A stretch of DNA of 64,000 nt from Elusimicrobiota bacterium. GTDB lineage: Bacteria > Elusimicrobiota > Elusimicrobia > Elusimicrobiales > UBA9959. Position numbers and translations under genes: made by a program. Location of the stretch: contig JAUSCK010000277.1 of assembly GCA_030651035.1 (NCBI GenBank), positions 7,711-71,710 on the forward strand, given 5' to 3'. Of this stretch, positions 1 through 64,000 are shown one piece after another (within the stretch, counting starts at the first letter, position 1; the number at the start of each line of letters is the position of its first letter). Under the pieces are notes generated by a model. That model was not told the DNA's origin, did not search any database, and saw only the letters and a program-made list of their open reading frames with translations.

Positions 1-105
1 AAAAGGCGGCCGGGCAGCCAATTTCATCCCCCTTTTACGGCTGAAACGGGCTATGAACCTGATTTCGCCTTCCCCATTCCCTTTACCCTGTGCTATCATA
101 GCAGT

Positions 106-771
106 ATGAAATTCGAGGCCAGGGGGCTTGTCAAGGTTTTTCCGGCGCCGGTCTTTTCCGGCGGCTCGCCCCTGCGCGCCCTGGGCGGGCTGGATATCGA
201 GGCCGGGCCCGGCGTGCTGGGTGTGGAGGGGCCCAACGGCTCAGGCAAGACCACGCTCTTCAAGACCCTGGCCGGCATAATAGAACCTGACGGCGGGACC
301 ATCCTGGCCGGCGGCGTAGCCTCGGGCGCGGAACGATTACGGGAACTGGCGGCCTACTGCCCCTCCAACCCGCGCGCTTTTTACTTCCGGCTGAGCGCGG
401 CCGAGAACCTGCGCTTTTTCGGCGCTCTGGCCGGCCTTTCAGCGGTTCAGGCGCTGGAGCGGGCAAGACAGCTGGCGGACAAACTGGAACTTTCCGCGGC
501 GGACCTGGAGCGGCGCTTCGACCGGCTTTCCGAAGGGAATATGCAGAAGGTTTCGCTGATACGATCCTTTTCACGCCGCCCCCCCCTGCTGCTGCTGGAC
601 GAACCCTTCCGCGGCCTGGACGCGGATTCGCAGCAGGGCCTGATGGAACTGATAAAGGAAGCCGGCAGGGACTCCGCCGTAATTATTTCCAGCCACAGCC
701 CGGAACTGCTGCGAGAAGCAGCCGGCAGGATAATAACGATGGAAGGCGGGAAGATAAAAAATGGAGAATAA
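106..771 (+). CDS. ABC transporter ATP-binding protein
   Basis: 221-aa ORF with Walker A GPNGSGKTT, signature-like LSEGNMQKV and Walker B LLLLDEPF. A permease gene follows 174 nt downstream. Confidence 0.9.
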   Translation: MKFEARGLVKVFPAPVFSGGSPLRALGGLDIEAGPGVLGVEGPNGSGKTTLFKTLAGIIEPDGGTILAGGVASGAERLRELAAYCPSNPRAFYFRLSAAENLRFFGALAGLSAVQALERARQLADKLELSAADLERRFDRLSEGNMQKVSLIRSFSRRPPLLLLDEPFRGLDADSQQGLMELIKEAGRDSAVIISSHSPELLREAAGRIITMEGGKIKNGE

Positions 772-774
772 TAA

Positions 775-933
775 CCGCAAAGAAGCGCAAGAGGCGCAAC
801 TATTTAGAGCACTGCACATCACCGCAGAGACGCAGAGGTCGCAGAGCACGGAAAGAGATGTTCTTATTCTTCTCTGCGACCTCTGCGCCTCTGCGGTGAA
901 ATCTGATTCTGCGCTTTTTGCACATTTTTGCGG
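775..933. repeat. Nested inverted word arrays filling the ABC intergenic spacer
   Basis: CCGCAAAGAAGCGCAAGAGGCGCAA (775-799) is roughly complementary to TGCGCTTTTTGCACATTTTTGCGG (910-933). Together they enclose the CGCAGAG-type hairpin element at 819-900. Confidence 0.7.
819..900 (+). repeat. TIR hairpin element, short copy (MITE/REP-like), copy 1
   Basis: Left arm TCACCGCAGAGACGCAGAGGTCGCAGAG and right arm CTCTGCGACCTCTGCGCCTCTGCGGTGAA are near-perfect reverse complements. The same arms recur at 52141, 55004 and 55732. Confidence 0.85.
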
Positions 934-945
934 CTATAATAAATA

Positions 946-1761
946 ATGAAATCAACCGCACATATCATAGCCGCTTTCATCCGCCGGGACTTCCTGGCTG
1001 AGAGGAGCTACCGGCTTTCTTTCGCGCTGGGGGCGCTGGCCACACTGGCCAACCTGGCGGTTTTTTATTTCATCGGCAGACTTTTCGGCGGGGCGCTGGC
1101 CCCGCAGCTGGAACCCTACGGCGCCGGCTATTTCACATACGTATTTACCGCCATGGCCTTCTTCGGCTATATAGGCACCGGTGCGGGCTCCTACGCCGGG
1201 CGGCTGCGGCTGGAGCAGACGCAGGGGACGCTCGAGGCAACGCTCTCCACCCCGCTGGGGGTGCTCCCCTTCCTGGCGGCCATGTCCGCCTGGAATTTCC
1301 TGTTCGCCACTTTTGAGCTGGTCGTTTACGCGCTGGCGGGGATCTTTGTTTTTAACCTGGATTTCTCGGCCGCCAACTGGCCCGCGGCCGCCCTTGTTTT
1401 TATGCTCTCCGCGGCCTGTTTCGCCGCGCTGGGCATACTCTCTTCCTGCTTTGTGGTGCTTTTCAAGCGCGGCAACCCGCTGGCTTGGGTGCTGAATAAT
1501 TTTGAGGGGCTGCTGGGCGGGGTTTACTTCCCGGTCGCGGTGCTGCCCGCCTGGCTGCTGGCGGTCTCCAATTTACTGCCCGTCACCTACGCCGTGCGGG
1601 CCTTCCAGCTGGCGGTGCACCGGGGCGCGGGCCTGGCCGCCATCGGCCCTGACCTGCTTATACTGGCGGCTTTCGATATCGTCCTGATCCCGGCCAGCGT
1701 CTGGCTTTTTTCGCTGTCGGTAAACCGCGCCAGGAAAGCCGGCACGCTCGGGGAATACTAG
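946..1761 (+). CDS. ABC-2 type transporter permease
   Basis: 271-aa ORF with about six hydrophobic segments and no ATPase motifs, immediately downstream of the ATPase gene. Confidence 0.8.
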   Translation: MKSTAHIIAAFIRRDFLAERSYRLSFALGALATLANLAVFYFIGRLFGGALAPQLEPYGAGYFTYVFTAMAFFGYIGTGAGSYAGRLRLEQTQGTLEATLSTPLGVLPFLAAMSAWNFLFATFELVVYALAGIFVFNLDFSAANWPAAALVFMLSAACFAALGILSSCFVVLFKRGNPLAWVLNNFEGLLGGVYFPVAVLPAWLLAVSNLLPVTYAVRAFQLAVHRGAGLAAIGPDLLILAAFDIVLIPASVWLFSLSVNRARKAGTLGEY

Positions 1762-1790
1762 TCGCGGTATCAGGCGCCAGACGGCCTGGT

Positions 1791-3356
1791 CTATTCTTTT
1801 ACCGCTATAACATAATGTGTGCTCTGCGGGACCGTGGCCCGAAACAGCGGGGTCTCGCCTTCGGCCGAGATCTTTTCCGGGACTGCCTTAGCCCAGCCTC
1901 CGTCGGTAAGGTAAAGCAGCGTCGCCTCACCAGCGGCTGCGCCGCAGGCCCCGGTCAGGCGGAATTCCATAACCAGGTCCCCCTGTATATTGCCGGGGAC
2001 GCCCACCAGCTGCAGCGAAGAGCAGGCCTTAAGTCCGCCCGGAAGTGCCGCGGCCAGCTTCTCCGGAAGTTCCCCCTCCGCCGCGTTGAAAACCTCGGGC
2101 GCAGGGCCCCTGGACAGCACCCTCATGACTATGGCGCGGGCAGGGGATTCCTCACATACCCCCTCGAGCATGAACTGCACCCCGGCGGGAGAGATCTTCA
2201 GCGGCTTGGCTTGAACGGCGTAGGCGTGCAGTTTGACGGCCTGGAGTTTTTCCGAGGCCAGCACGTTCTCCCTGGGCGAGCGCAGGGCGGGCGCCTTTTT
2301 CTCTCCGAACCTGAAAGAGATAGAAAAGCGGTGCGAATTACCTATATCGCCGAAAGGGGAGAACGCGTAATCAAAAGAGAGTCTTTCCAGCTCCAGCCCC
2401 ATGCCGGCCGAGAAGCCGGACCAGGCTCCGAGCTCGTTGCCGTGCAGGCGGTAGCGGTAGCCGGTGCGCAGCGCCAGGCGCCCGGTCAGCTGCTGCTCCA
2501 GGCCGAGAGCGAGGAAGGGATAATTATCAATCGGTTTGGAAACGTCCAGGCTCAGCAGGGCGCCGGCTTCCGGTATGTGGTGGCTGAGGCCGGCACGCAG
2601 CGTCAGGGGCAGGGCGTAGCTTTTCGACGACAACTTGAGCCCCGGCCCGATGTTCAGCGCCGAAGCCCCGGCGGTAAAAAGGCGGCCGCCCAGCCAGTTG
2701 AACGAGCGGGTCACACCGAGATCAAGCGCGGCTGTGGAGCCGGACTCGTCGTCGATGGTCTGGCTTATGAACTTTACGGCGCCGCCGATATTGGTATCGG
2801 CATCGTAGGCGAAGCCATAGCCGAGTGAGAAAGCCAGGTCGTAGGCCTTGAAGGTCCCTTCCACCGGGGAGATCGGATAGAGCGGGTCGCTTTCGTAAAG
2901 CCCGCTGCGCCGCTCCAGGTCTTTCGGCGTGTGGAAATAATTCAGAGCCAGCCCCCACGTTCCCTTCTTAAGATAGGACGGCCTGAGAAACCGAAGCTTC
3001 TCTCCCTCCGTGGTATAGACGAACAGCTCCTGGCCGAGGTCCTGAAAATACTCGTTATGAGTGAAACTCGCGCGGCGCTCTTTCAGCCCGGCCAGCCCGG
3101 CCGGGTTCCAAAAAATGGCATACGGGTCGTCGGCGACCGCGGTAAAGGCCCCGCCCATGGAGACGGCCCGTGCTCCCGCGCCTATCTTGAGGAAAGCCGC
3201 GGAAGTGGAACCGGCGTCGGGGTGGATCTTCGCGGCATAAGCAGGGAGGGAGTTCAGCGCCAGAAACTGCGCGACAAGGGCAGACAGAACGACCGCGCCT
3301 TGTTTTCGCCAAACAAAGCCGTTCCGTAAAAAGTTAAATCTGCCGTTCAATTTCAT
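1791..3356 (-). CDS. Outer-membrane beta-barrel, PorV/PorQ- or FadL-like, with an extra C-terminal domain
   Basis: Signal-like N-terminus (LNSLPAYAA) followed by LKIGAGARAVSMGGAFTAVADDPYAIFWNPAGLA, a motif typical of PorV/FadL-type barrels. Alternating strand pattern runs to about aa 370, then about 150 further aa. Start set to ATG 3356 (GAGGGA 4 nt upstream); the track start at 3377 is GTG. Confidence 0.7.
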   Translation of the reverse strand: MKLNGRFNFLRNGFVWRKQGAVVLSALVAQFLALNSLPAYAAKIHPDAGSTSAAFLKIGAGARAVSMGGAFTAVADDPYAIFWNPAGLAGLKERRASFTHNEYFQDLGQELFVYTTEGEKLRFLRPSYLKKGTWGLALNYFHTPKDLERRSGLYESDPLYPISPVEGTFKAYDLAFSLGYGFAYDADTNIGGAVKFISQTIDDESGSTAALDLGVTRSFNWLGGRLFTAGASALNIGPGLKLSSKSYALPLTLRAGLSHHIPEAGALLSLDVSKPIDNYPFLALGLEQQLTGRLALRTGYRYRLHGNELGAWSGFSAGMGLELERLSFDYAFSPFGDIGNSHRFSISFRFGEKKAPALRSPRENVLASEKLQAVKLHAYAVQAKPLKISPAGVQFMLEGVCEESPARAIVMRVLSRGPAPEVFNAAEGELPEKLAAALPGGLKACSSLQLVGVPGNIQGDLVMEFRLTGACGAAAGEATLLYLTDGGWAKAVPEKISAEGETPLFRATVPQSTHYVIAVKE

Positions 3357-3367
3357 ACGTCCCTCTT

Positions 3368-3430
3368 GACTCCCCACTCCCGATTCTCGATTCCCGACTC
3401 CCGACTATCGACTTTTGATTTTCGATTTCC
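3368..3430. repeat. Nine tandem heptamers GAYTYYC (GRRRRTC on the minus strand)
   Basis: The run reads gactccc cactccc gattctc gattccc gactccc gactatc gactttt gattttc gatttcc. It fills the spacer between the 1070-aa gene stop (3430) and the PorV-like gene start (3356). Confidence 0.9.
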
Positions 3431-6400
3431 TAATGTATTACCGCCAGCTTCTTGGTGACGACCTTGCCGCCGGAAGCGCTTTCAGCGCTCACCCTGTAGA
3501 CGTAGACGCCGCTGGCGATATTCCTTATATCCCAGGTTATTTCCGAGGTGAGTCCCGCCGGGCAGTTAATCTTCGAGAGTTTCGCCACTTTTTCGCCGGC
3601 CACGTTATAGACATCTATCTCGATGGAAGCCTTGTCGGCCACATAGAACTTGAAGGTAAGGGAGTCTCCCCTCGCCGGGTTGGGATAGGTATAGACAGCG
3701 TTGGCCGTCAGCAGCGCGCCGGACGGCACATACTGCATTATCCTGAAAACCGAGAACGAATCCGTCTCGGCCTTCACCTTATTCGCCGCAGCCAGGACCT
3801 CTGAAGTGTCGAGCAGCATCCAGTTGGAGCCTGAAAGCTTGTACAGCCTCAGGTTCTCCTCTTCGAGGCCGGCAATTTCCGCGTCGGTGTAAGGCAGCAC
3901 TACCTCCGCCGGGGAGGTCAGGCGCGTGCCGGGGTTCTCGAATTTGATCTCGTAAACCACGCCGGTGGGCCTGTACTGTGTGTTGGCCTTGGCGGAAAAA
4001 AGCGGCTGGTACGTGGCGGGATTAAGGCGGGTGACAAGTATATTGTCGTTCTGGTTCACGGCGTTGCGGGGGATATCTACTTCCGCGCCGTCGGCCAGGC
4101 GGACGGTCCCGCCCTGCTCCGCGTCGAAAAAGCGCCAGTTGTCGGCGGAGATGCCGTGAACCTCGGCGGTCATGGTGGAATTATTGGTGCTGTCGAAGGC
4201 GGCTACCGCGTAATAATATTTCAGGTTTACCGCCGCGTCGGCGTCCATATAGCCGGTTTCACCGGCGGCGGAGGAGGCGTAAGGCGCGCTGGAAACGTAC
4301 TGTCCCGCCGCCCGCGAGCGGAATATCCTGTAGCCGTAAACGTCGGCCGCTCCGGCGCCGTCGTCGGGTGAAAGCGTCCAGGTCAGCGTCAGCCTGCCGC
4401 CGTGGTCTCCGCCGGCGTCGCTGACGGCCAGCCCCGAGGGAGCGCCCGGCGCCACAAGGTCCAACGTGGCCATCGCTGTCGCCGGATTGGACAGCGCGGA
4501 GTCGTTGCCGTTAAAATCCCAGGCTTTCAGGGAGAAATAATAGGTCACCCCGCCGAACAGCCCGGAGACCTCCTCGGACTCGGCGGAACCGTAAGCCCCC
4601 GAAACGGTTCTGGAGCTCTTCCAGAGCTGCGCGCCGGGGAAACCCGACCAATCGAAAGCGGCGTAAGTGGAATAGCGTATCTCGTAATGCGAGGCCGCGC
4701 CTACCGCGCCGTCATTACCCGGCGCGGTCCAGGCCAGTTGTACGCGCCCGCCCTGCGAACCCTGCCCGGCCGAAAGGTCGGTCACCGCCGAGGGGTCGGT
4801 TCCGTCGCTGGAGGGGTTCTCGTTGGACGAAGCGGCCGAAGCCTGCGGGGAATCTGCCGACTCTACCCACCCGTCGAAAGCCCTTATCCTGTAATAAAAG
4901 ACGGTCCCGGTGGGGGCGGTCGAGTCCACGTATGAGACTGCCGGAGCTAACGACTCAGCGAGCAGGGCGTAGTCCGCGCCGGTGCTCCTGTATATCCTGT
5001 AGGCGGTCACCCCTGCGCCGGGCGAGGCCGTCCAGTCGAGTTTTATCTTGTTGCCGCTGTCCGCCGGGACGTCCGCAGCCGACAGCGAGGCCGGCGGCTG
5101 CGGGCGGTGGTTTACCCGCAATTCGAGCAAAGCCGTGTTGACAGTGGAAGCCGGGGGTGTCTCCTGCGCCGTCAGTTTAAGGTAATAAAGACCGTTGGAG
5201 AGGGCAGAGGTATCCCAGTCGGCCAGCAGCGCGCCCTGCAGTTCCGCCGAAGCCGCGCTGGAAACCACGGTGGTCCAGGCCGGGGGGTCGGAAACCGCGG
5301 CGTATTCCAGCAGGTAGCCGCTCAGCGCGGGGTTCCTTATATACCCCCTTACCGGCACAGTGCCGCTGATAATCTCCTGCGGAGCCGGGGAGGAGAGGGA
5401 GGCCGCGCGCGCCGCACGCCAGGCCATCAGGTTGCCGCCATGTGTGCCGATATAGAGCATGCCGTTGGCTACGGCCGGCGAGGAGAAGGTGTAGGTGGAC
5501 AGCAGCACCTGCTGCAGCTGCGCGCCGGCGGTGGAGAAAAAGACCAGCCTTCCGTCCGCGGTCCCGGCGCAGATAACGCCGTTGGCCAAAGCCGGAGAGG
5601 ACATGAGGCCCAGGTTGGAAACATTGCCCAGCGTAGGGGAACTGGCCCAGACCCCCTCCAGTCCTGAGCGGGACAGCGCCATCAAATAATGCGGCGACGA
5701 GCCCGCGCCCATATAGATATTGTTCCCGTCGAGCAGGGGCGAGGTGACGCCCATCCAGCCTTCCCCGCCGGACTGCGGCTCAAGCGGTCCGGAAACGCCG
5801 AGCTGGCTGCCGTCCGCAGCGGAAAGAGAGAAAAGCCGCCGTTCGTCGCGGCCGGGAACGGCGTAGACTGAACCGCTGGAAACTGCCAGCGCAGCCATGC
5901 CGTAGCTGCCGCCTATGCTCTGGTAGTAGCCGGCCCCCGGCCAGGCCGCTGCGCCGGTTTCCGCATCCACGGCGTAAGCCCGGCCGTCGTTGGCCCCGAA
6001 GAACACCCTCTCACCGTCGGAAGAGGGAGAGGAATCTACAGGCTGACCGCCCGGCAGGGCAGTCCTTTTCTCAAAAAGCAGCGCCCCGGTGGCGGCACTG
6101 AAAGCTTTGAGCGAGTTCCTAGGCAGCCCCACCCCGGCATAAACCCGGCCGTCGAGATAAAGCGGTGAAGAGACCGAGGTTCCCCCGAGTTCGGCGGTCC
6201 ACAGCACGGCCCCGCTCAGCCTGTCCAGGGCGTAAAGCCGGCCGTCCATGGAAGGGATAAAGACCCCTGCGCTGGAGACGGCCGGAGAGGCATCCACCCA
6301 GCCATCGGTAGAATAATCCCAGACAAGTTCTCCCGTGCGGGCGTCCAGCGCGTACACGCTGCCGGAACGCGCGCCGAAAAAGACCTTGCCGTCGTAAACG

Positions 6401-6630
6401 GCCGGGCTGGAGAGGACGTCGCCCTGCACCTGGAAAGTCCAGGCCGGCGTGAAGGGCGGGTAGGCCTGCTCGGAGGTATAACCGGTGCGCGCGGCGTCCC
6501 CCCTGAACATGGGCCAGTCCGCGGAAAGAACCGGCGAGTTCGGAACGCAAAGGGCAAAGAGCAAAAGCGTTGCCTGCCCGAAAATCTTCCGGGGCAGTTT
6601 CAGTATAAATGAAACGGCGTTTCTCTTCAT
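3430..6630 (-). CDS. Secreted PQQ/BamB-like beta-propeller, three FN3 domains and a T9SS-type C-terminal sorting domain
   Basis: Signal peptide (ATLLLFALCVPNSPVLSA), then DWPMFRGDAARTGYT and repeated propeller blades. Three FN3-like units follow (e.g. KIKLDWTASPGAGVTAYRIYRS). The C-terminus VYTYPNPARGDSLTFKFYV...IDVYNVAGEKV...SGVYVYRV...KKLAVIH matches the Por/T9SS CTD pattern. Start ATG 6630 (GGAGAGG upstream); the track start at 6642 is GTG. Confidence 0.8.
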   Translation of the reverse strand: MKRNAVSFILKLPRKIFGQATLLLFALCVPNSPVLSADWPMFRGDAARTGYTSEQAYPPFTPAWTFQVQGDVLSSPAVYDGKVFFGARSGSVYALDARTGELVWDYSTDGWVDASPAVSSAGVFIPSMDGRLYALDRLSGAVLWTAELGGTSVSSPLYLDGRVYAGVGLPRNSLKAFSAATGALLFEKRTALPGGQPVDSSPSSDGERVFFGANDGRAYAVDAETGAAAWPGAGYYQSIGGSYGMAALAVSSGSVYAVPGRDERRLFSLSAADGSQLGVSGPLEPQSGGEGWMGVTSPLLDGNNIYMGAGSSPHYLMALSRSGLEGVWASSPTLGNVSNLGLMSSPALANGVICAGTADGRLVFFSTAGAQLQQVLLSTYTFSSPAVANGMLYIGTHGGNLMAWRAARAASLSSPAPQEIISGTVPVRGYIRNPALSGYLLEYAAVSDPPAWTTVVSSAASAELQGALLADWDTSALSNGLYYLKLTAQETPPASTVNTALLELRVNHRPQPPASLSAADVPADSGNKIKLDWTASPGAGVTAYRIYRSTGADYALLAESLAPAVSYVDSTAPTGTVFYYRIRAFDGWVESADSPQASAASSNENPSSDGTDPSAVTDLSAGQGSQGGRVQLAWTAPGNDGAVGAASHYEIRYSTYAAFDWSGFPGAQLWKSSRTVSGAYGSAESEEVSGLFGGVTYYFSLKAWDFNGNDSALSNPATAMATLDLVAPGAPSGLAVSDAGGDHGGRLTLTWTLSPDDGAGAADVYGYRIFRSRAAGQYVSSAPYASSAAGETGYMDADAAVNLKYYYAVAAFDSTNNSTMTAEVHGISADNWRFFDAEQGGTVRLADGAEVDIPRNAVNQNDNILVTRLNPATYQPLFSAKANTQYRPTGVVYEIKFENPGTRLTSPAEVVLPYTDAEIAGLEEENLRLYKLSGSNWMLLDTSEVLAAANKVKAETDSFSVFRIMQYVPSGALLTANAVYTYPNPARGDSLTFKFYVADKASIEIDVYNVAGEKVAKLSKINCPAGLTSEITWDIRNIASGVYVYRVSAESASGGKVVTKKLAVIH

Positions 6631-6690
6631 ATGCCTCTCCACCGCCTTAAAAGCCTTCGCTCTTTACGCTTCCGGCCTATACGGTCTTCT

Positions 6691-9600
6691 TCACGGGCCG
6701 ATGCTCAGCACGTAAGTCTTGCCGTCGCCGGAACCTGTTATCAGCACTCTGTTCTCTATGTCCGCTACGGGGTCGGCCCTGACGGGGCCGCCGGTGGCCA
6801 CAGGCCAGCCGTCGCGCAGCTGGCCGGTATTCGCGTTGACCGCGTAGATATAGCTGTCGTCGCAGCCGAAATAGACGTAATCCTCAGCCAGCCCGACGTA
6901 GCCGCCGGGAACCAGCACCGGCGAGGACCGGATCTGGCCGTTGGCCTGGAAAGTCCAGGCCTCGGCGCCCGTGACGGCGTTTATCTTGTGCAGCCTGCCG
7001 GCGTCGTCTCCCACAAAAATATACTTCGTCCCGCCAAGCGGCCAGATGAAAGGAGAGGAATAAAGCGGGGAGAACAAGTCCACGTAGCCAAGGGCCGGCC
7101 AGCCCGTCGGGATGCTCTCCAGGTTGGCCGCCACCCTGGCGTAGAGCCGGCCGTCGGTGGAAGCCAGGTAAAGATTGTTATTAGCGCCGCCGTAGCCGGC
7201 GTCCACGTACGGGGAAGATTTAATGGCGGCGCCGGTCTGGAAGGAGGTATCCACGTAGCCGTCTCCGGTCCTGAAGGTCACCATCTTGCCGTTGTCCAGG
7301 CCTATCCAGCCGCGGTTGACGTCGGTACGGTCGTCTATGGACAAGGTCCCCACGATAGGAGAATTTACGCTGGAGCTGAAGGTCCAGTCGGCGCAGTTCA
7401 GGCCGTCGGAGACATTAAGACAATAGATCTTGCTGTCCATGGTGCCCAGGTAGAGGCGCTCACCTATGACCATTACGCTGGAGCGCACGGCGGAACCGAG
7501 GCCGCGCTTCCAGACCTGGGAGACGCCGGGACCGTTGTCCTGCACCCGGTATATATCGCCGTTGTCGTTGGCAAAATAGACCTGGGGAGCGCCGCTGGGC
7601 CAGGGCACCGTCGGCCCGTTCCTTATGGGCGAGGCGGGGGACGGAGTGAACGCCCACTTGAACGTGCCGTCGCCGTTGAGCGCGCGCAGCACGCCGTCGG
7701 TGGCCGGGGAATAGACCGTGCTGCTGCCCTCATTGGTATAGTAATCGACCGGCGCTTCCACCGAGGTGGGCTCCGGAGGCGTGTAAGGCCAGGAGGTCCC
7801 GGCCGGCGCGGAGGACGGGGCTATGGCGGTCACCGAGGAGCTCTCGATCTCGGCCGCCGCCGGCAGCAGCTGCGCGAAGTCGGAAGGCCCGTCCCTCACG
7901 GTCAGTTCCGTATCGGCCCTGAACCTCAGCCTGAACACGTTGACGGCCTGCGAGGCGGCGTCCGCCTTCATCATGACCACCGCGAAGAAAGTGGCGGTAG
8001 AGGCGGCCGCCACCGAATTCGCGGCGGCGCCGGGGTTGGCCGCCGTGATAACCTGCGTTCCAAAAGCGTCCAGGGAGATCTCGCCGTTGCCGACGTAGGC
8101 CGCGGTATCGGTGTCTATGGCCGGCTCATAGATCCCGGGCAGGCCGGAAGCGGAATCCCTGGCTATATAGACGGCGTCGAACAGGGCGGAGGCCTTCGCG
8201 GTGTCTAACGGGTTGAGATCCGCGTCGTAGAAACGCAGCGAAGCCGAGGCCAGCTCGACGCTGTTATAGCCGGAGGGGCTGTTATTGGAGACATAGAAGA
8301 GGGCCAGGTCGTCGGAAGCGCCCTGGTTTACGCGCGCCGGGGCGGTGGTGGAAGCGGAAACGGTATGGACACTGGCGTCGTAAGTAACCGCGGCCAGCGC
8401 CAGCTGCGGGGCCGAGTCGGAGACGGAGTCGCTGTTGAGCAGCAGGCGGTAAACTGCGTTATGGACAAGGGCATGGCCGTCCTGGTCGGCGAACGAAACT
8501 CCGGCCTGGGCCGTGGACTGGGCCGCCAGCGAGGCCAGGTCGAAGCCTATGTCGCCCAGCCGGTAGAGATGCGGAGAGTAGTTGTCGGCGGCGCCTCCGG
8601 TCCGGATAAGCGCGATATTATCGGCGGTCCCTCCGGAGGAGTCGGCGCCGAGGGTCAGGCGCAGCGGGAACAGCCGCGGCAGCTTCTGGCCTTCGGCCGG
8701 GTAGGCGAGAGTATTGGCCGCGCCTGCGCCGGCCCCATTGTTCCTGGACATGGGCGTGGCGGCCACGGCAGCGGAGACAAAATCAGTGGAATCCGAGCCT
8801 ATGTCCTCTCCCTCCGAGGGCCGCCTGCCTATCGAATACGGCGCATTGGCCGGGGCGTAAGCCGCCGCGGACACCTGCGCGGCCTTGTAATTATACAGGC
8901 TGTAGCTGGTCCCGCTCTGCCAGGTAACGCGGTCCACGGTCTGCCCGACGGCGTTCTCAAGGGAAAGATAATCCCCGGCAGCGTTCAGCCCCCCGGTTCC
9001 GAAGGCCGACTGCCAGGACAACTGGTCGTCGCTGATCGAAGAGAAAACCAGCAGTGAATAATTCCCGGCATATATCTTGCGGGTGAACGTGAACTTCACC
9101 GCGTTGGAATTCCTGAGCGAATAGCCGCTGAGCGTGGGGGTATCCGCGCCGGTGTTAAAGAGTTCCACGAACTCGGAAGAAAGCGTCCCGTAGGCGGCCT
9201 CGTTTATTTTGACGAGGCCCGTGCTTATGGCGTTGGCGTAGCCCCTCGTCGGGGTCGGGTCAGCCTCGAAGAAGTCGGCGTTGCCGTCCTCTATCCTGGC
9301 GAAGGACTGGCCGGCTTCGAGATAAGGCCACTGCACCCTGTCTATGAGCACGCCGGAGGGATCTTTCAGCAGCAGGTGGTAGCTCTGAGCGCCGTTGAGG
9401 TTGAATGAAATGGTGCTTACAAAATGTGCGTTCACGCTGCTCCTGTCTACGTCCGCGCCGGTCCAGACCGTCACCTCGGGGCCCGGCAGGTCTATGGTGC
9501 CCTGGTTATAGACCAGCGTCCAGCCGGTCAGGTTGAACGTGCTGGCGGTGTTGTTGAAGAGCTCCACCCAGTCGTCGACGGCGGCCGCGCCGGAAGGATA

Positions 9601-12600
9601 GACCTCGTTGATATAGACATTGGCCGTCTGCGGCAGGCTGGAAGGCACGTTGGAAATGGCCGAAGTGCTGCCCGCCTTGTCATAGGTCTTTACCGCGAAG
9701 TAATAGGTCTTACCTGCCTCGAACCCGTAAAGCACCTTCGATTCCGTAACGCCGGCGCCCTGCGGGACCCAGGCCTGGGCGTAAACGCCCGCGGAGTCGA
9801 ACAGGGCCGCGGTTATATTGTAGGTGGCCGCCCTGACCAGATAGCCGCCCTGCGCGTTATCATTGAGCGCCCCGTCGTCGCCCGGCGCGGGCCATTCCAG
9901 CTTCACCGAGCCCCTGACCGGGCCGGGAGAGGCCGCAAGCGCGGTTATATCGGCCGGGGCCTGGGTGTCTTTAAGCACTTTAAAGGCGTCAACGAGCGTG
10001 GCGCTGGAAGAAGCCCAGTCCCAGACCCGCACCGTGATATAGTTCGTGCCGTGGGCCAGCAGGCCGAAGTTCATACCCCAGTCCGCGCTATAGGAGTTGC
10101 CCACGCCGGTGCCGGAGGAGATAACAGCGTTGTCCACCGCGTTGGCCCCGGTCTGGGCAGCCCCGGTCCAGGCGGAATATGTAATGGACGAGATCTGCGC
10201 CCCGCCGGAGTCGGCAAAGTTCACGTCGTAGATGTTCCCCGCGTCCGCGCTGCGCCAGGCCGGGTCGAAGCCGGCTGCCAGGTTGTTGGTTATAGTCGGG
10301 ACAGTAGTGTCCTTCCTGACGTAGAAGGCGTCCACCGCGGAGTTGGAGATGTTGCCCACATTGTCCAGCGCCCTGACCGAGACGTATGACTGGCCCTGCG
10401 GCAGTATATTGAAGGTGCCGGCGGCCAGCGGCCAGTCGGTGGTGTAGGAATCCAGGTTTATGCCCGTCACCTGGTCCGTCCAGTCCTGCAGCAGCGTTCC
10501 GCCCAGGCCCGCCGCGGAATGGACCTTGGTCTGGACGCGGGCCAGCCTGGAGCCGCCGGAATCTGTGGCGTCGACGTTATAGTAGGCGCTGGCATTGCGC
10601 CAATTGTCGTCGCCGGCCTGGTTGTCCGCCGCGGTGGGCGGCACTATATCGTGCCTGTCGAAGTCCGCCGCGGCGAATTCATAGATATGACCCGAGCCGC
10701 TCTGTTCATGCAGAGCATTGGCGGAGGCCCCGGCGGCTGCCCAGGCAGAGCCGTTCCAGACCGTGCTCCTGACGTCGTTAGCCGGCCCATCGACTCCCAG
10801 CGCGGTTATATTGTCGGTGTTAGGGTCCGGTATCAGCGAGAGCCAGGTTATGCTGCCGGCGAACACCGTGTTGTTGTTGGTGGCCGTCACCGACGGGCTG
10901 GCGGGGCTCCAGGTCCCGGCGGACCAGGTAATCCAGTCAAATTTATTATCAGTAGCTCCGGCGTCATCCACCGCCACGGCCAGCAGCTGCCCGGACTGGG
11001 ACTCCCAGGCGCAGTCGGTCATCCTGTAGCCCGTCCCGCTCATCGCCGTATCTTCCGTAGGCAGGGCTGACCAGGCCTCGGCTCCTGCGGGCCGCCAGAC
11101 CGCCATGTTCCAGTCTATATCGCCGTCGAGCGAGGTGAGGCCTATCCGGTTGGTGGACGGATCGGAGCAGAGGCGTATCCAGTTAGCGCCCGCCGTGGCG
11201 GCCAGGGCCGGACCGGCGGTCGGAGCGCCCCAGGTGGAGGCGGAATACCACTTGCGGTAACTGGTGCCGGTGCCCGTGCCCCACAGCACCAGCGCGTCTC
11301 CGGTCTGCGTCTCCCAGGCGGCGTCGAAACTTTCCTTCGTGGCTATGGAACCGGCCGTGGTCAGGTTGACGTTGTCTATCCAGACCGAGCCGTTCCAGAC
11401 CGCGGCTGAGATGTCGGAATTGGCGTCCAGGGCCGTCAGGAGTATCCTGTCGGTGCCCGGCATGGACCTGAGCCGCACCCAGTTGACGGTGCCGGTAAGC
11501 GAGGTCAGCGGGAGGCTGGCGGGGCCGGCCGCCCAGGCCGAGGCCGAGGCCGACCAGACGGCGTAGGTCACCGCGCCGGTGGTACCGTTATAGTAGGCCG
11601 TCATGATCCGGCCGCTCAGGTTCTCTGCGGCCATGTCGAAGCGCCGCGTGACCGAGCCGCCCGGGGCGGGCGCGGGAGCGGGCGTGGCGTCCGACCAGGC
11701 GGAGCCGTTCCATTTGAGCACCTTCAGCGAATTGTCGGAATAGAGCAGCCCGGCCAGTTTCTGGTTCGCCACCAGGGGCACGGACTTAAGCACGGACCAG
11801 CGTATGACCGAGCCGGTTACGCCGCTGTCGGCCTCCGCGCTCCAGTTAGGCGGGACCCAGGTCTGGTATCTCAGGTTGGCGGAATTATCGCCGTAGACCA
11901 GCATGCCGTCCGCCGCCCCGGCGGGGGCCGCGGTGCCCACTATCACGTTGGAGATAGGAGCGGTATTTCCGGCTTCGTCCACCGCCTTGATGGCGATGGA
12001 ATAGGTGGCGCCGGGCGAAAGGCCGTCCAGGACCCTGGCCTCGGCCTGGCCGTAGGCCAGCGGCGTCCAGGTCTGGGTGTAAGAGGAAACGTTCGGCGCG
12101 CTGAAATTCCCGGAGTTCACGGCGAAAGTGGCGTAGCGCACGATATAGGCCTGCGCCGTGCCGGCCCCAGCCACGCCCGCCACCCCTTCGCCGGGGGCGG
12201 TCCAGTAGAGGTTCACCTGGCCCTGGAAATCGCCCTGCAGCGAACTGAGGTCGGAGACGGTCTCGGGCGCGGTGAGGTCCAGCCCGGCATAGGTGGAGGT
12301 CAGGTTGGACAGCGCCCCGGTGTTACCGGCCTTGTCCACGGCCTTCACCGCGGCGTAATACGTTACCGAGGGGGTCAGGCCGGCTATAATGATACCCTCG
12401 CCCTGCCCGGCCGCCTTCGGGGTCAGCGTAGAGACGAACACGCTCACGGCGTCGAAGTTGCCGTCGTTTATGGCGTCGGTGTGGTAGCGTATCATGTAAT
12501 AACTGGCGGAGCCCGCCAGGGCATTGTCCCCGACGGCGGTCCAGTAGACATTAAGTTTCCCCTCGTCGGCGGCCGCCGGCGGCGTGACGGCTGACAGCGC

Positions 12601-15600
12601 GGTAATGCCCGAAGGAGCGACCGTATCTTTGAGTATATAGAACAGGTCCACCGCGGCCGAGGACTGGTCCAGGCCGTCCCAGGCGGTGACGCTGATATAG
12701 TTCGTTCCCGCGGCCAGCAGGGTGAAGGCCGCGTCCGTCAGGCCCCAGTCCGCGGTGTAGGAGGTGATTGGCGCCCCGCTGAAGATCTGCGAGGAGGCCA
12801 CGACGTTGGCTCCGGTCTTGCCGGGCCCGGTCCAGGCCTCGTAAGCCGCGCTGGAGAGGCCGATACCGCCGTCCGCGAAGTCCACGTTGAAAACGTCGCC
12901 GGGATTCAGCCTGTGCCAGGTGGTGTCGCCGGCCTGGAGGTCGGTCATGGACGGGGCGGCGGTATCCTTCTTGAGATAGAAGGCGTCCGCCAGCTCGGTC
13001 AGGTTGCCGGCCTTGTCCCAGGCCCTGACCGAGATATAGTTGAAACCCTGGGCGGCGTTGTTAAAGTCCGCGCTCCAATCCGCGGTGTAAGACAGCAGGC
13101 CGGTGGAAGTGAAGATCTGCGTCCAGCCCAGCGACTGCGAGCCGCCGGCCGCCGGCTGCGTCCAGGCCGCGTAGGCCGCGCTGGAGACCCTGGAGCCGTA
13201 GTCGGAGAAGTCGGCGTTATAGAGCGTTCCCGCCGCCGAGCGCCAGTTATCATCGCCGGCCTGGTTGTCGGTTATGAGCGCCGGCGTGGTGTCCTTCAGT
13301 ATCCTGAAGGCGTCAGTCAGGGTGAACGATGAACCGGCGTTGTCAAACACACGCAGCGAAATGTAATTGGTGACGCTGTCGACCAGCGCGTCCCAGACCC
13401 CGGAGGCCAGCGGCCAGTCTGCGGGATAGGCGGCGGCGTTCAGCCCCAGGGTATTGTCGGTCCAGTCCGGCGAGTAGGGCCCGGCGCCGGGCGTGGTGGA
13501 GGCCCGGACCTGGAACTTAGCCAGCAGCGCGCCCCCGGTGTCGGTGAAATCAGCGTCGTAGAGACCCGTGTTGAGGCCGCGCCAGTCGAACTCCCCGGCC
13601 TGGGCCGACGAGGCCGCAGGCGCCGTAGTGTCCTTGAATATCCTGAAGGCGTCCACCAGTGTGCCCGTGGTGCCGGCTATATCCCAAGCCCGCACCGAAA
13701 TATAATTAGTGCCTTCCGGCAGCAGGTCCCAGGCCGCCTGCGGCAGGGCCCAGTCGGCGGCGTAAGAGGCGGAATTGAGGCCGGAAGCTATGGGGGTCCA
13801 GTCCACGGGCATGATGCCGGTGCGCGCGGCTCCCGTGGTCACGCTGAACTGGTAGACGGAAAGTTTTGAACCGCCGGCATCCTGCACGTCCACGTTATGG
13901 AGCGTGCCGGAGGAATTGCGCCAGTTCAGATCGCCGCCGGCAGCGCCGTTGACGTAGGACGGGGCCGTGGTGTCCTTGAGCACGTAGAAAGGCTGAGAAC
14001 CGTAGGTGAAGAGGTTGCCGGCGCCGTCATAGACGCGCACGGAGATATAATTCGTCCCCTCCCGCAGCAGGTCCCAGACTCCGGAGGCCAGGGCCCAGTC
14101 GGAGGTATAGGAAGGCAGGTTTATCCCCGCGACATTGTCCGTCCAGTCGGGAGAGAAGGGCCCGATCAGGCCGGCATTGGTGGAGGCGCGCACCTGGAAC
14201 CTCTCCAGCCGCGAACCGCCCGTATCCGTGAAATCCACGTTGTAGAGGCCGTTATTGGCGTTGCGCCAGGCGTCATCGCCCGCCTGGAGGTCCGTCACCG
14301 ACGGAACGGTGGTATCCTTGAACACCCTGAAGGCGTCGGTAGAGAAGGTTATATTCCCGGCCTCGTCGTAAACCCGCAGCGAGACATAATTCGTGCCCTC
14401 CTGAAGCAGGTCCCAGGCCCCGGCGAAAAGCGCCCAGTCGGCGGAGTAGGCGGGAGCGTTAATGGCTGTGATATTGTCGGCCCAATCGGTCACCAGCGTG
14501 CCGGTCTGGGAGGCCCCGGTGGTTATCTTGACCTGGAACTTCTCCAGCAGCGAGCCGCCGGAGTCGGTGAAATCCAGGTCATAGGCCGCGCCCGCGGCGC
14601 CGCGCCAGGTTTGGTCGCCGCCGGCGATATTATTGGTTATGACGGCCGGGACGGTGTCCTTCCTGACGTAGAAGACGTCGGACTGCGAGGCCGAGTTCTG
14701 GGCCTGGTTATAGACCCGCACCGAGATATAGTTGGTGGCGGCGCTGAGCATAGCGTCAAACACGGTCCCGGGCAGCGCCCACTCCGCCGTATAGGACGCG
14801 GAATTTATGCCGGTGACGGCCGCCGTCCAGTCAGAGGTGAAAGGCCCGGCGCCGCCGGGCATGGTGGAGGAGCGCACCTCCAGCCTGTCCACCAGCGAGG
14901 CGCCGGAAGCCGAGGCGTCCACGTTATACAGCCCGTCGTTTACGCTCCGCCAGGCCGTATCCCCGGCCTGGTTGTCGGTTATGGTCACGGTCTGGGTGTC
15001 CTTCCTGATATAGAAGGCGTCGGCCAGCGTGCCGGAGGAACCGGCATTATCCCAGGCCCGCACGGAGATATAGCTGGTGCCGCTGGGCAGCAGAGCCCAG
15101 AGCTCGGCGGTCAGCGCCCAGTCGGCGTCGTAGGCGGCGGCGTTAATGCCGGTCACCAGGTCCGTCCAGCCGAAATGCGGCGTGCCGGCCAGGCCGGTCG
15201 CGCTGGAGGCCGTCACCTGGAACCTGCTTAGCAGCGAACCGCCGGTGTCGGCGAAGTTCACGTTATAGGTCCCGTTATTGGCGCTGCGCCAGGTATCGTC
15301 ACCCGCCTGCAGGTCCGTGACGGCCGGAGGCGTGGTATCCTTGCGCACCGCGAAGACGTCGGTCTGCGCGGCGAAGTTGCCGCCATTGTCGTAAGCCCGC
15401 ACCGAGATATAGTTGGGGCCCTCGGGCATGGAGGCGAAGTCCAGCGACCAGGGCATGTTGTAATAAGTCGCGTTGATGGCGGTGATCCTGTCCGTCCATT
15501 CCCAGACCAGCGTGCCGGTCTGCGCCGGGCCCGTGGTGACCCGGGTCTGGAACTTGGAGAGTTTGGCCCCGCCCAGGTCGGCGAAGTCCACGTCGAAAGC

Positions 15601-18600
15601 CGCGCCGGGATCGGCCGCCAGCCAGTCGGTATCCGCCTGGTTGTCGGCTACGGATGGGTTGGTGACGTCCTTGAGCACGTAGAAAGCGTCCTCCGCCGTG
15701 CGGGAAGAGCCCAGCGCGTCCCAAGCCCGCACCGAGACGTAGTTCGTGGCCGTCTCCTGCAGGGCGAAGAAATCCACGCCCCAGTCCGCGGTGTAGGAGG
15801 CGTAGGCCTGGCCGCTGAAGAGGTCGGTCCAGTTCTTCAGGACGGTCCCCGCGCCGTTCGGCAGAGAGGTGACCCTGTACTGGGCGGTGCTCACCCCCAC
15901 CCCGGAGTCGGCGAAGTCCATGTTATAGAGCGAGCCGGAAGCGTTGCGCCAGTTGTCGTCGCCTGCCTGGCCGTCCGTAATGGAAGGGGCGCTGGTGTCC
16001 TTGCGTATCACGAAGGCATCCGCGGCCGCGGAGGACAGGGCCACCCTGTCGAAAGCCCGGACGGAGACGTAGTTGGAGCCGTCCTTAGCCGCGGCGAAGT
16101 CCACGCCCCAGGCCGCGTCGTAGAGAGCCAGGCCCCCCGGAGTGAAGCTAATCACGGTCCAGTCCTTGTACAGCCCCCCCCCCCCGGCGGGCAGCGAGGT
16201 TATGCGGTATTCCACCGAGGTGAGGCCGCTGGAGAGGTCGCGGAAATCCACGTCGAAGACCGCGCCCGGGTCGGAGCCGTACCAGGCCGTGGGGCTGGCC
16301 TGGTTATTTATAACCTCGGGGCTGGAGACATCCACGATGAAAGCCCGCGTGGCCGCCCAGGCGGAATAATTCGCGGCGGCGTCGGCGGCCCTGACACGCC
16401 AGTAATAAACCCCGTCGCCCACGGCCGGCAGCGAGGCCGCTGAGACTGCCGGGGCGGAGGCGTAGGCTACAACCTGGAAATCGGCGCGGGTCGAGACCTC
16501 TAGCGCGTAGCCGGAGGTCCCGGAGCGCAGGTCGGAAGAATCGGTCCAGTCGAAAGAAACGGCGGAGACGGAATACAGGGCATTGTCCGCCGGCGAGGAA
16601 AGTGCCGGCGCGGAAGGCGGCGTGGTGTCCTTGAGCACGGTGAAGGCGTCGTCGAGCGCCGCGCTCTGGGCCAGCGCGTCATAAGCGCGCACCGAAACAT
16701 AATTAGTGAAGACTTCGGAAAGAGCCGCGAAGTCCACCGCCCAGTCGGAGGAATAGGAGGCCTGCCCGGGAGTCAGGGACGCGATGTTTGTCCAGTCCTT
16801 CAGCAGCGTCCCGGTCTGGCCCGCTCCGGACATGACCTTATACTGCGCCGTGGCCAGGCCCGACAGCGAGTCCAGGAAATCCACGTTATAGACCGTTCCC
16901 GCCGCGGCGCGCCAGGCCGCGTCGCCCGTCTGGCCGTCCGTTATCGACGGGGCCGAGGTATCCTTCTGCACATAGAAGGCGTTGTCGAAGGTTCCGGAGC
17001 TGGGCACCAGGTCGTGGGCCCGCACCGAGACGTAATTGCGCCCGGCGGCCAAGGCGTCGAACACGGCTCCCGGCAGCGCCCAGTCGGCCGTGTAATCAAC
17101 GGCGCCGAGGGCGGTCACTACGTCGGTCCAATCAGGAGCGTAGGCGCAGCCGGAGGTACAGGTGGAGGCGCGCACCTGGAACTTGTCGAGGTTCTGGCCC
17201 GACTGGGACTGGAAGTCCATGTTGTAAACGCCGGTATTGGAAGCGCGCCAGGTATCGTCGCCGGACTGGTTGTCGATTATAGAGGGCGCGGAGGCGTCCT
17301 TGTACAGCGAGAAGACGTCCTGGATGTGGGAATTGCCGGCATTGTCATAGATCCTGACCGTTATATACGAGTAAGCCAGGTTTGGCAGCACGGCGAAATT
17401 CACGGACCAGTCCTGCGTGTAGGAGGCTGCGTTGATCCCGGTGACTATATTGGTCCACGGTATGACTTCGCCCCCGGTCTGGTAACCGTCCGACCAGGCC
17501 GTGTACTGCGCGTAAGAGAGCAGCGAGCCGCCGGTATCGGTGAAGTCCGCGTTGATAGCGGAGAGGTCGGCCTGGGAATGGGCGGCGGCGATATCCGCCT
17601 GGTTGTCGGTCACGCCGGGCGCGGAGACGTCCTTGCGGACATGGAACACGTCGTAGGAGGTGGCGTCCTGGGCCAGCGTGTCGAAGACGCGCACGGTGAG
17701 ATAGAAGGTCCCCTCAGGCAGCAGGCTCCAGGCCGCGGCCGAGAGGCTCCAGTCGGAGCTGTACGAAGGCGCGTTCAGGGCGGAGAAGATATCGGTCCAG
17801 TTCTTCACCTGCGAGCCGCCCATGGAAACATCCGTGCTGATATAATACTGCGCCGTGGCCAGGCCGGAGAGGGCGTCGGCAAAGTCAACGTTATATACGG
17901 CGGAGTTGGAATTGCGCCAGGTATCGTCGCCGGCCTGGGAATCGGTCACGGAAGGGGCGAAAGTGTCCTTGAGCACTGTAAAAGCGTCCGCGAGAGTACC
18001 CGTGGAACCCGCCAGATCCCAGGCCCGGACGGAAATATAGTTGGTACCCGCTGACAGCAGGGAGAAGTTCACCGCCCAGTCGCCCTGGTACTGCTGCTGG
18101 CTGTAGCCCGCGGCGATGTTCGTCCAGGGGACGGGATTAGCTCCAGTCTGGCCCGCCCCGGTCCAGGCCGAGTACTGGAGCGTATCCAGCGTCGAGAGCG
18201 CGTCGGCGAAGTCGATGTTATAGACCGCGCCGCCGTCGGCCTTGCGCCAGGAAACTTCTCCCGCCTGGCCGTCGGTAATGACGGGGGCGATGGTGTCCAC
18301 CACCAGGGCATAGGCGGACGGGTAATCCGAATAATTGCCGGCGTTATCGCTGGCACGGACCTTCCAGTAATGCGTGGCGGACATGGAGAGGGCTGCGGTG
18401 AACTGGGAGGCAGCCGGCGCGCCGGAGGAAGCGATGACGGAGAAGCCGCTGTGCGTGGAAACCAGCGCTTCGTAACCGTAGATCCCGGAGGTGCCGTCGG
18501 AAGAGTTAGTCCAGTCCAGCGTCGGGCCCAGCGTGCGCACGTAGGCGAAGTCAGCAGGCGTAGAAAGCGACGGCACGGAGGGGACGGTGGTGTCCTTCCT

Positions 18601-21600
18601 GACATAGAAGGCGTCGGAGAGGGCGGAGGTATTGCCCGCATTATCATAAACGCGCACGGAGACGTAGTTCGGGCCTTCGAGCAAAGCGTTCCAGACCCCG
18701 GCCGGCAGGGACCAGTTAGCCGAATAGCCGGAGGAATTAATGCCCGCCGCGACGTCCAGCCAGTCCTGCAGCACCGTGCCGGTCTGCGACGGCCCCGTGG
18801 TCGCCTTTACCTGAATACGGTCGAGCAGGGAGCCGCCGGCGTCGGTGTAGTCCACGTTGTAAACGCCGGTGTCGGCATTGCGCCAGGTATCGTCTCCGGC
18901 CTGGTTGTCGGTTATGCCGGGCAGGGTTATGTCCTTGCGTATATAGAATACGTCGGCGGCCGTGGTGGTGGCCCCGGCCACGTCCCAGGCCCGGACCGAT
19001 ACGTAGTTGCTACCGTTCTCGGCGAGGGCGGCGAAGTCCACCGACCAATCCGTAGTATAGGCGGAGGCGTTGATATTGGAGGCGATGAAAGTCCAGTCTT
19101 TGAGCAGCGTCCCGGCCTGGGCCGGCAGCGACGTCACCTTGTACTGCGCGGCGGCCAGCAGCGAGGTCCCGGCGTCCTCGAAATCCACGTTATAAACGGT
19201 GCCCGCCATGCTGCGCCAGGTATCGTCGCCGCCCTGGCTGTCCGTCACGCGCGGGGCCGAAGTTGACTTCTTCACGTAGAAAGCGTCATTGAGGCTCTGC
19301 GTGAGCCCGGCGTTGTCAAAGACCCGGACCGAGACATAGTTCAGGCCGCTCTGCATGGCCGTGAACACGCCCTCGGGCACGGCCCACTCGGCGTCGTAGG
19401 AGGCGGCGTTAAGGCCGGAGAGCACTGTCAGCCAGTCCGAGACCAGAGTGCCGGTCTGGGCTGCCCCGGTCGTTACCTTTATCTGGAAATAGGCGAGCTT
19501 CGAGCCGCCGGTATCGGCGAAATCCACGTTATAGGCCCCGCTGTTGGAGCCTCGCCACGCGTCGTCGCCGCCCTGGTTGTCGGTTATGGAGGGCGCGCTG
19601 GTGTCCTTCCGAATATAGAAGGCGTCGGAAAGAGTCGCCTGGTTCTGCGCCCCGTCGAAAGCCTTCACGGAAATATAGGAAGTGCCCGGTCCCAGCAGGG
19701 TCCACTGGTCGAAGGAAAGTGTCCAGTCTTCGGCATAGGTCTCGGAGTTGATGGCCCCTGCCTTGTCGGTCCAGTCCAGCAGCACCGTGCCGGTCTGCGA
19801 CGGGCCGGTGGTTATCTTCAGCTGGAACTTGTCCAGCCGCGAGCCGCCGGAGTCGGTGAAGTCCACGTTATAGACGCCCGCGTTGGAATTGCGCCAGGCA
19901 TCGTCGCCGGCCTGGTTGTCCGTAATGGAAGGCGGGGAAGCGTCTTTCCTGACATAGAAGACGTCCTGAGTCTCTGCCGAGCCCTGGGCCCTGTCCGCGG
20001 CCCGCACCGAGATATAGCTGGTGCCGGAACCCAGCAGATCGAAATTAGCGGCCCAGTCGGCGGCGTAGGCGGCCAGGTTCACCGGCGGGGCGGTTATATT
20101 GGTCCACGGCACCAGGTTGCTGCCGCCGAGTCCCGGCTGGGTCCAGGCCGAGTACTGCACGGTATCGAGCAGCGAGCCGCCGGCGTCGGCGAAGTCCACA
20201 TTGTACACCGCGCCGGGATCGCTCCCGCGCCAGGCGTCGTCCCCGGCCTGGTTGTCGGCCATCGTGGGCGGGGCGGTGTCCAGCACCAGCGCGTAGGTCG
20301 AGGACCAGGCCGAATAGTTGCCGGCGTTGTCCGCGGCGCGGGCCTTCCAGTAATAAGCGGCCGAGACCAGGCCTGCTGCCTGATGCTGGGAGGAGGAAGC
20401 GGCGGCGCTGGCCGAGAAGACGGAGAAGAACTCGTCGGTGCCGATATATATCTCATAGCCGGACAACCCGCTGAGCGCGTCGGCGGAATCGCTCCAGTCG
20501 AAGAGCGGCCCGGCGGAGTTGGAATAGCCGCCGTCGGCCGGGGCAACAAGGGAAGGCGCGGAAGGCGCGGTGGTGTCTTTCCTTACATAGAAGACGTCGG
20601 AAAGAGTGGCGGTGGAACCGGCATAGTCGAAGACACGCACCGAGACATAGTTGGTGCCGGACTGCATAAGAGTGAAGGTAGAGGCGCCCAGGCTCCAGTC
20701 GGAGGCATAAGAGGCGGAATTCACGCCCGAGGCGAGGCTGGTCCAGTCGGAGATCAGCGTCCCTGTCTGCGCCGGGCCGGTGGTCACTTTCACCTGGATG
20801 CGGTCTATCAGCGAGCCGCCGGTGTCGGTGAAATCGACGTTATAAACGGCGGCACTGTCCTTGCGCCAGGCGTCGTCCCCGGCCTGGTTGTCGCTTACCC
20901 CGGGGGCCGTCACGTCCTTCCTTATATAGAAGACGTCCTCGAGGACAGCCGTATTGCCGGCGGCGTCCGCCGCCTGCGCCGAAACATAGCTGGTGCCGTT
21001 CGGCAGCAGGTCCCAGTGCGCCTGCGACAGCTTCCAGTCCGTCGGATAGGAATCGGCCCCTATGGAGTCCGCTATCAGCCCGGAGGCAAAGGAAACCAGT
21101 TCGGCGCCTTGCCGGCCGGTGGAGGAATAGACCGCGTAGCGCACGTTCTGGAGCCTGGAGCCGCCGGCGTCCGTGAAGTCCACATTGTAGACGGTGCCGG
21201 AGGACCTGCGCCAGGTATCGTCGCCCGCCTGCGCGTCGGTCACTACCGGCGGCGCGGTGTCCACGAAGACCGCGAAGGTGGAGGAATAGACCGAGTAATT
21301 GCCGGCGGCGTCCAGCGCCCTGGCGCGCCAGTAGTACTTGCCGCTGTCGAGGCCGGAAGCCGAAGCCTGGGAAACGGAGGGCGAGTCGCTGAACGACAGC
21401 GTCGTGAAATCGTCGGAAGTGGAGACCTGCAGAGTGTAGCCGGCCACTCCGGAAGTGCCGTCGGAAGAATCGGACCAGTCCAATAAAGGCTGAGTATTGA
21501 CGGCCGCATTGTCCGCAGGGGAGGACAGCGACGGAACGGAAGGCGCTGTGGTGTCCTTTTTGACATAGAAAGCGTCCACAGCGGGATTGACGGTGGCATT

Positions 21601-33600: not shown

Positions 33601-34857
33601 GCCATTGGTCCAGCCGGCCATGGCCGGGGTGAAGTCGTGGAAGAACTGGAAGCCGGAGATCTGGGAGGCCGTGGTTTGTATGGCGTAGTTCCTTAGCGGC
33701 ACGTCGGAACCGCCTATCGAGGAGGCCACGGGCAGCTGGTCGCCTGTAGCCGAATCAAAGCTGCCGGCCACCCTGGCGTAGACCCGGCGCAGGGTTACGC
33801 CCTCTTCCCGCAGGTACAGGGGAATGGCGAAGTTGGTGGTTGAATTGGCCAGCGTGCCCTGGCCCAGGAAATAACGCGCGGTCTGGGTCTTCGAGGCGGA
33901 GTCCCTTGAGAACTCATAGGTCAGCACTACCTCGCCGGACAGCAGGTTCACCGGGGCCACGCCTATGGGCACGTTCAGCGTCTGCAGGGTATTGGCCAGG
34001 AAGCCGTCGGGCTGATCGGAGGAGGAGAGGTAGAGGAAAGAATAGGAATCCCCGAGGCCGTCATCCAGGTTCATGGAAGGCTCGGCCGCCCCGGTGCCTA
34101 TCTGGCAGCCCAGCGTGCCGTCGTTCGTGCCGTTCTGGTGATAGCCGCGCAGCTCGAACCACTGCTGCTGTATGGAAACCCCGGAGTCGGCTATCTCCGC
34201 GTTATACTGCATGAGCGCGGTGCCGGCGGCCTGTTGGCCGGTGAAAGCGGCAATACCCGAAGCGTAATCGGAATAGAGCGGGAAGCGGACCGTCTTCACC
34301 TGCGTGGGCGACTGGTCGTCATACTCGTAGGTGACGTAGAGCTTCATGGAATGCGAGTTGGAGGCGGGGCCGGTTATGGTCACGCCGGCCGTGAACTGCC
34401 TGCCGGCCGCAAGTTGGGCCAATTCCGCCTGCACCACGGCCGTGACGTCGGTCCTGGCGAAAAGCCTTATGGATTCCACCGTGGAGTCGGTATATTGGGC
34501 GCTCTGCAGCCGTATGGTGGAAGCGGTGGCCCCGGCGTTGAAATAGATCTCTATCGGGTTAGTGTCGGAGGCGGCCGTAAGGCCCTCGAATTCGAGCCAG
34601 GCGCTTTTTATGGCCTTGCCGTTCTCGGGAAGTTTGACCGTCCTGGTGGGAAAATTTAACTGTGTACCGGAGTTGACGTCCGCGCCGTAACGTCCGCCAA
34701 AATTGTACTCGACGGTCTTTATGCGGGTTTCCGCGGAAACGAAGGACAGAGGGTAAAGCAGGAAAGCCAGGAAAAGGAGGCGCCGGGCAAAAGAAAGGCC
34801 GCGCGGAACAGATCCGCGTTTCGCGCCTCCCTTTTCCTCAGCGTTCCCGAATAACAT
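6691..34857 (-). CDS. Giant secreted repeat protein (9,388 aa), putative surface fibre/adhesin
   Basis: Uninterrupted 28,167-nt ORF; ATG at 34857 lies 12 nt after the Rrf2 stop, with AGAGGA overlapping that stop. Sec-type N-terminus. About 50 hand-counted modules of about 100 aa (FYVxKDTxxP, xQxGDDxWR, YNVDFxD, NY[IV]SVRxxDxAGN). Also FN3-like modules, Trp-rich modules, lamin-tail-like segments and a C-terminal PQQ-like propeller. Confidence 0.9.
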   Translation of the reverse strand: MLFGNAEEKGGAKRGSVPRGLSFARRLLFLAFLLYPLSFVSAETRIKTVEYNFGGRYGADVNSGTQLNFPTRTVKLPENGKAIKSAWLEFEGLTAASDTNPIEIYFNAGATASTIRLQSAQYTDSTVESIRLFARTDVTAVVQAELAQLAAGRQFTAGVTITGPASNSHSMKLYVTYEYDDQSPTQVKTVRFPLYSDYASGIAAFTGQQAAGTALMQYNAEIADSGVSIQQQWFELRGYHQNGTNDGTLGCQIGTGAAEPSMNLDDGLGDSYSFLYLSSSDQPDGFLANTLQTLNVPIGVAPVNLLSGEVVLTYEFSRDSASKTQTARYFLGQGTLANSTTNFAIPLYLREEGVTLRRVYARVAGSFDSATGDQLPVASSIGGSDVPLRNYAIQTTASQISGFQFFHDFTPAMAGWTNGEVVRATVTAVTNAGGATGAPGMELIVTYDYTNDAAHTSSYEVLAGSDVTSALDGTYASVFGLYYPEVNGSKVMRSAWLYADIIQNDNIGDFTTTIDFDGNSAQTAAVRSITETTYMNRFYANTAQASAFPAFITANYSVSSGRGTLGGAARVNYGFTPVPKLVTGLQQYANGSALTAGTYTNARSISLEGVVASSMSADNLYFVLELKPSASSFDGLGLATGTLNSYSGTPLTVSLSSAGLTSGTVYKWRVRTLGDGGPGGWTAFTSPSFAVDYSSPPAPAMAAIAPAHNANLSITAFPLSWEAVADIDGSGLKNYELQVATSADYGTLSFSSAPLGALVQVSGLTQKYYYWRVRALDNAGNTGNWSAEKNFRVDLSTPTATSNIGTGDQAWRKANDGVYDVDFADLGESLIKQVEVKVTSGAAQTGTIFADWTLALAAVNADSYSGDWTLPAGVWNLMQSWTTNYVSVRVVDYSSQTYTLADAFKVFKDTVTPSYVNGEAGGDNTWRKAGRNYNVDFADPYSKLAGAKYEAWTGAARTGTQKKALTAIPSVSGASFGTDWSVDFASLEDSAANFISVEFYDVAGNTTTITDAFYIRKDTTPPSNINGEAGGDTAWRKAGRNYNVDFADAGSGLNGAKYAARTGANYTGTLKVASTTIAGVTGASFNADWSVDFASLEDSAANYVSIELYDVAGNTATITDAFYVRKDTTPPSNVNGESGGDNTWRKAGRNYNVDFADAGSGLNGAKYAARTGPNYTGALKVASTTIGGVAGASFNSDWSVDFDSLEDSAANYVSIELYDVAGNTATITDAFYVKKDTTPPSNINGETGGDAAWRKAGRNYNVDFADAGSGLNGAKYAARTGPNFTGSLKVASTTIAGVAGASFNSDWSVDFTSLEDSAANYVSIELYDVAGNTATITDAFYVKKDTTPPSNVNGEAGGDNTWRRTSRNYSVDFSDGGSLLAGAAYEAWTGGGKTGTQKKALTAIPGVSGASFNTDWAADFDALADEVLNYLSVEVYDVAGNTSTITDAFIVRKDTTAPRLADGQSGDDIWRNEPGTVYNVGFTDPVLLDHAQYSVWSAPGRTGTLRKDWTYINGSPINSSNYDTDWAVDFSALAEGQTTNYISVRAWDVAGSTAVFDDVFYAQKDVSLPYITDSQGGDDAWRSSSGTLYGVAFGDAGGSLLNSAEYKITTGAGQGGTLVLDWTALAAGIGAASYPGPWALPQAAWNGLPAGLSYISVRVTDYAGNSQAQSDVFYVKKDTQAPSATDLQSGDSAWRKTGSAVYDVDFADAGGSLLQKVQVKITTGPSQTGTLVTDWTDNLTNIDASSYSDPWSLAAGLFDLLQSGTNYVSVRVFDYAGSSSALTDVFYVKKDTSAPTVTDGQGGDDSWRRFGGTVYNVDFADPGAGLSGAKYEAWTGPGRTGTQKIALTAIPSVTGPLFADNWAVDFALLEQGTNYISVEAYDALASTATSADVFYVKKDNAAPVITDSQAGDGTWRNAAGTVYNVDFQDLNSKLATAQYRITSVTGQGGTVIKDWADIFTAQELSSYAADWQVAFADLTSGVTGYVSVRAYDTGGNLSQVSDVFYVLKDTIAPYIAISTPPGGYGAYENDPGGVFNVDIFDEGGSQLSYLQYSISSGSAFSGTLVKEWSNFALNVGATYYMQNWGVDFNALLKDPATNYVSLRGYDTAGNIIVSTDVFKIFRSSSAAPNLVDNQAGDDIWRNSSGTYYNVDFTTSSGFALDWFEAAAYSELGRLGDLLINWTTVRTNLGSSPYADDWPLPESFFNGMREGVNYISVRVYDSSSPANVSNVKDVFYVRKDTSPPSVPVLLSPVDNAGLNYAGVMFDWADSNGLQSGTSNYELILATSSDFTTITASSSPVVSQAYVPGLAQNPYYWKLRAKDHAGNFSAFASTYTFLVDLATPTITGLQADATHYLTANTGLYNVNFDDLGGSLLDKAQVRVTSGPAQTGTLLVDWTDAVTGMNSLSYSTDWALPASAWNALPSGPTGYVSVKVYDRAGNSFVQSDVFTVWKDTAPPYVSDNQAGDDNWRGSDPGAIYNVDFYDLESLLTTAQYRLYSGAGQTGALLKDWTTIVYLPGGTTQYSSAWGVDFGAALEGMTYVSVSLSDRAGLTSQAGDLFYVRKDTSAPVITDGQAGDGSWRSTPGTVYNVDFGDLSSGLTTVQYKVTRETGETGTLVKDWTNIVPDLAGQTSYAADWTLDFSALLETVTNYVSVRAYDQLGLGTTVQDVFYVRKDVTLPAITDDQLGDDAWRNADTASYSVSFADAGGSLLDRAQVKITSGPAQTGTLIADWTDRITDIEAATYAAPWQLGAALWNQLPEGKSYVSVRAYDNAANPRTVTDAFHVRKDATVPVINDVQSGDDSWRNTNSASYALSFSDTGGSLLASAEVKITTGPAQTGTLIADWTPVASAIDSSSYPGPWSLTAGLWDLLAAGTNYVSVRVSDNAGSAASLADAFYVRKDTQAPAINDTQGGDSVWRNSNAGSYAVGFTDPGGSLLSKFQVRASTVAGGAGPFSPDWTDNVTAINAASYPGPWTLVSGVWTLLQPGTNYISIRAYDNAGSPAVLADAFNVLKDTQTPSGSAVPPAYAGALAFNVAWSASDSGPSGVNYARLYYTLDTVSPYTWTQFGSTFNSSPIAFTAPSGGTAGFRIVAYDRAGNSDEADPPAAETAPEASTLVDLAAPSVTDNQAGDDAWPNAGGTSYNVDFSATGASDLDTAQYKVTSGPSQTGDVLKDWTTIAAGIGSPSYTANWQVDFAALKSSFNYVSARAWTVAGTTTTANDVFYVKKDTSPPAALDNQAGDDAWRRAAGTLYDVDFQDQLSLLANVQYSASSAEGSASGNLVAWTNIAYGISAENYTTDWEADFAALNSGGTNYISVRAYDLAGNMSVSTDIFHVHKDTVPAVITDNQAGDASWRTSNAGVYNVDFADAGGSLLSVIQVRASSGPAQTGTLAFDWSDLATGVNSASYADNWSLQAGNWNLLLPGTNYISVRAWDTAGTTVTLNDAFYVLKDQAGPGITDNQGGDDAWRAYAGTVYNVDFDDPLSGLASLQAKVHSEPGGAGLLLADWTQVTALAGAAHAADWALVPSLFSAMAEAQNYVTIRAYDTAGNYSTLADAFYVRKDATGPVITDNQGGDAVWRSTYNGVSYNVDFDDTLSLVSKFQVRASSGQGFTGNQALDWTDDLTGINASSYAGDWEFAPGVWALLLPGTNYISIRAYDVAGATSTLADAFYVLKDTAAPAAVSDLAAGTGSEGEVTLSWTASGDDASSGTALAYIVKLSSTGAINAGNFDSAGTYAQSWQPAASGLPENGSLTGLQADTLYYVAIKVQDKAGNLSAISNLPSGTSGADVTNPGTISLGAATGAFEGQVDLSWTAPGDNGVAIGTATAYLARYRTDQAITSLPLWDGAQVYAQSWQPLGAGEAEVKTISGLTPGTVYYWAVRAVDEVNNTGSLSNSPSASAQNAGAVGGIMQFGVSSSYDVPYFRKWAPPAFGSAQTGLETAAAANSQIRHAVVKASRLRNEKISGLLSSDGVLQIQRYDGVTDAWTNEWSVTEIGATNSAYRGFDIAYEQNSGRAMVLYSGVTAGQLKYNIWNGASWSGAVTLTSGTANASLWVRLEPKPGSDELMAAVLKATSLEIYAMRWTSTTWRDGTQIVASAGSSAKQRYDIAWEKTLGRCLVVYGGATGRADTKIWDGSAWSAYTATYFSFAGGNGVAQWIRLVSDPTSDRIGATAVDSGADWNAAIWDNGWTYAATENGAVDSNANQARSIDAAWESQSGKLVVVSAHGTASGLLYSSWTVSGGWGTTLAAAPTVTGWSNAVRSAVLESDPNTNSLILTAASGSNDLRSATWNGSAFSLYGSVHTAAISANAYMPFDFALDRHDTSAPTLADNQAGDDTWRNSNTGSYDVDANDTGGSHLKEIQVKVYTGAGQTGTLVLDWSAQVSTAVVDSYTDNWALAASTWTALREGVNYISVRSLDGALNATVNPAVDAFYVKKDTTAPSVPSLSSPADNAAVNTQPLLDWSDSSDGTSGVAGYTLQVSTSDDFTTLSFSDSPSVSQASASGLDSGKYYWRARALDAAGNYSVYSSTFAVFVDTAPPVVTDAQAGDDTWRRSSGTVYNVDFTDAGGSRLQNVRYAVYSSTGRQGAELVSFASGLIADSIGADSYPTDWKLSQAHWDLLPNGTSYVSAQAADAAGNTAVLEDVFYIRKDVTAPGVSDNQAGDDAWRKDSAAVYNVDFTDTGGSLIDRIQVKVTTGPAQTGTLISDWTSLASGVNSASYASDWSLGASTFTLMQSGTNYVSVRVFDYAGSTATLSDVFYVRKDTTAPSAPSLVAPADGGYSNSAGPLFDWSDSADALSGLSGYEIYIGTDEFFSVFSASAAASSSQHQAAGLVSAAYYWKARAADNAGNYSAWSSTYALVLDTAPPTMADNQAGDDAWRGSDPGAVYNVDFADAGGSLLDTVQYSAWTQPGLGGSNLVPWTNITAPPVNLAAYAADWAANFDLLGSGTSYISVRAADRAQGSAETQDVFYVRKDASPPSITDNQAGDDAWRNSNAGVYNVDFTDSGGSRLDKFQLKITTGPSQTGTVLLDWTDKAGAINSETYAEDWTLSFDQWTLLGPGTSYISVKAFDGAQNQATLSDAFYIRKDTSAPSITDNQGGDDAWRGSNSGAYNVDFADTGGSKLAYFQIKVTTGAAQTGTLVSDWLTVLSGLNAASYDAEWAVPEGVFTAMQSGLNYVSVRVFDNAGLTQSLNDAFYVKKSTSAPRVTDSQGGDDTWRSMAGTVYNVDFEDAGTSLLAAAQYKVTSLPAQAGTLLKDWTFIASNINASAYTTDWSVDFAALAENGSNYVSVRAWDVAGATTTAADVFYIRKDITLPGITDNQAGDDTWRNADTGVYNVDYTDAGGSLLDRIQVKATTGPSQTGTVLQDWLDVAAGINSSGYSANWSLPAGVWNALLEGPNYVSVRVYDNAGNTSALSDAFYVRKDTTVPSVPSLSTPADFAYVRTLGPTLDWTNSSDGTSGIYGYEALVSTHSGFSVIASSGAPAASQFTAALSMSATHYWKVRASDNAGNYSDYPSAYALVVDTIAPVITDGQAGEVSWRKADGGAVYNIDFADALSTLDTLQYSAWTGAGQTGANPVPWTNIAAGYSQQQYQGDWAVNFSLLSAGTNYISVRAWDLAGSTGTLADAFTVLKDTFAPSVTDSQAGDDTWRNSNSAVYNVDFADALSGLATAQYYISTDVSMGGSQVKNWTDIFSALNAPSYSSDWSLSAAAWSLLPEGTFYLTVRVFDTLAQDATSYDVFHVRKDVSAPGVTDNQADIAAAHSQADLSAINADFTDTGGSLLSYAQYTAWSDGYQTGGEVIPWTNIVTGINAASYTQDWSVNFAVLPNLAYSYITVRIYDNAGNSHIQDVFSLYKDASAPSIIDNQSGDDTWRASNTGVYNMDFQSQSGQNLDKFQVRASTCTSGCAYAPDWTDVVTALGAVDYTADWALPGAVFDALAAGRNYVSVRAHDLVPSSGTFDNAFYVQKDTSAPSITDGQTGDAAWRAAAGTVYNVDFLDSLSGLATAQYKVMSGAGQTGTLLKDWTNIASLTPGQASYSSDWAVDFAALSEVFTNYVSVRAYDALAQSAALDDAFTVLKDTTPPSAPALSSPADNALYSVSAVSFDWTDSSDLRSGTSGYALEVSTRADFQVVAYASAPAVSAASLPAVGDGVYYWRVRAADAAANYSAWAATRAFIVDVSSPEVINNQASPTAWYGSDPGAVFDVDFRDLSSGLTSVEYRITSLPAGGGGLYKDWTVISFTPGGLALYDAAWGVDFAAAKDGSNYVSVRAFDRVALSSAAADAFVIRKDTSAPSITDGQAGDDNWRNASGSLYNMDFADSGVGVSTAQYRVTSLPNGAGTVLKNWTDLFSGQAYASYTADWGVDFFALQETATNYVSVRAWDALGSSRTAEDAFYVLKDVTNPSVADNQADTDWLAADPGAAFDVDFADLGGAKLSKFQTRVTTGPAQTGTLVWEWTDRITAINATYYNMPWSLDFASMPEGPNYISVRAYDNGGNFAAQTDVFAVRKDTTPPAVTDLQAGDDTWRSANNGTYNVNFADTGGSLLSRFQVTASSATGLAGTPHFGWTDLVTGINAAAYDADWALTAELWALLPSGTSYISVRAWDNAGSSGTLADAFYIRKDTQTVTITDNQAGDTAWRSVNDGLYNVDASASGASLVDRLEVRSSTMPGGAGPFTSDWTAAVTGINSASYTAEWALPGTVFDAMLSAATNYISVRVYNQAQNSASQSDVFYVRKDTVPAVITNNIAGGDQTWRGAAGAAYDLDFTDSGGSLLEKFQVKITTGASQTGTLVTDWADNITAINAPAYSADWALFAGAWDLLQEGTNYVSLRVYDEAGNITFSTDAFRVFKDTTVPSVTDLQAGDDAWRNANNGLYNVDFTDTGGSRLERFQVRASTNAGLIGPFSPDWTDNVAGINLPSYTSDWALASGVWDLLREGTNYISVRVYDGAGNLFTYGSQPFYVLKDTTAPSYVNGAAGGDLNWRNSSGTLHNVDVQDAGGSKLSVYQFSVTTGAARTGIMPVDWTPIASGLNSASYAADWALPQAAWDLLPEGTNYISVRAWDIAGTTGTLVDAFRIFKDTTAPAASSAQAGEFDWRGLNTGLYDADFTDTGGALLAKFQVRASTTPGAGPYSPDWTDNTLGLNAAAYPADWPLASGVWDALVDSVTNYISLRVFDNAGSSFTLTDAFRILKDTTPALITDNQAGDDNWRSAAGTLYNADFSDYGSRVSSAAYAAWTQPAAGGSQSLGWTQIFTSTGLLSYTADWSADFNNAAQGFNYISVRAWDKAGNLTELADAFYLKKDTAAPSMTDLQAGDTTWHRLNPGDVFNVDFADGGIGLSSAAYEAWTGPGKTGANVVASSQIFSGAPITSYTADWGLTDAAFTLLAAGTNYISVTAWDGLDQSSAAVDLFYILKDTVAPSGITALSAVTPPAAADEGKLNVYWTAVGDNALAGSASYYMIRYHTDAINDGNFDAVSVFVSTLTPKAAGQGEGIIIAGLTPSVTYYAAVKAVDKAGNTGALSNLTSTYAGLDLTAPETVSDLSSLQGDFQGQVNLYWTAPGEGVAGVAGAGTAQAYIVRYATFAVNSGNFSAPNVSSYTQTWTPLAYGQAEARVLDGLSPGATYSIAIKAVDEAGNTAPISNVIVGTAAPAGAADGMLVYGDNSANLRYQTWVPPNWSAEADSGVTGSVIRWSVLKSVPLVANQKLAGLLYSDNSLKVLKWNGSAWSDATPAPAPAPGGSVTRRFDMAAENLSGRIMTAYYNGTTGAVTYAVWSASASAWAAGPASLPLTSLTGTVNWVRLRSMPGTDRILLTALDANSDISAAVWNGSVWIDNVNLTTAGSIATKESFDAAWETQTGDALVLWGTGTGTSYRKWYSASTWGAPTAGPALAATAGANWIRLCSDPSTNRIGLTSLDGDIDWNMAVWRPAGAEAWSALPTEDTAMSGTGYRMTDCAWESQSGQLLAVAVDDAGATDNKFDWITWSAGTWSPASPSVTATNNNTVFAGSITWLSLIPDPNTDNITALGVDGPANDVRSTVWNGSAWAAAGASANALHEQSGSGHIYEFAAADFDRHDIVPPTAADNQAGDDNWRNASAYYNVDATDSGGSRLARVQTKVHSAAGLGGTLLQDWTDQVTGINLDSYTTDWPLAAGTFNILPQGQSYVSVRALDNVGNISNSAVDAFYVRKDTTVPTITNNLAAGFDPAWRSADAGNIYDVNFADSGGAQISSITYSAWTGAAQTGANAVDNAVISSGTGVGNSYSADWGMNFGLLAHGTNYITVRVWDWASSSATLVDAFKVLKDTQAPADITALAASPGPVRGSVKLEWPAPGDDGALNDNAQGGYLVRAATYNITAALFDSAGVYAQAWVPQGAGVTESKVLYGFEAGKTYYFAVKTYDKAGSTSAISNVPSSLPQTANVYINEVYPSGAAAVDDWVELFNNTASTFNLTGWTLVYNQGTIDLPGPEVTVWTGADVDRSSVNAHFVSTISFNLNGAQSYHLLLKDPSGVLIDRVQWPYLEAGQSFARIEDGNADFFEADPTPTRGYANAISTGLVKINEAAYGTLSSEFVELFNTGADTPTLSGYSLRNSNAVKFTFTRKIYAGNYSLLVFSSISDDQLSWQSAFGTGGLNAAGDYLSLENAVGQTVDRVTWQSGTSYSLYNYKAAQVSAAAYAPANAPYSIGRRPSEGEDIGSDSTDFVSAAVAATPMSRNNGAGAGAANTLAYPAEGQKLPRLFPLRLTLGADSSGGTADNIALIRTGGAADNYSPHLYRLGDIGFDLASLAAQSTAQAGVSFADQDGHALVHNAVYRLLLNSDSVSDSAPQLALAAVTYDASVHTVSASTTAPARVNQGASDDLALFYVSNNSPSGYNSVELASASLRFYDADLNPLDTAKASALFDAVYIARDSASGLPGIYEPAIDTDTAAYVGNGEISLDAFGTQVITAANPGAAANSVAAASTATFFAVVMMKADAASQAVNVFRLRFRADTELTVRDGPSDFAQLLPAAAEIESSSVTAIAPSSAPAGTSWPYTPPEPTSVEAPVDYYTNEGSSTVYSPATDGVLRALNGDGTFKWAFTPSPASPIRNGPTVPWPSGAPQVYFANDNGDIYRVQDNGPGVSQVWKRGLGSAVRSSVMVIGERLYLGTMDSKIYCLNVSDGLNCADWTFSSSVNSPIVGTLSIDDRTDVNRGWIGLDNGKMVTFRTGDGYVDTSFQTGAAIKSSPYVDAGYGGANNNLYLASTDGRLYARVAANLESIPTGWPALGYVDLFSPLYSSPFIWPLGGTKYIFVGDDAGRLHKINAVTGAEAWTFQANGQIRSSPVLVPGGYVGLAEDYVYFGCDDSYIYAVNANTGQLRDGWPVATGGPVRADPVADIENRVLITGSGDGKTYVLSIGP
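6694..7800 (-). other. C-terminal PQQ/BamB-like beta-propeller of the giant protein
   Basis: Repeated blade pattern: DGVLRALNGDGTFKWAF, GDIYRVQD, DSKIYCLNVSDG, DGRLYARV, AGRLHKINAVTGAEAWTF, SYIYAVNANTGQLRDGW. Confidence 0.65.
8800..9620 (-). other. Two lamin-tail-domain-like segments
   Basis: VYINEVYPSGAAAVDDWVELFNNTASTFNLTGWTL and VKINEAAYGTLSSEFVELFNTGADTPTLSGYSL match the LTD hallmark I-N-E ... [DE]-[WF]-V-E-L-[FY]-N ... L-[ST]-G-[WY]. Confidence 0.6.
10650..12640 (-). other. FN3 pair plus Trp-rich module 2 of about 420 aa
   Basis: ILKDTVAPSGITALSAV and two FN3 units are followed by GAADGMLVYGDNSANLRYQTW...KWNGSAWSD...VWNGSVWID...TVWNGSAWAA, ending at FDRHDIVPP. This is a paralogue of module 1. 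Confidence 0.55.
16174..16185 (-). repeat. Homopolymer of 12 G on the coding strand (C12 on plus) inside the giant ORF
   Basis: The plus strand reads cagcccccccccccccggc. The tract encodes Gly6225-Gly6228 (LPAGGGGLYKDW) and is the longest homopolymer I found in the window. Confidence 0.9.
21900..23845 (-). other. FN3 pair plus Trp-rich module 1 of about 420 aa
   Basis: VLKDTAAPAAVSDLAAGTGSEGEVTLSWTASGDD and a second FN3 are followed by GGIMQFGVSSSYDVPYFRKW...IWNGASWSG...IWDGSAWS...ATWNGSAFS, ending at LDRHDTSAP. The periodic W-x-G-[ST]-x-W pattern suggests a propeller or beta-sandwich array. Confidence 0.55.
27950..28870 (-). other. Low-GC compositional island inside the giant ORF
   Basis: Hand counts: line 28501-28560 has 23/60 G+C and line 28621-28680 has 25/60, against 39/60 for a typical flanking line (29401-29460). 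The segment covers about three modules and the frame is preserved. Confidence 0.75.
30500..32140 (-). repeat. Five tandem 327-nt (109-aa) units, the inner three near-identical
   Basis: The linker sequence recurs with a 327-nt period (e.g. 30811 vs 31138). Protein units run DAFYV[RK]KDTTPPSN[IV]NGE.GGD..WRKAGRNYNVDFADAGSGLNGAKYAARTG...NYVSIELYDVAGNTATIT. The outer units share EAWTG..TGTQKKALTAIP. Confidence 0.85.
34732..34857 (-). other. Predicted Sec signal peptide of the giant protein (aa 1-42)
   Basis: MLFGNAEEKGGAKRGSVPRGLSFARRLLFLAFLLYPLSFVSA/ET has a long basic n-region, a hydrophobic core and small residues at -3/-1. Confidence 0.6.
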
Positions 34858-34869
34858 AAACTTTTTCCT

Positions 34870-35316
34870 CTACTCTTCCGCCGCGCCGCCGCCGCTTGTC
34901 GGCCTCGGCGCTTTTTTCTTTTCCCCGTCCTTATGCCGCTCTTCCTCTTTCATCATCTCGATGATATCCTGCACGCTGAGGCCCACCAGCCAGTGGTTCA
35001 CCTCTTCGCGCAGGGTTTCGTACAGCTTTATGGAGATCTGTTTCCGGTCGGCTTTGGGCGCGCCGTTGAAAGTGAAGGACTCCATCAGTTCCCAGACGCT
35101 GATATCGTCCAGTTCTTTGTTCAGGCGGTAGCCTTTGCCTTTCTGAGATTCCACGAAACCCGCGTGCACCAGCGCCTGCAGCACCTTGTTGCAGTAGGCC
35201 GCAGGCAGGCCCTGGAATTTGGAGATCTGCCCTACTTGGTTCCAGGCGCCGCCATTGTTCTGCCCGAGGTAATGCAGGCAGGCCAGGCCATAAGCTAAGG
35301 TGCGGTTCATCTTCAT
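34870..35316 (-). CDS. Rrf2-family transcriptional regulator without a Cys cluster
   Basis: 148-aa winged-helix N-terminus (RTLAYGLACLHYLGQ...ISKFQGLPAAYCNKVLQALVHAGFVESQKGKGYRL). It lacks the three C-terminal Cys ligands of IscR/NsrR. Its stop lies 12 nt before the giant gene ATG. Confidence 0.8.
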   Translation of the reverse strand: MKMNRTLAYGLACLHYLGQNNGGAWNQVGQISKFQGLPAAYCNKVLQALVHAGFVESQKGKGYRLNKELDDISVWELMESFTFNGAPKADRKQISIKLYETLREEVNHWLVGLSVQDIIEMMKEEERHKDGEKKKAPRPTSGGGAAEE

Positions 35317-35335
35317 AAAAATATCTGTATTCGCC

Positions 35336-35364
35336 AGCCATTGGACACTTCTTATCCAATGGCT
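35336..35364. promoter_or_regulatory. Perfect 10-bp inverted repeat (candidate Rrf2 operator)
   Basis: AGCCATTGGA-N9-TCCAATGGCT, total 29 bp, lies 20 nt upstream of the Rrf2 ATG. The size fits Rrf2-family operators. Confidence 0.55.
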
Positions 35365-35370
35365 CCCCAG

Positions 35371-35400
35371 AAAAAAGGCGGCACTATACTAGCCTGCCGC
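35371..35400 (-). terminator. Hairpin plus U-tract (terminator of the rSAM operon and/or leader attenuator of the Rrf2-giant unit)
   Basis: The minus strand reads GCGGCA-GGCUAGUAUAG-UGCCGC followed by CUUUUUUCU. It lies downstream of the predicted -10 at 35415-35420. Confidence 0.4.
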
Positions 35401-35414
35401 TTGTTGATATCTAT

Positions 35415-35442
35415 AGTATAGCAGGCGTATTTCCATAGTCAA
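35415..35442 (-). promoter_or_regulatory. Sigma70-like promoter for Rrf2 and the giant gene
   Basis: The minus strand reads TTGACT-N16-TATACT. The -35 box overlaps the rSAM stop codon (35439-35441). Confidence 0.5.
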
Positions 35443-36536
35443 GGGGTAATCTCGCGACTCTTGGATACATAAATCTGGCTCATTATTTTCGCCATTTCAC
35501 AGGCCGGTTTATTGGGAGCGAACAGGTTTCCTTCCTCAATAAGGCTCAAGCCGGGACAGCGGCTGCAGAAGTCTATATCCGCGCAGGAGGCGCAGCCTTT
35601 AAGGTCCCGCATTCCTGCGCTGCGCCATTTTTTAAGCCAGGCCGAGTTTTTCCAGATGTCGGAGAAGCTTTGCCTGGTCAGATCCCCCAGTTTTACCGGA
35701 ACCTGCAGGCAGGAATAAAGCCCGCCCTCCGGGCCGACAGCGCAGACATTGCGGCCGGCGCCGCATAGAAAATCCAGGGTCGGGGAGTCGGGAGTCGAGA
35801 GTCGGGGGTCGAGCGCAGCGAGACTGTGCTTGTCGGGAATCGGGGAGCGGGGATTAAGAGGCGCGGAGAGAAGTTTTACTGCTTTTGACAGCTGCGGGCC
35901 GGAGAGGCGCAGGGGGAGGGCGGAGGCGTTGCCGTCGTTGGTTGAGGTTATAGTCGGGTCGAAAGAGATATCAAAGCCTTCTGTTTCAGCGAGTTTCCTG
36001 AGCCAGCCGGCCTGGCCCAGGTTTTTTTTCATCAGCGGGGTTTTAAATTTCACTTTTATGCCGGCCGCCTTAAGCAGGCGGGCCGCCGCAAGGGTGTGTT
36101 TAGAAGAATTTTTCACGCCGGTAACGGAATCATGCAGGGCGGGTTTACCATAAAAACTGAGCTCAAAGGCGGAAACCCCGGCTTTCTTAAATTCAGCGGC
36201 AAGTCCGGGTGTCAGCCCCAGGCCAGTGGAAAAAACACGGACGTCGAAGTTGAGCTTTTTTGCGTGGCGGCAGAGCTCGGCCAGGTCGGGACGCAGCAGG
36301 GGTTCCCCCCCGGTATAAACCAGGTAAAGCGCGCCGGCTCCCGCCAGCTGCGCGAGGATATTCTTCCATTGGGCGGTTGTCAGTTCAAGGCCGGCGGGGG
36401 CGCGGCCGCGGGTCTCCGGCAGGTAACAATGCAGGCAGGCGAGGGGGCAGCGGCGCGTGAGCTCAATAGTGACCGCCGCCGGGATATTCCGCTCAAGCGT
36501 AAGCGTGTTCAGTTTAGCCGCAATTGCGAATTTCAT
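35439..36536 (-). CDS. Radical SAM / SPASM-domain peptide maturase
   Basis: 365 aa with the CPLACLHC (CxxxCxxC) cluster, GGEPLL, and a C-terminal Cys-rich SPASM region (FLCGAGRNVCAV...CLQ...GCASCADIDFCSRCPG). Confidence 0.85.
   Translation of the reverse strand: MKFAIAAKLNTLTLERNIPAAVTIELTRRCPLACLHCYLPETRGRAPAGLELTTAQWKNILAQLAGAGALYLVYTGGEPLLRPDLAELCRHAKKLNFDVRVFSTGLGLTPGLAAEFKKAGVSAFELSFYGKPALHDSVTGVKNSSKHTLAAARLLKAAGIKVKFKTPLMKKNLGQAGWLRKLAETEGFDISFDPTITSTNDGNASALPLRLSGPQLSKAVKLLSAPLNPRSPIPDKHSLAALDPRLSTPDSPTLDFLCGAGRNVCAVGPEGGLYSCLQVPVKLGDLTRQSFSDIWKNSAWLKKWRSAGMRDLKGCASCADIDFCSRCPGLSLIEEGNLFAPNKPACEMAKIMSQIYVSKSREITP
35777..35870 (+). repeat. GRRRGTC word array embedded in frame in the rSAM gene
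   Basis: The plus strand reads GGGTC GGGGAGTC GGGAGTC GAGAGTC GGGGGTC ... GTC GGGAATC GGGGAGC GGGGATT AAGAGG. This is homologous to the minus-strand reading of 3368-3430 (GTC GGGAATC GAGAATC GGGAGTG GGGAGTC AAGAGG). It encodes LNPRSPIPDKHSLAALDPRLSTPDSPTLD between the rSAM core and SPASM. Confidence 0.75.
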
Positions 36537-36563
36537 ATCCGGATTTCCCGAATGGGGTGCGAA

Positions 36564-36905
36564 TTACACGAACAACAGAGCAAGCGAGCGGCGGATCTTT
36601 GAGTAGATATAGCCGCAAAGGCCGCCGGCAAGGGGGTTTCGGCTCAGGACTTTGCCGCGGATATTTTCCCATGGCACCAGGTGGGGTTCCAGGCGGCCGG
36701 CGTCATCCGCCAGCCAGGCGCCTTCCGGCCCGGTTTTTACCACCCGGTGAAGCAATATGCGGCCCTCAAGATCGTATACAGCGCAATCGCCTGGGGAAAG
36801 GATAAGGGATGAGGGATGAGGGATGAGGGGATGCACGAGGGCAATCTCGCCGGGTTTAAATACCGGGAGCATGCTTGACCCCTCAAGACGGAAAGCGGCG
36901 GGCAT
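36564..36905 (-). CDS. S26B-type (SipW/Sec11-like) signal-peptidase-fold protein, candidate leader peptidase
   Basis: 113 aa. EGSSMLPVFKPGE (GxSMxP Ser box) and ILLHRVVK (His in place of Lys, as in archaeal/ER-type S26B). The ATG lies 2 nt after the precursor stop. Confidence 0.6.
   Translation of the reverse strand: MPAAFRLEGSSMLPVFKPGEIALVHPLIPHPSSLILSPGDCAVYDLEGRILLHRVVKTGPEGAWLADDAGRLEPHLVPWENIRGKVLSRNPLAGGLCGYIYSKIRRSLALLFV
36797..36831 (+). repeat. Five tandem heptamers RARGGAT inside the peptidase gene
   Basis: aaaggat aagggat gagggat gagggat gagggga, encoding the loop PLIPHPSSLILSP in frame. Confidence 0.85.
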
Positions 36906-36907
36906 AT

Positions 36908-37045
36908 TCAGGAAAATTTTTTAAGCGTCTTACAGGCCAGCTGGCTGATGGGCCCGGTCTGGCACTTGCCGCAGGCCAGCGCGGCGGTCTCAAAGACCTT
37001 TTCGGTCTTTATTTTAGGTTTTTCGTATGTCTTCTTTTTTTTCAT
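36908..37045 (-). CDS. 45-aa candidate RiPP precursor peptide (not in the ORF track)
   Basis: My translation is MKKKKTYEKPKIKTEKVFETAALACGKCQTGPISQLACKTLKKFS. GGGGGAG sits 7 nt upstream of the ATG. The ORF begins 14 nt after the PqqD stop, and its stop is 2 nt before the peptidase ATG. It has a PqqA-like KP leader, an A-L-A site and three Cys. Confidence 0.7.
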   Translation of the reverse strand: MKKKKTYEKPKIKTEKVFETAALACGKCQTGPISQLACKTLKKFS

Positions 37046-37059
37046 AGATCACTCCCCCG

Positions 37060-37323
37060 TCAGGTCTTTTTAGCAAGCAGGCCGGCTTTCAAAAGCTCGG
37101 CAATAAAGCTGTTCATATCCGCGCGGGCGGTTTCTTCGTCCACTTCGAATTCGGCCGTAATTGCCGAGACCAGGGCGCTTTCCTTTTTACCGGAGGCAAG
37201 GCCTTCCCAGATAAGGGCGGCGGGGCTGTTCAGCTCGTGCAACTCGGCCCGGGAGGCGTCCACTATGAACATTTCCCCGGCAATGCGCCGGTAAGCCAGG
37301 TCCTTTTTAATATTGGTCTTCAT
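37060..37323 (-). CDS. PqqD-family peptide chaperone (RRE)
   Basis: 87 aa. IAGEMFIVDASRAELHELNSPAALIWEGL...ITAEFEVDEETARADMNSFIAELLKAGLL fits the PqqD pattern. Confidence 0.8.
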   Translation of the reverse strand: MKTNIKKDLAYRRIAGEMFIVDASRAELHELNSPAALIWEGLASGKKESALVSAITAEFEVDEETARADMNSFIAELLKAGLLAKKT

Positions 37324-37355
37324 TAGTATTTATCCGAAAAGTCAGCGGGCTTTTT

Positions 37356-37763
37356 TCATTGAAACAGCGTTTTTACCCAATCAAGGTAACGGCCAACATC
37401 TTTTGTGATGTCCGACGCTTCCCGTTCGGTAAATTCCCTGGAATCATATTCCACTATGCTCTTTTGCCCAAGGATACGGGTAAGCCGGGCGGACTGTACG
37501 CTGACCTTCTCGTGCTTTATGTGAATACACAGCAGCTCTACCGCCTCATAGTGGCTTTCTCCGGCTGAGCGCACCTTGGCTTTAAATCCCAGCGCCGCGT
37601 CGGTAGCGGATATAGCGCAGTGGACTCCCGCCAGGCCCGCCGAATTCCACCGTCTTTGTCTGCAGGACTCCAGCATGGTCTGGTAGAATTCCTCAGCCTT
37701 CTTCAGATAGGATTTTGCCTCGGCTTCGCTCACATGCCTGGTGCGGTGTTTTTTAGGGCTCAT
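37356..37763 (-). CDS. HEPN-domain protein (toxin of an MNT/HEPN pair)
   Basis: Helical protein of about 135 aa with an R-x5-H motif (RSAGESH). It overlaps the upstream MNT gene by 11 nt. The track start at 37781 is TTG; ATG 37763 is preferred. Confidence 0.7.
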   Translation of the reverse strand: MSPKKHRTRHVSEAEAKSYLKKAEEFYQTMLESCRQRRWNSAGLAGVHCAISATDAALGFKAKVRSAGESHYEAVELLCIHIKHEKVSVQSARLTRILGQKSIVEYDSREFTEREASDITKDVGRYLDWVKTLFQ

Positions 37764-38376
37764 GGGCCAGCAGCTCCTCAAAATATTTACCGGAAATTAC
37801 GCGGCCTTCCTTGATCACATTTTGGATCAATTTATCTTTTTTATCGAACCTGGCGACAAAGTCCCGGCGACGAATAACATGCGGGGAAAGCATCATTCCG
37901 AATTTGGCCAGAAATTCCCCGCTTTTATCCTGTATGCCAGCGGTGATCTTCCGGACATCGAGGGAATCCTCAAGCACGAGCATAATATCCAGGTCGCTGC
38001 CCTGTCTGCCTTCCCCGCGCGCCACACTGCCGAAGACGATCAGGGACACGACGCCTTTATTCGGCAGCGCCTTGCGCAGCTCCTCTATCATCGCGCCAAA
38101 CAGCCCCCCCTCGCTTTCGAAAAGGGGAGACAGCATATTTTTAACCACATAACGCGTTCTGTTGAGCGAGAATAAATATGAAGCCCCCGCGGTCTTCCTG
38201 TGGACGATGCCCGCGGCATAGAGTTCCTGCAGGGCCTGCTGCGCGGCCCTGGGGCTCAAGTCCGCCTTCCTGGCAATTTCCCTGCCCGTGAATTCCGTCC
38301 CGCGGTAAAGGATGCGGAGAATAGTCACCTTTGACTTCTGCCCCAGAAAATCCTCCAGCAGATGCTTTGTGTCCAT
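37753..38376 (-). CDS. Winged-helix plus minimal nucleotidyltransferase (MNT) protein
   Basis: N-terminal wHTH (KVTILRILYRGTEFTGREIARKADLSPRAAQQALQEL) followed by the NTase motif LIVFGSVARGEGRQGSDLDIMLVL (GS...DxD). Confidence 0.8.
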   Translation of the reverse strand: MDTKHLLEDFLGQKSKVTILRILYRGTEFTGREIARKADLSPRAAQQALQELYAAGIVHRKTAGASYLFSLNRTRYVVKNMLSPLFESEGGLFGAMIEELRKALPNKGVVSLIVFGSVARGEGRQGSDLDIMLVLEDSLDVRKITAGIQDKSGEFLAKFGMMLSPHVIRRRDFVARFDKKDKLIQNVIKEGRVISGKYFEELLAHEP

Positions 38377-38377
38377 A

Positions 38378-38438
38378 TGTATACTTAAGTAGCCATTTGT
38401 ATGCTAATAGTATACACCCCCCGGCGCTCCCCTGTCAA
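38378..38438 (-). promoter_or_regulatory. Sigma70-like promoter with TGTATAC operator boxes upstream of MNT/HEPN
   Basis: The minus strand reads TTGACA (38438-38433)-N18-TATACT (38414-38409). Inverted repeat TGTATAC (38378-38384) / GTATACA (38410-38416), plus a TGTATGC half-site at 38398-38404. Confidence 0.55.
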
Positions 38439-38451
38439 CCCCGCATCCTCT

Positions 38452-38476
38452 TTGCGCATCTTGCGCTTCTTTGCGG
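38452..38476 (-). repeat. Post-stop 25-mer, second copy
   Basis: The minus strand reads CCGCAAAGAAGCGCAAGATGCGCAA, a 24/25 match to 775-799. It starts 9 nt after the HprK-like stop; the first copy starts 3 nt after the ABC ATPase stop. Confidence 0.85.
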
Positions 38477-38485
38477 CTAATCCCA

Positions 38486-39355
38486 CTAACTAATAAGGCT
38501 CAGGAAATCAGCGTTATCCTTTGAGAATTCCAACCGGGCGAACTTCGCTTTTGAGATCAACTGGACGGCATTCCCCATTATCAAAGTCGAGGTCCCCGGG
38601 TTTTTATCAAAATTCACCAGGCAGCGGAGCAGCAGTTTAAGCGCTTCACCCTTTGTACAGGCGCGCACTTTGTTGAGCTTCGCCTTGTTAAGCAGGTAGA
38701 TCCCGCCCAGGGGCCAGGAGCCCTGCCTGCCATCGGCGCGCATCTCCCCCCAGAAAGGGGAGCCGTAAACCCTGAAGCGGCCCTTTTCAAAGCGGACGAG
38801 GTTTATTTCGTCGCTTATTACCTCGGCCCCGCACTTTTTCCGAAGACGGCCAAAGTGCGGGGCAAGCCCCTGGGCCGCTAATTTCGCCAGGGTGGACTTG
38901 CCGGCGCCGGATTTGCCTAAAAAAAGGTATGCTTTGCCGTTCTTAACCAGCCCGGCCGAATGCTGCATGAAGCCGCCGGAACGGATGAGCAAAAAACTTA
39001 TAAAAGAACGTAAAAAAGCGTCAAGGCACTGTTCATTGGGGGCGGCTTTCAGTGTTCCGGCCCCGGCACGCATATCCAGAACCGCCTCAAAATCCCCGCG
39101 CTTAATTTCCAGAGAGCGTCCGTCAAACAAAACCTCCGGCTTGAACGGGTTTTGCCTGCCGGGGGCCTCAGAAACATCCAGCCTGAAGCCCGCGCCGACC
39201 GCCGACCCGAATTTACTATACCTGTGCTTTAAAATTGAAATGATACTTATCGCGTCCGATTTCAGGCTTAACCTGAAACCGGCTATTTCAAGCCCCACCC
39301 GGCCTGAGAAAGCGGCCAGGGTCTTTCCACTGTTTTTCAAAGGGAATTTTATCAT
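38486..39355 (-). CDS. HprK-related kinase-like P-loop protein
   Basis: 289 aa. HSAGLVKNGKAYLFLGKSGAGKSTLAKLA resembles the HPr kinase C-terminal P-loop. No HPr kinase N-terminal domain is present. Confidence 0.6.
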   Translation of the reverse strand: MIKFPLKNSGKTLAAFSGRVGLEIAGFRLSLKSDAISIISILKHRYSKFGSAVGAGFRLDVSEAPGRQNPFKPEVLFDGRSLEIKRGDFEAVLDMRAGAGTLKAAPNEQCLDAFLRSFISFLLIRSGGFMQHSAGLVKNGKAYLFLGKSGAGKSTLAKLAAQGLAPHFGRLRKKCGAEVISDEINLVRFEKGRFRVYGSPFWGEMRADGRQGSWPLGGIYLLNKAKLNKVRACTKGEALKLLLRCLVNFDKNPGTSTLIMGNAVQLISKAKFARLEFSKDNADFLSLIS

Positions 39356-39451
39356 GATAAACTTGCCGCGTCAATCATTTTAACACCCGAAAGGCGGATA
39401 TCTTTTTTTGCCTGCTATTTCCCTGTTTCCCCTTCCGGGCCGGCGCCGTCC

Positions 39452-42001
39452 TTAACCTCCCAACACGCGCGCCCTTGCCCGCCAAAGCCCGGCTTTTTTC
39501 TGTTCCCCGCGCGCGGCATACAGCCGGGCCATCGTCGTCGCGGCTTTAAAGCTCAAAGGGTCGCGGCTTACGGCGACCTCGCAGCAGCGCAGCGCGCGGC
39601 CGAGATCTCCCGTCTGCGCGGCATAGTACGCCAGCTGCAGCCAATCGTCCGACCCCCAATTGCGTCCGAACCTCGCTTCCAGCCAGTCCAGGAACCGCAG
39701 TGTCAGGGCCGGCCTGCCCGCCAGTACCGGCCAGACCGAACGCTGGAATAAGTCGGTATGCGTATAGAAAATGACAAGGGCCTGCTCGAGGAAGCGGGGG
39801 TCATCCGGGCCGCGCAGTTTTATATTGTAGGACCCGGGGTTTATGGCCACCTGGTCGGGCGGCGGCTCTTTCGTGTACCGCGCGGCAACCGCCTGGAATT
39901 CCAGCAGCGGGAGATCGTCGGTGTTCGGCGTCACTTTCGCCAGGTCCGGGCGCGGGAAGATATCGCCGGTCAGCAGGATATTATTCAGATGCATGAACGG
40001 GTCCGCGCCGCTGGCGCCGGTCTCTACCGCTTTTTGTACCCCCGGCGGCAGCCAGGCTCCGGCGGCGGAACGCAGCTTCACTTCGGAATCGGAACAGACG
40101 AGCACATAATAGTTCGCGCGGGCGAGCGCCAGCCCGCAATGCCGGAAATTCCGGGACAGGGTGGCTAGTATCGTGTCCACCCCCGCGTTCGACATGTCGA
40201 GGTAGGTGAACCAGAGCAGGTAGACGCCGTCCGGCGCGAGGGCGCGCTTCACCAGGGTGTAGAACTCCATCGTGTGCAGTTTGGCCGCGGCCGCGTAGTC
40301 CGGCGGGGGCAGCGTGCTGACTATCGCGTCGTACGGCGCGCGGGGCCGGGCCAGGAACCTGCGCCCGTCGTCATGGTAGATAGAGGCCCCGGGGTTGCGG
40401 GCCAGGTCGAGGTTCGCGCCGGGAATTATAGGGAGCAGGGGGCGGCAGGCGCCGTTGATCTCCACGATATCGGTATGCCCGAACAGCGAAGCCACCGTTC
40501 CGGCCGTTATGCCGGTACCCAGGCCGAGGACGAGGGCCCTGTCCCTCCTGGGGGCCGCCAGGGCGGGCAGCACGCCGTAGACGGTCTCGGAGATGTTGGC
40601 GTTATCCTTCGTCCCGAAATGTATCCCTCCCACGCCGTTGTGTATTATGGACGAATTGATACGGCCCCGGACATAGGTGACATTGTCGGACGCGGACTTG
40701 AAGTGGACCAGCGTGGCGCCGGGTTCATACGGCGTGTTGGCCGCATACACCAACCCCTGCGGCAGGCCGGTAACCCGCCAGCACAGCAGGGCGGCAGCGC
40801 ACAGGGTCGGCAGGCGCCGCCGGGCGAACCCGGGCCCTTCGTAGACGAGGGCCGCGGAGACCAGCAGGGCGGCGCCTAAGACGGGAGCCGTGAAAAGCCC
40901 GGACAGCGGGTGGACGGCGAAAGTGTAGAGCAGGAGCCCGACGGCGTTGCCCAGGCCGGACACCAGCAGCAGCCGCCCGCTGTCGCGCGCCAGGCGCGGC
41001 GAGGCGCCGGCCAGCGCCGGGATGGCTCCCCAGAACCAGATTACCGGCAGGCCGCCCAGCAGGAATGCGAAAAAGAGCTTAAGCGCTACAGCGGCCGCTT
41101 CCGTAGACACCCCGGCCAGGAGGCCGTAATAGCCCTTCACCAGCAAAGGGAAAGCGGCGTAGATCAAGCCGATGCCGAAAGCCGAGAGCAGCGCGCAGTC
41201 GGCGAACCCCGTGTTCCGGCGGCGGACCAGCCAGGTCCCGGCCGTAATGGAGAACAGGGTGGCCGCGGTGCAGACGGCGAAGTTCTCGCGGCTGGGCAGG
41301 AATATACAATAGCCGGCCTTGAGAAAAAAAGCCGAGAACAGCGCCCCGCCCAGGCTGGCCAGGAACAGGGCCGTTCCCTGCCGGAGAAAAGGGGAGGGAG
41401 CATCCGGCAGTTCAGTTTTTTTTACCTCGCGGAGGTCGGGCCGCAGCCAGAGCGCCAGGCCGCAGGCCAGGCTCAGCGCGCCCAGCAGCCGCAGCGACAC
41501 GATCACGCCGAAATAACGGACGGCGGCAAACTCCATGAGGAGCAGCCCGGCGGCGGCGCCTATATTATAGAGGGAGTACGCCGAATGCAGCGGGAAATCC
41601 CCCTCCCCCCGCCGCTCCAGGTAGGCGGCGAACAGCGGCACGGCGAACCCCGCCGCTACCGCCGGAACGGCTAGCAGCAGCGCGGAAGCCAGCACGGCCT
41701 GCGCGCCGGGATGCGGAAGCAGCTCCGCAAGGGGCGAGGCCTCGTAAGCCCGCGCCAGCGCCGGGAAAAAGAAAGCGTACGCGCCGGCGGCAAGCTCGAA
41801 AATATGAAGGCGGGAAGCGAAGCGGTGCGCTACCCACGCGCCCAGGCCCAGGCCCAGCAGGAAAACCGCCACGAGCGCGGCGTGGACATAATACATGTCG
41901 CCCAGGAAGGTGGTCAGATGGCGCAGGTAGAGGACCTCGCAGGCGACGCCGCCGGCGCCGGAGAGCACGGATAAAAGCAGGAGCAGGTTGACGGGGTTCA
42001 T
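39452..42001 (-). CDS. Fused polytopic membrane / spermidine-synthase-fold protein with C-terminal TPR
   Basis: 849 aa. N-terminal SGAGGVACEVLYLRHL plus about 12 hydrophobic segments, a class-I MTase/spermidine-synthase-like core (ALVLGLGTGITAGT...DIVEIN...YDAIVS) and a TPR-like tail. Confidence 0.7.
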   Translation of the reverse strand: MNPVNLLLLLSVLSGAGGVACEVLYLRHLTTFLGDMYYVHAALVAVFLLGLGLGAWVAHRFASRLHIFELAAGAYAFFFPALARAYEASPLAELLPHPGAQAVLASALLLAVPAVAAGFAVPLFAAYLERRGEGDFPLHSAYSLYNIGAAAGLLLMEFAAVRYFGVIVSLRLLGALSLACGLALWLRPDLREVKKTELPDAPSPFLRQGTALFLASLGGALFSAFFLKAGYCIFLPSRENFAVCTAATLFSITAGTWLVRRRNTGFADCALLSAFGIGLIYAAFPLLVKGYYGLLAGVSTEAAAVALKLFFAFLLGGLPVIWFWGAIPALAGASPRLARDSGRLLLVSGLGNAVGLLLYTFAVHPLSGLFTAPVLGAALLVSAALVYEGPGFARRRLPTLCAAALLCWRVTGLPQGLVYAANTPYEPGATLVHFKSASDNVTYVRGRINSSIIHNGVGGIHFGTKDNANISETVYGVLPALAAPRRDRALVLGLGTGITAGTVASLFGHTDIVEINGACRPLLPIIPGANLDLARNPGASIYHDDGRRFLARPRAPYDAIVSTLPPPDYAAAAKLHTMEFYTLVKRALAPDGVYLLWFTYLDMSNAGVDTILATLSRNFRHCGLALARANYYVLVCSDSEVKLRSAAGAWLPPGVQKAVETGASGADPFMHLNNILLTGDIFPRPDLAKVTPNTDDLPLLEFQAVAARYTKEPPPDQVAINPGSYNIKLRGPDDPRFLEQALVIFYTHTDLFQRSVWPVLAGRPALTLRFLDWLEARFGRNWGSDDWLQLAYYAAQTGDLGRALRCCEVAVSRDPLSFKAATTMARLYAARGEQKKAGLWRARARVLGG

Positions 42002-44301
42002 GAGCGGTCGGCCTGGAGAGAGTCGAAAATGGACAGGGAAGGCGACCCGTGCGCCCAGCGGTATTCCAGCACGGGGCGGTCGTCGGAGTGGAGGTAAGGC
42101 GGCGCGAAGCCGTTATCCTCATTAAGCTTTTTCTCGAACTCGCGCGAATACCGGAAAGCCTCGCTGAAAAAAGCGCGGGGGTCGCTTATCCCGAGCCGCC
42201 TCATTTCCGCGAGCATACGCGGGCCCGCCCGCTCCAGGCTGACCGGCGCGTCCTCCAGCGGCCCGGCGAAAGCCACTACGTTGAAATCCTTGCCGTAGGC
42301 GGGGAAATACAGCACGGTGGAGAACACCGAGCGCAGCCCCCGGGAAAGCAGCAGTATATCGTTGCCGTGTACGAGCTGGGTGTACGCGCCGCCGGGGTTT
42401 AGCCGGGACTTTGCCAGCCGCCAGAAGTCCACGGTATAAAGCGAAGAGGAACCCGGCAGGTACGGGTCGAGCACGTTCACGCTGATCACGTCGTAGGTGC
42501 GCTCCTCCGCAGCCAGCAGGCGGCGGCCGTCCCCGGCCAGGAGCTCCGCGCGATCGTCATTGTAGTAGCCGGAATTGAATTCCTGGAAAAGGCGCTGGAT
42601 GCGCAGAAAGAACGGCAGGATCTCGATGGTACGCATCTCGCGGACGCCCTCCGCCTGCAGGAAGGCCCCGGCCGTAAGGCCGAACCCGGTGCCGATGTTC
42701 AGCACGCTCTCGCAGCGCCTGGCGAGCAGGCAGGAGAAGTACGCGGGGGTTTTCTGCGCATAGCTGGTAGCGGGGTTCCCGAGCGGGTTGACCAGGCTGA
42801 GCCGGTTATTGCGGACCTTCAGCCCGTCGGGACCGCGCACCGCGACCTGTATGCCGTATTCATCCTCGTTGCTGTCAAGCAGGGTTTCGCCCTGCTTGAG
42901 GAAGATGAAGTTCTTAGGCGAGAGCTGCCAGCCTAAAGCCAGGGCCGCCAGGCTTGCGGCGGCCGCGGAAGCCAGCCGCCTATTTTCAAGCAGCGCGGTG
43001 AAACAGGCGAGCGCCGCCAGCACCGCCACGCCGGAGGCGGCGACAAAGCCGTAAGCGGTGCCGATTCTTGCCGGCAGCCACAGCCCGCCGTACACCGCGC
43101 CGAGCGCGGCGCCGAGCGAACTGGCCGCGAACAGGAGGCCGGAAAGCCTGCCGGGCCGCCCGCTCTCAGTCTCGGCGGCCTGGAGCAGGACCGGGAAGAC
43201 GGCTCCAAGCGCCACTACGCCCGGCCCCATGGCCAGGAGGGTGAGGGAGATCCTGCCCGCCCCGCTGTTCCCCGGCAGCCAGGACGGGAACAGGGCGCCG
43301 CCGACGATCGCATGCGCCAGCCCGGCGCCCGCCGGGTGCAGGAAAGCGGAAATGGAAAGCAGGAAGGCGGCGATGAGGAGGGCGCCGCGCCTGCCCCGCA
43401 CTTTTTCCGCAGCGGCCAAAGTGCGGGGCCTGCCGCCCCAGCGGCGGCCTGCGAAACGGGCTAAAGAGCAGCCCAGGACAAGGCAGGACAGGTAAATGGC
43501 CAGCAGCAGCGAAATGGCCAAAGTCCGGTCGCCCAGGTAAAATTTGGCTACCCTTCCCCAGAGCAGCTCATAGCACAGCGACAGCGCACCGGACAGAAAG
43601 GCCAGGGCCAGGAAGGGCGCGGCCGGAAACGGCAGACTTTTCTCAGGCGGCAGCCCGCCGTTTTGGGGGATGTCCCCGGCTCCGGACACAGCAAACCCCA
43701 GCAAGGCCGCCGCTGCGTACATGAACAGCGCCAGGTCGGCGGTCCCGGAAACACCGAACAGCCAGAGCAGCGCAAAACCGCAGGCGAGCGCCCCGACGGC
43801 CCCGCCGGCCGTATTTACCGCGTACAAAGCGGCCGCCTCGTCCCCCGCTTTCTTCCCCTCTTTCAAAGCGCCGACGATAACGGGGAAACCTATCCCCATC
43901 GGGACGGCCGCCAGCAGGATAAGCGCAAGGGCCTGCGCGGAGGTCACCGTGTCGCCATGCCGGAGAAGCGCCCAGACCGCCAGGCGCCCGAATAGCCCGG
44001 CGGAAAGGTTAACGGCGGAAAGGGTCAGGAGGGGTCTGCGGAGGAAAGGCAAAAGCAGGCTTCCCAGCCAGGAACCGAGGGCTAGCGCCAGTATGAACGC
44101 GGCAAAAACGGCGGTCATGGCCGCGGCGGTCGAACCGGCTATATTGGAATAGAGCCGGGTTAAAAGGACTTCGAAGACCAGCCCCCCGGCGCCGGAAATA
44201 AAAAAAAGCGTTTTGAGCCAGAAAAGCCTGCTCCTGCGGGAAAAACAGCGATAAAGGGGGTCCTCACCGAGGATAGCGCGCAGCCCGGCCAGGCTGATCA
44301 T
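41998..44301 (-). CDS. Fused polytopic membrane / spermidine-synthase-fold protein (paralogue)
   Basis: 767 aa. ISGAGGLVFEVLLTRLYS plus multiple TM segments, then VLNIGTGFGLTAGA...EILPFF...YDVISVNVLDPYLPGSSSLYTVDFW. It has a 4-nt ATGA overlap with the downstream paralogue. Confidence 0.7.
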   Translation of the reverse strand: MISLAGLRAILGEDPLYRCFSRRSRLFWLKTLFFISGAGGLVFEVLLTRLYSNIAGSTAAAMTAVFAAFILALALGSWLGSLLLPFLRRPLLTLSAVNLSAGLFGRLAVWALLRHGDTVTSAQALALILLAAVPMGIGFPVIVGALKEGKKAGDEAAALYAVNTAGGAVGALACGFALLWLFGVSGTADLALFMYAAAALLGFAVSGAGDIPQNGGLPPEKSLPFPAAPFLALAFLSGALSLCYELLWGRVAKFYLGDRTLAISLLLAIYLSCLVLGCSLARFAGRRWGGRPRTLAAAEKVRGRRGALLIAAFLLSISAFLHPAGAGLAHAIVGGALFPSWLPGNSGAGRISLTLLAMGPGVVALGAVFPVLLQAAETESGRPGRLSGLLFAASSLGAALGAVYGGLWLPARIGTAYGFVAASGVAVLAALACFTALLENRRLASAAAASLAALALGWQLSPKNFIFLKQGETLLDSNEDEYGIQVAVRGPDGLKVRNNRLSLVNPLGNPATSYAQKTPAYFSCLLARRCESVLNIGTGFGLTAGAFLQAEGVREMRTIEILPFFLRIQRLFQEFNSGYYNDDRAELLAGDGRRLLAAEERTYDVISVNVLDPYLPGSSSLYTVDFWRLAKSRLNPGGAYTQLVHGNDILLLSRGLRSVFSTVLYFPAYGKDFNVVAFAGPLEDAPVSLERAGPRMLAEMRRLGISDPRAFFSEAFRYSREFEKKLNEDNGFAPPYLHSDDRPVLEYRWAHGSPSLSIFDSLQADRS

Positions 44302-44314
44302 TGCCGGAGACCGC

Positions 44315-45664
44315 TCACAGGCCGGCCGGCCATACGGGCGGGACCTCGTACCAGGAGTCGGAGACTATGTCAACCCCCTGCAGCAGTATGCCGGTCGCCA
44401 CCTGGTCGTCGTAATAAATGCCCATGGTGGAAGTGCCCATGGTGGCGTCATGGGCGCTCATCAGCACGCCGTTGATATTGCAGTTGCCGCCGCCCACAAG
44501 GCCCTGGTCCCCCCCGGTATAAATAAAACCGTGTATGATCACATTGTCCAAGGTGTAGGTTTTATTGGCGGCCAGGTAGTTGGAGCTCAAAGCCGCCGCG
44601 TAAGTGGCCGGGGCCCCGCTAACCACAGGGTCGAAGGTCAGGTAATGCGCCCAGTTATTCCCATATTCCTTCCACGCCTCGGACGGCAGGCGGGCGGCAT
44701 ATTTGCCGGCGGCGCCGGCGGCGCCCCCGAAAGCCAGATCCCCGAGGACGATAACGGTGCCCCTGATGAATTGCGAAGAGCCGGCGCTGAAAGTGGCGTC
44801 CCCGGTTATGTAGTAGGTTTTATTGGTGATATCGTTGCAGCCGGAGAAAGTCGCATTCCCGACCCTGTAATAGGTGGAAGCTTTGGCGTTGCCGCAGCCA
44901 GTCGGGGCCGCGCCGCTGGCCGTGGCCGAGGCCAGGTAAGAGGAAAATTTGATATTCGGCAGCGGCGGGATGGCGTAATAAGACCACCAGTAAACATTGT
45001 CCGTATTGGAGGTGGTAGAGCCGCCGTCCTGCGGCGTTACATGCCCGGCGCTGTAATACCGGGGGAAGGTGCGGGCGGTGGCATCGATGGAGTTGCCGGA
45101 CACTACCGACCCCCACTCTATATGGTCGTTGCCCCCGGTATTGGATACCAGGTTGGAGGCCCGGGTGGCGAAGTCGGCGGCGTTGCCGTTAAGCAGCACC
45201 TGCTTTATGCGGCGGGCCTGGGCGCGGGTTTTATCCCTCCCCACCGATTCCACTATGCGCTTGTCGGGGTCTGTAGGGTGAGAAGTGATGTTTATAGCGT
45301 AGGTGCCGCCGTCCTCGGCGGTATAAACCTTGTCGAAATGGTAGCCGGCTAGCGTGCCGGTTGAAGTGATCGTCCACATATCGTCATTCTCAAGCAGCTT
45401 CCAGCGCGCCCTGTCCACCCCGGCCTCGGCCATGTGGAAAGCCGCCGTGGCTTTTTTCTCCTTTACCGACCACTTGCCCTCGTTCTGCACGAACATGTTC
45501 ATAACAGGGAACATCAGCAGAAGGAAAAGCATTATGACGATGACCATGGTCATGGCCATCTGGCCCGGCCGGGAGGCAAAGGATAAAGGATAAAGGATAA
45601 AGGATAAAGGGCGGCGGACCAAAGCCGAAAGCACTTTCCCGCCCGAATTTTCTATTCTTTTCAT
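44315..45664 (-). CDS. PilX-like minor pilin / pilus assembly protein
   Basis: SRPGQMAMTMVIVIMLFLLLMF ... AFHMAEAGVDRARWKLL resembles the PilX N-terminal domain, followed by a large Gly/Thr/Ala-rich C-terminal region. ATG 45664 is preferred; the track start at 45700 is GTG. Confidence 0.55.
   Translation of the reverse strand: MKRIENSGGKVLSALVRRPLSFILYPLSFASRPGQMAMTMVIVIMLFLLLMFPVMNMFVQNEGKWSVKEKKATAAFHMAEAGVDRARWKLLENDDMWTITSTGTLAGYHFDKVYTAEDGGTYAINITSHPTDPDKRIVESVGRDKTRAQARRIKQVLLNGNAADFATRASNLVSNTGGNDHIEWGSVVSGNSIDATARTFPRYYSAGHVTPQDGGSTTSNTDNVYWWSYYAIPPLPNIKFSSYLASATASGAAPTGCGNAKASTYYRVGNATFSGCNDITNKTYYITGDATFSAGSSQFIRGTVIVLGDLAFGGAAGAAGKYAARLPSEAWKEYGNNWAHYLTFDPVVSGAPATYAAALSSNYLAANKTYTLDNVIIHGFIYTGGDQGLVGGGNCNINGVLMSAHDATMGTSTMGIYYDDQVATGILLQGVDIVSDSWYEVPPVWPAGL
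45578..45612 (+). repeat. Four perfect AAAGGAT heptamers plus AAAGGGC inside the PilX-like 5' region
   Basis: aaaggat x4 at 45578-45605. It encodes PLSFILYPLSFA in the putative leader. Confidence 0.9.
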
Positions 45665-45700
45665 TATTTTTTCAACCTTCCCACTCCCCGCCGTTTCCAC

Positions 45701-45728
45701 CCTTCATCCCTCAGCCTTCATCCTTTCC
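45701..45728 (-). repeat. RARGGAT word array in the pseudopilin/PilX-like spacer
   Basis: The minus strand reads GGAAAGGATGAAGGCTGAGGGATGAAGG. It is complementary to the array at 45578-45612 and 23/27 identical to the element at 54438-54460. Confidence 0.85.
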
Positions 45729-45730
45729 TG

Positions 45731-46243
45731 CTAGTTCATTATCCTCACTTTTTCCACGGCCATCTGCAGGGCCTTGGTGCCGCCCTCATAGGTGGCTTTT
45801 TCAAAGGTTAAGGAGATAGAGAGTATGGTGCCGTCGTCGGTGCGGGGGTAGGTGAAGGCGATATAGCGCAGGTTGTTGGCTATCATCTTGCCGCTGACGC
45901 CGCCCCGGGCCTGGAAGAGCTGGGTGCCCTGCTGGTAGTAAGACATAGTCTCCAGGGCGCCGGCTGAATTGTACTTTATAAAGGTTATGCGGGAATGCGG
46001 CGGCTGTCCTGAAACCGAGTCTATGACAAGGCTGGCAGCCTGCGCCTGGCGCAGGTCCCTGTTGATATTGGCCAGCGCCCCGCGGGCGTTTTTCTGTATC
46101 TCCACGCGGGCCGTCATCAGCTGCACGAACTGGAAAACCTTGGTGAATGTTTTTGGCGCGGCTATCATTACCACTCCCATGATAGCCACCACCACCATCA
46201 TCTCTATCATGGTGAAACCGCGTTTTGAGCTTATGGTTCTCAT
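45731..46243 (-). CDS. Prepilin-type N-terminal cleavage/methylation domain protein (GspJ/PilW-like pseudopilin)
   Basis: MRTISSKRG/FTMIEMMVVVAIMGVV carries the canonical G/FTxIE motif with Glu+5. 170 aa. Confidence 0.85.
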   Translation of the reverse strand: MRTISSKRGFTMIEMMVVVAIMGVVMIAAPKTFTKVFQFVQLMTARVEIQKNARGALANINRDLRQAQAASLVIDSVSGQPPHSRITFIKYNSAGALETMSYYQQGTQLFQARGGVSGKMIANNLRYIAFTYPRTDDGTILSISLTFEKATYEGGTKALQMAVEKVRIMN

Positions 46244-46247
46244 AAGG

Positions 46248-48818
46248 TCACCAGAAAAAATTGGCCGTCTTTGCTTCGGCTAGGGCCACGCTTACTGCAA
46301 GTGACTCCTGGCGGACGGTGGTGGGCACTACACCTCTCCAGGTGGTATACCAGGCGTAAACATTGTAGCTGTAGCCGCCCTTAACCGGGATAGTGTAATT
46401 GCCCAGCGCGTTGCTGGAAGCGGCGTAATAGATGCCGGTGCCTCCGCGCAGGGCCGAGTTTATAGTAGGCGGGGCGGCGCCGGCAGCCAGGGTGGCGGTG
46501 GTAACATAAACAAGCACCCCGGTGGTTATCACCGGGCCCGCGGCGCTGCCCGTGCGCACGCTGCCGCTCATGGAGCCGAACGCCCCGGAAATAGTATAGG
46601 TGGAGGAGAAAGCCGTCAGGCCGGCCGCAATCGTGACCGTAGTGCTGGAGGGGGAAGAGCTCTCTCCCGCCTCCAACTGGGGCACCACCACATAGGTGCC
46701 GGTGGAAACGCCCGAGCCGGAAATAGTGAAATAGCCGTCGGCGCCGCTTATGCCGCTGCCCTGTTCCACCCCGCCCTTGAGCCCCACCACCGGGATATTC
46801 GGCAGCGGGTCAGTGCCGTTGGTGGTTATCCGGCCGCGTATCCGGCCGCCGTAGTAAAGAGAGAAGTTCACGTCCTTTACCGCCTGGCCTATGCCCACGT
46901 TCACATCCGCGGAGGAAAGTTCCACATAGCTGGGACTTTGGCTCTGGTAGTTGGCTATCACGGTCATTACTCCGGCCGTCACGGGCAGGGTATAGCGGCC
47001 GCTCGCGTCGGTGGCTACCTGCGGGTTGCCGGATGAAAACATCTTTATGCCGGGAAGCGCGGTCCCGTAGACATTGGCGACCCGCCCGGTGACATAGCCG
47101 AAGGTCGTGATCGTGGACAGGCGGATGAAGCTGCCGGCAGAGTCGCTGAAGCTGTTCCAGGTTTTGCCGTAATAGGCCACGCTGGAAAAAGCCACGCCGC
47201 TCGAGAGATAAACCGTCCAAGAGCCGGTGGCCACGTTGACCAGGTTGAAGTAACCGTAGGAACTGGCCGTCACCGGGAAGGAAAGCCCGTCGTCGGCGAA
47301 GACCAGCGCGCCGTCCGCGGTCTGGCCGGTAACGCAGGGCTCCGAGTAAGAACTGTTATTCGGCTGGTCGACCAGCGGGAAGCTGATGCGGAAGTCGACA
47401 TAATTCATGTTGGAGTCGGAACAGCGCGCTTCGCCCGGGTTGTTCGCATACCGCACGCTGGTCCGGACAAACCCCATGCCGGGCTCCAGCCCGTTTTGGT
47501 TCTCGGTATAGGGCGGGAGGGGCACCCGCCAGTAGATGGAAAAAACCTCGTACCAGCCGAAGTCCGGGCTGTAACCGTTGTTGAGGGAATACCAACCCAC
47601 CCTGTCAATTATCTGGCCGGTAACTTTGTTATCGAGTATCACGCCGCCCGGGAAGGAAGGGACGCCGGTCTTGATGACGTTGTCCTGGTTGGCCCAGTTG
47701 GAATCACTGTCATAGACCGCGTCGGCCTGGCGGGTGACGCCGACGGCCGTAATGGTGCCGGTATTGGCGAACAGGAAATAGGTGTTGGAAGACAGGCTGA
47801 CGGTGCGGTAGTCGAAGTCCGGCGCGATCTCGGTGACGTTTTTTTCCTTATATCTGATGCCCACCACCTCGTTGGCGCCGGTGCCGAGCCCTGTGGCCAT
47901 GGTCCAGGTCCAGGTGGTAGGGTTGTAGACCTCCACCCACTCGTCGTCACCGGTGGCGGTGGCCGAGCTGCCCACGATCTGGCTGATGACGAGGCGGTCC
48001 GCAATATGTGCGTAGCCCCATATCGAGCCGCTGTTCATCTGGGTAAGCGTGAAATCTTTTCCGGTGGCGTTCTGGGCGGAGAGTACCCCGAAAGAGGAAA
48101 GCGTGCCCGTGAAATAGCCGCTCTTGGTGGCCAGCAGGGTATAGGTGCCGGGCTCTATGGTGAAGTAGTACTCCCCGTTGACGTCGGTTACACCGTATTT
48201 CGAGGGGTTTTCCTGCGCGCGCACTATCACGTCCTGCAGGTGGGCGCCGCCGCTGGAGTGCACGGTGCCTCTTATGGAGGCGCTCAGATTGACGCGTTCC
48301 GGGTTTTCCCGCATGTTCCGTATCTCCAGTTTGCGCCATTCCCCGCGCTCAAACCAGGCCACATAAACCTTGACCTCCTTAAGCCCGGGATCCGGCTCGT
48401 CCCAGGCGAGGTAGTCGAGGCTGCCGTCGGCAGCTTCATTAACCTTTCTTACATAGACCCGCCGGATAAAATTCAGGCCGCCCACGTTCACCGTCTCCTG
48501 GCCGTTCGGGGCGCGGTCATAGACCATCTCGCCCGCTGGGAAATTATCGTCGGAAACCGGGTCAGTTGTGACGAGCACCCTGTAATAGGATTTATTCTTA
48601 AGGTACTCAATCCTTTCCTGCGCGATGTTGTTGGCCAGCGAGCGGGTTTTGGCGGACTGCACGCCCACGTTGAAGTACTTGAAAGCCCCGATCATGCCCA
48701 GCACGCCCACTGACATCACGACCATGGCTACCTTGAGTTCCACAAGGGTCCCGCGGGCGCGCCGGCGCGCCGGTGCGCCGGAGAATATCCGGCTTAAATG
48801 TTTCACAACTCTTGTCAT
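46248..48818 (-). CDS. PilV-like minor pilin fused to a large adhesin-like region (CarboxypepD_reg-like and lamin-tail-like)
   Basis: RRRARGTLVELKVAMVVMSVGVLGMIGAF...SLANNIAQERIEYLK is PilV-like but degenerate (no G-F). It also has GTVHSSGG..LQDVIVRAQE...TDVNGEYYFTIEPGTYTLLATKSGY and a lamin-tail motif DDEWVEVYNPT. ATG 48818 has GAGGGA 7 nt upstream; the alternative ATG is 48848. Confidence 0.6.
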   Translation of the reverse strand: MTRVVKHLSRIFSGAPARRRARGTLVELKVAMVVMSVGVLGMIGAFKYFNVGVQSAKTRSLANNIAQERIEYLKNKSYYRVLVTTDPVSDDNFPAGEMVYDRAPNGQETVNVGGLNFIRRVYVRKVNEAADGSLDYLAWDEPDPGLKEVKVYVAWFERGEWRKLEIRNMRENPERVNLSASIRGTVHSSGGAHLQDVIVRAQENPSKYGVTDVNGEYYFTIEPGTYTLLATKSGYFTGTLSSFGVLSAQNATGKDFTLTQMNSGSIWGYAHIADRLVISQIVGSSATATGDDEWVEVYNPTTWTWTMATGLGTGANEVVGIRYKEKNVTEIAPDFDYRTVSLSSNTYFLFANTGTITAVGVTRQADAVYDSDSNWANQDNVIKTGVPSFPGGVILDNKVTGQIIDRVGWYSLNNGYSPDFGWYEVFSIYWRVPLPPYTENQNGLEPGMGFVRTSVRYANNPGEARCSDSNMNYVDFRISFPLVDQPNNSSYSEPCVTGQTADGALVFADDGLSFPVTASSYGYFNLVNVATGSWTVYLSSGVAFSSVAYYGKTWNSFSDSAGSFIRLSTITTFGYVTGRVANVYGTALPGIKMFSSGNPQVATDASGRYTLPVTAGVMTVIANYQSQSPSYVELSSADVNVGIGQAVKDVNFSLYYGGRIRGRITTNGTDPLPNIPVVGLKGGVEQGSGISGADGYFTISGSGVSTGTYVVVPQLEAGESSSPSSTTVTIAAGLTAFSSTYTISGAFGSMSGSVRTGSAAGPVITTGVLVYVTTATLAAGAAPPTINSALRGGTGIYYAASSNALGNYTIPVKGGYSYNVYAWYTTWRGVVPTTVRQESLAVSVALAEAKTANFFW

Positions 48819-48928
48819 TACCTGATCCCTCACCCGGAACAAAACCATTATAGATACTCTATTACAAAAAAATCAAGGGGGAAACAAAAAAAAATCAAAT
48901 TTCGGCCAAATCCCATAGAGCAAATGGT

Positions 48929-49040
48929 ACGAATAGTTGCGAATAACACGAATGGCTGCCAATTTTTGACAAGACAAATAAATTTCGTTGTATTCGCTAT
49001 TAATTCGCGCAATTCGCTTTGATTATTCGTCCTATTCGCT
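48929..49040. repeat. CGAATA / TATTCG inverted word arrays
   Basis: acgaatagttgcgaataacacgaatgg, then a 28-nt spacer, then tttcgttgtattcgctattaattcgcgcaattcgctttgattattcgtcctattcgc. Confidence 0.8.
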
Positions 49041-49041
49041 T

Positions 49042-49770
49042 TTACGGGTACGCGCCCGCGTCCTCTTCGTCCGGGGCGGCTTCCTTGCCGGTGGGCGCGG
49101 CGCCGGCCGGCTCCTCCTCTTCGGCGGCAGCCGGCTTCTTCTTCAGCGTCCGCTTCTTTTTGGGCGCGGGCGGGGCTTCCTTGTCCACCATGGTCTGCCC
49201 GGCCTCGTCCTCGCCCGGGGCGGCCTCGGCTTCCTCCGCGGGGGCCTTCCTGCGCTTGACCAGGCGTTTCTTTTTCCCGGACTTAGCCGCGCCTCCCGCC
49301 TGTTTTCCCTGGACCGCGGCGCCGCCTCCCGCCGCGGCCGTCTTTTTCGCGGTTGCCAGCAGCTCGTCATAGCTTTCGCGCTGCGCGTCGTCCAGGAATT
49401 CGCGTATGTCGTCGGGCAGCTGCCGCTTCAGCTTCAGCATCTCGTGGCGGGTGGCGTTCACCTTGTAGCGCCATTTTTTTTCTTCGGCGTCGCTCTTGTC
49501 GAAATCCTTCATAAGCTTGTCGAATTCTTTCGTCTTCTTGTTGATCACCGCGGCTATGCGGTCCTCCTGCTTGGAGCTCAGGCGCAGGGCGGTCGAGAGC
49601 TCGGACATTATCTTCTCGGCGTCCGGCCTCTGCACCGGTTCCAGGCTGTCCGGGGAGCCCGCTTTTGCGCCCTTTGCCGCGGGCGCGCCTTCCAGGTCAG
49701 CCGTGCTGAGCTCCTGGGAATAGGCCGCGGACGGCAGGCACAGCAGCGCTACTATAATAAGTTTCTTCAT
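49042..49770 (-). CDS. Secreted helical protein with LTxxQ-like motifs (Spy/CpxP-like?) and a Lys/Ala/Pro/Glu-rich tail
   Basis: MKKLIIVALLCLPSAAYSQE signal peptide with AGGAGGA 8 nt upstream of ATG 49770 (the track start at 49830 is TTG). LSSKQ and LDDAQ motifs, and a low-complexity C-terminus. Confidence 0.55.
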   Translation of the reverse strand: MKKLIIVALLCLPSAAYSQELSTADLEGAPAAKGAKAGSPDSLEPVQRPDAEKIMSELSTALRLSSKQEDRIAAVINKKTKEFDKLMKDFDKSDAEEKKWRYKVNATRHEMLKLKRQLPDDIREFLDDAQRESYDELLATAKKTAAAGGGAAVQGKQAGGAAKSGKKKRLVKRRKAPAEEAEAAPGEDEAGQTMVDKEAPPAPKKKRTLKKKPAAAEEEEPAGAAPTGKEAAPDEEDAGAYP

Positions 49771-49793
49771 TGTTTTTCCTCCTGACTGCAAAT

Positions 49794-49887
49794 CACACGA
49801 ATGACTGCGAATACCTCGAATAATTACCAAAAATGGTCGCTAATGAGTTTATGATCCGTTGTTGTTATTCGTCTCATTCGCTATTCC
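49794..49887. repeat. CGAATA / TATTCG inverted word arrays
   Basis: cacacgaatgactgcgaatacctcgaataatt ... gttattcgtctcattcgctattcc, spanning the GT2 stop to the start of the next gene. Confidence 0.8.
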
Positions 49888-51188
49888 ACCAGATCTGCTA
49901 TGGCCACGCGGCTGGTATGCTCGGTGCGGCCCCAGAAATCGGTGCCGCGCAGCACGCCCGCCACAAAAACCGGCAGCCGCAGTATCCCCAGCAGCGGCTG
50001 CAGGAAATAGGCGGCAGCCAGGCCGGGGCTGGCGCGCTCGATAACCAGCGCTGCCGCCGGGTAAAGCAGCAGCGGCACCAGGGAAAGAGCCTTCATGGTG
50101 TGTTCCATGCCCGGCAGGGCCCCGTAAAGCCAGACCACAAGGTTGAAAGAGTCCCGGCTGAACCAGACCAGCGCGGCGCCCAGCGAAACTATAGCGAAGC
50201 GGTAGGTCTGGGCGGAATAAAGGGCGCCCTCGAAAGCCCTGAGATCCCCCCGGCGCAGCGCGCGGGCGGCGAGGCCGGGCAGGTGGCGGCGGGCCGTGTC
50301 GAGCGAGCCGCGCGTCCAGCGTATGGTGCGGCACAGGTACTGCCGCAGGGTCTCCGGCTCCTCGTCGTAAACCACGGCGTCCTGGGCCCAATGAATGCGC
50401 ACGCCGTGGCGTATCAGGCGCATCTGCATCTCCAGGTCCTCGGTCAGGCAGGTTTCATCCCAGTGGAATTTGCCGGCGATCGCGGCGGTAAAACACATCC
50501 CCTTGCCGTGAAGCGTGGCGGAAAGGCCCAGCGCGGCCTTGGGCAGCTGGAAAAACCTGTTGGAAACGATATGCCCGGCCGCCAGTATTTTAGCCAGCAG
50601 GCACCCGGTATTTTTGGCCAGCTGCCTGCCCTGCAGGGCCTCGGCCCCGGCTGCAAGGTGCGCGTTCATGGCTTCAAGGAAACCGGGGTGTGCCAGCGAG
50701 TCGGCGTCAAAATAGCAAAGCGCGTCGAAGATCCCGGCGGCCAGTATTTTTTCAGTGGCCCATTTAAGAGCGCGGCCTTTGCCGGCCTTTAAGCCCGGCC
50801 CCGCATGCTCCAGCACCCTGGCGCCGGCGGCCGCGGCCGCCCGCGCTGTGCCGTCCGTGCAGTGGTCGGCCGCCACAAAGATCTCAAAAAGCTCCCGGGG
50901 GTATTTCAGGCCGGCCAGGCTTTCCACCGCCAGGCCGACTACGCCCTCCTCGTTGTGCGCCGGCAGCAGCAGCGCGAAGCGGCGCCGCAGCTGGGCGCGC
51001 GCGGGTTTCTTCAGCTGCCAGAAGCCGCGGAAGCTCAATAAAAGGTATAAAAGGCCGGTGACAAAAAGGAACACCTGCGCCAGGTTGGAAAACGTTATTA
51101 AGATAAATTTCCACATAGTAACACGGCCGGCGCAAAAAAGCCGGCTATGGATATCGATAATAATACAAAATGGACGGGGTGAAGGCAA
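49881..51188 (-). CDS. Membrane-embedded family 2 glycosyltransferase
   Basis: FALLLPAHNEEGVV...FVAADHCTDGT...YFDADSL (DxD-type), QxxRW-like RTIRWTRGS, with TM segments at both ends. The start is uncertain (51188 or ATG 51116). Confidence 0.8.
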   Translation of the reverse strand: MPSPRPFCIIIDIHSRLFCAGRVTMWKFILITFSNLAQVFLFVTGLLYLLLSFRGFWQLKKPARAQLRRRFALLLPAHNEEGVVGLAVESLAGLKYPRELFEIFVAADHCTDGTARAAAAAGARVLEHAGPGLKAGKGRALKWATEKILAAGIFDALCYFDADSLAHPGFLEAMNAHLAAGAEALQGRQLAKNTGCLLAKILAAGHIVSNRFFQLPKAALGLSATLHGKGMCFTAAIAGKFHWDETCLTEDLEMQMRLIRHGVRIHWAQDAVVYDEEPETLRQYLCRTIRWTRGSLDTARRHLPGLAARALRRGDLRAFEGALYSAQTYRFAIVSLGAALVWFSRDSFNLVVWLYGALPGMEHTMKALSLVPLLLYPAAALVIERASPGLAAAYFLQPLLGILRLPVFVAGVLRGTDFWGRTEHTSRVAIADLVE

Positions 51189-51196
51189 TCTCCCTG

Positions 51197-51225
51197 TTGA
51201 CTAATCAATTTTTCGGTGTTATATT
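51197..51225 (+). promoter_or_regulatory. Sigma70-like promoter giving a probable leaderless mRNA
   Basis: TTGACT-N17-TATATT. The -10 ends 6 nt before ATG 51232 and there is no SD. Confidence 0.55.
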
Positions 51226-51231
51226 ATAGTT

Positions 51232-52119
51232 ATGGAAGAAGAACAGAAGAAGTCCGGCTGGAAGATCTGGGTCTACCTCACCCCGGTATATATAGTGCTG
51301 GCCATGCTGCTTGTCAGGTGGACCGCGAAGATAAACTCCAGCGACATCAACCTTACAAAGGAAGGCTATAACGCCTTCAACGCCCCCGACGGTGAAATAA
51401 AAAAACGCCGGGACGACGGCTACGACCCGAATCTCAGCGACAGCGGCTACAACGTGCGCTACCGCTCCGGCGGGGCCGAAGCCGGCAAGCTGCGGGGGGA
51501 CGGGCCAACCCGGCAGGCCTTAGAGCAGGCTGAAAAAGCCGCCGCCGCGCGCCGGGCGCAGGACCAAAAAACCGAGGAAGCCGGCCAGGCGCGCGGGGGC
51601 AAAACCGCCAACCAGAACGCGCTGGAATCCAACGACACCAAGGCCAAGGAGCAGATGACCGCGGGATACAAGAAAGGCTACCTGAGCTACGCCGTGGAAA
51701 AGGTCATGAATAATCCCAAGGCCGTGGGCGCGCTTATGAACAACAAGTATGTGGTCGAAGGCTTTATGTCCAGGGGCACGGTAAAATCCGCCACGGGCAG
51801 CGCGCAGGGCCTGGCCAACTATCTCAAAAGCGACGGGCCGTCCAACTTCATGAACAACCCCGTGGTTAAAGCCGCCCTGAATAACCCCGCGCTGGTGAGC
51901 GCCGTGGCCGGGAGCGGCATGGTAAGCGCCATGCTGAACACGCCGGCGGCGAAGGCGCTTATGAACGACCCCGCCGCCCTGAGCGATTTGATCAACAACA
52001 ACCCGCAGCTGATGGCCCTGGCAATGCAGAACCCGCAAACCCTTAGCACGCTGATGGCCAATCCCGAGGTCTCCGGCCTGGTGGGCAAGTTCGACACCAG
52101 CAAAATCAAAAAATATTAA
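51232..52119 (+). CDS. Membrane-anchored protein with C-terminal NPxx-hydrophobic repeats (STI1/ubiquilin-like pattern)
   Basis: N-terminal TM (WKIWVYLTPVYIVLAMLLV), then NNPVVKAALNNPALVSAV...LNTPAAKALMNDPAALSDLINNNPQLMALAMQNPQTLSTLMANPEVSGLV. Confidence 0.5.
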   Translation: MEEEQKKSGWKIWVYLTPVYIVLAMLLVRWTAKINSSDINLTKEGYNAFNAPDGEIKKRRDDGYDPNLSDSGYNVRYRSGGAEAGKLRGDGPTRQALEQAEKAAAARRAQDQKTEEAGQARGGKTANQNALESNDTKAKEQMTAGYKKGYLSYAVEKVMNNPKAVGALMNNKYVVEGFMSRGTVKSATGSAQGLANYLKSDGPSNFMNNPVVKAALNNPALVSAVAGSGMVSAMLNTPAAKALMNDPAALSDLINNNPQLMALAMQNPQTLSTLMANPEVSGLVGKFDTSKIKKY

Positions 52120-52140
52120 AAGAAAAACTTCTTCCGATAT

Positions 52141-52270
52141 TCACCGCAGAGGCGCAGAGGTCGCAGAGTTCGGAGGGGAAAATATTAGTTTATGTTTCTT
52201 CTCACTGCGGTGTCGCTTCGCTCCACTCTGTGTACTCTGCTCTCTGCGACCTCTGCGCCTCTGCGGTGAA
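52141..52270 (+). repeat. TIR hairpin element, copy 2 (130 bp)
   Basis: TCACCGCAGAGGCGCAGAGGTCGCAGAG ... CTCTGCGACCTCTGCGCCTCTGCGGTGAA. The internal sequence is about 90% identical by eye to copy 4. Confidence 0.9.
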
Positions 52271-52312
52271 ATTAATCATTTCCCGCTGCCCCCCCCTCTG
52301 AATAATTAGTTA

Positions 52313-52342
52313 TTGACAGTCGTCAACTAAAAGTCCTATATT
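52313..52342 (+). promoter_or_regulatory. Sigma70-like promoter for the S8 protease gene
   Basis: TTGACA-N18-TATATT. GGAGGA lies at 52375-52380, 3 nt before ATG 52384. Confidence 0.6.
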
Positions 52343-52383
52343 GAGCATAGGTACTTTGGCCCCTGTTTATTCTTGGAGGAAAA

Positions 52384-53592
52384 ATGAAAAAAATATCAAC
52401 CTTAATAGCCGGTGTAATACTTGCCGCGGCCGTCAGCGCGCAGGCTTCGCAGAAGATAGTGAGCTTCGAGCACGCCTATAAAGGCGCCATAGACAAAAGC
52501 GTCGAGAGCCTAGGAGGGACGGTCACCCGTAAATTCACCCTGATAGACTCCCTTGTCGCGGTTTTCCCCGACAACATTAAAGACTCCAGCATCTACGCCC
52601 TGAAGGGCGTGACCGACGTGGCGGAAGACAGTTATACACGCTGGATCGAAGCCGCCCCGGCCTCAATGACTTCAGTGCCCCTCCCTTCCGTGGAAAGCGC
52701 CCTGGACATGATACGCACCGGCGAGGGCTGGGAAGCCCCCGTGTTCACAGCGATCCGGCCCGCGGCCGACCCCGCCGAGAAAGAGATCCCCTGGGGCGTG
52801 AAGCGCGTCAACGCGGCCGGCGCCTGGAGCACGAACTCCGGCAAGGGCGTTAAAGTGGCCGTCGTGGACACCGGCGTAGATTTCAACCACCCCGACCTTG
52901 CTTCCAACTATAAAGGCGGCTATAACGCCATCATCTCCACCGCCCCTCCGCTGGACGACCACGGGCACGGCTCGCACGTCTCCGGGACCATAGCGGCCAT
53001 CAGGGACCTCAAGGGCGTGGTCGGCGTTGCGCCGTCCGTGGACCTCTACGGAGTTAAAGTCCTGGACAAGAACGGCTCCGGCCAGTACTCCTGGGTGGTG
53101 GCCGGCATAGAGTGGGCCGTCATGAACGGGATGAATGTAATAAATATGAGCCTCGGCGGCAGCAGCGGCACCGAAGCCCTCAGGCAGATCATGATAAAGT
53201 CCAAAGAAATGGGCGTGGCCGTAGTCTGTGCCGCCGGCAACAGCGGCGGTTCCGTCGGTTACCCCGCCAAGTACCCGGAAGCTATCGCCGTTTCCGCCTC
53301 CGACTCCGCGGACAAGATCGCCTCTTTCTCCTCGCGCGGCCCTGAAATAGCCGTGATAGCTCCCGGCGTTAACGTGTACTCCGTGCGCAAGGGCGGCGGC
53401 TACACCACCATGTCCGGGACCTCCATGGCCTGCCCCCACGTGGCCGGCCTGGCGGCGCTCGCGGTAGGCGCGGGAGCCCAGGGTTCCGACGCGGTAAGGG
53501 CGGCCCTTAAAGCCGCGGCCACCCCGCTTCCCGGCCTTACGCCGGTACAGCAGGGCGCGGGCCTCGTGGACGCGGCCAAGTTCGCGCATTAA
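52384..53592 (+). CDS. Secreted subtilisin-family (S8) serine protease with propeptide
   Basis: Signal peptide, then the catalytic triad motifs VAVVDTGVD, HGHGSHVSGTIAA and GTSMACPHVAGLAAL, with oxyanion Asn in NMSLGG. Confidence 0.9.
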   Translation: MKKISTLIAGVILAAAVSAQASQKIVSFEHAYKGAIDKSVESLGGTVTRKFTLIDSLVAVFPDNIKDSSIYALKGVTDVAEDSYTRWIEAAPASMTSVPLPSVESALDMIRTGEGWEAPVFTAIRPAADPAEKEIPWGVKRVNAAGAWSTNSGKGVKVAVVDTGVDFNHPDLASNYKGGYNAIISTAPPLDDHGHGSHVSGTIAAIRDLKGVVGVAPSVDLYGVKVLDKNGSGQYSWVVAGIEWAVMNGMNVINMSLGGSSGTEALRQIMIKSKEMGVAVVCAAGNSGGSVGYPAKYPEAIAVSASDSADKIASFSSRGPEIAVIAPGVNVYSVRKGGGYTTMSGTSMACPHVAGLAALAVGAGAQGSDAVRAALKAAATPLPGLTPVQQGAGLVDAAKFAH

Positions 53593-53710
53593 CGAATAGC
53601 GCGAATAAAAAGCGAATAAAACGAATAAAAAACCCCGCGGAAGATTTCCGCGGGGTTTTTTTTAGTGCATTCGTGTCATTCGTCCTAAACTTATTCGCGC
53701 CATTCGCTAT
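53592..53710. repeat. CGAATA / TATTCG inverted word arrays flanking a terminator
   Basis: acgaatagcgcgaataaaaagcgaataaaacgaataaaaaa [hairpin] gcattcgtgtcattcgtcctaaacttattcgcgccattcgctat. Confidence 0.8.
53633..53663. terminator. Bidirectional rho-independent terminator
   Basis: CCCCGCGG-aagattt-CCGCGGGG is followed by T8 and preceded by an A-run, between convergent genes. Confidence 0.8.
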
Positions 53711-54408
53711 CACCAGCCAGTCCCCTCCCCCGTCATCTGCTCCAGGCGCTGCCCGACTATCTTGTCCTTGTTGAGCTTGCGGCTTTCAAGATTTTTCCTG
53801 AGCTTGGCCATTTCCTTCTCCATGAACTTCACGCGCAGTTCCTGGCCCTTGGTCTTCAGGTCGAAAAGCTCGGCAAGTATGCCCCTGAGGCTGTCCTTTA
53901 TCGCCTTCTTGTCGGCGTCGGGAGCCTTGTCGTATTTGAGCGAAAGCTCCTTGCTCTCGAACTCCAGCGACATCCCGCGGACGGCGTCTTTTTCCAGGCT
54001 CTCGTCCTGCTCCATCTTGGCCATCCCCAGCATTTTGCCGGACATCATCAGCACCATCTTATATTTGCGCGGGGCTGACTCGCGCAGGTTCCCCAGCTTT
54101 TTCGCGAAGGCGGGGTCGTGCTTGGTTACCACGGCCATTATCTCGTCTTCCATAAAGCCGGGCCCGCCCTTCTCTTTTCCCTCGCGTCCCTCGCGGAATT
54201 TTTTGATCTTGATCTGCATCTTCTCCTGGCCCATGCCGGGTCTCTCGGACCTGTCGGGTCTCTCGGGCCGCATTTCAGGCCTCCCCGGGCCGCCCTCCAT
54301 CATTTCAATTTCCTCTTCTTCGCCGGGTCCCTCCTGCGCCATCAGGTTGATAGCCGGGCCTGAAACTAGCGCTATCACCGCCGCCCACATAACAATTTTC
54401 TTATTCAT
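53710..54408 (-). CDS. Secreted coiled-coil protein of the ECF sigma operon
   Basis: MNKKIVMWAAVIALVSGPAINLMAQE signal peptide, a Glu/Pro/Arg-rich linker and a helical Lys/Glu-rich body. GGGAGA sits upstream of ATG 54408. Confidence 0.5.
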   Translation of the reverse strand: MNKKIVMWAAVIALVSGPAINLMAQEGPGEEEEIEMMEGGPGRPEMRPERPDRSERPGMGQEKMQIKIKKFREGREGKEKGGPGFMEDEIMAVVTKHDPAFAKKLGNLRESAPRKYKMVLMMSGKMLGMAKMEQDESLEKDAVRGMSLEFESKELSLKYDKAPDADKKAIKDSLRGILAELFDLKTKGQELRVKFMEKEMAKLRKNLESRKLNKDKIVGQRLEQMTGEGTGW

Positions 54409-54437
54409 ATATTCTCCCATCCTTTATATTAATTCCG

Positions 54438-54460
54438 CCCTTTATCCTTCAGCCTTCATG
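54438..54460 (-). repeat. RARGGAT word array overlapping the anti-sigma stop
   Basis: The minus strand reads ATGAAGGCTGAAGGATAAAGGGCGGAA, a 23/27 match to the element upstream of the PilX-like gene. Confidence 0.8.
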
Positions 54461-54930
54461 TTTTTCTCTGCCAGACTCTCGTCTTCCAGCGCGCTGCACT
54501 TATATTCCCAGTCGCTGGAGACAGAAGCCATATCGAACTTCGCCTGGTACATTGAATATTCCACCGAGTCCAAACCGGAGTCGAGCCCGCTGTTCCAGGC
54601 CAGGTCGGCCGGGACGCCGCTGCCGGAGAAGATGAAGCCCGCGACCAGAAGAGAGGCCAGGGCGCCGGACAGGAGGGTCTCTCCCCAGTTAAAAGAGAAA
54701 ACGCTCCCGCGCGAAACAGCCGCGCGGGCGGCCAGCATCACGGCTTCAACGGTGGCCGCCGACGGCCCGGGAGCGCGCCCGGACAGCCGCCCCTCCGCGG
54801 CCTTGAGCGCGGCCAGCTCACCGCGGCACGCGGCGCAGCCGGCCAGGTGTTCTTTCACCCCGGCCCGCATATCTTCCGCGGCTTCGCCGTAGAAGTAAAG
54901 TATCAGTTTTTCGCCGTACCCGCAGTTCAT
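54442..54930 (-). CDS. Anti-sigma factor (zf-HC2 type)
   Basis: MNCGYGEKLILYFYGEAAEDMRAGVKEHLAGCAACRGEL (H-x3-C-x2-C) and one TM segment, downstream of the ECF sigma gene. ATG 54930 is preferred over the track start at 54984. Confidence 0.7.
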   Translation of the reverse strand: MNCGYGEKLILYFYGEAAEDMRAGVKEHLAGCAACRGELAALKAAEGRLSGRAPGPSAATVEAVMLAARAAVSRGSVFSFNWGETLLSGALASLLVAGFIFSGSGVPADLAWNSGLDSGLDSVEYSMYQAKFDMASVSSDWEYKCSALEDESLAEKNMKAEG

Positions 54931-55003
54931 AAATGTCTCCTGTAAATACAACGCGCGCCCCCCCGCTTTTATTGCAACGCACAACCACCTAGTTTACTGC
55001 ATA

Positions 55004-55128
55004 TCACCGCAGAGGCGCAGAGTACGCGGAGGAAGAGCGCAGAGAAGAATATTGTTTTATATCCCTGCTCTTGACCGATGACTTGTGCTTCGCACCCCAC
55101 TCTGCGACCTCCGCGCCTCTGTGGTGAA
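55004..55128 (+). repeat. TIR hairpin element, copy 3 (diverged)
   Basis: TCACCGCAGAGGCGCAGAGTACGCGGAGG ... CTCTGCGACCTCCGCGCCTCTGTGGTGAA, lying between the sigma and anti-sigma genes. Confidence 0.8.
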
Positions 55129-55141
55129 ATAAGTATTGCAG

Positions 55142-55705
55142 TCATTCCTCCAGCTCTTTGCGGAGCAGGGCGGCGGCGCGGCTCATGCGGGCCAGCACCG
55201 TGCCTATGGGGACCGAAAGCATTTCGGCAATTTCCTTAAATGACAGCCCGGAATAATGGCGAAGGTAGAAGACCTCCCGCTGGTCCGCGGAAAGCAGGGC
55301 CAGCGCGGCGTCCAGTTTTTCAGCCAGCGCCTTGTTGACGGCGGCCTCCTCCGGGCCGGGCTCCGGCGAAGCCGCGCGATCCGCCGGCCCCGGCCTCTCC
55401 CCGTCCCCCTCGAGCGGAACCTCGCCCCTGGAGCTCTGACGCCTGAAATGGTCCATGGCGGCGTTGCGGGCCACGGTAAAAAGCCAGGCCTTCAGCTTTT
55501 CCCGCTCGCCGTAGGCGGACGGATTTTTCACCAGCTTAAGGAAGACCTCCTGGAACAGGTCGTCAGCCGCATCGGGCTGGCCCGTAAGGCTCAGCAGGTA
55601 GCCGTAGACGGCCGCCTTGTGCCGCTCCATCAGCAGCCCAAGCGCCTCGGCGTCCCCGCCCTTAAAGGCCGAGATAAGCTCGGAGTCTGAAAGTTCTTCT
55701 GACAT
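55142..55705 (-). CDS. ECF-type sigma-70 family RNA polymerase sigma factor
   Basis: Region 2 (DDLFQEVFLKLVKN...WLFTVARNAAMDHFRR) and region 4 HTH (SFKEIAEMLSVPIGTVLARMSRA). Confidence 0.9.
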   Translation of the reverse strand: MSEELSDSELISAFKGGDAEALGLLMERHKAAVYGYLLSLTGQPDAADDLFQEVFLKLVKNPSAYGEREKLKAWLFTVARNAAMDHFRRQSSRGEVPLEGDGERPGPADRAASPEPGPEEAAVNKALAEKLDAALALLSADQREVFYLRHYSGLSFKEIAEMLSVPIGTVLARMSRAAALLRKELEE

Positions 55706-55731
55706 TAATTATTACAACAAACAACCGATAT

Positions 55732-55861
55732 TCACCGCTGAGGCGCAGAGGTCGCGGAGTTCGGAGGAGAAAATATTAATTTATGTTTCTTCTCACTGCT
55801 GTGTCGCTTCGCTCCGCTCTGCGTACGCTGTTCTCTGCGACCTCTGCGCCTCAGCGGTGAA
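55732..55861 (+). repeat. TIR hairpin element, copy 4 (130 bp)
   Basis: TCACCGCTGAGGCGCAGAGGTCGCGGAG ... CTCTGCGACCTCTGCGCCTCAGCGGTGAA. It carries compensatory A/T changes in both arms (GCTGAGG / CCTCAGC). Confidence 0.9.
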
Positions 55862-55911
55862 CTCTTTCCTAAATCTGATCCTATATCTTCTTCTCTCTTC
55901 TCTTCTCATCT

Positions 55912-55933
55912 CTCTCTGTGTCTCTGTGGTGAA
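55912..55933 (+). repeat. Solo degenerate right arm of the TIR family
   Basis: CTCTCTGTGTCTCTGTGGTGAA. Confidence 0.6.
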
Positions 55934-55957
55934 AAATATAAGTAAATTCTTGTTCGC

Positions 55958-58060
55958 ATGTTTCCAATAATTTCATACGATATAAAAGCCGTGCGAAGAT
56001 TTAATCTTATTCTATTATTCATCCTCATGCAATCCGGCGCCGGTTATTGCGCCGCTCCGGCCTATGAACTTTACCTGAAAGGAGAGCTGCTGCAGGCCTC
56101 CTCCGCCTACCTGGCCCTGGCCGACGCCGACCCGGAAAACCCGCGCCCCATGATGAACGCGGCCGCCTGCCTTAAGCAGGCCGGCCGCTACTACGACGCC
56201 GCCCGCATCATGGTAAAGGCGCTTGAGCGCGACCCGCAGAACCCGGATATTTATTCCGAGCTGGGCTGGCTGCGCTTCCACCAGGCTGATTATGAAGGCG
56301 CCCGCTCCGCCTTCGAGATAGCCCTGAAGATACAGATCCTGCACTCCCGCGCGGAGCTGGGCCTGGCCAGCGTCTACTCGAACCTGGACGAAAAGGAAAA
56401 GACCCTGGCCCACCTTGAGAAATACCGGCAGCTGCGCCCGGACTTCTCCGGGGTGGATTATATACTGGCCTGGAACTACATGAATTTCAAGATGCACAAG
56501 GAGGCGGAGGAAGCGCTGGTAGAGGCCCTGCGCAAGGACCCCTCCTTCACCGAGGCCCGCCTGCCGCTGGCCGGGATCTACGCCCGGCAGGGCAAGTTCA
56601 ACGAGGCCTGGAACCAGTACTACCGCGTGCTGGACTACGCCCCGGGCCACCCGGTGGCGTCCAAGATGATGAAGGTGCTTGAGGGGAAGCTGACCAAGCA
56701 GCCGGAGGAAATACGCCCGCCGTTCAGGATTACGAAGCCGCTGGTGATGGAGCCGCTGGACGCGCTGGCCAGCCTTTCGTCGTCCGTAAAGATCCGCGTG
56801 GGGATAGGCACCGGCAACACCGGCAAGCAGGGCAGGAACAACCTGCTCAGGATCAAATCCTTCGAGGGCCTGACCGTGACCGGCAAGGCCAGCGGCAAGG
56901 TTTACGCCACTATCCCCCCGGACGAGACCTGGACCGTAACGCATGAGGGCGACAAGGTGGCGCTGACCGCCCCCGACGGCACCGTCTTCGGGCGCTTCGC
57001 GGGCGCGGTGCTGGTGAAACCGGTGAAAACAGGCGGATCAGTGATCTTTGACGCCACTTCAAAAACAAAAAACCCATGGTTCAGCGGGGCTGACCGGCAA
57101 TACCGCGGCTATATTGAGCTTTTCCCTAACGGCGGGCGCGGCGTAGGCGTGGTGAACGTCATCGAGAACGAGCTTTACCTGCTGGGCGTGGTGCCCAGCG
57201 AGGTGGCGCCGCAGTGGCCCTATGAATCGCTGAAAGCGCAGGCCGTGATAGCCCGCACGCAGGTGCTGATACGCCGCGCGCGCGGCGGCCAGCACAAGAA
57301 GGACGGCTACCATCTCTGCGACGGGCAGCACTGCCAGGCCTACAAGGGCAAGTCCAACGAGGCCAACACCACCACCAACGCGGTGGTGGAGACCGAGGGC
57401 GAGATTCTGACCTACCACGGCCGCCCGGCCTACACCTTCTACCACTCGAACTGCGGCGGCTGGGTACAGGCCTCGAAAGAGGTCACCGGCTGGGGCGATT
57501 CCCCCTATCTGGTGACCAAGCCGGACATAGCCCCGGACAAGCGGCAGGAGCCGCTGGACCCGTGGGACTGGCACCTGTGGATAACAGGCAACCCGCAATC
57601 CAACTGCAATTACCCGGGCCGCGTACGCGCCTCCGAATACCGCTGGATGAAAATAATCCGCCAGAAAGACATGACCTTCCGCATCAACATGGATTACAAG
57701 ATAGGAGAGCTGGTGGAAATAATACCGCTCAGGCGCAGCCCCTCCGGCAACGTCAACACCCTGAAGCTGGTGGGCAGGAAAAAATCCGTTACGGTCACCA
57801 AGGAGCACCTGATACGCAATCTGCTGGGCTTCAGCTCGCTGAAAAGCACGCTGTTCGAGATAGAGATAAACCGCTTCAAGAACGGCAAGGTGCGCAATTA
57901 CTGGCTCTACGGCGGCGGCTGGGGCCACGCCATAGGCATGTGCCAGAGCGGCGCCGCCGGCCTGGCTGGCAAATACGACATGCCTTACAAGGGCATCTTG
58001 GATTTCTACTTCCCCGGCACCAGCCTGCGGACGATCAAATACGTGAAAAAGGTAAAATAG
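55958..58060 (+). CDS. TPR-repeat / SpoIID-LytB domain protein
   Basis: N-terminal signal-like segment, TPR units (aa 40-230), then the SpoIID pattern YRGYIELF...LYLLGVVPSEV...ESLKAQAVIARTQVL...LCDGQHCQAY...FYHSNCGGW. Confidence 0.85.
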   Translation: MFPIISYDIKAVRRFNLILLFILMQSGAGYCAAPAYELYLKGELLQASSAYLALADADPENPRPMMNAAACLKQAGRYYDAARIMVKALERDPQNPDIYSELGWLRFHQADYEGARSAFEIALKIQILHSRAELGLASVYSNLDEKEKTLAHLEKYRQLRPDFSGVDYILAWNYMNFKMHKEAEEALVEALRKDPSFTEARLPLAGIYARQGKFNEAWNQYYRVLDYAPGHPVASKMMKVLEGKLTKQPEEIRPPFRITKPLVMEPLDALASLSSSVKIRVGIGTGNTGKQGRNNLLRIKSFEGLTVTGKASGKVYATIPPDETWTVTHEGDKVALTAPDGTVFGRFAGAVLVKPVKTGGSVIFDATSKTKNPWFSGADRQYRGYIELFPNGGRGVGVVNVIENELYLLGVVPSEVAPQWPYESLKAQAVIARTQVLIRRARGGQHKKDGYHLCDGQHCQAYKGKSNEANTTTNAVVETEGEILTYHGRPAYTFYHSNCGGWVQASKEVTGWGDSPYLVTKPDIAPDKRQEPLDPWDWHLWITGNPQSNCNYPGRVRASEYRWMKIIRQKDMTFRINMDYKIGELVEIIPLRRSPSGNVNTLKLVGRKKSVTVTKEHLIRNLLGFSSLKSTLFEIEINRFKNGKVRNYWLYGGGWGHAIGMCQSGAAGLAGKYDMPYKGILDFYFPGTSLRTIKYVKKVK

Positions 58061-58080
58061 CGGCGGCTGGGAATAAAAAA

Positions 58081-58102
58081 GCCCCGGCAGCGGGGCTTTT
58101 TT
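58081..58102. terminator. Bidirectional rho-independent terminator
   Basis: GCCCCG-gcag-CGGGGC followed by T6 and preceded by A6, between convergent genes. Confidence 0.75.
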
Positions 58103-58119
58103 ATTTTACAGCGGCGTTC

Positions 58120-59472
58120 CTAGAACTTGTACGCCAGCGCGGCTTTTACGCCGGAGAACTCGTCCTGCTTGGTGACCTCGCTGTCGCCCATGATCTTGCG
58201 GGCGGTAACGTCCAGCGACAGGTTCTGAACTTTCAGCCCCGCTCCCGCGGCTACCGAATTGTAGAAGGTCTCCACTTTTGTAAGGTCGTCCTGGAAGTCC
58301 ATCCTCTTGACCGAGCCGCGCACGGCGAACCATGGAAGCAGCCAGACCTCGGCCCCCCCGGCCATGGTGACGCAGGAATTATCGTCGTGCGTGCCGGAAA
58401 ACACATTATTGTTATAAACGTCGTAGCTCAGCGTCAGCTCCTCCACCTGGGCGCCCAGGAGGAAGCGGCCGTCGAAAAAGCGGAAAGAGGCGGCTAAAGT
58501 CTTCAGCCTGTGCTGACTTTCGGCCTTCTTGCCTTTGTTTCCCTGGATATAGTCGAGCTTTTCGTAGCCCATAGCCAGAGTAAGAGGGGTCCCCTCCGGT
58601 TTCCACTCTAACCGCGTTCCCAGCTCCACGTTCGCCGAGGTGACATTGGATTTGCCCCCTCCGGAAGTGCGGTCGCCGGACAGGTTGGATACGGAAGCCC
58701 GCAAGGCGCCCGTAACGCTTTTGTGCGGTTTTATCATGGTCTGGACGCCCAAAAGCGGGCCGCTGCGCTTGATCTCTAACGCACCGGCCGCCGCCTTCAT
58801 GCCCCTGTTAACATAATCCGCGGTGAACCCGACGTCAACGATGCCTGACCGGAACGCGAGCGCGGCGCCCGCGGAGGTGTTCGGCAGCTCCAGGCCGGAG
58901 CTGGCCCGCTTGGCGGTGTTCGTGTTCGCGTGCAGGCCCAGCCGCGCGCCTTCGCCGCCCAGGGAAATAGCGGCTCCCGCGCCGCTCTTTTTATCCTCGC
59001 CGGGGCTCGCTGAACCCGCGGCCTCCTGCCGCAGCTGCGAAGCCTCCGCCTCAAAGGTCCAGAAGCGGACGTAAGCGCCGCCAGCCTCGCCGGAATACTC
59101 CTTGTCCTTGATCCCGGCGCTGTTGTAGGTGGTGCCGGAAAGGCCGCCCGCCGCAACCTTAAGCATGGGTGCGCCGGGCCGTATATCCGCGCGGTTGTCT
59201 CCCCAGTTCTCAAGCGTCAGCCGGCCGCTCTCGTCGTCCACCGCCAGGTCCATCTGCAAGGTCTCGACCCTGGCGCTGTGCAGGCGCTCGGTCCGGTCCC
59301 GGAAAGGCCTTGCCATATACTGGAAAAAATCGCTCCTCAAGGCAGGGTCGGCCGCCAGCACAGCGGCATTATCCCCGGCCAACAGCATCATTTCATGGTT
59401 TTGGAACTGCGCCCGTGCGTCCCCGGCGGCAAAAAGCAGGCAGATAAACAGCAGTCTGGCGGCATTCTTCAT
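58120..59472 (-). CDS. Outer-membrane beta-barrel protein (unknown family)
   Basis: Signal peptide MKNAARLLFICLLFAAGDARAQ, alternating strands and a C-terminal ...ALAYKF (terminal Phe). GAGGAGA SD. Confidence 0.65.
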   Translation of the reverse strand: MKNAARLLFICLLFAAGDARAQFQNHEMMLLAGDNAAVLAADPALRSDFFQYMARPFRDRTERLHSARVETLQMDLAVDDESGRLTLENWGDNRADIRPGAPMLKVAAGGLSGTTYNSAGIKDKEYSGEAGGAYVRFWTFEAEASQLRQEAAGSASPGEDKKSGAGAAISLGGEGARLGLHANTNTAKRASSGLELPNTSAGAALAFRSGIVDVGFTADYVNRGMKAAAGALEIKRSGPLLGVQTMIKPHKSVTGALRASVSNLSGDRTSGGGKSNVTSANVELGTRLEWKPEGTPLTLAMGYEKLDYIQGNKGKKAESQHRLKTLAASFRFFDGRFLLGAQVEELTLSYDVYNNNVFSGTHDDNSCVTMAGGAEVWLLPWFAVRGSVKRMDFQDDLTKVETFYNSVAAGAGLKVQNLSLDVTARKIMGDSEVTKQDEFSGVKAALAYKF

Positions 59473-59533
59473 TCTATATCTCCTCGGTCTGCGTATATAA
59501 AGTTATCCGGCAGCCGCCGTGCGGGCGGCGCGC

Positions 59534-59926
59534 CTACTTCCGGCTTTTCAGGATTTCCGCGATCTTAGCCAGCACTACCGACGGGGGGGTCATCTTGGCG
59601 AAAAAACAGATAAAGCCGGGCCTTGAGGCAAAAACCTTGTTCAGTTCGCTTTCCATGAAATTCTCACCGGTCATGACCACGAAAGGGATCTGGTCCAACC
59701 GGGGGTTCTTCTCCGCCCGGAGAGCGAGTTCCCGCATAAATTGCATACCTGACATTTGCGGCATTAAAACGTCCACGACCATGAATTCCGGGAGGCGCGC
59801 TTCAAGCGCTTCAAGCGCCTCAAGGCCATTCTCGGCCAGCGTCACCTCGTGCCCGGCTTCCTCAAAGATAAATTTAAAAAGTTCCCGTATAGTGGGTTCG
59901 TCGTCCACGATAAGTAATTTAGCCAT
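59534..59926 (-). CDS. Single-domain response regulator (CheY-like receiver)
   Basis: KLLIVDDEPTIRELF...MVVDVLMPQMSGMQF...PFVVMTG. 130 aa with no output domain. Confidence 0.9.
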   Translation of the reverse strand: MAKLLIVDDEPTIRELFKFIFEEAGHEVTLAENGLEALEALEARLPEFMVVDVLMPQMSGMQFMRELALRAEKNPRLDQIPFVVMTGENFMESELNKVFASRPGFICFFAKMTPPSVVLAKIAEILKSRK

Positions 59927-59935
59927 AAATTGGTC

Positions 59936-61369
59936 CTACCCCGGCTGCTCTTGCTGCGCCGCAGCCCCCGCGGCCGGCAGGGCGGTCTTGGGAATTGTAA
60001 AAATGAACTTGCTGCCCTTTCCGACTTCGGATTCCACCCAGATGCGCCCTTTATGGATCTCCACCGCCATCTTGCACATGGCCAGCCCCAGGCCGAAGCC
60101 CATGAACTTATGCTCCTCCAGCTGGAAGTGCTTTTCAAAAACCTCTTTTCGCTTCCCCTCCGGGATGCCGGGCCCGGTGTCCTCCACCGCGAACAGCATC
60201 TCGCCGCCGCTCTCCCGGCAGGAAAGCGTGATGCTCCCCCCCTCCGGGGTGAATTTAATGGAGTTGCCCAGCAGGTTGGTTATTACCCGCTCGAGCAGGA
60301 CGGCGTCTCCCGGGAACTCCAGTTTCTCCGGCGGCATAAGCACCGAAAACTTTATCCCTTTGCGGGCCGTCAGCGGCGCATGGACTTCGGAGATGCGCCC
60401 GGCCAGGGCGCCGGCATCGATATTTTCAAGCTTAAGCTCCATGGTGCCGCGCTCAAGCTTTATCGTGTTAAGGATGTCGTCTATCATCCCGTTGAGCCGT
60501 CTCGCGGAGCGCTGGACGATCAGCAGGTTCTTCGTAATATCCGGCAACTCAGCGGCTTTCTTCAGCAGGAGCTCCGTGTAACCCTGTATACTGGAAAGCG
60601 GGGACCGCATATCGTGCGTTATCATGTGGAAAAAAGTTTCTTTCGCCTCCGCGAGCTCTTTTTCCACCGTGACGTCGCGGATCACCAGGACGCGGCCCGG
60701 GCGGCTCAGAGTGGCCAGGCTGAACTGGTTAGCGATAATACGGAATTTTTTGACGATGCTGGAATCCTCGTCCTGAACAGGGACCTCGACCTCAACCTTC
60801 ATATATTTCTCGGCCGAAGCCATTATTTCGCGAAGAGCCGGCGAGAAAGCCTCTGTTTTCACCGAATCCGGCAGGACGACATCAAGCGAATGCCTGGGAA
60901 TGCCCAGGAGTTTGAGGGCGGTCTGGTTGGAATAGATCAGCCTTCCGCGGTCGTCCGCCAGCAGCACGCCGTCGGTAATGGTTTCCACGAGCGCCTGCGC
61001 TTTTCCCCGCTCTTCCACCACCTGGTTCAGGTGGAAGGCCCGGTAGGCGCTGAGCTCGAGCATCAGCCGGTTCAGCGCGGAGATAAGGCTGCCGGCCTCC
61101 GGCCAGCCTTCCTTCGGGAGCACCTCTTCAAGGCGGTAATCGGCCGCGACAAACTGCTTCACGCTGGCGGTCACTTTGTCCAGCGGCCGCGCCAGGCCGG
61201 CCAGGACCAGCATGGCGGCAAAAACGGAGGCCGCGGGGACCGAGACCGCGGCGATAAGCAAAGCGCGCTGATATTGAAGGCCGACCCCCGACGCGCAGAC
61301 GGCAAAGACAAGCAGCGGCAGCAGCGAAGCCGCGAACGTGAGAAGGTGCAGTCTATAATTTATCTTCAT
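59936..61369 (-). CDS. Sensor histidine kinase (TM-HAMP-PAS-HisKA-HATPase)
   Basis: H-box FFHMITHDMRSPLSSIQGY, N/G boxes LLGNSIKFT, VEDTGPGIP, GFGLGLAMCK. Two N-terminal TM segments. Confidence 0.9.
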   Translation of the reverse strand: MKINYRLHLLTFAASLLPLLVFAVCASGVGLQYQRALLIAAVSVPAASVFAAMLVLAGLARPLDKVTASVKQFVAADYRLEEVLPKEGWPEAGSLISALNRLMLELSAYRAFHLNQVVEERGKAQALVETITDGVLLADDRGRLIYSNQTALKLLGIPRHSLDVVLPDSVKTEAFSPALREIMASAEKYMKVEVEVPVQDEDSSIVKKFRIIANQFSLATLSRPGRVLVIRDVTVEKELAEAKETFFHMITHDMRSPLSSIQGYTELLLKKAAELPDITKNLLIVQRSARRLNGMIDDILNTIKLERGTMELKLENIDAGALAGRISEVHAPLTARKGIKFSVLMPPEKLEFPGDAVLLERVITNLLGNSIKFTPEGGSITLSCRESGGEMLFAVEDTGPGIPEGKRKEVFEKHFQLEEHKFMGFGLGLAMCKMAVEIHKGRIWVESEVGKGSKFIFTIPKTALPAAGAAAQQEQPG

Positions 61370-61452
61370 CTTTCATCAGACAGCTGCTCACCACGGGGCG
61401 GAGCTTCGCTCCACGCCGCCCGTGTCTCCGTTGTTTTCCCGCTTCCGGACGG

Positions 61453-62454
61453 TTACTTGATCTCCCAGGCGTCGGGACCGGCCAGCAGGGCCTCCAGCTC
61501 ATGCCCTTTGGTATCGCCCACCGCCTTCACCTGGTCGTAATAGAGCTCCTCGTAGGAAGGCTTGCGGACCGCCTTGAGCACGCCGAGCGGCACAGGGAAT
61601 TCCGGCTGGGTAAAGCCGCTTACAAGGTAGGCCATCTCGGAATTGGTCTCGTCGTAGACGGCTACATTTTCCGGCACCGTGCCGGCTTTGAACGAGATTA
61701 TCTCCGGACGGAAATTGCGGAAAACTATACCTTTATCCCTGTTCTTGCCGAACACCAGGGGCTTGCCGTGCTCGACCCGGAGCAGCAGGTCTTCCTTTGT
61801 GGCCGGGTCCTTAAGCGTGTCGAACTCCTTGTCGGTGAACGGCACGCATTTATGCAGCACCTCGACAAAAGCCGTGCCGTTGTGTTTCGCCGCCCGCTCG
61901 AGGATGGCCGAAGTGCCGGCGATATCGTTGTCTATGCCGCGCGCCACGAAGGTGCAGTCCAGCCCAACGGCGAACCGCGCCGGATTGAACGGGTAGTCGA
62001 TAGCGCCGAGCGGCGTGGTTTTGGTCCTGGAGCCCTGCAGGGTGGTGGGGGAGGCCTGGCCCTTGGTCATGGCGTAAATGCGGTTATTAAAAAGCACTAT
62101 CTTAAGGCCTATGTTGCGGCGTATGGTGTGCAGCATGTGGTTGCCGCCGATGGACAGCCCGTCGCCGTCGCCGGTAACCACCCACACGGCAAGCTCCGGG
62201 TTAGAAAGCTTCACCCCCGACGCCACCGGCAGCGCGCGGCCGTGCAGGGTATGGAACCCGTAGGTGCTCACATAATACGGGAAGCGGCTGGAGCAGCCTA
62301 TGCCGGAAATAACGGCGTATTTCTCCAGCGGCAGGCCCATGCCGGCCAGCGTCTTCTGTATCATTGCGAGTATGGCGAAATCGCCGCAGCCGGGGCACCA
62401 CTTCACCGGCAGGCCGGAAGAGAAGTTTTTAGCTGTAAGTTTTGTTTCTTCCAT
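61453..62454 (-). CDS. korB: 2-oxoacid:ferredoxin oxidoreductase beta subunit
   Basis: WCPGCGDFAIL, GIGCSSRFPYY and the TPP motif VVTGDGDGLSIGGNH...FNNRIYAMTKGQ. Confidence 0.9.
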   Translation of the reverse strand: MEETKLTAKNFSSGLPVKWCPGCGDFAILAMIQKTLAGMGLPLEKYAVISGIGCSSRFPYYVSTYGFHTLHGRALPVASGVKLSNPELAVWVVTGDGDGLSIGGNHMLHTIRRNIGLKIVLFNNRIYAMTKGQASPTTLQGSRTKTTPLGAIDYPFNPARFAVGLDCTFVARGIDNDIAGTSAILERAAKHNGTAFVEVLHKCVPFTDKEFDTLKDPATKEDLLLRVEHGKPLVFGKNRDKGIVFRNFRPEIISFKAGTVPENVAVYDETNSEMAYLVSGFTQPEFPVPLGVLKAVRKPSYEELYYDQVKAVGDTKGHELEALLAGPDAWEIK

Positions 62455-62458
62455 GATG

Positions 62459-64000
62459 TTAATTCCCCCTCAGGATCTCTTGAATTTTTGCCAGCACTTC
62501 GTCGGAATTGATCGGCTGGCCCTGCACCTTGTTAAGGCCCAGGGGTTCGAGCATATGCGCGGAGCGCAGCAGCAGCCTGAGCTGCCCCGAATTCTCCTCA
62601 GGCACCAGCACCTTCCGGAAACGCCGCATTATGGACCCCAGGTCCGGCGGCATCGGGAAAATGTGCCTGATATGGATGGAGGACACGTTGAGCCCGGCCT
62701 TGCGGGCCTCGCTGACGGCGGTTTTTATGGCGCCGTAGGTGGAGCCCCAGCCCACCACCAGCAGGTCGCCCTCGGCCTGGCCGTAGATCTTCGTGGGCGG
62801 GATCTCCCTGACCACCCTGGCCACTTTTTCGGCGCGAAGCTTGGTCATGCGCTCGTGGTTTTCCGGGTCGTAGCTGACGCCGCCCGTGATATCGGCTTTT
62901 TCAAGACCGCCGGCGCGGTATTCGTAGCCGGCCAGCCCGGGCCAGGTCCAGGGCCGGGCCAGTGTGTCCGGGTCGCGCATGAAGGGCTTGTAGTCAGCCG
63001 GTTCAGGCAGGGGGGGCAGGTGGAATTTAGGCAGTTCCGAGAGTTTGGGAATGCGGAAAGGCTCCGAGCCGCTTGAGAGATAGGAGTTGGAAAGCACTAT
63101 CACCGGCGTCATATATTTTACCGCTATGCGGGCGGCCTCCAGCGTGGTATTGAAGCAGTCCGAGGGGCTGGTAGCGGCCAGCACCACCAGGGGACATTCA
63201 CCGTGGCGTCCGTAAACGGCCTGCAGAAGGTCGGACTGCTCGGTTTTTGTGGGAAGCCCGGTTGACGGGCCGCCGCGCTGCACATTTATCACCACCAGGG
63301 GGAGCTCGGCTATGACGGCCAGCCCCAGCGCCTCGGTCTTAAGGGAAAGCCCGGGCCCGCTGGTGCCGGTGGCAGCCAGTTCTCCGGCGAACGCCGCCCC
63401 TATGGAGGAGCAGATGGCCGCTATCTCGTCTTCGGCCTGGAAGACCACCACGTCGGTGGCGCGGTGCTTGGAAAGGGTCTGCAGTATCTCGGAGGCCGGG
63501 GTGATGGGGTAGGACCCGCAGAAAAGCTTCTTCTTCAGGAGCTTCGCCGCGGTGATAAGGGCGTAGGCCACCGCTTCGTTCCCGGTGAGGTTGCGGTATT
63601 TGCCGGGGATCACGGGGCTCTTTTTAAGCTGGAACCTGGCGTCGAAGATCTCGGTGGTTTCGGCGTAGTCAAAACCCGCCAGCAGCACCTTGATGTTCGC
63701 AGCCGCCAGCTCCGGCGCCTTTTTAAATTTCGTTTTTATCCAGGCCCGCGTGGTCTCCAGCGGGAGGCCGTACATCCAGTAAAGCAGGCCCAGCAGGTAG
63801 AAATTCTTGCATTTCAGGACCTGGGTGCCGGTAAGGCCGGAATCCTTGAGGGCGCCTTCGGTCAGGGTGTTTACCGGCACGCCTATGACGCGGTAATTGG
63901 CCAGAGAGCCGTCCTCAAGGGGATTTGACGCGTAGCCGGCCTTCTCCAGCGCGGCCGGGGTGAAGGCGTCGGAGTTGGTTATGATGATAGAGCCTTTGTC
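62459..64000 (-). CDS. korA: 2-oxoacid:ferredoxin oxidoreductase alpha subunit with fused gamma domain (5' end outside the window)
   Basis: The frame stays open to nt 64000 (DKGSIIITNSDAFTPAALEKAGY...). GNEAVAYALI...GSYPITPASEI...GTSGPGLSL...VINVQRGGPSTGLPTK. The track M at 63880 is an internal GTG. Confidence 0.9.
   Translation of the reverse strand, partial: DKGSIIITNSDAFTPAALEKAGYASNPLEDGSLANYRVIGVPVNTLTEGALKDSGLTGTQVLKCKNFYLLGLLYWMYGLPLETTRAWIKTKFKKAPELAAANIKVLLAGFDYAETTEIFDARFQLKKSPVIPGKYRNLTGNEAVAYALITAAKLLKKKLFCGSYPITPASEILQTLSKHRATDVVVFQAEDEIAAICSSIGAAFAGELAATGTSGPGLSLKTEALGLAVIAELPLVVINVQRGGPSTGLPTKTEQSDLLQAVYGRHGECPLVVLAATSPSDCFNTTLEAARIAVKYMTPVIVLSNSYLSSGSEPFRIPKLSELPKFHLPPLPEPADYKPFMRDPDTLARPWTWPGLAGYEYRAGGLEKADITGGVSYDPENHERMTKLRAEKVARVVREIPPTKIYGQAEGDLLVVGWGSTYGAIKTAVSEARKAGLNVSSIHIRHIFPMPPDLGSIMRRFRKVLVPEENSGQLRLLLRSAHMLEPLGLNKVQGQPINSDEVLAKIQEILRGN

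What the first reader, a model, noticed from the sequence alone, without database searches (positions are those of the whole stretch)
1791..48848. 47-kb co-directional gene train linking minor pilins, SpdS-fold membrane proteins, a RiPP cassette, an Rrf2 switch, the giant protein and a PorV/CTD pair
Seen: every gene from 48818 down to 1791 is on the minus strand, with gaps from -11 to about 190 nt (widest at 48819-49041). The order is PilV-like (with LTD), pseudopilin, PilX-like, two fused membrane/spermidine-synthase-fold proteins, HprK-like kinase, [promoter], wHTH-MNT, HEPN, PqqD, precursor, S26B peptidase, rSAM-SPASM, [promoter/operator], Rrf2, giant protein, propeller-FN3-CTD protein, PorV-like barrel. 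Shared modules tie the parts together. Lamin-tail-like segments occur in both the PilV-like protein and the giant protein. PQQ-like propellers occur at the giant C-terminus and at the N-terminus of the next protein. A T9SS-type CTD sits next to a PorV-like barrel. Inference: this may be one surface-appendage system in which a pilus-like machine and/or a PorV-type shuttle displays a megadalton fibre, with a small modified peptide and an Rrf2 regulator as accessory parts. No PilB/C/D/Q/T, GspD/E/F or core T9SS genes are in the window, so any motor is encoded elsewhere.
Basis: inference. Interest (0 to 1): 0.8.

Follow-up and report, generated by a model that had tools for sequence, protein, structure and literature searches.

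The report
Peptide-maturation genes coupled to giant adhesin
The 47-kb same-strand gene run is real but is a mosaic: its conserved core, found in dozens of Elusimicrobiota genomes and so far undescribed, pairs the genes for a small enzyme-modified peptide with a giant surface protein and an outer-membrane anchor pair, while the pilin-like genes are a clade-specific add-on and the spermidine-synthase-like and toxin-antitoxin genes are recent insertions.

Summary
Sixteen consecutive minus-strand genes span 1791-48848, and the run continues to 51188.

The "one system" reading is only partly right. In 29 of 41 related loci with at least 4 kb upstream, a peptide-maturation cassette lies directly upstream of the gene carrying the giant's N-terminal module. 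The cassette is ScmC-like P-loop protein, PqqD, radical-SAM/SPASM enzyme, a ~45-aa precursor and an S24/S26-like peptidase. In three genomes the peptidase is fused in frame to the giant. Where the 3' end of the big gene is visible, a propeller protein with a T9SS-type CTD follows it, and in two cases a PorV/PorQ-family barrel too. Rrf2 with a conserved palindrome precedes the giant in 15 loci.

The pilin-like trio occurs in one clade only, but there it overlaps the cassette genes. The two spermidine-synthase fusions occur only here and in one near relative. The MNT/HEPN pair occurs only here.

The precursor family (766 clusters, all "hypothetical") has three invariant Cys and an invariant C-terminal Ser. 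How the peptide serves the fibre is unknown.

Verdict: a new variant of known kinds; interest 0.65.

The parts
1791..3377 (-). PorV/PorQ-family outer-membrane beta-barrel with a ~170-aa C-terminal extension
   Evidence: NF033709 scores 150.7 bits (cut-off 90). The PorV and PorQ equivalog models are not reached. An orthologue follows the propeller-CTD gene in L007 and L058.
3430..6642 (-). Secreted protein: signal peptide, 8-blade PQQ_2/BamB-like propeller, Ig/FN3 domains, T9SS type-A C-terminal domain
   Evidence: PQQ_2 E=3.7e-33. Por_Secre_tail 42 bits (cut-off 27); TIGR04183 35.8 bits (cut-off 23). It has its own signal peptide and two stop codons separate it from the giant. Orthologues lie directly after the big gene in L007, L023, L036 and L048.
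6691..34857 (-). Giant 9388-aa surface protein: signal peptide, conserved N-terminal all-beta module, about 47 repeats of ~110-114 aa mixed with FN3/Ig domains, two large non-repeat inserts, two LTDs, C-terminal propeller
   Evidence: ORF; Pfam; repeat spacing.
33088..34737 (-). N-terminal module of the giant (about aa 41-590): the part whose homologues track the peptide cassette across genomes
   Evidence: Homologues; 49 genomic loci. The AlphaFold model has pLDDT 82.8 and pTM 0.85, is all-beta, and shows four motif-delimited beta-sandwich units. PDB matches are generic only.
6694..9660 (-). C-terminal end of the giant: two lamin-tail domains (about 8908-9660) and a PQQ-like propeller (about 6694-8013)
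   Evidence: LTD E=6.9e-26 with 2 stretches; Beta-prop_ACSF4 E=1.7e-27. The same LTD plus propeller content is recorded for the L145 giant. The propeller is homologous to that of the next protein.
34870..35316 (-). Rrf2-family regulator without the Fe-S cysteine triad, 12 nt upstream of the giant gene
   Evidence: Rrf2 61.6 bits (cut-off 30). Only two Cys residues, at positions 13 and 42, in the sequence. It lies directly before the giant in 15 of 41 loci.
35336..35442 (-). Promoter-like site (35442-35415) and a perfect inverted repeat AGCCATTGGA-N9-TCCAATGGCT (35336-35364), a probable operator
   Evidence: CCATTGG-N11-CCAATGG is conserved upstream of Rrf2 in L008, L010, L015, L018 and L020.
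35439..36536 (-). Radical-SAM/SPASM peptide-modifying enzyme
   Evidence: Radical_SAM 74 bits, SPASM 33 bits. No NCBIfam equivalog cut-off is reached; the best is PqqE at 123 bits. CxxxCxxC and eight C-terminal Cys are visible in the sequence.
36564..36905 (-). Small S24/S26-like Ser/His peptidase without an N-terminal membrane anchor; probable leader peptidase
   Evidence: Weak family hits. GxSMxP, HRV and DD motifs are conserved in 21 homologues. It is always next to the precursor gene. It is fused to the giant in L002, L037 and L041.
36908..37045 (-). 45-aa precursor peptide MKKKKTYEKPKIKTEKVFETAALACGKCQTGPISQLACKTLKKFS
   Evidence: 33 orthologues were extracted. Y7, P10, C25, C28 and the terminal S45 are invariant, and C38 is nearly invariant in the MAFFT columns; every sequence nevertheless carries the third Cys. 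The family holds 766 clusters, all unnamed.
37060..37323 (-). PqqD-family leader-recognition protein
   Evidence: PqqD 57.4 bits (cut-off 23.4). The best NCBIfam hits are lasso-type PqqD chaperones.
37356..38376 (-). wHTH-nucleotidyltransferase (37753-38376) and HEPN (37356-37781) pair: an inserted toxin-antitoxin-like module, not part of the system
   Evidence: NTP_transf_2 42.8 bits; HEPN 18.3 bits; an R-x5-H motif is visible. The pair is absent between ScmC and PqqD in all relatives, including L137. It has its own 11/12 promoter-like site at 38438-38409.
38486..39355 (-). ScmC-family P-loop protein (HprK-related): first gene of the peptide cassette
   Evidence: TIGR04249 E=2.7e-6; HprK_rel_A/B E~1e-4. 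Orthologues carry the precomputed PF27840 ScmC hit. A promoter-like site lies at 39374-39346.
39452..44301 (-). Two fused membrane/spermidine-synthase-fold proteins (41998-44301 and 39452-42001): a lineage-specific insertion
   Evidence: NF037959 scores 57 and 53 bits (cut-off 40). GC is 0.67 against 0.55-0.60 in the flanks. They are absent between PilX and ScmC in six relatives and present only in L137/L138.
44315..48848 (-). Pilin-like trio: large PilV-like protein (46248-48848), pseudopilin (45731-46243) and a PilX-like protein (44315-45700): a clade-specific upstream module
   Evidence: N_methyl 35.5 bits for the pseudopilin; CarboxypepD_reg E=9e-20 and a weak LTD for the large protein. 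Orthologues occur in L008, L009, L010, L013, L014, L040 and L137 only.
106..1761 (+). ABC-2 type exporter (ATPase 106-771, permease 946-1761), convergent with the PorV-like gene; a recurrent neighbour and candidate peptide exporter
   Evidence: Pfam. It sits inside the cassette, between the peptidase and Rrf2, in L026, L030 and L033; in L052 it lies upstream of ScmC. It is divergent upstream in L003, L004 and L038. The same convergent layout is seen in L057.

Best explanation
The train is a composite of one conserved system and three later additions.

**Conserved system (about 1791-39355, minus the MNT/HEPN pair).** It couples a ribosomal-peptide maturation cassette to a giant surface fibre. 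The proposed steps are:
1. PqqD binds the YxKP leader of the 45-aa precursor.
2. The radical-SAM/SPASM enzyme cross-links the core through its three invariant cysteines.
3. The ScmC P-loop protein modifies, most likely phosphorylates, the invariant C-terminal serine.
4. The cytoplasmic S24/S26-like peptidase removes the leader at A-L-A|C.
5. The ABC-2 pump exports the ~21-residue product.
6. A cluster-less Rrf2 repressor acts at a conserved palindrome and controls a unit made of Rrf2, the giant, the propeller-CTD protein and the PorV/PorQ-like barrel.
7. The Sec-exported giant is held at the outer membrane by its C-terminal propeller. That propeller docks on the homologous propeller of the CTD protein, whose CTD is kept by the cognate barrel.
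8. The peptide acts on or with the conserved N-terminal beta-sandwich module, or signals for the locus.

**Additions.** The pilin-like trio is an upstream operon extension in one Elusimicrobiales clade. The SpdS pair and the MNT/HEPN pair are insertions.

**Shown:** gene families, synteny, gene fusions and conserved motifs. **Inferred:** every biochemical step and the anchoring.
For: **Cassette-giant linkage**
- 29 of 41 loci with at least 4 kb upstream carry at least 2 cassette genes directly upstream on the same strand. These include contigs binned to Firestonebacteria, Ignavibacteria and Deltaproteobacteria. L007 and L145 show the same arrangement.
- The peptidase is fused in frame to the giant in three genomes.

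**Precursor**
- Y, P, two Cys and the terminal Ser are invariant alignment columns. The third Cys is near-invariant in the alignment but present in every sequence. Residues -3 and -1 before the first Cys are small (A/T and A/G/S).
- The precursor gene and the peptidase gene are always adjacent. In L142-144 they occur as a pair on their own.

**Modification of the C-terminal Ser**
- HPr-kinase homologues phosphorylate the C-terminal Ser of lasso precursors, and a nucleotidyltransferase extends the phosphate (PMC8498205).
- NTP_transf_5 genes recur next to the giant.

**Export and regulation**
- An ABC-2 pair lies inside or beside the cluster in at least 7 loci.
- A conserved palindrome lies upstream of Rrf2.

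**Downstream partners**
- The propeller-CTD gene follows the big gene in L007, L023, L036 and L048. The PorV-family gene follows it in L007 and L058.
- A CTD-ending gene directly upstream of a PorV-family gene is a frequent pair in unrelated metagenome loci.

**Insertions**
- SpdS pair. TA pair.
- The four best promoter-like sites fall in the four largest gaps, before PilV, ScmC, MNT and Rrf2.
Against: - No experiment or transcript data is available, and the chemistry of the peptide is unknown.
- ScmC matches only P-loops in solved structures. Its HprK relationship rests on weak HMM hits.
- The cassette is missing within 10 kb in 12 of the 41 loci, among them L016, L021, L023 and L038.
- One precursor-peptidase pair sits far from any giant, so the coupling is frequent but not obligatory.
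- Docking of the two propellers and retention by the PorV-like barrel are untested. T9SS core genes are not known for this genome.
- In relatives the pilin genes overlap ScmC, so they may be more than an add-on.
- The taxonomic labels of the non-Elusimicrobiota contigs come from MAG binning.
Confidence: 0.6

Rival explanations
1. One reading: all 16 genes form one surface-appendage system. A type IV pilus-like or T2SS-like machine, primed by the minor pilins and helped by the SpdS-fold membrane proteins, exports or displays the giant fibre. The peptide and Rrf2 are accessories.
For: - The pilin-like trio overlaps the cassette genes in L008, L013 and L040 and precedes them in six relatives plus L137.
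- Omnitrophota giant genes are preceded by T2SS/T4P-like loci with class III signal-peptide genes (bioRxiv 10.1101/2023.11.21.568195).
- The giant itself lacks a CTD, so it needs some other route across the outer membrane.
Against: - No prepilin-motif gene lies within 10 kb upstream in the other loci.
- L039 keeps the flanks and the cassette without the pilins.
- The SpdS pair is absent from six pilin-bearing relatives.
- The PilV-like protein of this window has Arg where relatives have the obligatory Gly at -1.
- 'PilX-like' has no family support.
- No ATPase, platform, secretin or prepilin peptidase is in the window.
Confidence: 0.12
2. The peptide cassette is an ordinary stand-alone RiPP cluster for an antimicrobial or signalling peptide. 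It lies next to the giant adhesin gene because both sit in a variable, horizontally exchanged island, with no direct functional link.
For: - A precursor-peptidase pair is found without a giant, and giants are found without a cassette within 10 kb.
- Insertions are frequent between the cassette and the giant: AAA_14/DUF4143 genes, a Y1 transposase, the TA pair.
- The L137 cassette is only 39-42% identical while the adjacent SpdS genes are 83-85% identical, so the locus is a mosaic.
Against: - The adjacency survives across very divergent lineages, with N-module identity down to 33-40%, and across gene-order changes.
- In-frame peptidase-giant fusions occur in three genomes.
- The ABC-2 pair and Rrf2 are interleaved between the cassette and the giant.
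Confidence: 0.2
3. The S24/S26-like protein is a dedicated SipW-like signal peptidase for the giant protein, and the small peptide is a second substrate or a fibre accessory. This would resemble the tapA-sipW-tasA fibre operon (recalled from the literature, not tested here).
For: - The peptidase is the immediate upstream neighbour of the giant in most loci and is fused to it in three.
- Both the giant's signal peptide (VSA|ETR) and the precursor (ALA|C) have small residues at -3 and -1.
- The conserved mature N-terminus TRIKTVEY starts right at the cleavage site in all homologues.
- A genuine S26 signal peptidase sits next to the Saccharibacteria homologue.
Against: - The protein has no N-terminal membrane anchor or signal peptide, and only a basic amphipathic C-terminal helix. 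Its active site should therefore face the cytoplasm, the wrong side for signal-peptide cleavage.
- It stays with the precursor when no giant is nearby.
Confidence: 0.08

Closest known systems
SynChlorMet (SCM) cassette (NCBIfam TIGR04248-04251; Pfam PF27840 ScmC)
   Same: A ScmC-family P-loop protein, a PqqD-like protein and a PqqE-like radical-SAM/SPASM enzyme lie in one cassette.
   Different: There is one rSAM enzyme rather than two. No SCM equivalog cut-off is reached (ScmC 27 of 125 bits, ScmE 77 of 400). This cassette has a defined precursor family, an S24/S26-like peptidase and a giant surface protein as constant neighbours.
Lasso-peptide clusters with an HPr-kinase homologue (paeninodin, pseudomycoidin; PMC8498205)
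   Same: A lasso-type PqqD/RRE is the best match, the leader carries a YxxP-type motif, the C-terminal Ser is invariant, a HprK-related P-loop protein is present, and nucleotidyltransferase genes are nearby in some loci.
   Different: No lasso cyclase or B2 protease is present. Cross-linking is presumably done by a radical-SAM/SPASM enzyme acting on Cys residues.
T9SS cargo with a dedicated PorP/PorV-like barrel encoded next to it (type B CTD-PorP pairs, PMC9143113; specialised shuttles, PMC12618676; SprB-SprF is recalled from memory)
   Same: A CTD-bearing secreted protein is directly followed by a PorV/PorQ-family barrel, next to a giant repetitive adhesin.
   Different: The CTD is on the 1070-aa partner, not on the giant. 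The barrel is neither PorV nor PorQ by equivalog score. The phylum is Elusimicrobiota, and T9SS core genes were not seen or tested.
Minor-pilin/PilY1 operon of type IVa pili (fimU-pilVWXY1E; recalled from memory)
   Same: The order is PilV-like, pseudopilin, PilX-like, and then a large non-pilin protein ending in a beta-propeller.
   Different: A peptide cassette and a regulator intervene. The propeller is PQQ_2/ACSF4-type, with no PilY1/PilC match. The protein is about nine times larger. The pilin genes are absent from most related loci.
Omnitrophota giant genes preceded by T2SS/T4P-like loci (bioRxiv 10.1101/2023.11.21.568195)
   Same: A giant gene has small class III signal-peptide genes upstream.
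   Different: Those loci contain gspD/E/F-like genes, and their giants have many transmembrane segments and SecA-like domains. Neither is seen here, and no peptide cassette is reported there.
MntA/HepT-type nucleotidyltransferase-HEPN toxin-antitoxin pairs
   Same: The pair consists of overlapping genes with an NTP_transf_2 domain and a HEPN protein carrying an R-x5-H motif. Its distribution is scattered; a similar pair sits next to an unrelated PorV locus, L077.
   Different: The pair falls below the equivalog cut-off (27 of 60 bits) and carries an extra N-terminal winged helix.

Membership tests
RRE-dependent radical-SAM/SPASM RiPP cluster | Short precursor gene next to the enzymes, with a conserved leader and core | tested here: met
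   A 45-aa ORF lies at 36908-37045. 33 orthologues share invariant Y, P, two Cys and the terminal Ser, and all carry the third Cys. The family holds 766 clusters.
RRE-dependent radical-SAM/SPASM RiPP cluster | PqqD-like recognition element and an rSAM enzyme with CxxxCxxC plus a SPASM domain | tested here: met
   PqqD 57.4 bits (cut-off 23.4); Radical_SAM 74.3 (29.5); SPASM 33.4 (21.5).
RRE-dependent radical-SAM/SPASM RiPP cluster | Demonstrated post-translational modification of the peptide | not testable with these tools
   Needs expression and mass spectrometry.
SynChlorMet cassette | ScmC, ScmD, ScmE and ScmF equivalogs | tested here: not met
   ScmC 26.9 of 125 bits, ScmD 21.3 of 100, ScmE 77.4 of 400, ScmF 61.6 of 400. 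Only one rSAM gene is present. Orthologues do carry precomputed PF27840.
Lasso peptide cluster with kinase | Lasso cyclase and B2 leader protease | tested here: not met
   No such domain occurs in any ORF of the train.
Lasso peptide cluster with kinase | HPr-kinase homologue acting on a C-terminal Ser | tested here: inconclusive
   The C-terminal Ser is invariant. Homology to the kinase is weak: HprK_rel_A/B E~1e-4, and only P-loop matches in the PDB.
T9SS cargo / PorV shuttle | Type A C-terminal sorting domain | tested here: met
   PF18962 42 bits (cut-off 27); TIGR04183 35.8 bits (cut-off 23) at aa 986-1065 of the 3430-6642 product.
T9SS cargo / PorV shuttle | PorV or PorQ orthologue | tested here: not met
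   Subfamily NF033709 is passed (150.7 of 90), but PorV scores 54.9 of 250, PorQ 85.4 of 220 and PorV2 64 of 325.
T9SS cargo / PorV shuttle | Core machinery (SprA/Sov, PorK/L/M/N, PorU) in the genome | not testable with these tools
   Only 64 kb of the genome is available. None was found in the window.
Type IV pilus minor-pilin / PilY1 module | Prepilin cleavage/methylation motif (G at -1, E at +5) | tested here: inconclusive
   Met for 45731-46243 (N_methyl 35.5 of 21.2). The PilV-like protein has R at -1 where four relatives have G. The PilX-like protein has no hit.
Type IV pilus minor-pilin / PilY1 module | PilY1/PilC-type domain in the large protein | tested here: not met
   The giant's C-terminus matches Beta-prop_ACSF4/PQQ-type propellers only.
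Type IV pilus minor-pilin / PilY1 module | Assembly ATPase, platform, secretin and prepilin peptidase | not testable with these tools
   None is in the window. The rest of the genome was not available.
S26B (SipW/Sec11-type) signal peptidase | Ser/His(/Asp) catalytic motifs | tested here: met
   GxSMxP, HRV and DD are conserved in 21 homologues.
S26B (SipW/Sec11-type) signal peptidase | Family HMM cut-off and an N-terminal membrane anchor | tested here: not met
   TIGR02228 22.4 of 51.85 bits; Peptidase_S24 20.1 of 23.3. The ORF starts 2 nt after the precursor's stop codon, and no hydrophobic segment precedes the catalytic Ser.
Rrf2 regulators | Rrf2 winged-helix domain; three-Cys Fe-S ligand set for the sensing subgroup | tested here: met
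   The domain scores 61.6 of 30 bits. The Cys triad is absent; Cys occurs only at positions 13 and 42. It is therefore a cluster-less member.
Fused MFS/spermidine synthase (NF037959) | Subfamily HMM cut-off | tested here: met
   53.3 and 56.7 bits (cut-off 40).

The most novel reading that the evidence does not exclude
The modified peptide is not an antibiotic, signal or cofactor. It is a built-in assembly or anchoring component of the surface fibre. The cross-linked, C-terminally phosphorylated (or phospho-glycosylated) 21-mer would become a stoichiometric ligand or cap of the giant's conserved N-terminal beta-sandwich module. In the Elusimicrobiales clade it might link that module to a pilin-like tip or pseudopilus. 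This would be the first ribosomal natural-product pathway dedicated to building a cell-surface appendage.
Probability: 0.2. Interest if true: 0.85.

Novelty: new variant of a known kind. Interest (0 to 1): 0.65.

Why it matters
Radical-SAM peptide cassettes, giant adhesins and CTD/PorV-like pairs are each known. A conserved genetic coupling between a peptide-maturation pathway and a giant surface protein has not been described as far as I could find. The coupling is strong enough to produce peptidase-adhesin gene fusions.

The work defines a large, unannotated precursor family: 766 clusters, all named "hypothetical". The family has simple testable predictions: three Cys cross-links, a modified C-terminal Ser, and cleavage at A-L-A|C.

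It gives a handle on the function of SCM-type cassettes, whose substrates have been unclear. It also suggests how Elusimicrobiota, a mostly uncultured phylum, build and control their largest surface structures.

Finally, it shows that long co-directional gene trains can hide recent insertions, so they should not be read as single systems without comparative checks.

Tried and rejected
- **Giant and next ORF as one gene.** I tested whether the giant and the next ORF are one gene split by a stop codon, which would give the giant a CTD. Rejected: two stops intervene, the second protein has its own signal peptide, and the genes are in different frames in L007 and L023.
- **Shared 'LYPLSF' motif.** The motif occurs in the giant's signal peptide and upstream in the PilX-like ORF. 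It is an 18/24-nt resemblance only and was treated as chance.
- **ScmC profile against the PDB.** Only P-loop matches were found, so the kinase assignment could not be strengthened.
- **Full-library HMM search with alignment A1.** The counts (10492 at E<=0.001) are inflated by the FN3/Ig columns of the profile. The search mainly showed that the N-module also occurs internally in other large proteins.
- **Metagenome scan with the PorV-like protein.** It returned mostly generic PorV-family loci. Only L057 and L058 were close relatives.
- **Look-up of the source contig via P0021.** Nothing was found.
- **Literature searches** for SynChlorMet/ScmC, Elusimicrobia plus RiPP, Elusimicrobia plus T9SS, and E. 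minutum pilins found no description of this locus.
- **Rfam and tRNA scans** of the window found nothing.

Full report

Yes. The ORF map shows sixteen consecutive minus-strand genes from 48848 down to 1791. Junctions range from overlaps to 122 nt. The SpdS genes overlap by 4 nt; MNT/HEPN overlap by 11 or 29 nt, depending on the start chosen.

The run does not stop at 48848. A K/E-rich secreted protein (49042-49830) and a GT2 glycosyltransferase (49881-51188) are also on the minus strand, and they are syntenic in relatives. The lower end meets a convergent ABC-2 exporter at 106-1761.

Four labels are weaker than stated:
- The LTD in the PilV-like protein scores 17.8 bits against a cut-off of 34.3. 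Similarity to the giant's LTDs is at motif level only.
- 'PilX-like' has no family hit, even at E<=1.
- The 'HprK-like kinase' is better described as a ScmC-family P-loop protein. Its HMM hits have E values from 1e-4 to 1e-6, and it matches only P-loops in the PDB.
- 'S26B' rests on sub-threshold hits plus conserved Ser/His/Asp motifs.

The source is an Elusimicrobiota MAG. The SpdS protein is 100% identical to NCBI locus tag Q7R35_17325 on a 77-kb contig.

**2. Which genes travel together?**

I seeded searches with the first 600-700 residues of the giant, the only non-repetitive and clearly conserved part. A scan of one genome per species returned 49 loci. I mapped all window proteins onto them by tblastn and by ORF clustering.

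The dominant pattern is a cassette that lies immediately upstream of the gene carrying this N-terminal module, on the same strand. The cassette comprises ScmC, PqqD, rSAM/SPASM, precursor and S24/S26-like peptidase.
- 29 of the 41 loci with at least 4 kb upstream carry at least two of these genes.
- This includes contigs binned to Firestonebacteria, Ignavibacteria and Deltaproteobacteria. Those labels come from binning and should be treated with caution.
- Gene order varies: PqqD-precursor-peptidase-rSAM here, PqqD-rSAM-precursor-peptidase elsewhere. The precursor-peptidase pair never separates.
- In L002, L037 and L041 the peptidase domain is fused in frame to the N-terminus of the giant.

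Other recurrent neighbours:
- Rrf2 sits directly before the giant in 15 loci.
- An ABC-2 exporter pair sits between the peptidase and Rrf2 in L026, L030 and L033, and upstream of ScmC in L052. It is divergent upstream in L003, L004 and L038. It is convergent after the PorV-like gene here and in L057.
- Other recurrent neighbours are HD_5, directly upstream of ScmC in 12 loci, and NTP_transf_5.

**3. The downstream partners**

Most relatives' big genes run off the 10-kb flank. Wherever the 3' end is visible in cassette-bearing lineages, a propeller-CTD orthologue follows it (L007, L023, L036, L048).

L007 is a miniature of the whole system: XRE regulator, ScmC, PqqD, rSAM, precursor, peptidase, a 1099-aa protein (N-module plus propeller), propeller-CTD protein, PorV-family protein. 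L058 shows the propeller-CTD (79% identity) and PorV-like (86%) pair. L145's giant also carries LTD and propeller domains.

In unrelated metagenome loci a CTD-ending gene directly upstream of a PorV-family gene is common. This pair therefore looks like a generic cargo-plus-cognate-barrel module. It is comparable to the CTD/PorP-like pairs described in Bacteroidota (PMC9143113, PMC12618676).

The giant and the CTD protein are separate genes. Their propellers are homologous.

**4. The pilin-like genes**

A motif scan found prepilin-type N-termini upstream only in close Elusimicrobiales relatives. In L008, L009, L010, L013, L014 and L040 the order is GT2, K/E-rich, PilV-like, pseudopilin, PilX-like (one or two copies), then ScmC.

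Genes there overlap by 1-4 nt, including the PilX/ScmC and ScmC/PqqD junctions. That pattern is typical of a single, translationally coupled operon. This is real support for a link between the pilin-like genes and the cassette in that clade.

Three results argue against a general requirement:
- 35 of 41 loci lack the pilin genes.
- L039, at the same divergence, keeps GT2 and K/E-rich directly before ScmC without pilins.
- This window's PilV-like protein has Arg where four relatives have the obligatory Gly at -1.

**5. The SpdS pair and the MNT/HEPN pair**

Neither is present in the six pilin-bearing relatives.

The SpdS pair has a distinct composition: GC 0.67 against 0.55-0.60 in the flanks. 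It recurs in this position only in L137/L138. There the SpdS genes are 83-85% identical to the window's, but the adjacent cassette genes are only 39-42% identical, so the locus is a mosaic. More distant homologues sit among TMEM260-like GT-C/TPR genes or next to housekeeping genes.

The MNT/HEPN pair is absent even from L137. It has its own 11/12 promoter-like site, and a similar pair sits in an unrelated locus, L077.

Both pairs are best read as insertions into what was a compact pilin-cassette operon. The four strongest promoter-like matches on the minus strand fall exactly in the four largest gaps: before PilV, ScmC, MNT and Rrf2.

**6. The peptide**

Thirty-three orthologous precursors were extracted and aligned. 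They show:
- a Lys-rich N-terminus;
- invariant Y and P (YxKP, the type of leader motif bound by lasso-type PqqD proteins, which are also the best NCBIfam matches of the PqqD here);
- EK(V/I)(F/I)E;
- A-L-(A/G/S) immediately before CGKC;
- a third Cys and an invariant C-terminal Ser.

Small residues at -3 and -1 fit cleavage by an S24/S26-type enzyme, which would leave a core of about 21 residues starting with Cys.

The invariant terminal Ser beside a HprK-related P-loop protein parallels lasso clusters. [quoted passage not shown] NTP_transf_5 genes recur in these loci.

A profile search found 766 clusters of this precursor. All are unnamed, and the named sources are all Elusimicrobiota. No NCBIfam or Pfam model hit it.

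One sampled precursor-peptidase pair stands alone without rSAM or giant within 10 kb. The coupling is therefore frequent but not absolute. This case also shows that the peptidase is tied first of all to the precursor.

**7. The N-terminal module and regulation**

AlphaFold on a 13-sequence alignment gave a confident all-beta model: pLDDT 82.8, pTM 0.85. A strand motif recurs four times in the alignment (xTYEY ... KTV), consistent with four beta-sandwich units. PDB matches are only generic carbohydrate-binding-like sandwiches.

The mature N-terminus TRIKTVEY begins right after the predicted signal-peptide cleavage site in all homologues. Homologues without a cassette occur in Actinomycetota, Saccharibacteria and archaea, next to WxL-type partners.

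Upstream of Rrf2 lies a perfect 10-nt inverted repeat. It is conserved upstream of Rrf2 in five other genomes and is a plausible operator for the Rrf2-giant unit.

**8. Interpretation**

The best-supported reading is a conserved 'peptide cassette plus giant fibre plus CTD/PorV-like anchor' system. It carries a clade-specific pilin-like operon extension and two recent insertions.

Gene families, synteny, fusions and motifs are shown. The enzymology, the export, the propeller-propeller docking, the retention by the barrel and the role of the peptide are inferred.

I consider three roles for the peptide, and I cannot rank them with the data in hand:
- a ligand or cap of the N-terminal module;
- an autoinducer for the locus;
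- an unrelated co-inherited product.

It is wrong about the SpdS and MNT/HEPN genes, and about which genes form the core.

**9. Novelty**

All components belong to known kinds. Their conserved coupling, the precursor family and the peptidase-giant fusions appear undescribed in the literature I could search.

Noticed in passing
window 48740-48760 (PilV-like N-terminus): The prepilin motif reads RRAR|GTLVE here, but RRAG|VTLTE (or PG|MTLTE) in four relatives. The obligatory Gly at -1 is therefore Arg in this genome. The protein may not be processed, or the sequence may carry a local error.
   Followed up: partly
L002 10001-10400; L037 9722-; L041 9593-: The S24/S26-like peptidase domain is fused in frame to the N-terminus of the giant protein in three genomes. 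It is followed by an amphipathic helix and the signal-peptide hydrophobic region.
   Followed up: partly
L142 10001-10637 (also L143, L144): A precursor and Peptidase_S24 gene pair stands alone, with no rSAM, PqqD, ScmC or giant gene within 10 kb. It lies next to BacA and glycogen-metabolism genes.
   Followed up: no
L137 1-7600: Mosaic conservation against the window: PilX-like 69% identical and the SpdS pair 83-85%, but ScmC, PqqD and the peptidase only 39-42%. This suggests recombination or cassette swapping at the SpdS/ScmC junction.
   Followed up: no
L009 4843-5988, L012 301-1479, L017, L036 2236-3459, L145 10583-11164: The short stretch between the cassette and Rrf2/giant repeatedly holds foreign genes (AAA_14/DUF4143 ATPases, a Y1 transposase). 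It appears to be an insertion hot spot, like the site of the MNT/HEPN pair in the window.
   Followed up: partly
L005 4729-9424; L055 7557-; L050, L051: Homologues of the giant's N-terminal module occur in Actinomycetota, Saccharibacteria and archaea without the peptide cassette. They lie next to a membrane-anchored protein with a weak WxL-interacting-domain match. In Saccharibacteria a genuine S26 signal peptidase also lies alongside.
   Followed up: partly
L025, L028, L031, L035, L043, L145 and others (gene directly upstream of ScmC): An HD_5 (HD-GYP-like) protein precedes ScmC in 12 Endomicrobia-type loci, where Rrf2 is mostly absent (L026 and L030 have both). This may be an alternative regulatory input, possibly through cyclic di-GMP.
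   Followed up: no
L059, L060, L065, L066, L085, L090, L092: In many unrelated metagenome contigs a gene ending in a T9SS-type CTD lies directly upstream of a PorV-family barrel gene. Cargo-plus-own-barrel pairs seem to be a widespread two-gene module.
   Followed up: no
window about 21570-23850 and 10320-12640 (giant aa 3669-4430 and 7406-8178): Two interruptions of about 760 aa break the repeat array. Each is preceded by FN3 pairs and has Trp-rich, blade-like sequence. By eye the two inserts resemble each other.
   Followed up: no
window 51232-52119 (+): A bacterial ORF has a C-terminal match to the eukaryote-type ubiquilin/STI1 DP domain (PF23195, E=3.6e-9). It is divergently transcribed from the GT2 gene that heads the train.
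   Followed up: no
window 54442-55705 (-), 52384-53592 (+): An ECF sigma factor with a zf-HC2 anti-sigma partner, and an S8 subtilase, lie just beyond the train. These are ordinary envelope-stress and protease genes and were not linked to the finding.
   Followed up: no
L027 2393-4714; L053 8143-8820; L139 6677-9964 and 14957-18106; L049 3385-5715: TMEM260-like GT-C/TPR proteins flank the distant SpdS pair in L139, and one lies upstream of the giant's N-module gene in L027. A TPR-only protein precedes the PorV-like gene in L053. One SpdS-like protein lies upstream of the N-module gene in L049. This hints at a loose association with envelope or protein glycosylation.
   Followed up: no

Follow-up and report, generated by a model that had tools for sequence, protein, structure and literature searches.

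A predicted 1-MDa surface fibre of an Elusimicrobiota bacterium with putative sorting and anchoring partners encoded next door

The giant open reading frame (ORF) of the Elusimicrobiota bacterium analysed here is followed by a pair of genes that probably explains how its product reaches the cell surface or stays there. Within the window, i.e., the whole 64-kb stretch of DNA that was analysed, the gene of this 9,388-aa repeat protein lies next to the genes of a propeller protein ending in a T9SS type-A sorting domain (CTD) and of an outer-membrane barrel of the PorV/PorQ family, and this trio is kept in about 30 loci. Far from being an orphan, the giant thus belongs to a small family that has dedicated partners and occurs mainly in Elusimicrobiota. 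We propose that it forms a surface fibre that docks via its base onto the partner with the CTD, which in turn is retained by the PorV/PorQ-family barrel, so that sorting and anchoring would be provided in trans. We assign to this reading a probability of about one half. The features of the locus are compiled in the table.

Table. Features of the giant protein and of its locus, with nucleotide positions counted from the first letter of the window
Feature	Position	Strand	Description
Whole giant ORF	6691-34857	(-)	9,388 aa, 988 kDa, pI 4.26 (computed)
Predicted Sec-type signal peptide, aa 1-42	34732-34857	(-)	sole hydrophobic segment; conserved place before TRIKTVEY
Head, aa 43-640	32938-34731	(-)	four tandem jelly-roll-like beta-sandwich units, one packed body
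First stalk array, aa 641-3743	23629-32937	(-)	one FN3/Ig module, then ~27 'A' modules
FN3-like modules, aa 3744-3900	23158-23628	(-)	
Trp-rich module 1, aa 3901-4260	22078-23157	(-)	5.3% Trp
Second stalk array, aa 4295-7424	12586-21975	(-)	~28 A modules, FN3-like modules between
FN3-like modules, aa 7425-7640	11938-12585	(-)	
Trp-rich module 2, aa 7641-8010	10828-11937	(-)	6.2% Trp
Third short A array, aa 8054-8311, and one FN3-like module	9658-10698	(-)	
Two lamin-tail domains, aa ~8401-8650	8908-9657	(-)	Pfam LTD 96.6 bits, 2 stretches
Low-confidence linker and two beta-sandwich domains, aa 8651-9030	7768-8907	(-)	AF2 model
8-bladed BamB/YxaL-like beta-propeller, aa 9031-9388	6694-7767	(-)	PQQ_2, Beta-prop_ACSF4 (Pfam), Foldseek
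Partner protein, 1,066 aa	3430-6630	(-)	own RBS, ATG, signal peptide; propeller, FN3, type-A CTD
PorV/PorQ-family outer-membrane barrel, 528 aa	1791-3377	(-)	NF033709 150.7 bits vs cut-off 90
Rrf2-family regulator	34870-35316	(-)	directly upstream of giant
Peptide-maturation cassette	35439-39355	(-)	profile matches, conservation over 42 head-domain loci
ScmC/HprK-like P-loop protein	38486-39355	(-)	27/42 head-domain loci
NTase pair	37356-38376	(-)	inserted into cassette in this window
PqqD-like chaperone	37060-37323	(-)	29/42 head-domain loci
45-aa Cys-rich precursor	36908-37045	(-)	32/42 head-domain loci
S26-like peptidase	36564-36905	(-)	23/42 head-domain loci
Radical-SAM/SPASM enzyme	35439-36536	(-)	31/42 head-domain loci
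Convergent ABC-2 transporter	106-1761	(+)	ATPase 106-771, permease 946-1761

The giant gene and its assembly

The earlier note on this DNA, made from the sequence alone, had described a single stop-free frame with an ATG 12 nt after the stop codon of the Rrf2 gene and had estimated a mass of roughly 1 MDa, all of which holds. The frame comprises 9,388 codons from an ATG start to a sole stop at its end, its start, with an AGGA ahead of it, is located 12 nt past the stop of Rrf2 (34870-34872), and the computed mass is 988 kDa. As the other five frames contain 54-390 stops across the same interval and GC3 in the giant's frame is 81%, the ORF is not a product of chance.

It is extremely unlikely that the length of the ORF is an assembly artefact, created by mis-joined repeats or a wrong copy number, or that the gene is a decaying pseudogene. 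Such an origin is suggested by the observations that short-read assemblies break within the giant gene, as at locus L001, that contig ends leave many homologues 'partial' and that frameshifts split the gene in the MAGs L022, L026, L040, L041, and L046. Against it stand, besides the stop-free frame and its GC3, the repeats themselves, which mostly share just 60-75% identity at the DNA level. A similarity of 82-90% is reached by no more than five 327-nt copies, located at 30689-32159, which speaks for a repeat artefact there, and the copy number at 30.7-32.2 kb is the sole part of the ORF that is seriously in doubt. Furthermore, the module order recurs in an orthologue that is truncated but still has at least 6,986 aa and shows the same layout with a Trp module at the matching position, and in the 4.1-4.5 kaa members of the complete relatives, which have lengths of 4,521, 4,148, 3,074, and 1,135 aa. 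Two independent assemblies agree collinearly with the 3' 7-10 kb, one with 100% identity to window positions 3227-10585 (L001), the other with 93.8% identity across 10.6 kb (L056).

Head, stalk and base of the giant

The sole strongly hydrophobic stretch of the giant comprises aa 22-40 (RRLLFLAFLLYPLSFVSA/ET), and cleavage is predicted at VSA/ET, directly before the conserved TRIKTVEY. In homologues the signal peptide likewise stops directly ahead of this TRIKTVEY start, and in the AlphaFold (AF2) model of the N-terminus aa 1-40 are disordered or helical. This signal peptide, recognised by its sequence features and in agreement with the claim of the earlier note, points to Sec-type export. For the following unique region the earlier note had described four units over about 800 aa; the four units and their TYEY-like ends (TYEY, TYEF, and TYDY at aa 175, 312, and 445) stand, while the region spans about 600 aa. 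The AF2 model of this head is all-beta (pLDDT 82, pTM 0.83). It has no family match in Pfam or NCBIfam, and Foldseek searches against PDB and BFVD returned low-TM jelly-roll or CBM-like matches only. The head family has 201 representatives in 1.84 billion proteins. Among GTDB species representatives, the best match of the head, from an Elusimicrobiaceae MAG, is 65% identical, which suggests that the bacterium probably belongs to the Elusimicrobiales. According to locus L040, Elusimicrobium minutum has a head-domain gene as well. The head domain was also found in Actinomycetota, Saccharibacteria and archaea, there without T9SS-type genes, which fits a distal binding role and not a function at the outer membrane.

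In the stalk, an HMM search counted 50 full-length A modules of ~110 aa plus partial copies, in line with the about 50 modules of about 100 aa that had previously been counted by hand. These modules, described for the first array as ~110-aa Ig-like domains with a few FN3-like modules between them, give weak matches to Big_3_3, Big_13 and OmpL47-type families. The stalk moreover holds about a dozen FN3-like modules and two Trp-rich modules of ~360 aa (aa ~3900-4260 and ~7640-8010, 5-6% Trp); both kinds had been proposed before, the Trp-rich ones with a length of about 420 aa. The Trp-rich modules have no Pfam or PDB sequence match; the first shows an internal periodicity of ~100 aa and is possibly a propeller-like lectin domain.

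The lamin-tail pair marks the start of the conserved base and is kept in orthologues with different stalks. For the subsequent aa 8651-9030, neither Pfam nor PDB gave a sequence match; this part is homologous to the mini-protein P0011 and conserved across loci. At the C-terminus, Foldseek relates the propeller to BamB, YxaL and 8-bladed designer propellers (TMt 0.75-0.87, BamB at about 0.75), so that Pfam and Foldseek together bear out the two lamin-tail segments and the C-terminal PQQ/BamB-like propeller of the earlier note. BamB is a periplasmic component of the BAM complex, and YxaL is a secreted protein. An assignment of the giant as BamB itself was rejected, as TIGR03300 reaches 51 bits against a cut-off of 285, a lipobox is lacking and the propeller forms the end of a 9,388-aa protein. 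The giant terminates at the last propeller blade, and this end point is identical in four orthologues.

Signals for sorting or anchoring in cis were searched for along the giant. Ten overlapping segments scanned against Pfam and NCBIfam gave no autotransporter or inverse autotransporter barrel and no TPS domain, no type-A sorting domain (TIGR04183 or PF18962) was detected, the last 1,000 aa included, and the NCBIfam scan revealed no type-B CTD (TIGR04131). Motif scans found no LPxTG anywhere, no C-terminal hydrophobic segment and no GGxGxD motif, and there was no RTX-type Pfam match. These scans confirm the absence of a CTD, LPXTG, RTX repeats, an autotransporter barrel and a C-terminal transmembrane anchor that had been noted before. 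A cryptic CTD at the end of the giant was considered and rejected, because the model is a propeller to the last residue and the orthologues share this end.

The co-encoded partners and the conserved locus

In the partner, an N-terminal PQQ-type propeller (PQQ_2, E = 4e-33) is followed by FN3 modules and, at the C-terminus, by a T9SS type-A sorting domain, the latter matching Por_Secre_tail PF18962 (E = 1e-10, 42 bits vs a cut-off of 27) and TIGR04183 (35.8 bits vs a cut-off of 23). With its signal peptide (MKRNAVSF...SPVLSA/DW) and its C-terminal type-A sorting domain it has the composition of a T9SS type-A cargo. We considered whether a sequencing error splits what is really a single CTD protein of 10.5 kaa and dismissed this: giant and partner are in the same frame, but two stops, an RBS, an ATG and the partner's own signal peptide intervene. 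A search with the partner CTD alone returned only orthologous fragments. The propellers of giant and partner share about 25-35% identity over the blades; PQQ-type propellers are generic interaction modules. The 528-aa protein encoded next to the partner comprises a barrel (aa ~57-360) and a C-terminal extension of 170 aa, for which no Pfam or PDB sequence match was found. The barrel matches F. johnsoniae PorV in the SprA-PorV structure (6h3i_F, E = 1e-5). Its scores for PorQ (85 vs 220 bits) and PorV (55 vs 250 bits) lie below both equivalog cut-offs, and the assignment is therefore to the PorV/PorQ family level only. Profile scans of the 64-kb window revealed no SprA/Sov, PorK/L/M/N or PorU gene. 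The earlier note had concluded that the giant has no evident route across, or anchor in, the outer membrane. This stands for signals in cis but not for the locus, since a CTD-bearing partner and a PorV/Q barrel are encoded next door; the conclusion arose because the ORF was read in isolation.

The search for syntenic homologues called for in the earlier note was run and returned homologous loci. Among 35 loci with the conserved base, the propeller partner follows in 33, its CTD is present in 28 and PorV/Q in 27; in base loci without them, contig ends cut them off. The family was defined by the signal peptide, the TRIKTVEY jelly-roll head, the LTD-sandwich-propeller base, the radical-SAM cassette and the CTD-partner/PorV-Q flanks. 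All of these features occur together in the window and in the loci L002, L021, and L104, the last being complete on a single contig, and piecewise in ~70 loci. At locus L059 a different head and an FN3 stalk are combined with a last ~1,000 aa that are 51% identical and with the same neighbours, and the 1,099-aa mini-protein P0011 consists only of head and base. The base is the conserved part of the giant and, unlike head or stalk, co-varies with the partner genes. At locus L052, which stems from a MAG, a PorV-family gene is followed by that of a 3,740-aa protein, which has a signal peptide and a GTRIKTVEF head start, lacks a propeller and aligns at its C-terminus with the partner CTD (PNPA, ASGVY.Y, and KK[LV]AVI[HK] at the end). 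This fusion argues that head and CTD are one functional unit. The two propellers thus seem to appear together when this head-CTD unit is split over two polypeptides.

Upstream of the giant, a promoter-like site is located at 35442-35415. The Rrf2 gene is found in 18 of the 42 head-domain loci used for the upstream region, and in L104 a MerR regulator takes its position. In the cassette, the distinct precursors (n = 36) share an invariant CxxC...C and all have a C-terminal Ser. With the SCM and HprK-PqqD models, the cassette proteins reach scores that lie far below the equivalog thresholds, and no family was matched by the precursor. The ABC-2 transporter is encoded downstream of PorV/Q in 21-23 of the 35 base loci and also in L104. 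Both the radical-SAM peptide cassette and the ABC-2 exporter thus form part of this conserved locus. Pseudopilin-type genes are present ~11 kb upstream, encoding an N_methyl protein (45731-46243) and a PilV-like protein of 866 aa (46248-48848).

Proposed model, alternatives and related systems

In the proposed model, the giant would be an acidic, Sec-exported fibre of ~1 MDa with three parts. The variable distal end would be formed by the N-terminal head, the four packed jelly-roll domains of which are probably ligand-binding. The variable stalk with its ~50 Ig-like, about a dozen FN3-like and two Trp-rich modules would reach a length of a few hundred nanometres, a rough estimate from typical domain sizes. 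The conserved base of ~1,000 aa, composed of two LTD domains, beta-sandwiches and the 8-bladed propeller, would dock propeller to propeller on the co-encoded propeller-FN3 partner. This partner, with its type-A CTD, would be fixed to the outer membrane by the PorV/PorQ-family barrel, similar to the way in which PorQ retains PorZ, a CTD protein with two propellers, in Porphyromonas gingivalis. The outer membrane might be crossed by co-transport with the partner via a T9SS-like translocon, or by another route. The domain content of the giant is typical of extracellular proteins, and from these domain types its surface location is predicted; we infer both the docking of base and partner and which end is distal. 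We know of no precedent for a T9SS cargo without its own CTD that is carried piggy-back. In the literature the T9SS is placed in Bacteroidota or the FCB group, and no paper was found that describes a T9SS in Elusimicrobiota.

Alternatively, the giant could leave the cell by a separate route, such as type II secretion or a pilus-like system, and be released or form a loosely attached matrix or sheath; in that case, propeller-CTD protein and PorV/Q barrel would share no more than regulation with it and be surface proteins in their own right. The lack of a CTD in the giant would be accounted for by such a route, the N_methyl and PilV-like genes upstream would suit it, and the giant genes of Omnitrophota adjoin T2SS-like loci (bioRxiv 10.1101/2023.11.21.568195). 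However, no pseudopilin genes were observed to accompany the locus among those fetched, while the CTD partner and PorV/Q are nearly always there. The fusion at L052 links the head directly with a CTD and with a neighbouring PorV gene, and the partner genes co-vary with the base and with neither head nor stalk. We regard a separate route as rather unlikely. It is judged very unlikely that the giant remains periplasmic or sits on the inner side of the outer membrane. There, the giant would be an envelope scaffold, its BamB-like propeller binding a POTRA-type or other periplasmic partner, which would agree with the absence of a translocation signal in cis and with BamB, a periplasmic protein, as the closest structure to the C-terminal propeller. 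Yet the secreted YxaL matches the propeller structure equally well, LTD, FN3, Ig-like and jelly-roll/CBM-like modules are typically extracellular, and so long a fibre fits a periplasm poorly. The occurrence of the head in organisms without outer membrane (Actinomycetota, Saccharibacteria, archaea) and the outer-membrane export CTD of the fused relative at L052 also argue against it.

A more far-reaching version of the trans model, which we consider distinctly unlikely, would be a new, largely Elusimicrobiota-specific fibre system that combines export and anchoring in trans, a T9SS-type module outside Bacteroidota and a radical-SAM-modified 45-aa peptide, exported by the ABC-2 transporter and partnering the propellers. 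Within that system the peptide may be a structural or cofactor-like partner and not an antibiotic, in analogy to quinohemoprotein amine dehydrogenase, which has a cross-linked small subunit.

For the anchoring step of the trans model, PorZ-PorQ and PorU-PorV constitute a precedent, as there, too, a propeller-CTD surface protein is anchored by a PorV-like barrel (PMC5562754). The pair differs in that PorZ has two seven-bladed propellers and acts in A-LPS delivery to the sortase, while the partner has one PQQ-type propeller with FN3 modules, in that the partner gene adjoins both its barrel gene and the gene of a giant propeller-ended protein, and in that the barrel of the window scores under both the PorQ and the PorV equivalog cut-offs. 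SprB is a very large repetitive adhesin that is encoded in an operon with its barrel partner. According to one account, the adhesin genes of Flavobacterium johnsoniae SprB/SprF and of other T9SS type-B adhesin/shuttle pairs are linked to a dedicated outer-membrane barrel required for secretion or anchoring, and the giant resembles them as a very large, repetitive, predicted Sec-exported protein with a linked outer-membrane barrel (PMC12618676). Unlike SprB, which has its own type-B CTD, the giant has none; the barrel belongs to the PorV/PorQ and not to the PorP/SprF family, the type-A CTD resides on a separate propeller protein and the phylum is another one. Giant RTX adhesins of the LapA, MpIBP and SiiE type are acidic proteins of hundreds of kDa to >1 MDa with an Ig-like stalk and terminal ligand-binding domains. 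The giant is similar in size, acidity, tandem Ig-like stalk and putative ligand-binding domains at one end, but it has a Sec signal peptide instead of RTX nonapeptides and a C-terminal T1SS signal, and the neighbouring ABC genes are of the ABC-2 type and not a T1SS ABC/MFP pair.

The giants of Omnitrophota, for which a role in attachment was proposed, likewise are very large ORFs of an uncultivated phylum, fragmented in short-read assemblies and with conserved secretion-related flanks (bioRxiv 10.1101/2023.11.21.568195). They contain transmembrane segments and SecA-like, peptidase and other enzymatic domains and have T2SS/T4P-like neighbours, whereas a signal peptide, beta-rich modules, T9SS-type neighbours and a radical-SAM cassette are found here. 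The upstream genes have the same parts list as the SynChlorMet (SCM) and HprK-related/PqqD cassettes (TIGR04248-04251, TIGR04352-04355), but score far under the equivalog cut-offs, and the precursor lies outside any family. We know of no description of such a cassette linked to T9SS-type genes and a giant surface protein, and a literature search found nothing relevant on SynChlorMet or ScmC.

Giant adhesins are well known, and size by itself is therefore nothing new. What is new is the conserved ten-gene arrangement of peptide-maturation cassette, regulator, giant without sorting signal, propeller-CTD protein, PorV/PorQ-family barrel and ABC-2 pump, which recurs in Elusimicrobiota and in a small number of lineages close to them. 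It offers a clear example of genetic linkage between a radical-SAM peptide cassette and a structural surface system. If sorting and anchoring in trans is true, CTD/PorV-type surface sorting would operate outside Bacteroidota and a cargo could couple non-covalently to its sorting signal. For the Elusimicrobiota, a little-studied phylum of very small and mostly uncultivated bacteria, the giant would then be a concrete candidate for attachment to surfaces or partner cells.

Reading frame and architecture of the giant protein

The earlier note had described a single uninterrupted 28.2-kb ORF encoding 9,388 aa, and this is borne out: the 9,388 codons start with ATG, the sole stop is at the end, the third-position GC is 81%, and each of the other five frames contains 54-390 stops over the same 28 kb. 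The frame is maintained as coding sequence and did not arise by chance in GC-rich DNA. The start codon follows the stop of an Rrf2-family gene at a distance of 12 nt, with AGGA in front of it. The product has a computed mass of 988 kDa, a pI of 4.26 and only nine cysteines. Within the gene an antisense ORF of 1,102 aa is found, in a frame with 54 stops over the whole 28 kb; as it is expected from the GC3 of the sense frame, it is no evidence of a gene.

In DNA identity most repeats range from 60 to 75%. Five tandem 327-nt copies alone exceed this range (82-90% identical) and reflect either a recent amplification at this site or the single region in which the copy number in the assembly is possibly wrong; this copy number at 30.7-32.2 kb is the only real doubt concerning the assembly. 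A Logan contig (L001) is 100% identical to window positions 3227-10585 and a JGI contig (L056) is collinear over 10.6 kb with 93.8% identity. An incomplete orthologue of at least 6,986 aa contains a head 56% identical to that of the giant, 50 A modules and a Trp-rich block at aa 3916-4268, matching the position in the giant, and the order of parts is shared by complete relatives of 4,521 and 4,148 aa. In several MAGs (L022, L026, L037, L040, L041, L046) the orthologous gene is split into at least two overlapping ORFs in different frames, owing to frameshifts which may originate from assembly errors or from real decay.

HMM and Pfam searches confirmed the composition proposed in the earlier note, i.e., about 50 modules with interspersed FN3-like modules, two Trp-rich blocks, two lamin-tail domains and a PQQ/BamB-like propeller; 50 A modules (Ig-like stalk repeats) are full-length, with a median pairwise identity of 40%. 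Scans with Pfam, NCBIfam and motifs revealed no Por_Secre_tail, type-B CTD, RTX, LPXTG, autotransporter or TPS signature, and the signal peptide is the sole hydrophobic segment, in agreement with the reported absence of a T9SS C-terminal sorting domain (CTD), LPXTG, RTX, autotransporter barrel or TM anchor. The AF2 model of the head is confident and shows one compact all-beta body (pLDDT 82, pTM 0.83). Its Foldseek matches are all of low TM and have jelly-roll or CBM-like folds (Cry toxin domains, reelin repeats, a single-chain C1q head, viral multi-jelly-roll proteins and BcsB). From this model the head is read as four packed jelly-rolls without a specific relative, plausibly forming a ligand-binding knob. 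The C-terminal part was modelled (pLDDT 80, pTM 0.74) as a disordered linker, a pair of sandwiches and a propeller of eight blades; in Foldseek this propeller is closest to BamB, YxaL and designed 8-bladed propellers (TMt 0.75-0.87).

Features of the giant protein and of the window. Upstream genes were counted directly upstream of the orthologous head in 42 loci (upstream sequence too short in 6/42), downstream genes in 35 loci fetched with the giant's C-terminal 570 aa (missing cases mostly contig ends).
Feature	Position	Loci
ABC-2 ATPase and permease	106-1761 (+)	21-23/35
Terminator-like hairpin	1769-1790	
PorV/Q gene	1791-3377 (-)	27/35
Propeller partner after base	3430-6630 (-)	33/35
Partner's CTD		28/35
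Giant ORF	6691-34857 (-)	
Signal peptide	aa 1-42	
Head, unique	aa 43-640	
First stalk array (one FN3/Ig module, then ~110-aa A modules, few FN3-like interspersed)	aa 641-3743	
FN3-like modules	aa 3744-3900	
First Trp-rich block	aa 3901-4260	
Second A array	aa 4295-7424	
FN3-like modules	aa 7425-7640	
Second Trp-rich block	aa 7641-8010	
Three further A modules	aa 8054-8311	
Two lamin-tail domains	aa ~8400-8650	
Beta-sandwich region	aa 8651-9030	
C-terminal propeller	aa 9031-9388	
Antisense ORF	30388-33696 (+)	
Tandem 327-nt copies	30689-32159	
Rrf2 gene		18/42
Peptide cassette	35439-39355 (-)	
Precursor	36908-37045 (-)	32/42
Radical-SAM gene		31/42
PqqD gene		29/42
ScmC-like gene		27/42
Peptidase gene		23/42
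Nucleotidyltransferase and 135-aa ORF	37356-38376 (-)	
849- and 767-aa proteins	39452-44301 (-)	
Pseudopilin and 866-aa protein	45731-48848 (-)	

Downstream neighbours, conserved core and distribution

The next gene downstream is in the giant's own frame. A continuation of the giant was rejected, as this gene is set apart by two stops and has its own RBS, ATG and signal peptide. In its product, the partner (1,066 aa), a PQQ-type propeller and FN3 modules are combined with a T9SS type-A sorting domain (PF18962, 42 bits, cut-off 27; TIGR04183, 35.8 bits, cut-off 23). The 528-aa gene product that follows is a PorV/PorQ-family barrel (NF033709, 150.7 bits, cut-off 90), for which both the PorQ and PorV equivalog scores are under their cut-offs; its match to PorV in the SprA-PorV structure of F. 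johnsoniae has E = 1e-5. The earlier statement that no outer-membrane route or anchor is evident stands for the giant itself, but not for its locus, in which it is followed by a CTD partner and then a PorV/Q gene. The ABC-2 genes are convergent on the PorV/Q gene, separated by the hairpin.

On a single 28-kb contig the entire locus (L104) is encoded in the order PqqD, radical SAM, small ORF, MerR regulator, 4,521-aa giant, propeller and Por_Secre_tail protein, PorV, nucleotidyltransferase and convergent ABC-2 pair; this nucleotidyltransferase is an NTP_transf_5 differing from that of the window. L059, a complete homologue of 3,242 aa, differs in its head and has canonical FN3 domains as its stalk, yet over the last ~1,000 aa, comprising LTD, sandwiches and propeller, it is 51% identical to the giant, and its neighbours match. 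P0011 (1,099 aa), encoded in the same type of locus, consists of head, sandwich and propeller only and is 30% identical to the C-terminal 570 aa of the giant (E = 4e-44). The end point after the last blade is identical in four orthologues. The giant is thus a conserved head-plus-base core with a stalk of ~8,000 aa inserted, and the part accompanied by CTD partner and barrel is the base. In the closed 2.9-Mb MAG chromosome of L052, a PorV-family gene is directly followed by that of a protein of 3,740 aa. This protein has a signal peptide and the head motif GTRIKTVEF at its N-terminus, is devoid of a propeller, and aligns at its C-terminus with the CTD of the window's partner (VY.FPNPA...S.TF.F.V, ASGVY.Y, terminal KK[LV]AVI[HK]). 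This fusion constitutes Rosetta-stone evidence that head and stalk functionally belong with a type-A CTD. When two polypeptides make up the unit instead, each of the two new ends bears a propeller.

Head homologues are nearly all from Elusimicrobiota (Elusimicrobiales, Endomicrobia) and Firestonebacteria, with distant copies in a small number of other bacteria and archaea. With 201 cluster representatives out of 1.84 billion, the family is small. The closest genome is an Elusimicrobiaceae MAG with 65% identity in the head, so that the window most likely stems from Elusimicrobiota. Of 44 head-bearing ORFs, 36 reach past the fetched DNA, 16 of these after at least 3,900 aa. In Actinomycetota, Saccharibacteria and archaea (L004/L005, L049, L050, L054, L055) the head domain occurs, sometimes duplicated, in proteins of 0.7-2.2 kaa without radical-SAM cassette or T9SS-type neighbours. 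In some Endomicrobia-type sequences (L003/L030, L035, L036, P0045, P0051) an S26-like peptidase frame is continuous with, or called within, the giant's N-terminus, one product being named 'S24/S26 family peptidase' at NCBI; this is probably a gene-calling fusion.

The peptide cassette and further genes of the window

Upstream of the Rrf2 gene, a complete cassette encodes a radical-SAM/SPASM enzyme, an S26-like peptidase, a PqqD-like chaperone, an ScmC/HprK-like P-loop protein and a 45-aa precursor, MKKKKTYEKPKIKTEKVFETAALACGKCQTGPISQLACKTLKKFS, that matched no NCBIfam family. It is similar to Haft's SynChlorMet and HprK-related/PqqD cassettes, yet every match is under the cut-off. Across 36 distinct precursors the basic N-terminus, the EK[IV].E.AAL.CGKC core, a third cysteine (CxxC...C) and an invariant C-terminal serine are kept. 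About 30 of the 42 head loci show linkage between the cassette and the giant gene. This conservation across the phylum and the tight linkage to the giant locus and the ABC-2 pump suggest that the peptide is a conserved partner and not a fast-evolving antimicrobial. The ABC-2 pair may export the modified peptide; a link between the peptide and the propellers would be speculative.

The ScmC-like gene and PqqD are separated by a gene for a 207-aa HTH-nucleotidyltransferase and an ORF of 135 aa. Both are lacking at this position in L002 and L006 and resemble a toxin-antitoxin insertion of the MNT/HEPN type. The two tandem large proteins each contain a spermine/spermidine-synthase-like domain and are followed by a 461-aa ORF without family. 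A pseudopilin (N_methyl motif, 170 aa) adjoins an 866-aa protein that combines two CarboxypepD_reg domains with a PilV-like N-terminus; both are components of the type IV pilus or T2SS-like kind and are encoded ~11 kb away from the giant.

A putative surface fibre with a sorting signal in trans

Starting from the observed ORF, its parts, the identity and conservation of its neighbours and the fused relative, the giant would be exported by Sec, with the signal peptide cleaved before TRIKTVEY, and could form a cell-surface fibre with the variable N-terminal head distal and the conserved base proximal. The base may dock via its own propeller onto the propeller of the CTD partner, which the PorV/Q barrel would in turn hold at the outer membrane. 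Experimentally documented analogues are PorQ, which holds PorZ (two propellers and a CTD), and PorV, which holds PorU (PMC5562754). The weak step is the crossing of the outer membrane, for which co-transport with the partner through a T9SS-like translocon, or another route, might be used. In published accounts, the T9SS belongs to Bacteroidota/FCB, and our literature search found nothing on T9SS in Elusimicrobiota. The giant falls into the known class of giant surface adhesins linked to T9SS-type sorting parts; what is notable in its locus is the conserved radical-SAM peptide cassette and a sorting signal that is apparently supplied in trans.

Follow-up and report, generated by a model that had tools for sequence, protein, structure and literature searches.

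A run of twelve consecutive G lies in frame on the coding strand of a giant gene in the genome of an Elusimicrobiota bacterium. On balance, we lean towards regarding this tract as an incidental or very young mutational hotspot rather than as a conserved, selected phase-variation switch. An earlier note on this DNA had read it as a potential slipped-strand switch. The length of the run and the stops uncovered by slippage speak for the mutational hotspot contained in that reading; the working switch is unsupported by the evidence obtainable here, and we treat the tract as a possible nascent phase-variation site. The slipped-strand mechanism is already textbook knowledge, and the tract is at most a new instance of it, though the host is unusual and the gene unusually large. 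In practice, it is the place in this 28-kb gene at which frameshifts, pseudogene calls, and disagreements between assemblies are most to be expected.

The G12 tract and the giant gene that carries it

The window, by which we mean the whole 64-kb stretch of DNA that was analysed, has exactly 12 C on its plus strand at 16174-16185, read from the window sequence in the context ...acagCCCCCCCCCCCCggcg.... On the minus strand, which is the coding strand of ORF 6691-34857, this is a G12 homopolymer. It starts at ORF nucleotide 18673, in phase 0 at codon 6225, and its four codons (GGG GGG GGG GGG) encode Gly6225-6228 in the peptide LPAGGGGLYKDW. Coordinates, phase, and translation thus confirm the twelve in-frame G that had been described for these four glycines. 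The tract had also been singled out as the longest homopolymer of the window, which it is: A9 comes next, followed by several runs of 8, and the homopolymer listing for the 64 kb contains no other G/C run longer than 8. By the published threshold (a homopolymer of about 7 or more; PMC2193922), it is a hypermutable simple repeat within an ORF. The tract is a genuine feature of this Elusimicrobiota genome, and the gene is full length in its sequenced state.

Shorter G/C runs were found elsewhere in the window. A C8 at 579-586 lies in the gene of an ABC-transporter ATPase, where it falls in RRPPLLLLD shortly ahead of the Walker B region; runs of 8 are therefore tolerated in housekeeping genes here. 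A second C8, at 52289-52296, is intergenic and directly upstream of a TTGACA hexamer, ahead of a subtilase gene (52384-53592, plus strand); it is the only other long G/C run of the window in a potentially regulatory position. A G7 (C7 on the plus strand) is located at 31293-31299. A compositional peculiarity concerns 39452-44301, where two adjacent large ORFs on the minus strand (849 and 767 aa) both have spermine/spermidine-synthase-like domains; this stretch combines a very high AT skew (about 0.21-0.26) with 67% GC.

The giant ORF (6691-34857, minus strand) codes for 9,388 aa and was characterised by ORF analysis, Pfam, and a repeat HMM. A high propensity for proteins of more than 5,000 aa has been reported for Elusimicrobia (PMC11573180); the closest relatives of the present bacterium are groundwater MAGs. 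By inspection, the N-terminus has a Sec-type signal peptide. An HMM built from the gene itself detects Ig-like repeats of about 113 aa, 50 of them full and 9 partial. The other Pfam domains are Ig_Rha78A_N, Big_3_3, fn3, two lamin-tail domains (best Pfam stretch aa 8410-8510, at 9328-9630 on the minus strand), and a C-terminal beta-propeller (best Pfam stretch aa 9277-9385, at 6703-7029 on the minus strand). Neither a type I secretion signal nor RTX motifs were detected in the giant protein, and Pfam revealed no secretion or anchoring module in it (T1SS signal, T9SS C-terminal domain, LPXTG, etc.). Only the downstream neighbour at 3430-6630, a PQQ-propeller protein, has a Por_Secre_tail domain. 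A surface location of the giant protein is probable, as suggested by the signal peptide, by the Ig-like, fn3, and lamin-tail domains, and by the Por_Secre_tail and PorV-like neighbours.

The neighbourhood of the gene (1791-6642 and 34857-36536) is operon-like. A radical SAM/SPASM gene and an Rrf2 regulator are encoded upstream. Downstream are the PQQ-propeller protein, whose Por_Secre_tail is of the T9SS type, and a PorV/UPF0164-like outer-membrane protein. Among the ORFs of the window that were compared with Pfam, none was a mismatch-repair gene.

The repeat that holds the tract comprises aa 6176-6288 (15994-16332, minus strand) and was delimited by the HMM. AlphaFold2 models it as an Ig-like beta-sandwich with a mean pLDDT of 92.1. 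Gly6225-6228 correspond to model residues 54-57, in the short link that joins strand 41-49 to strand 58-72, and in this model the four glycines are predicted to form the beta-hairpin turn of one Ig-like repeat. Matches of the modelled repeat in the PDB are weak and generic (RbmA, the Deinococcus S-layer protein HPI, PKD domains, and SiiE-type Ig folds), the best Foldseek match having an E-value of 1.4e-3 and a TM score of about 0.5.

The same loop in paralogous repeats and orthologues

The equivalent loop in the other 49 full repeats reads roughly T-G-P/A-x-Q-T-G-T-L, with a longest G-run of 2-5; mixed codons at this position in the paralogous modules had been noted before and were found again. 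Orthologous segments were then read codon by codon in the six closest sequences (L004-L009), which are from other Elusimicrobia MAGs and have 82%-94% amino acid identity to the window. At the site of the four GGG codons, these have GGC GGC GGG GAC (L004, 94% identity, and L009, 87%), GGC GGG GGG GAA (L005, 93%, and L006, 89%), GGC GGG GGG GAC (L007, 83%), and GGA GGC GGG GAT (L008, 82%). The peptide AGGG[D/E]L is thus kept in 6/6 close orthologues, but their mixed codons give G-runs of 4-7 only. At the same site, peptides such as GGGT and GGGA, likewise in mixed codons, are found in more distant orthologues, and no G/C run of 8 or more occurs in the orthologous loci L004-L021. The same site in related genomes had been proposed as a check of the phase-variation reading; the tract is missing there. 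Because the six closest orthologues have only G4-G7, the long tract is lineage-specific.

Two of these segments, L005 and L009 (PEXO01000262.1 and PEXO01000443.1), stem from one MAG, Elusimicrobia CG08_land_8_20_14_0_20_59_10, and represent two different copies of the orthologous segment. This MAG contains either two giant-gene paralogues or two strains that were binned together.

The loop has the same length in the window and in the orthologues, and both flanks are orthologous. The unchanged loop length indicates that the tract was built by substitution and not by slippage; slippage alone was therefore rejected as its origin, since substitutions are required. The tract arose through 3-4 point substitutions, all towards G, at a conserved glycine-rich beta-hairpin turn (AGGG[D/E]L) of the giant, probably secreted surface protein. 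One or two synonymous sites went from GGC to GGG, and GA[C/A] became GGG, which replaced Asp/Glu by Gly.

Synonymous divergence from the nearest relative amounts to a dS of 0.27-0.40. For the window compared to L004, dN/dS is 0.143 upstream of the tract and 0.118 downstream; compared to L007, the values are 0.167 and 0.150. Relaxed constraint downstream of the tract, as would result from frequent truncation, was considered and rejected, dN/dS being the same on both sides. Judged by these substitution patterns, the C-terminal third of the protein is under ordinary purifying selection.

How exceptional such a run is depends on the null model, with which the chance estimates vary. A first-order Markov model of the window predicts 0.09 G/C runs of at least 12 per window. 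Shuffling synonymous codons across the whole gene yields P(max run >= 12) = 0.0028. GGG makes up 22% of the Gly codons of the giant gene, and four consecutive GGG codons have P = 0.0024. In dinucleotide-preserving shuffles, G10 was matched at least 3 times in 19 of 100 cases. Overall, G/C runs of at least 8 are depleted in the window (3 observed vs. 8.8 expected). The window also has 66 sites at which a single one of the bases G and C fills at least 9 of 12 positions, and 367 at which it fills at least 8 of 12. In view of these counts, the chance of such a run is not negligible at the genome scale. Extrapolation from the window puts the whole-genome expectation for one such tract in the order of 0.1-1. 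The tract is therefore improbable for this gene and window, yet not significant genome-wide, the genome-wide part being extrapolated.

Long G-runs were also encountered in other Elusimicrobia. In a GWB2_63_16-like clade, a homologous surface-protein gene (a stop-free frame of at least about 1,250 aa) carries a G8 (L022:1959-1966, L040:1959-1966, L041:1959-1966) or a G9 (L023:1964-1972, L039:728-736). These runs are placed in the signal-peptide coding region (MKKLAVFLAFFAFF-K/R-GG-A; AAG/AGG GGG GGG GCG), at the 5' position that is classic for phase-variable tracts. They are kept in three diverged lineages while their flanks vary, and are in frame in all of them. In GWB2_63_22-like Elusimicrobia, an intergenic G10 (L026:767-776, and the same in L043, L044, and L045) is located some 150 nt ahead of a gene for a surface protein of 1,568 aa. 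It is the 3' arm of a hairpin (CCCCCGCG...CGCGGGGG) just past the upstream gene and may act either as a terminator or as a variable element near a promoter.

Slippage products and competing readings

Changes of the tract by one or two units were made in silico, and G11, G13, G10, and G14 all lead to a stop at aa 6235-6237, so that a one-unit change suffices for a frameshift. For G11 or G14, the stop is a TGA at 16152-16154 (minus strand) and the protein ends at aa 6235-6236; for G13 or G10, it is a TAG at 16148-16150 (minus strand) and the protein ends at aa 6236-6237. The truncation that the earlier note had expected from a change of +/-1, with loss of the lamin-tail domains and the C-terminal propeller, is reproduced by these stops. 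It would cost about 3,150 C-terminal residues, that is, the remaining Ig-like repeats, fn3, the two lamin-tail domains, and the beta-propeller. No plausible restart was found after the stop: the first in-frame ATG to follow, at aa 6313, is preceded by 20 bases in which no obvious ribosome-binding site was seen on reading. G9 and G15 stay in frame and would only make the turn shorter or longer.

Runs of 7 or more G/C are known to mediate phase variation (PMC2193922), and in Campylobacter jejuni an increase from G8 to G11 raised mutability 10-fold (PMC3401435). Because its length is well within the hypermutable range of such measured systems, the G12 tract is probably a real indel hotspot. By this analogy we infer both its slippage rate and a length heterogeneity in the population. 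Replication slippage would then yield a minority of cells with G11 or G13 alleles, whose protein would end at about aa 6235 and lack the C-terminal third; 3-base slips would add or remove one glycine in the turn and have no further effect.

The most probable rival reading takes the tract as an evolved contingency locus, in which selection keeps the tract and the gene switches reversibly between the complete protein of 9,388 aa and a form of 6,235 aa without the distal repeats, the lamin-tail domains, and the propeller. Such a switch could serve phage or predator evasion, or altered attachment. We regard this as possible but rather unlikely. Much of what favours it also tells against an incidental origin. 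Four GGG codons in a row are unlikely by codon usage (P = 0.0024-0.0028), and apart from the tract the window has fewer long G/C runs than expected. The 3-4 changes all go towards G, and one of them is non-synonymous at a position where all six close orthologues keep Asp/Glu; this directional look could reflect selection for the tract. The gene codes for a protein with a probable surface location, and surface proteins are the class for which contingency tracts are typical. The poly-G run of pgtA from Neisseria gonorrhoeae is a close precedent (PMC2193922). Finally, homologous surface-protein genes of other Elusimicrobia have G8-G10 at their 5' ends or ahead of them, including the G8/G9 conserved in the signal-peptide region in another clade.

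Several observations count against such a selected switch. The long tract is missing in 6/6 closest orthologues, and constraint is not relaxed downstream of it. Tuned phase-variable repeats are enriched near N-termini, that is, at the 5' end (PMC3315296, PMC2831843), whereas the tract sits at codon 6225 of 9388, 66% into the giant gene. There is no second G/C run of 9 or more in the 64 kb. Nor was a length variant observed in the recovered sequences, among which no same-species copy spans the site: a degenerate DNA pattern of the tract flanks with a variable gap had 0 matches in the metagenome contigs, and a protein-guided scan of these contigs returned relatives at 65% identity or less.

A wider claim would combine a new contingency tract that toggles the giant surface protein with the conserved G8-G9 runs elsewhere, and conclude that homopolymer phase variation of giant surface proteins operates in the phylum. 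We consider this unlikely. If true, it would extend homopolymer phase variation beyond the host-associated pathogens for which it is known. If the length of the present tract varies, a giant surface protein would be subject to stochastic switching in a free-living, uncultivated lineage, by a switch that truncates the protein rather than abolishing it.

An artefact of sequencing, assembly, or polishing, with a mixed-codon Gly stretch or another run length as the true sequence, is improbable. Homopolymers are error-prone on several platforms, and the independent sequences that we could compare do not span the tract: two Logan contigs of SRR13727527, a data set that contains the same strain, match the window at 100% identity over 4,158 and 7,359 bases, covering 33124-37281 and 3227-10585 (11.5 kb) and thus the two ends of the giant gene only. 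However, this complete identity to independent short-read contigs, which includes other runs, indicates that the window assembly is accurate in general. In addition, the run is in frame, its length fits the orthologous alignment codon for codon without an indel, and both flanks are orthologous. An artefact would need to mimic 3-4 substitutions rather than a length error.

A role at the nucleic acid level, as a G-rich structure or through transcriptional or ribosomal slippage giving two products per allele, is suggested by the presence of the run alone and is highly improbable: one G12 cannot provide the four G3 tracts of a standard quadruplex, no partner C-rich arm was seen on reading the flanks, transcriptional slippage has been characterised mainly for A/T runs, and the run is not conserved in relatives.

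Comparison with known systems

The giant protein resembles giant Ig-like-repeat adhesins and matrix proteins (Bap, SiiE, and RbmA-type folds) in being a very long, probably secreted protein with tandem beta-sandwich repeats of about 110 aa. Its array of about 100-aa beta-sandwich repeats is typical of adhesins (50 full repeats, model pLDDT 92). It differs from these proteins in that the fold matches are weak and that, in place of T1SS/RTX features, it has a signal peptide at the N-terminus and a propeller at the C-terminus.

The polyG/C contingency loci of C. jejuni number about 29 per genome in a low-GC background, have a modal length of 9, and are conserved across strains (PMC3401435, PMC4965091). 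In contrast, a single tract was found here in 64 kb of a genome with 60%-65% GC, and it is not conserved in relatives. Common to both are a G/C homopolymer of 8-13 bases in the reading frame of a surface-related gene and, as measured in C. jejuni, a mutability that climbs with run length.

The closest parallel is N. gonorrhoeae pgtA, in which a poly-G run encodes four glycines and is phase variable in some strains, while others carry GGGAGCGGGG (PMC2193922). Length variation of 9-20 G and on/off switching were shown experimentally for pgtA and tied to a phenotype (PMC2193922), whereas no variation was seen here; the two proteins are not related, the present host is a groundwater bacterium that has not been cultivated, and the G12 tract is much further from the gene start in absolute terms. 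In both cases, the run is specific to an allele or lineage, GGGAGCGGGG in pgtA of other strains differing by a few bases. In both cases, too, an in-frame poly-G run within an ORF encodes four consecutive glycines, and the change of a single base truncates the protein.

Follow-up and report, generated by a model that had tools for sequence, protein, structure and literature searches.

Regulators of the Rrf2 family such as IscR, NsrR, RsrR and CymR share a winged-helix fold with a dimerization helix and a dyad operator of ~23–29 bp at the regulator's own promoter region. IscR, NsrR and RsrR form an Fe–S subgroup with three Cys ligands, plus a His, Asp or Glu, in the loop before the dimerization helix, whereas CymR is without Fe–S ligands. 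Repression by a protein bound inside a transcribed region, where it acts as a roadblock, is established in bacteria for CodY, CcpA, PurR at purB and LacI at downstream operators; to our knowledge, none of these sites has an intrinsic terminator as a partner at a constant spacing. Terminators close to a promoter occur in lambda at pR′–tR′, where Q acts, and in long operons controlled by LoaP or RfaH, and are overcome there by processive antitermination. In eukaryotes, a hairpin, a T-rich stretch and a roadblock protein (Reb1, Nsi1 or TTF-I) bound a few base pairs 3′ terminate RNA polymerase I (Pol I), in a process that requires polymerase to backtrack deeply and to lose the RNA cleavage catalyzed by its Rpa12 subunit (PMC12366685). 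Our literature search returned no paper dealing with Elusimicrobia and Rrf2 together and no description of how giant genes (>25 kb) are regulated, and regulators, promoters and terminators go unmentioned in the preprint on giant genes.

Within a 64-kb stretch of Elusimicrobiota DNA (hereafter the window), a 130-bp interval read on the minus strand is best explained as a self-contained, phylum-wide regulatory cassette of an operon that joins an Rrf2-family gene to a giant gene; we put the probability at roughly 55%, a figure that covers this assignment jointly with the mechanism proposed below. In the direction of transcription, the cassette begins with a −35 hexamer TTGACT (35437–35442), which overlaps the stop codon TGA (35439–35441) of an upstream rSAM/SPASM gene (35439–36536, minus strand), the last gene of a PqqD/HprK-like cluster. 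An extended −10 element TGcTATACT (35415–35423; TG at 35423–35422 and TATACT at 35420–35415) follows, from which transcription is predicted to start at ~35408. Downstream lie a leader hairpin (35378–35400), with arms GCGGCA (35400–35395) and UGCCGC (35383–35378) and an inner extension, and the U-rich tract CUUUUUUCU (35369–35377; C, U6 at 35376–35371, then CU) of an intrinsic-terminator-like element. Beyond it is a 29-bp palindrome (35336–35364), the predicted Rrf2 operator, in which the 10-bp arms AGCCATTGGA (35364–35355) and TCCAATGGCT (35345–35336) form a perfect inverted repeat around a 9-nt gap and enclose a conserved 23-bp core CATTGGATA-AGAAG-TGTCCAATG (35339–35361). The Rrf2-family gene (34870–35316, minus strand, ATG at 35316) encodes 148 amino acids, and the giant gene (6691–34857, minus strand, ATG at 34857) spans 28 kb and encodes 9,388 amino acids. 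The initial annotation had correctly placed the sequence features that it listed: TTGACT-N16-TATACT with its −35 over the rSAM TGA agreed with the coordinates, as did the hairpin and U-tract ~8 nt past the expected start (35400 versus ~35408), the 10-bp repeat with its 9-nt gap and the giant-gene ATG 12 nt past the Rrf2 stop (34857 versus an open reading frame of 34870–35316). The Rrf2 ATG likewise lies 3′ of the repeat, at a distance of 19 nt rather than the 20 nt claimed.

None of the single elements is strong evidence within the window alone, and the significance of the cassette comes from its conservation in ~60 independent loci, not from window statistics. Orthologs of the Rrf2 gene were found in Elusimicrobiota only. 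Of 47 genome loci, 46 have the cassette 5′ of the ortholog, as do at least 20 metagenome loci (at least 60 distinct sequences), and its order is TTGACw-N16-TGnTATACT, GC hairpin, T-tract, spacer, palindrome, Rrf2 gene and very large secreted-protein gene. The last of these is present 3′ of Rrf2 in most related loci, and the linkage of the two genes is conserved. Upstream neighbors other than the rSAM gene leave the cassette intact, namely a divergent ATPase gene (L001 and L009), a transposase-like gene (L044) and unrelated genes (in the Elusimicrobium-like loci L037 and L042). One natural variant (L040) has no hairpin, and its operator lies 12 nt after the −10 element, the classical position for a repressor. 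A metagenome search with the operator core listed at least 120 matches. Among the matches listed, 20 have the complete cassette together with Rrf2 and 100 are without Rrf2; promoter and T-tract are absent from all 100 of the latter, whose number is of the order of magnitude that chance gives for a ~32-bit pattern in a collection this large. Since these Rrf2-less matches are at chance level, no further regulon members were identified among the matches listed.

The regulator matched the Pfam Rrf2 family (PF02082) at residues 4–82 with 61.6 bits (cut-off of 30) and aligned end to end with the NCBIfam superfamily model TIGR00738 (residues 1–119 to model positions 1–131 of 132), reaching 63.1 bits where the cut-off is 73.3. 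Its AlphaFold2 model (pLDDT of 72) comprises helices at residues 5–19, 28–35 and 39–52, a wing at 55–65 and further helices at 74–82, 88–105 and 115–134. When this model was compared to the PDB with Foldseek, the top 38 matches were all Rrf2 proteins, including NsrR on its 23-bp operator (7b0c). The modeled protein therefore has the Rrf2 fold, including the long dimerization helix, and, below the superfamily cut-off and ~20% identical to solved members, it is only distantly related to those known. Cys13 and Cys42 are the only Cys residues of the regulator and the only ones conserved in 32 orthologs; the triad of Fe–S ligands was not found in this set, and residues 84–110 contain no Cys. The regulator is thus an Rrf2 protein without the three-Cys cluster of IscR and NsrR, as the initial annotation had it. 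In being without Fe–S ligands it resembles CymR, and it differs from the Fe–S subgroup of IscR, NsrR and RsrR in lacking the three Cys ligands before the dimerization helix.

The window promoter agrees with the consensus at 10 of 12 positions and carries the TG extension; a region of 6 kb holds 7 promoter-like sites, compared to 2.0 ± 1.5 expected. Across loci, CTGCTATACTAT is nearly invariant, TTGACw is conserved and the −35/−10 spacer measures 16 nt in 54 of the 56 scorable cassettes, within the 16–18-nt range of sigma70-type promoters. The element reads as a sigma70-type promoter close to the consensus, its −10 extended by TG, and no other conserved promoter was found between operator and rrf2. 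A second promoter in the T-tract or operator, and a sigma54 −24/−12 reading of the dyad, were both discarded upon inspection as the hexamers misfit.

The leader hairpin of the window consists of a 6–9-bp stem followed by C-U6-CU. Folding of the leader gave a minimum free energy of −10.2 kcal/mol, which is not significant alone (z of −1.43, p of ~0.1). Alignment of the cassettes with MAFFT and RNAalifold recovered the palindrome only; because the terminator stems were misaligned, per-locus folding against shuffles and a cross-locus complementarity control were used instead. Every one of the 45 related loci folded has a hairpin directly next to the T-tract (mean z of −2.0 against shuffles), and its 3′ arms comprise 28 distinct sequences among these loci with pairing kept. 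This covariation is reflected in Watson–Crick self-complementarity of at least 5/6 in 41 of the 45 loci, compared to 29% of the cross-locus controls (mean matches of 5.29/6 for self and 4.13/6 across loci). Of the 60 distinct cassettes, 59 have a T5–10 tract, the loop varies from 3 to 15 nt and the stem base follows the −10 element at a median of 12 nt (range of 4–43 nt), with ~5 transcribed nucleotides 5′ of the stem. By sequence, the hairpin and U-tract have the features of an intrinsic (Rho-independent) terminator.

Two roles had been suggested for this element. As a terminator of the upstream RiPP operon it is well positioned in ~30 loci, in which the rSAM ortholog ends at, or no more than ~25 nt from, the −35 hexamer and no other terminator follows it; in the window, no terminator-like element other than the leader hairpin was found 3′ of the rSAM/SPASM gene. 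The hairpin is also kept beside divergent and unrelated upstream genes, so termination of that operon is not its sole role, and its persistence without a co-directional upstream gene makes it part of the cassette rather than merely a terminator of the rSAM operon. Of the suggested attenuator-like gating, the conserved leader terminator stands, and the attenuator itself does not: no conserved alternative pairing, antiterminator helix, ligand-sensing domain or leader peptide was found in the leader, and Rfam gave no match (positions 33000–40000 scanned by E-value, 12 related loci at the gathering threshold). With no room for an antiterminator and no Rfam match, the leader is not a classical attenuator, and its likeness to classical attenuators and riboswitches is confined to a terminator that lies 5′ of the genes under control, within their leader. 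Given the ~5 nt before the stem and the lack of conserved alternative pairing, leader peptide or Rfam family, any gating must come from a trans factor, for which the protein at an operator fixed ~7 nt past the T-tract is the obvious candidate. In the window, RNA of the promoter spacer (GCCUGCU) is complementary to the 5′ arm of the terminator (GGCAGGC) and could pair with it, and long-RNA folds lose the terminator in about half of the loci; antitermination that depends on the origin of the transcript was nevertheless rejected, as self-pairing (−11.0 kcal/mol versus −9.9 kcal/mol across loci, z of −0.4) was no better than in shuffled and cross-locus controls. An 8-bp inverted repeat linking the −10 element to the hairpin loop was set aside as window specific.

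The palindrome occurs once in the 64-kb window, with matches in 0 of 100 shuffles. Its 23-bp consensus, CATYGGAYA-N5-TRTCCRATG, is unlike the motifs known to us for IscR and NsrR. The operator core is present once per 12-kb related locus and always 5′ of Rrf2, in all genome loci but one (46 of 47) and in each of the 20 Rrf2-bearing metagenome loci listed, and is likely the binding site of the Rrf2 protein. Among 59 cassettes, the gap from the end of the T-tract to the core is 7 nt long in 47 and has another length between 6 and 11 nt in the remaining 12, while the sequence of the spacer varies; in the window, the core is 9 nt away when counted from the T6 run and 7 nt when counted from the final T (35369). 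This spacing had gone unremarked in the initial annotation. The core is found 49–55 nt past the −10 element in most cassettes, and the distance from operator to ATG ranges from 31 to 395 nt. Counted from the predicted start in the window, the operator would occupy approximately +45 to +73 with its center near +58. Known autoregulated Rrf2 repressors bind over the promoter, whereas the predicted operator here lies behind a terminator, and the target is a giant surface-protein gene instead of Fe–S, NO or cysteine metabolism.

Phylogenetic footprinting, the Rrf2 fold devoid of the Cys cluster and the conserved linkage to the giant gene strongly support the autoregulation by a non-Fe–S Rrf2 protein that had been proposed for this locus. 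The reading to which we assign the probability of roughly 55% is negative autoregulation after initiation, in which operator-bound Rrf2 and the leader terminator would cooperate. The near-consensus promoter would fire at ~35408 and, ~8 nt on, the GC hairpin and U-tract would act as an ordinary intrinsic terminator that releases an RNA of ~38–40 nt and, where adjacent, also ends the upstream rSAM operon. For comparison, the tR2 terminator in a 38-bp transcription unit gave ~33–38% termination in vitro (PMC6978380). Rrf2 would bind the operator a few base pairs past the U-tract; because the operator center near +58 is too far 3′ to hinder promoter binding by polymerase, repression would take place after initiation, as a roadblock. 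A polymerase with its active site in the U-tract would cover the left half-site, so an occupied operator and the terminator would not be independent. Bound Rrf2 would halt RNA polymerase beside the hairpin and U-tract, leading to release of the transcript and converting a moderate terminator into a tight stop. With Rrf2 off the DNA, possibly upon a signal sensed via Cys13 and Cys42, a fraction of polymerases would read into rrf2 and the 28-kb gene, and this read-through would restore Rrf2 and close the negative feedback loop. The layout is probably a repressor-controlled gate on giant-gene expression.

Given the predicted start, the cassette resembles bacterial roadblock repression in having a repressor site inside the transcribed region, and differs in that a hairpin and U-tract directly precede the site, with a spacing shared by most of the 60 cassettes. 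Whether a dimer of Rrf2 ~7 bp past the U-tract goes as far as to decide between release and extension of the ~40-nt RNA, as a repressor-operated intrinsic terminator, is a tentative extension of the proposal that we regard as doubtful. The order of hairpin, T-rich stretch and protein site a few base pairs 3′ is that of the Pol I terminators, here known from sequence alone; the Pol I system is eukaryotic, uses unrelated proteins and an unrelated polymerase and marks a gene end instead of a regulated leader, making the resemblance an analogy and not homology (PMC12366685). The EcoRI E111Q protein halts RNA polymerase ~14 bp before its site (PMC3064811). A stop ~14 bp before the repressor edge would put the active site at the first U residues and leave the 3′ arm of the stem within the RNA:DNA hybrid, in which case release would not be certain. 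At interrupted-U-tract terminators, a roadblock abutting polymerase (0–1 bp ahead) cut release by 60–70% (PMC3064811), and the effect of Rrf2 could therefore be opposite to that proposed. A constitutive terminator would also lower derepressed expression, which speaks against the proposal, as do the hairpin statistics of the window alone, the 12 cassettes with another spacing and the 9 nt from the T6 run in the window.

The elements may instead be independent, with the hairpin as terminator or insulator of the rSAM operon, the palindrome as a simple roadblock auto-operator and the spacing as meaningless compaction. Terminators and auto-operators are both commonplace, L040 works without a hairpin, and in ~30 loci the rSAM ortholog stops no further than ~25 nt from the −35, with no other terminator after it, so a plain operon-terminator role accounts for part of the conservation. 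We nonetheless consider independence rather unlikely: hairpin and geometry are kept beside a divergent or unrelated upstream gene in the five loci named above and in L045, spacer length is constant while spacer sequence and every neighboring distance vary, and a promoter 5′ of a terminator is costly unless purposeful. The roadblock effect at interrupted U-tracts, together with UUUAUUUUUU-type tracts in many cassettes, would suit a positive action of Rrf2 that blocks translocation, prevents release and leaves a poised polymerase; yet a roadblock also halts elongation, hence no net gain, and the L040 operator occupies a repressor position. Alternatively, the leader could be a checkpoint for a processive antitermination factor such as lambda Q, RfaH or LoaP, required for completing a transcript of 28 kb, as leader terminators are generally known before long operons under such control and the cassette shares with them a strong promoter, a close terminator and a very long transcription unit. 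The adjacent factor here, by contrast, is a repressor-type DNA-binding protein encoded with a site 3′ of the terminator. We found no gene for an antiterminator and no Q-binding element, and neither an ops-like site nor a pause element dependent on sigma; the window open reading frames examined include no NusG paralog or Q-like gene, and inspection of the initial transcribed region for a −10-like pause element, a weak test, revealed no hexamer with A2 and T6 in the leader. Positive action and the antitermination checkpoint are, taken together, improbable.

The remaining alternatives concern RNA. RNAfold predicts a 12-bp stem for the palindrome in the window, and its paired columns are mostly complementary across loci, as would be expected of a 5′ untranslated stem-loop for mRNA stability or translation control. 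The sequence itself is near-invariant beyond pairing (GGA/TCC and CAT/ATG), and C·A appears at the central paired column in 12 of 45 loci and at the outer column in 5 of 45. Half-sites that vary independently, with C·A mismatches in the sense RNA, indicate that the palindrome is an operator in DNA and not a stem in RNA; the start-codon distance of 31 to 395 nt and the fit of a 23-bp dyad to the solved NsrR–operator complex 7b0c agree with this. We rejected the RNA stem on the C·A columns and the near-invariant sequence, and rate it highly improbable. A gene for a trans-acting small RNA of ~40 nt, with rrf2 expressed by read-through or from another start, would account for a near-consensus promoter followed immediately by a terminator in ~59 cassettes, and the 5′ leader part ATTGATATCAAT recurs in many loci. 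Its chance seems slighter still, as the single-stranded 5′ leader is only ~5 nt and unconserved in more distant loci, loop and stem sequences vary freely with no match in Rfam, and there is no other conserved promoter between operator and rrf2.

The proposed negative autoregulation after initiation would bear on genes that are costly and slow to transcribe at >25 kb, and the cassette, found in ~60 genomes of a largely uncultured phylum, is a concrete, testable regulatory unit for them. It also marks out a new subfamily of Rrf2 proteins, for which an operator can be predicted. Should the fixed spacing of terminator and operator reflect cooperation, a DNA-binding repressor could control a bacterial intrinsic terminator, a principle so far documented for Pol I, and the cassette could serve as a compact (~110 bp) part for synthetic biology. 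A repressor-operated terminator, if true, would give bacteria a counterpart to the Pol I terminator that is under regulation, and would be an Elusimicrobiota-wide switch for giant surface-protein genes. The giant-gene product of the window carries a signal peptide and Ig-like, FN3, LTD and beta-propeller domains, and the GAGGA Shine–Dalgarno sequence of its gene overlaps the Rrf2 stop, with a gap of 12 nt between the two genes.

The control region in front of the rrf2-giant-gene unit lies on the minus strand of the window, with the promoter, the overlap with the rSAM stop, the hairpin, the repeat and both start codons as the initial annotation had described them. The −35 hexamer TTGACT (35442-35437) overlaps the TGA stop (35441-35439) of the radical-SAM/SPASM (rSAM) ORF (35439-36536) and is followed after 16 nt by an extended −10, TG-c-TATACT (35423-35415). 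This promoter scores 10/12 plus TG, and transcription is predicted to start at ~35408. A hairpin with arms GCGGCA (35400-35395) and UGCCGC (35383-35378) runs directly into the U-tract C-U6-CU (35377-35369). Next comes a perfect inverted repeat, AGCCATTGGA (35364-35355) and TCCAATGGCT (35345-35336) separated by 9 nt, with the Rrf2 ATG (35316) 19 nt later and the ATG of the 9388-codon giant ORF (34857) 12 nt past the Rrf2 stop. The hairpin folds at −10.2 kcal/mol, with a z of −1.43 against shuffles that by itself is not significant in the window, and the palindrome is present once in the window (0/100 shuffles with a match) and once per related locus. The stretch ahead of the Rrf2 start codon (35317-35335) has no recognisable Shine-Dalgarno motif, while the giant gene's ATG is preceded by GAGGA 8 nt upstream (within 34858-34870), overlapping the Rrf2 stop; this contrast suggests that translation of the regulator is low relative to its giant target.

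Conservation of the region was traced through its regulator. Rrf2 homologs (n = 143; 64-95% identity among the best 120 of 143) came exclusively from Elusimicrobia where a source was named, and a genome scan yielded 47 related Elusimicrobiota loci (L001-L047). The operator core CATYGGAYA-N5-TRTCCRATG was found at ≤2 mismatches in 46 of the 47, once per locus and always upstream of the Rrf2 start (−31 to −395). The exception is L005, where just 183 nt precede the gene; its contig, CAMTWW010000056.1, starts in Illumina adapter sequence (AGACGTGTGCTCTTCCGATCT; L005:1-40), which accounts for the missing cassette. Across the upstream regions, conservation extended beyond the dyad to the whole layered layout. 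Scanning metagenomes with the core returned at least 120 matches; the full cassette accompanied all 20 that encode an Rrf2 ortholog, and promoter plus T-tract accompanied none of the 100 without one among the matches listed, a number of about the magnitude that chance would give when a ~32-bit pattern is run against a collection of this size.

Across 60 distinct cassettes from genomes and metagenomes, the −35/−10 spacer was 16 nt in 54/56, the −10 to operator distance was 49-55 nt in 45/56, and in 47/59 the T-tract stopped precisely 7 nt short of the operator core (overall range 6-11 nt; the window has 9 nt counted from its T6 run, or 7 nt from its final T). The sequence of this last spacer is not conserved. 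Distances from −10 to stem (4-43 nt) and from operator to ATG (31-395 nt) vary among loci, as do the lengths of hairpin (16-36 nt) and loop (3-15 nt). In many loci a 12-bp palindrome, ATTGATATCAAT, often forms the initial transcribed region (window version ATAGATATCAAC, within 35401-35414). In seven loci (L006, L014, L023, L025, L028, L029 and L034) the hairpin is flanked on its 5′ side by CAATGGAC or CATTGGAC, which nearly duplicates the operator half-site; it may represent a third half-site or just common ancestry. Just 3′ of the operator, ~15 loci (L004, L011-L016, L021-L027 and others) conserve the motif GCTGTTGGTCACTGG, containing a half-site-like TTGGTCA; the window lacks it and has just 19 nt between operator and ATG.

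The palindrome is best read as a DNA site. It is near-invariant in sequence, beyond its symmetry, and the central variable pair would read U-A in 20 loci, C-G in 12, C·A in 12 and U·G in one, with C·A also at the outer pair in five. C·A combinations this common in sense RNA are what two DNA half-sites varying independently (Y/R) would give and, with the near-invariant sequence, speak against a selected RNA stem. The 23-bp dyad fits the 23-bp operator fragment used in the solved NsrR-operator complex 7b0c. The 148-aa Rrf2 product matches the Pfam Rrf2 family at 61.6 bits and scores under the NCBIfam superfamily cut-off, and is thus a divergent member. A profile built from its orthologs found the IscR and CymR structures, and its AlphaFold2 model (pLDDT 72) has Rrf2 topology, the best 38 PDB matches being Rrf2 proteins throughout. 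Across 32 orthologs, conserved cysteines are limited to Cys13 (invariant) and Cys42 (≥90%), and the ligand loop is free of Cys, bearing out the proposal of a non-Fe-S Rrf2 member. We put at about 0.8 the probability that Rrf2 binds the dyad and represses.

The hairpin and U-tract have the anatomy of an intrinsic terminator. The 3′ arm abuts the T-tract in 45/45 loci, and folding is more stable than in shuffles (mean z −2.0; p ≤ 0.05 in 26/45). Pairing was assessed without alignment by comparing the 3′ arm of each locus (28 distinct arms in all) with its own upstream 30 nt and with those of other loci with dissimilar arms. Complements of ≥5/6 Watson-Crick pairs occurred in 41/45 self comparisons and in 29% of cross-locus ones, the locus-specific compensation expected of a selected RNA structure. 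Termination in the leader is considered likely.

What this terminator serves was weighed against two suggestions of the initial annotation. That it ends the upstream RiPP operon is plausible, since in ~30 loci the rSAM ORF ends right at the −35 or no more than ~25 nt from it, and a shared terminator role could apply there; as the sole role it fails, because hairpin and geometry are intact where the gene upstream is a divergent ATPase (L001 and L009, in which loops and flanks diverged and the stem was kept with a G·U change), transposase-like (L044) or otherwise unrelated (L037, L042 and L045). Of the attenuator-like reading, the terminator stands and the sensing does not: only ~5 nt are predicted to be transcribed ahead of the stem, and the leader has neither an ORF nor an Rfam match. 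In the window, GCCUGCU in rSAM read-through RNA could pair with the terminator 5′ arm, but such antiterminator pairing was no better across loci than in cross-locus or shuffled controls and was rejected. The leader thus appears to be a plain terminator.

With its centre near +58 of the predicted transcript, the operator would require Rrf2 to act after initiation. EcoRI E111Q halts polymerase ~14 bp upstream of its own site (PMC3064811); at that stand-off, a polymerase positioned with its active site over the U-tract would cover the left half-site, so that occupied operator and terminating polymerase would either touch or exclude each other. Taken with the constrained length of the spacer, this argues for terminator and operator being one device. 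One terminator works in vitro within a 38-bp transcription unit (PMC6978380), and Pol I termination is driven by a hairpin, a T-rich tract and a roadblock protein site, in the same order as here; in that system, roadblock and T-tract commit the halted polymerase to release by the hairpin (PMC12366685). We favour roadblock-assisted termination, in which Rrf2 on the operator would assist termination in the repressed state and derepression would allow partial read-through into the operon, whose first gene is rrf2, giving negative autoregulation. Two points weigh against it: the 14-bp stand-off may halt polymerase as it enters the U-tract, on the first U residues and with the stem not yet closed, and at terminators with an interrupted U-tract release was inhibited by a roadblock lying tight against polymerase (PMC3064811), so the direction of the effect may differ. 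Cooperation between hairpin/U-tract and operator is considered somewhat less likely than not. The natural variant L040 (5560-5660) provides a ready-made 'delta-terminator' comparison: TTGACA-17-TAGAAT is followed after 12 nt by the operator, in a classical repressor position, with no hairpin or T-tract.

Promoter (sigma70), intrinsic terminator and Rrf2 auto-operator are each of an ordinary kind; in the papers searched we found no description of them in this conserved order with a rigid distance from terminator to operator, confined to a single phylum and coupled to giant surface-protein genes. The initial interpretation was largely right, with two refinements, the plain terminator and, as the key feature, its fixed coupling to the operator.

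The syntenic order across loci is HprK-like, PqqD, small S24-like, rSAM/SPASM, cassette, Rrf2 and large secreted protein. The RiPP-like cluster (window 35439-39355, minus; L001-L047) encodes an HprK/ScmC-like P-loop protein, a PqqD-like protein, a small S24/signal-peptidase-like protein and rSAM/SPASM; a gene for a precursor peptide was not found. Within it, an HTH-nucleotidyltransferase and HEPN pair (37356-38376, minus) resembles an MNT/HEPN toxin-antitoxin module and looks like an insertion. In blastp with the two or three cassette-nearest ORFs of every related locus, neither protein of the pair had a counterpart. Upstream of the cluster (39452-44301, minus), two large proteins of 849 and 767 aa are encoded in tandem; both have spermidine-synthase-like domains and score above the cut-off for the fused MFS/spermidine-synthase family.

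The giant protein contains Ig-like, FN3, lamin-tail and beta-propeller domains. Directly 3′ of its gene (1791-6642, minus) are encoded a beta-propeller protein of 1070 aa that carries a type IX secretion C-terminal sorting domain and then a PorV/UPF0164-like protein, neighbours that hint at the export route of the large proteins; together with its domains, they indicate that the giant protein is probably surface or secreted. A second layout under the same cassette (L006, L017, L022, L023, L027, L031 and L007) has a secreted protein of ~400 aa (AAVPGLINFQGRLLDSNKLPRNG...) encoded next to Rrf2, and beyond it another ORF that is cut off by the locus end (in five loci after at least ~1,570 aa, in L007 after ~1,370 and in L031 after ~790). 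One MAG, JACQYT01, carries two copies of cassette plus Rrf2 (L038 and L044), so paralogous units exist; a giant ORF follows one copy and a small ORF the other, whose N-terminus we take, by eye, to resemble a REP-associated tyrosine transposase.
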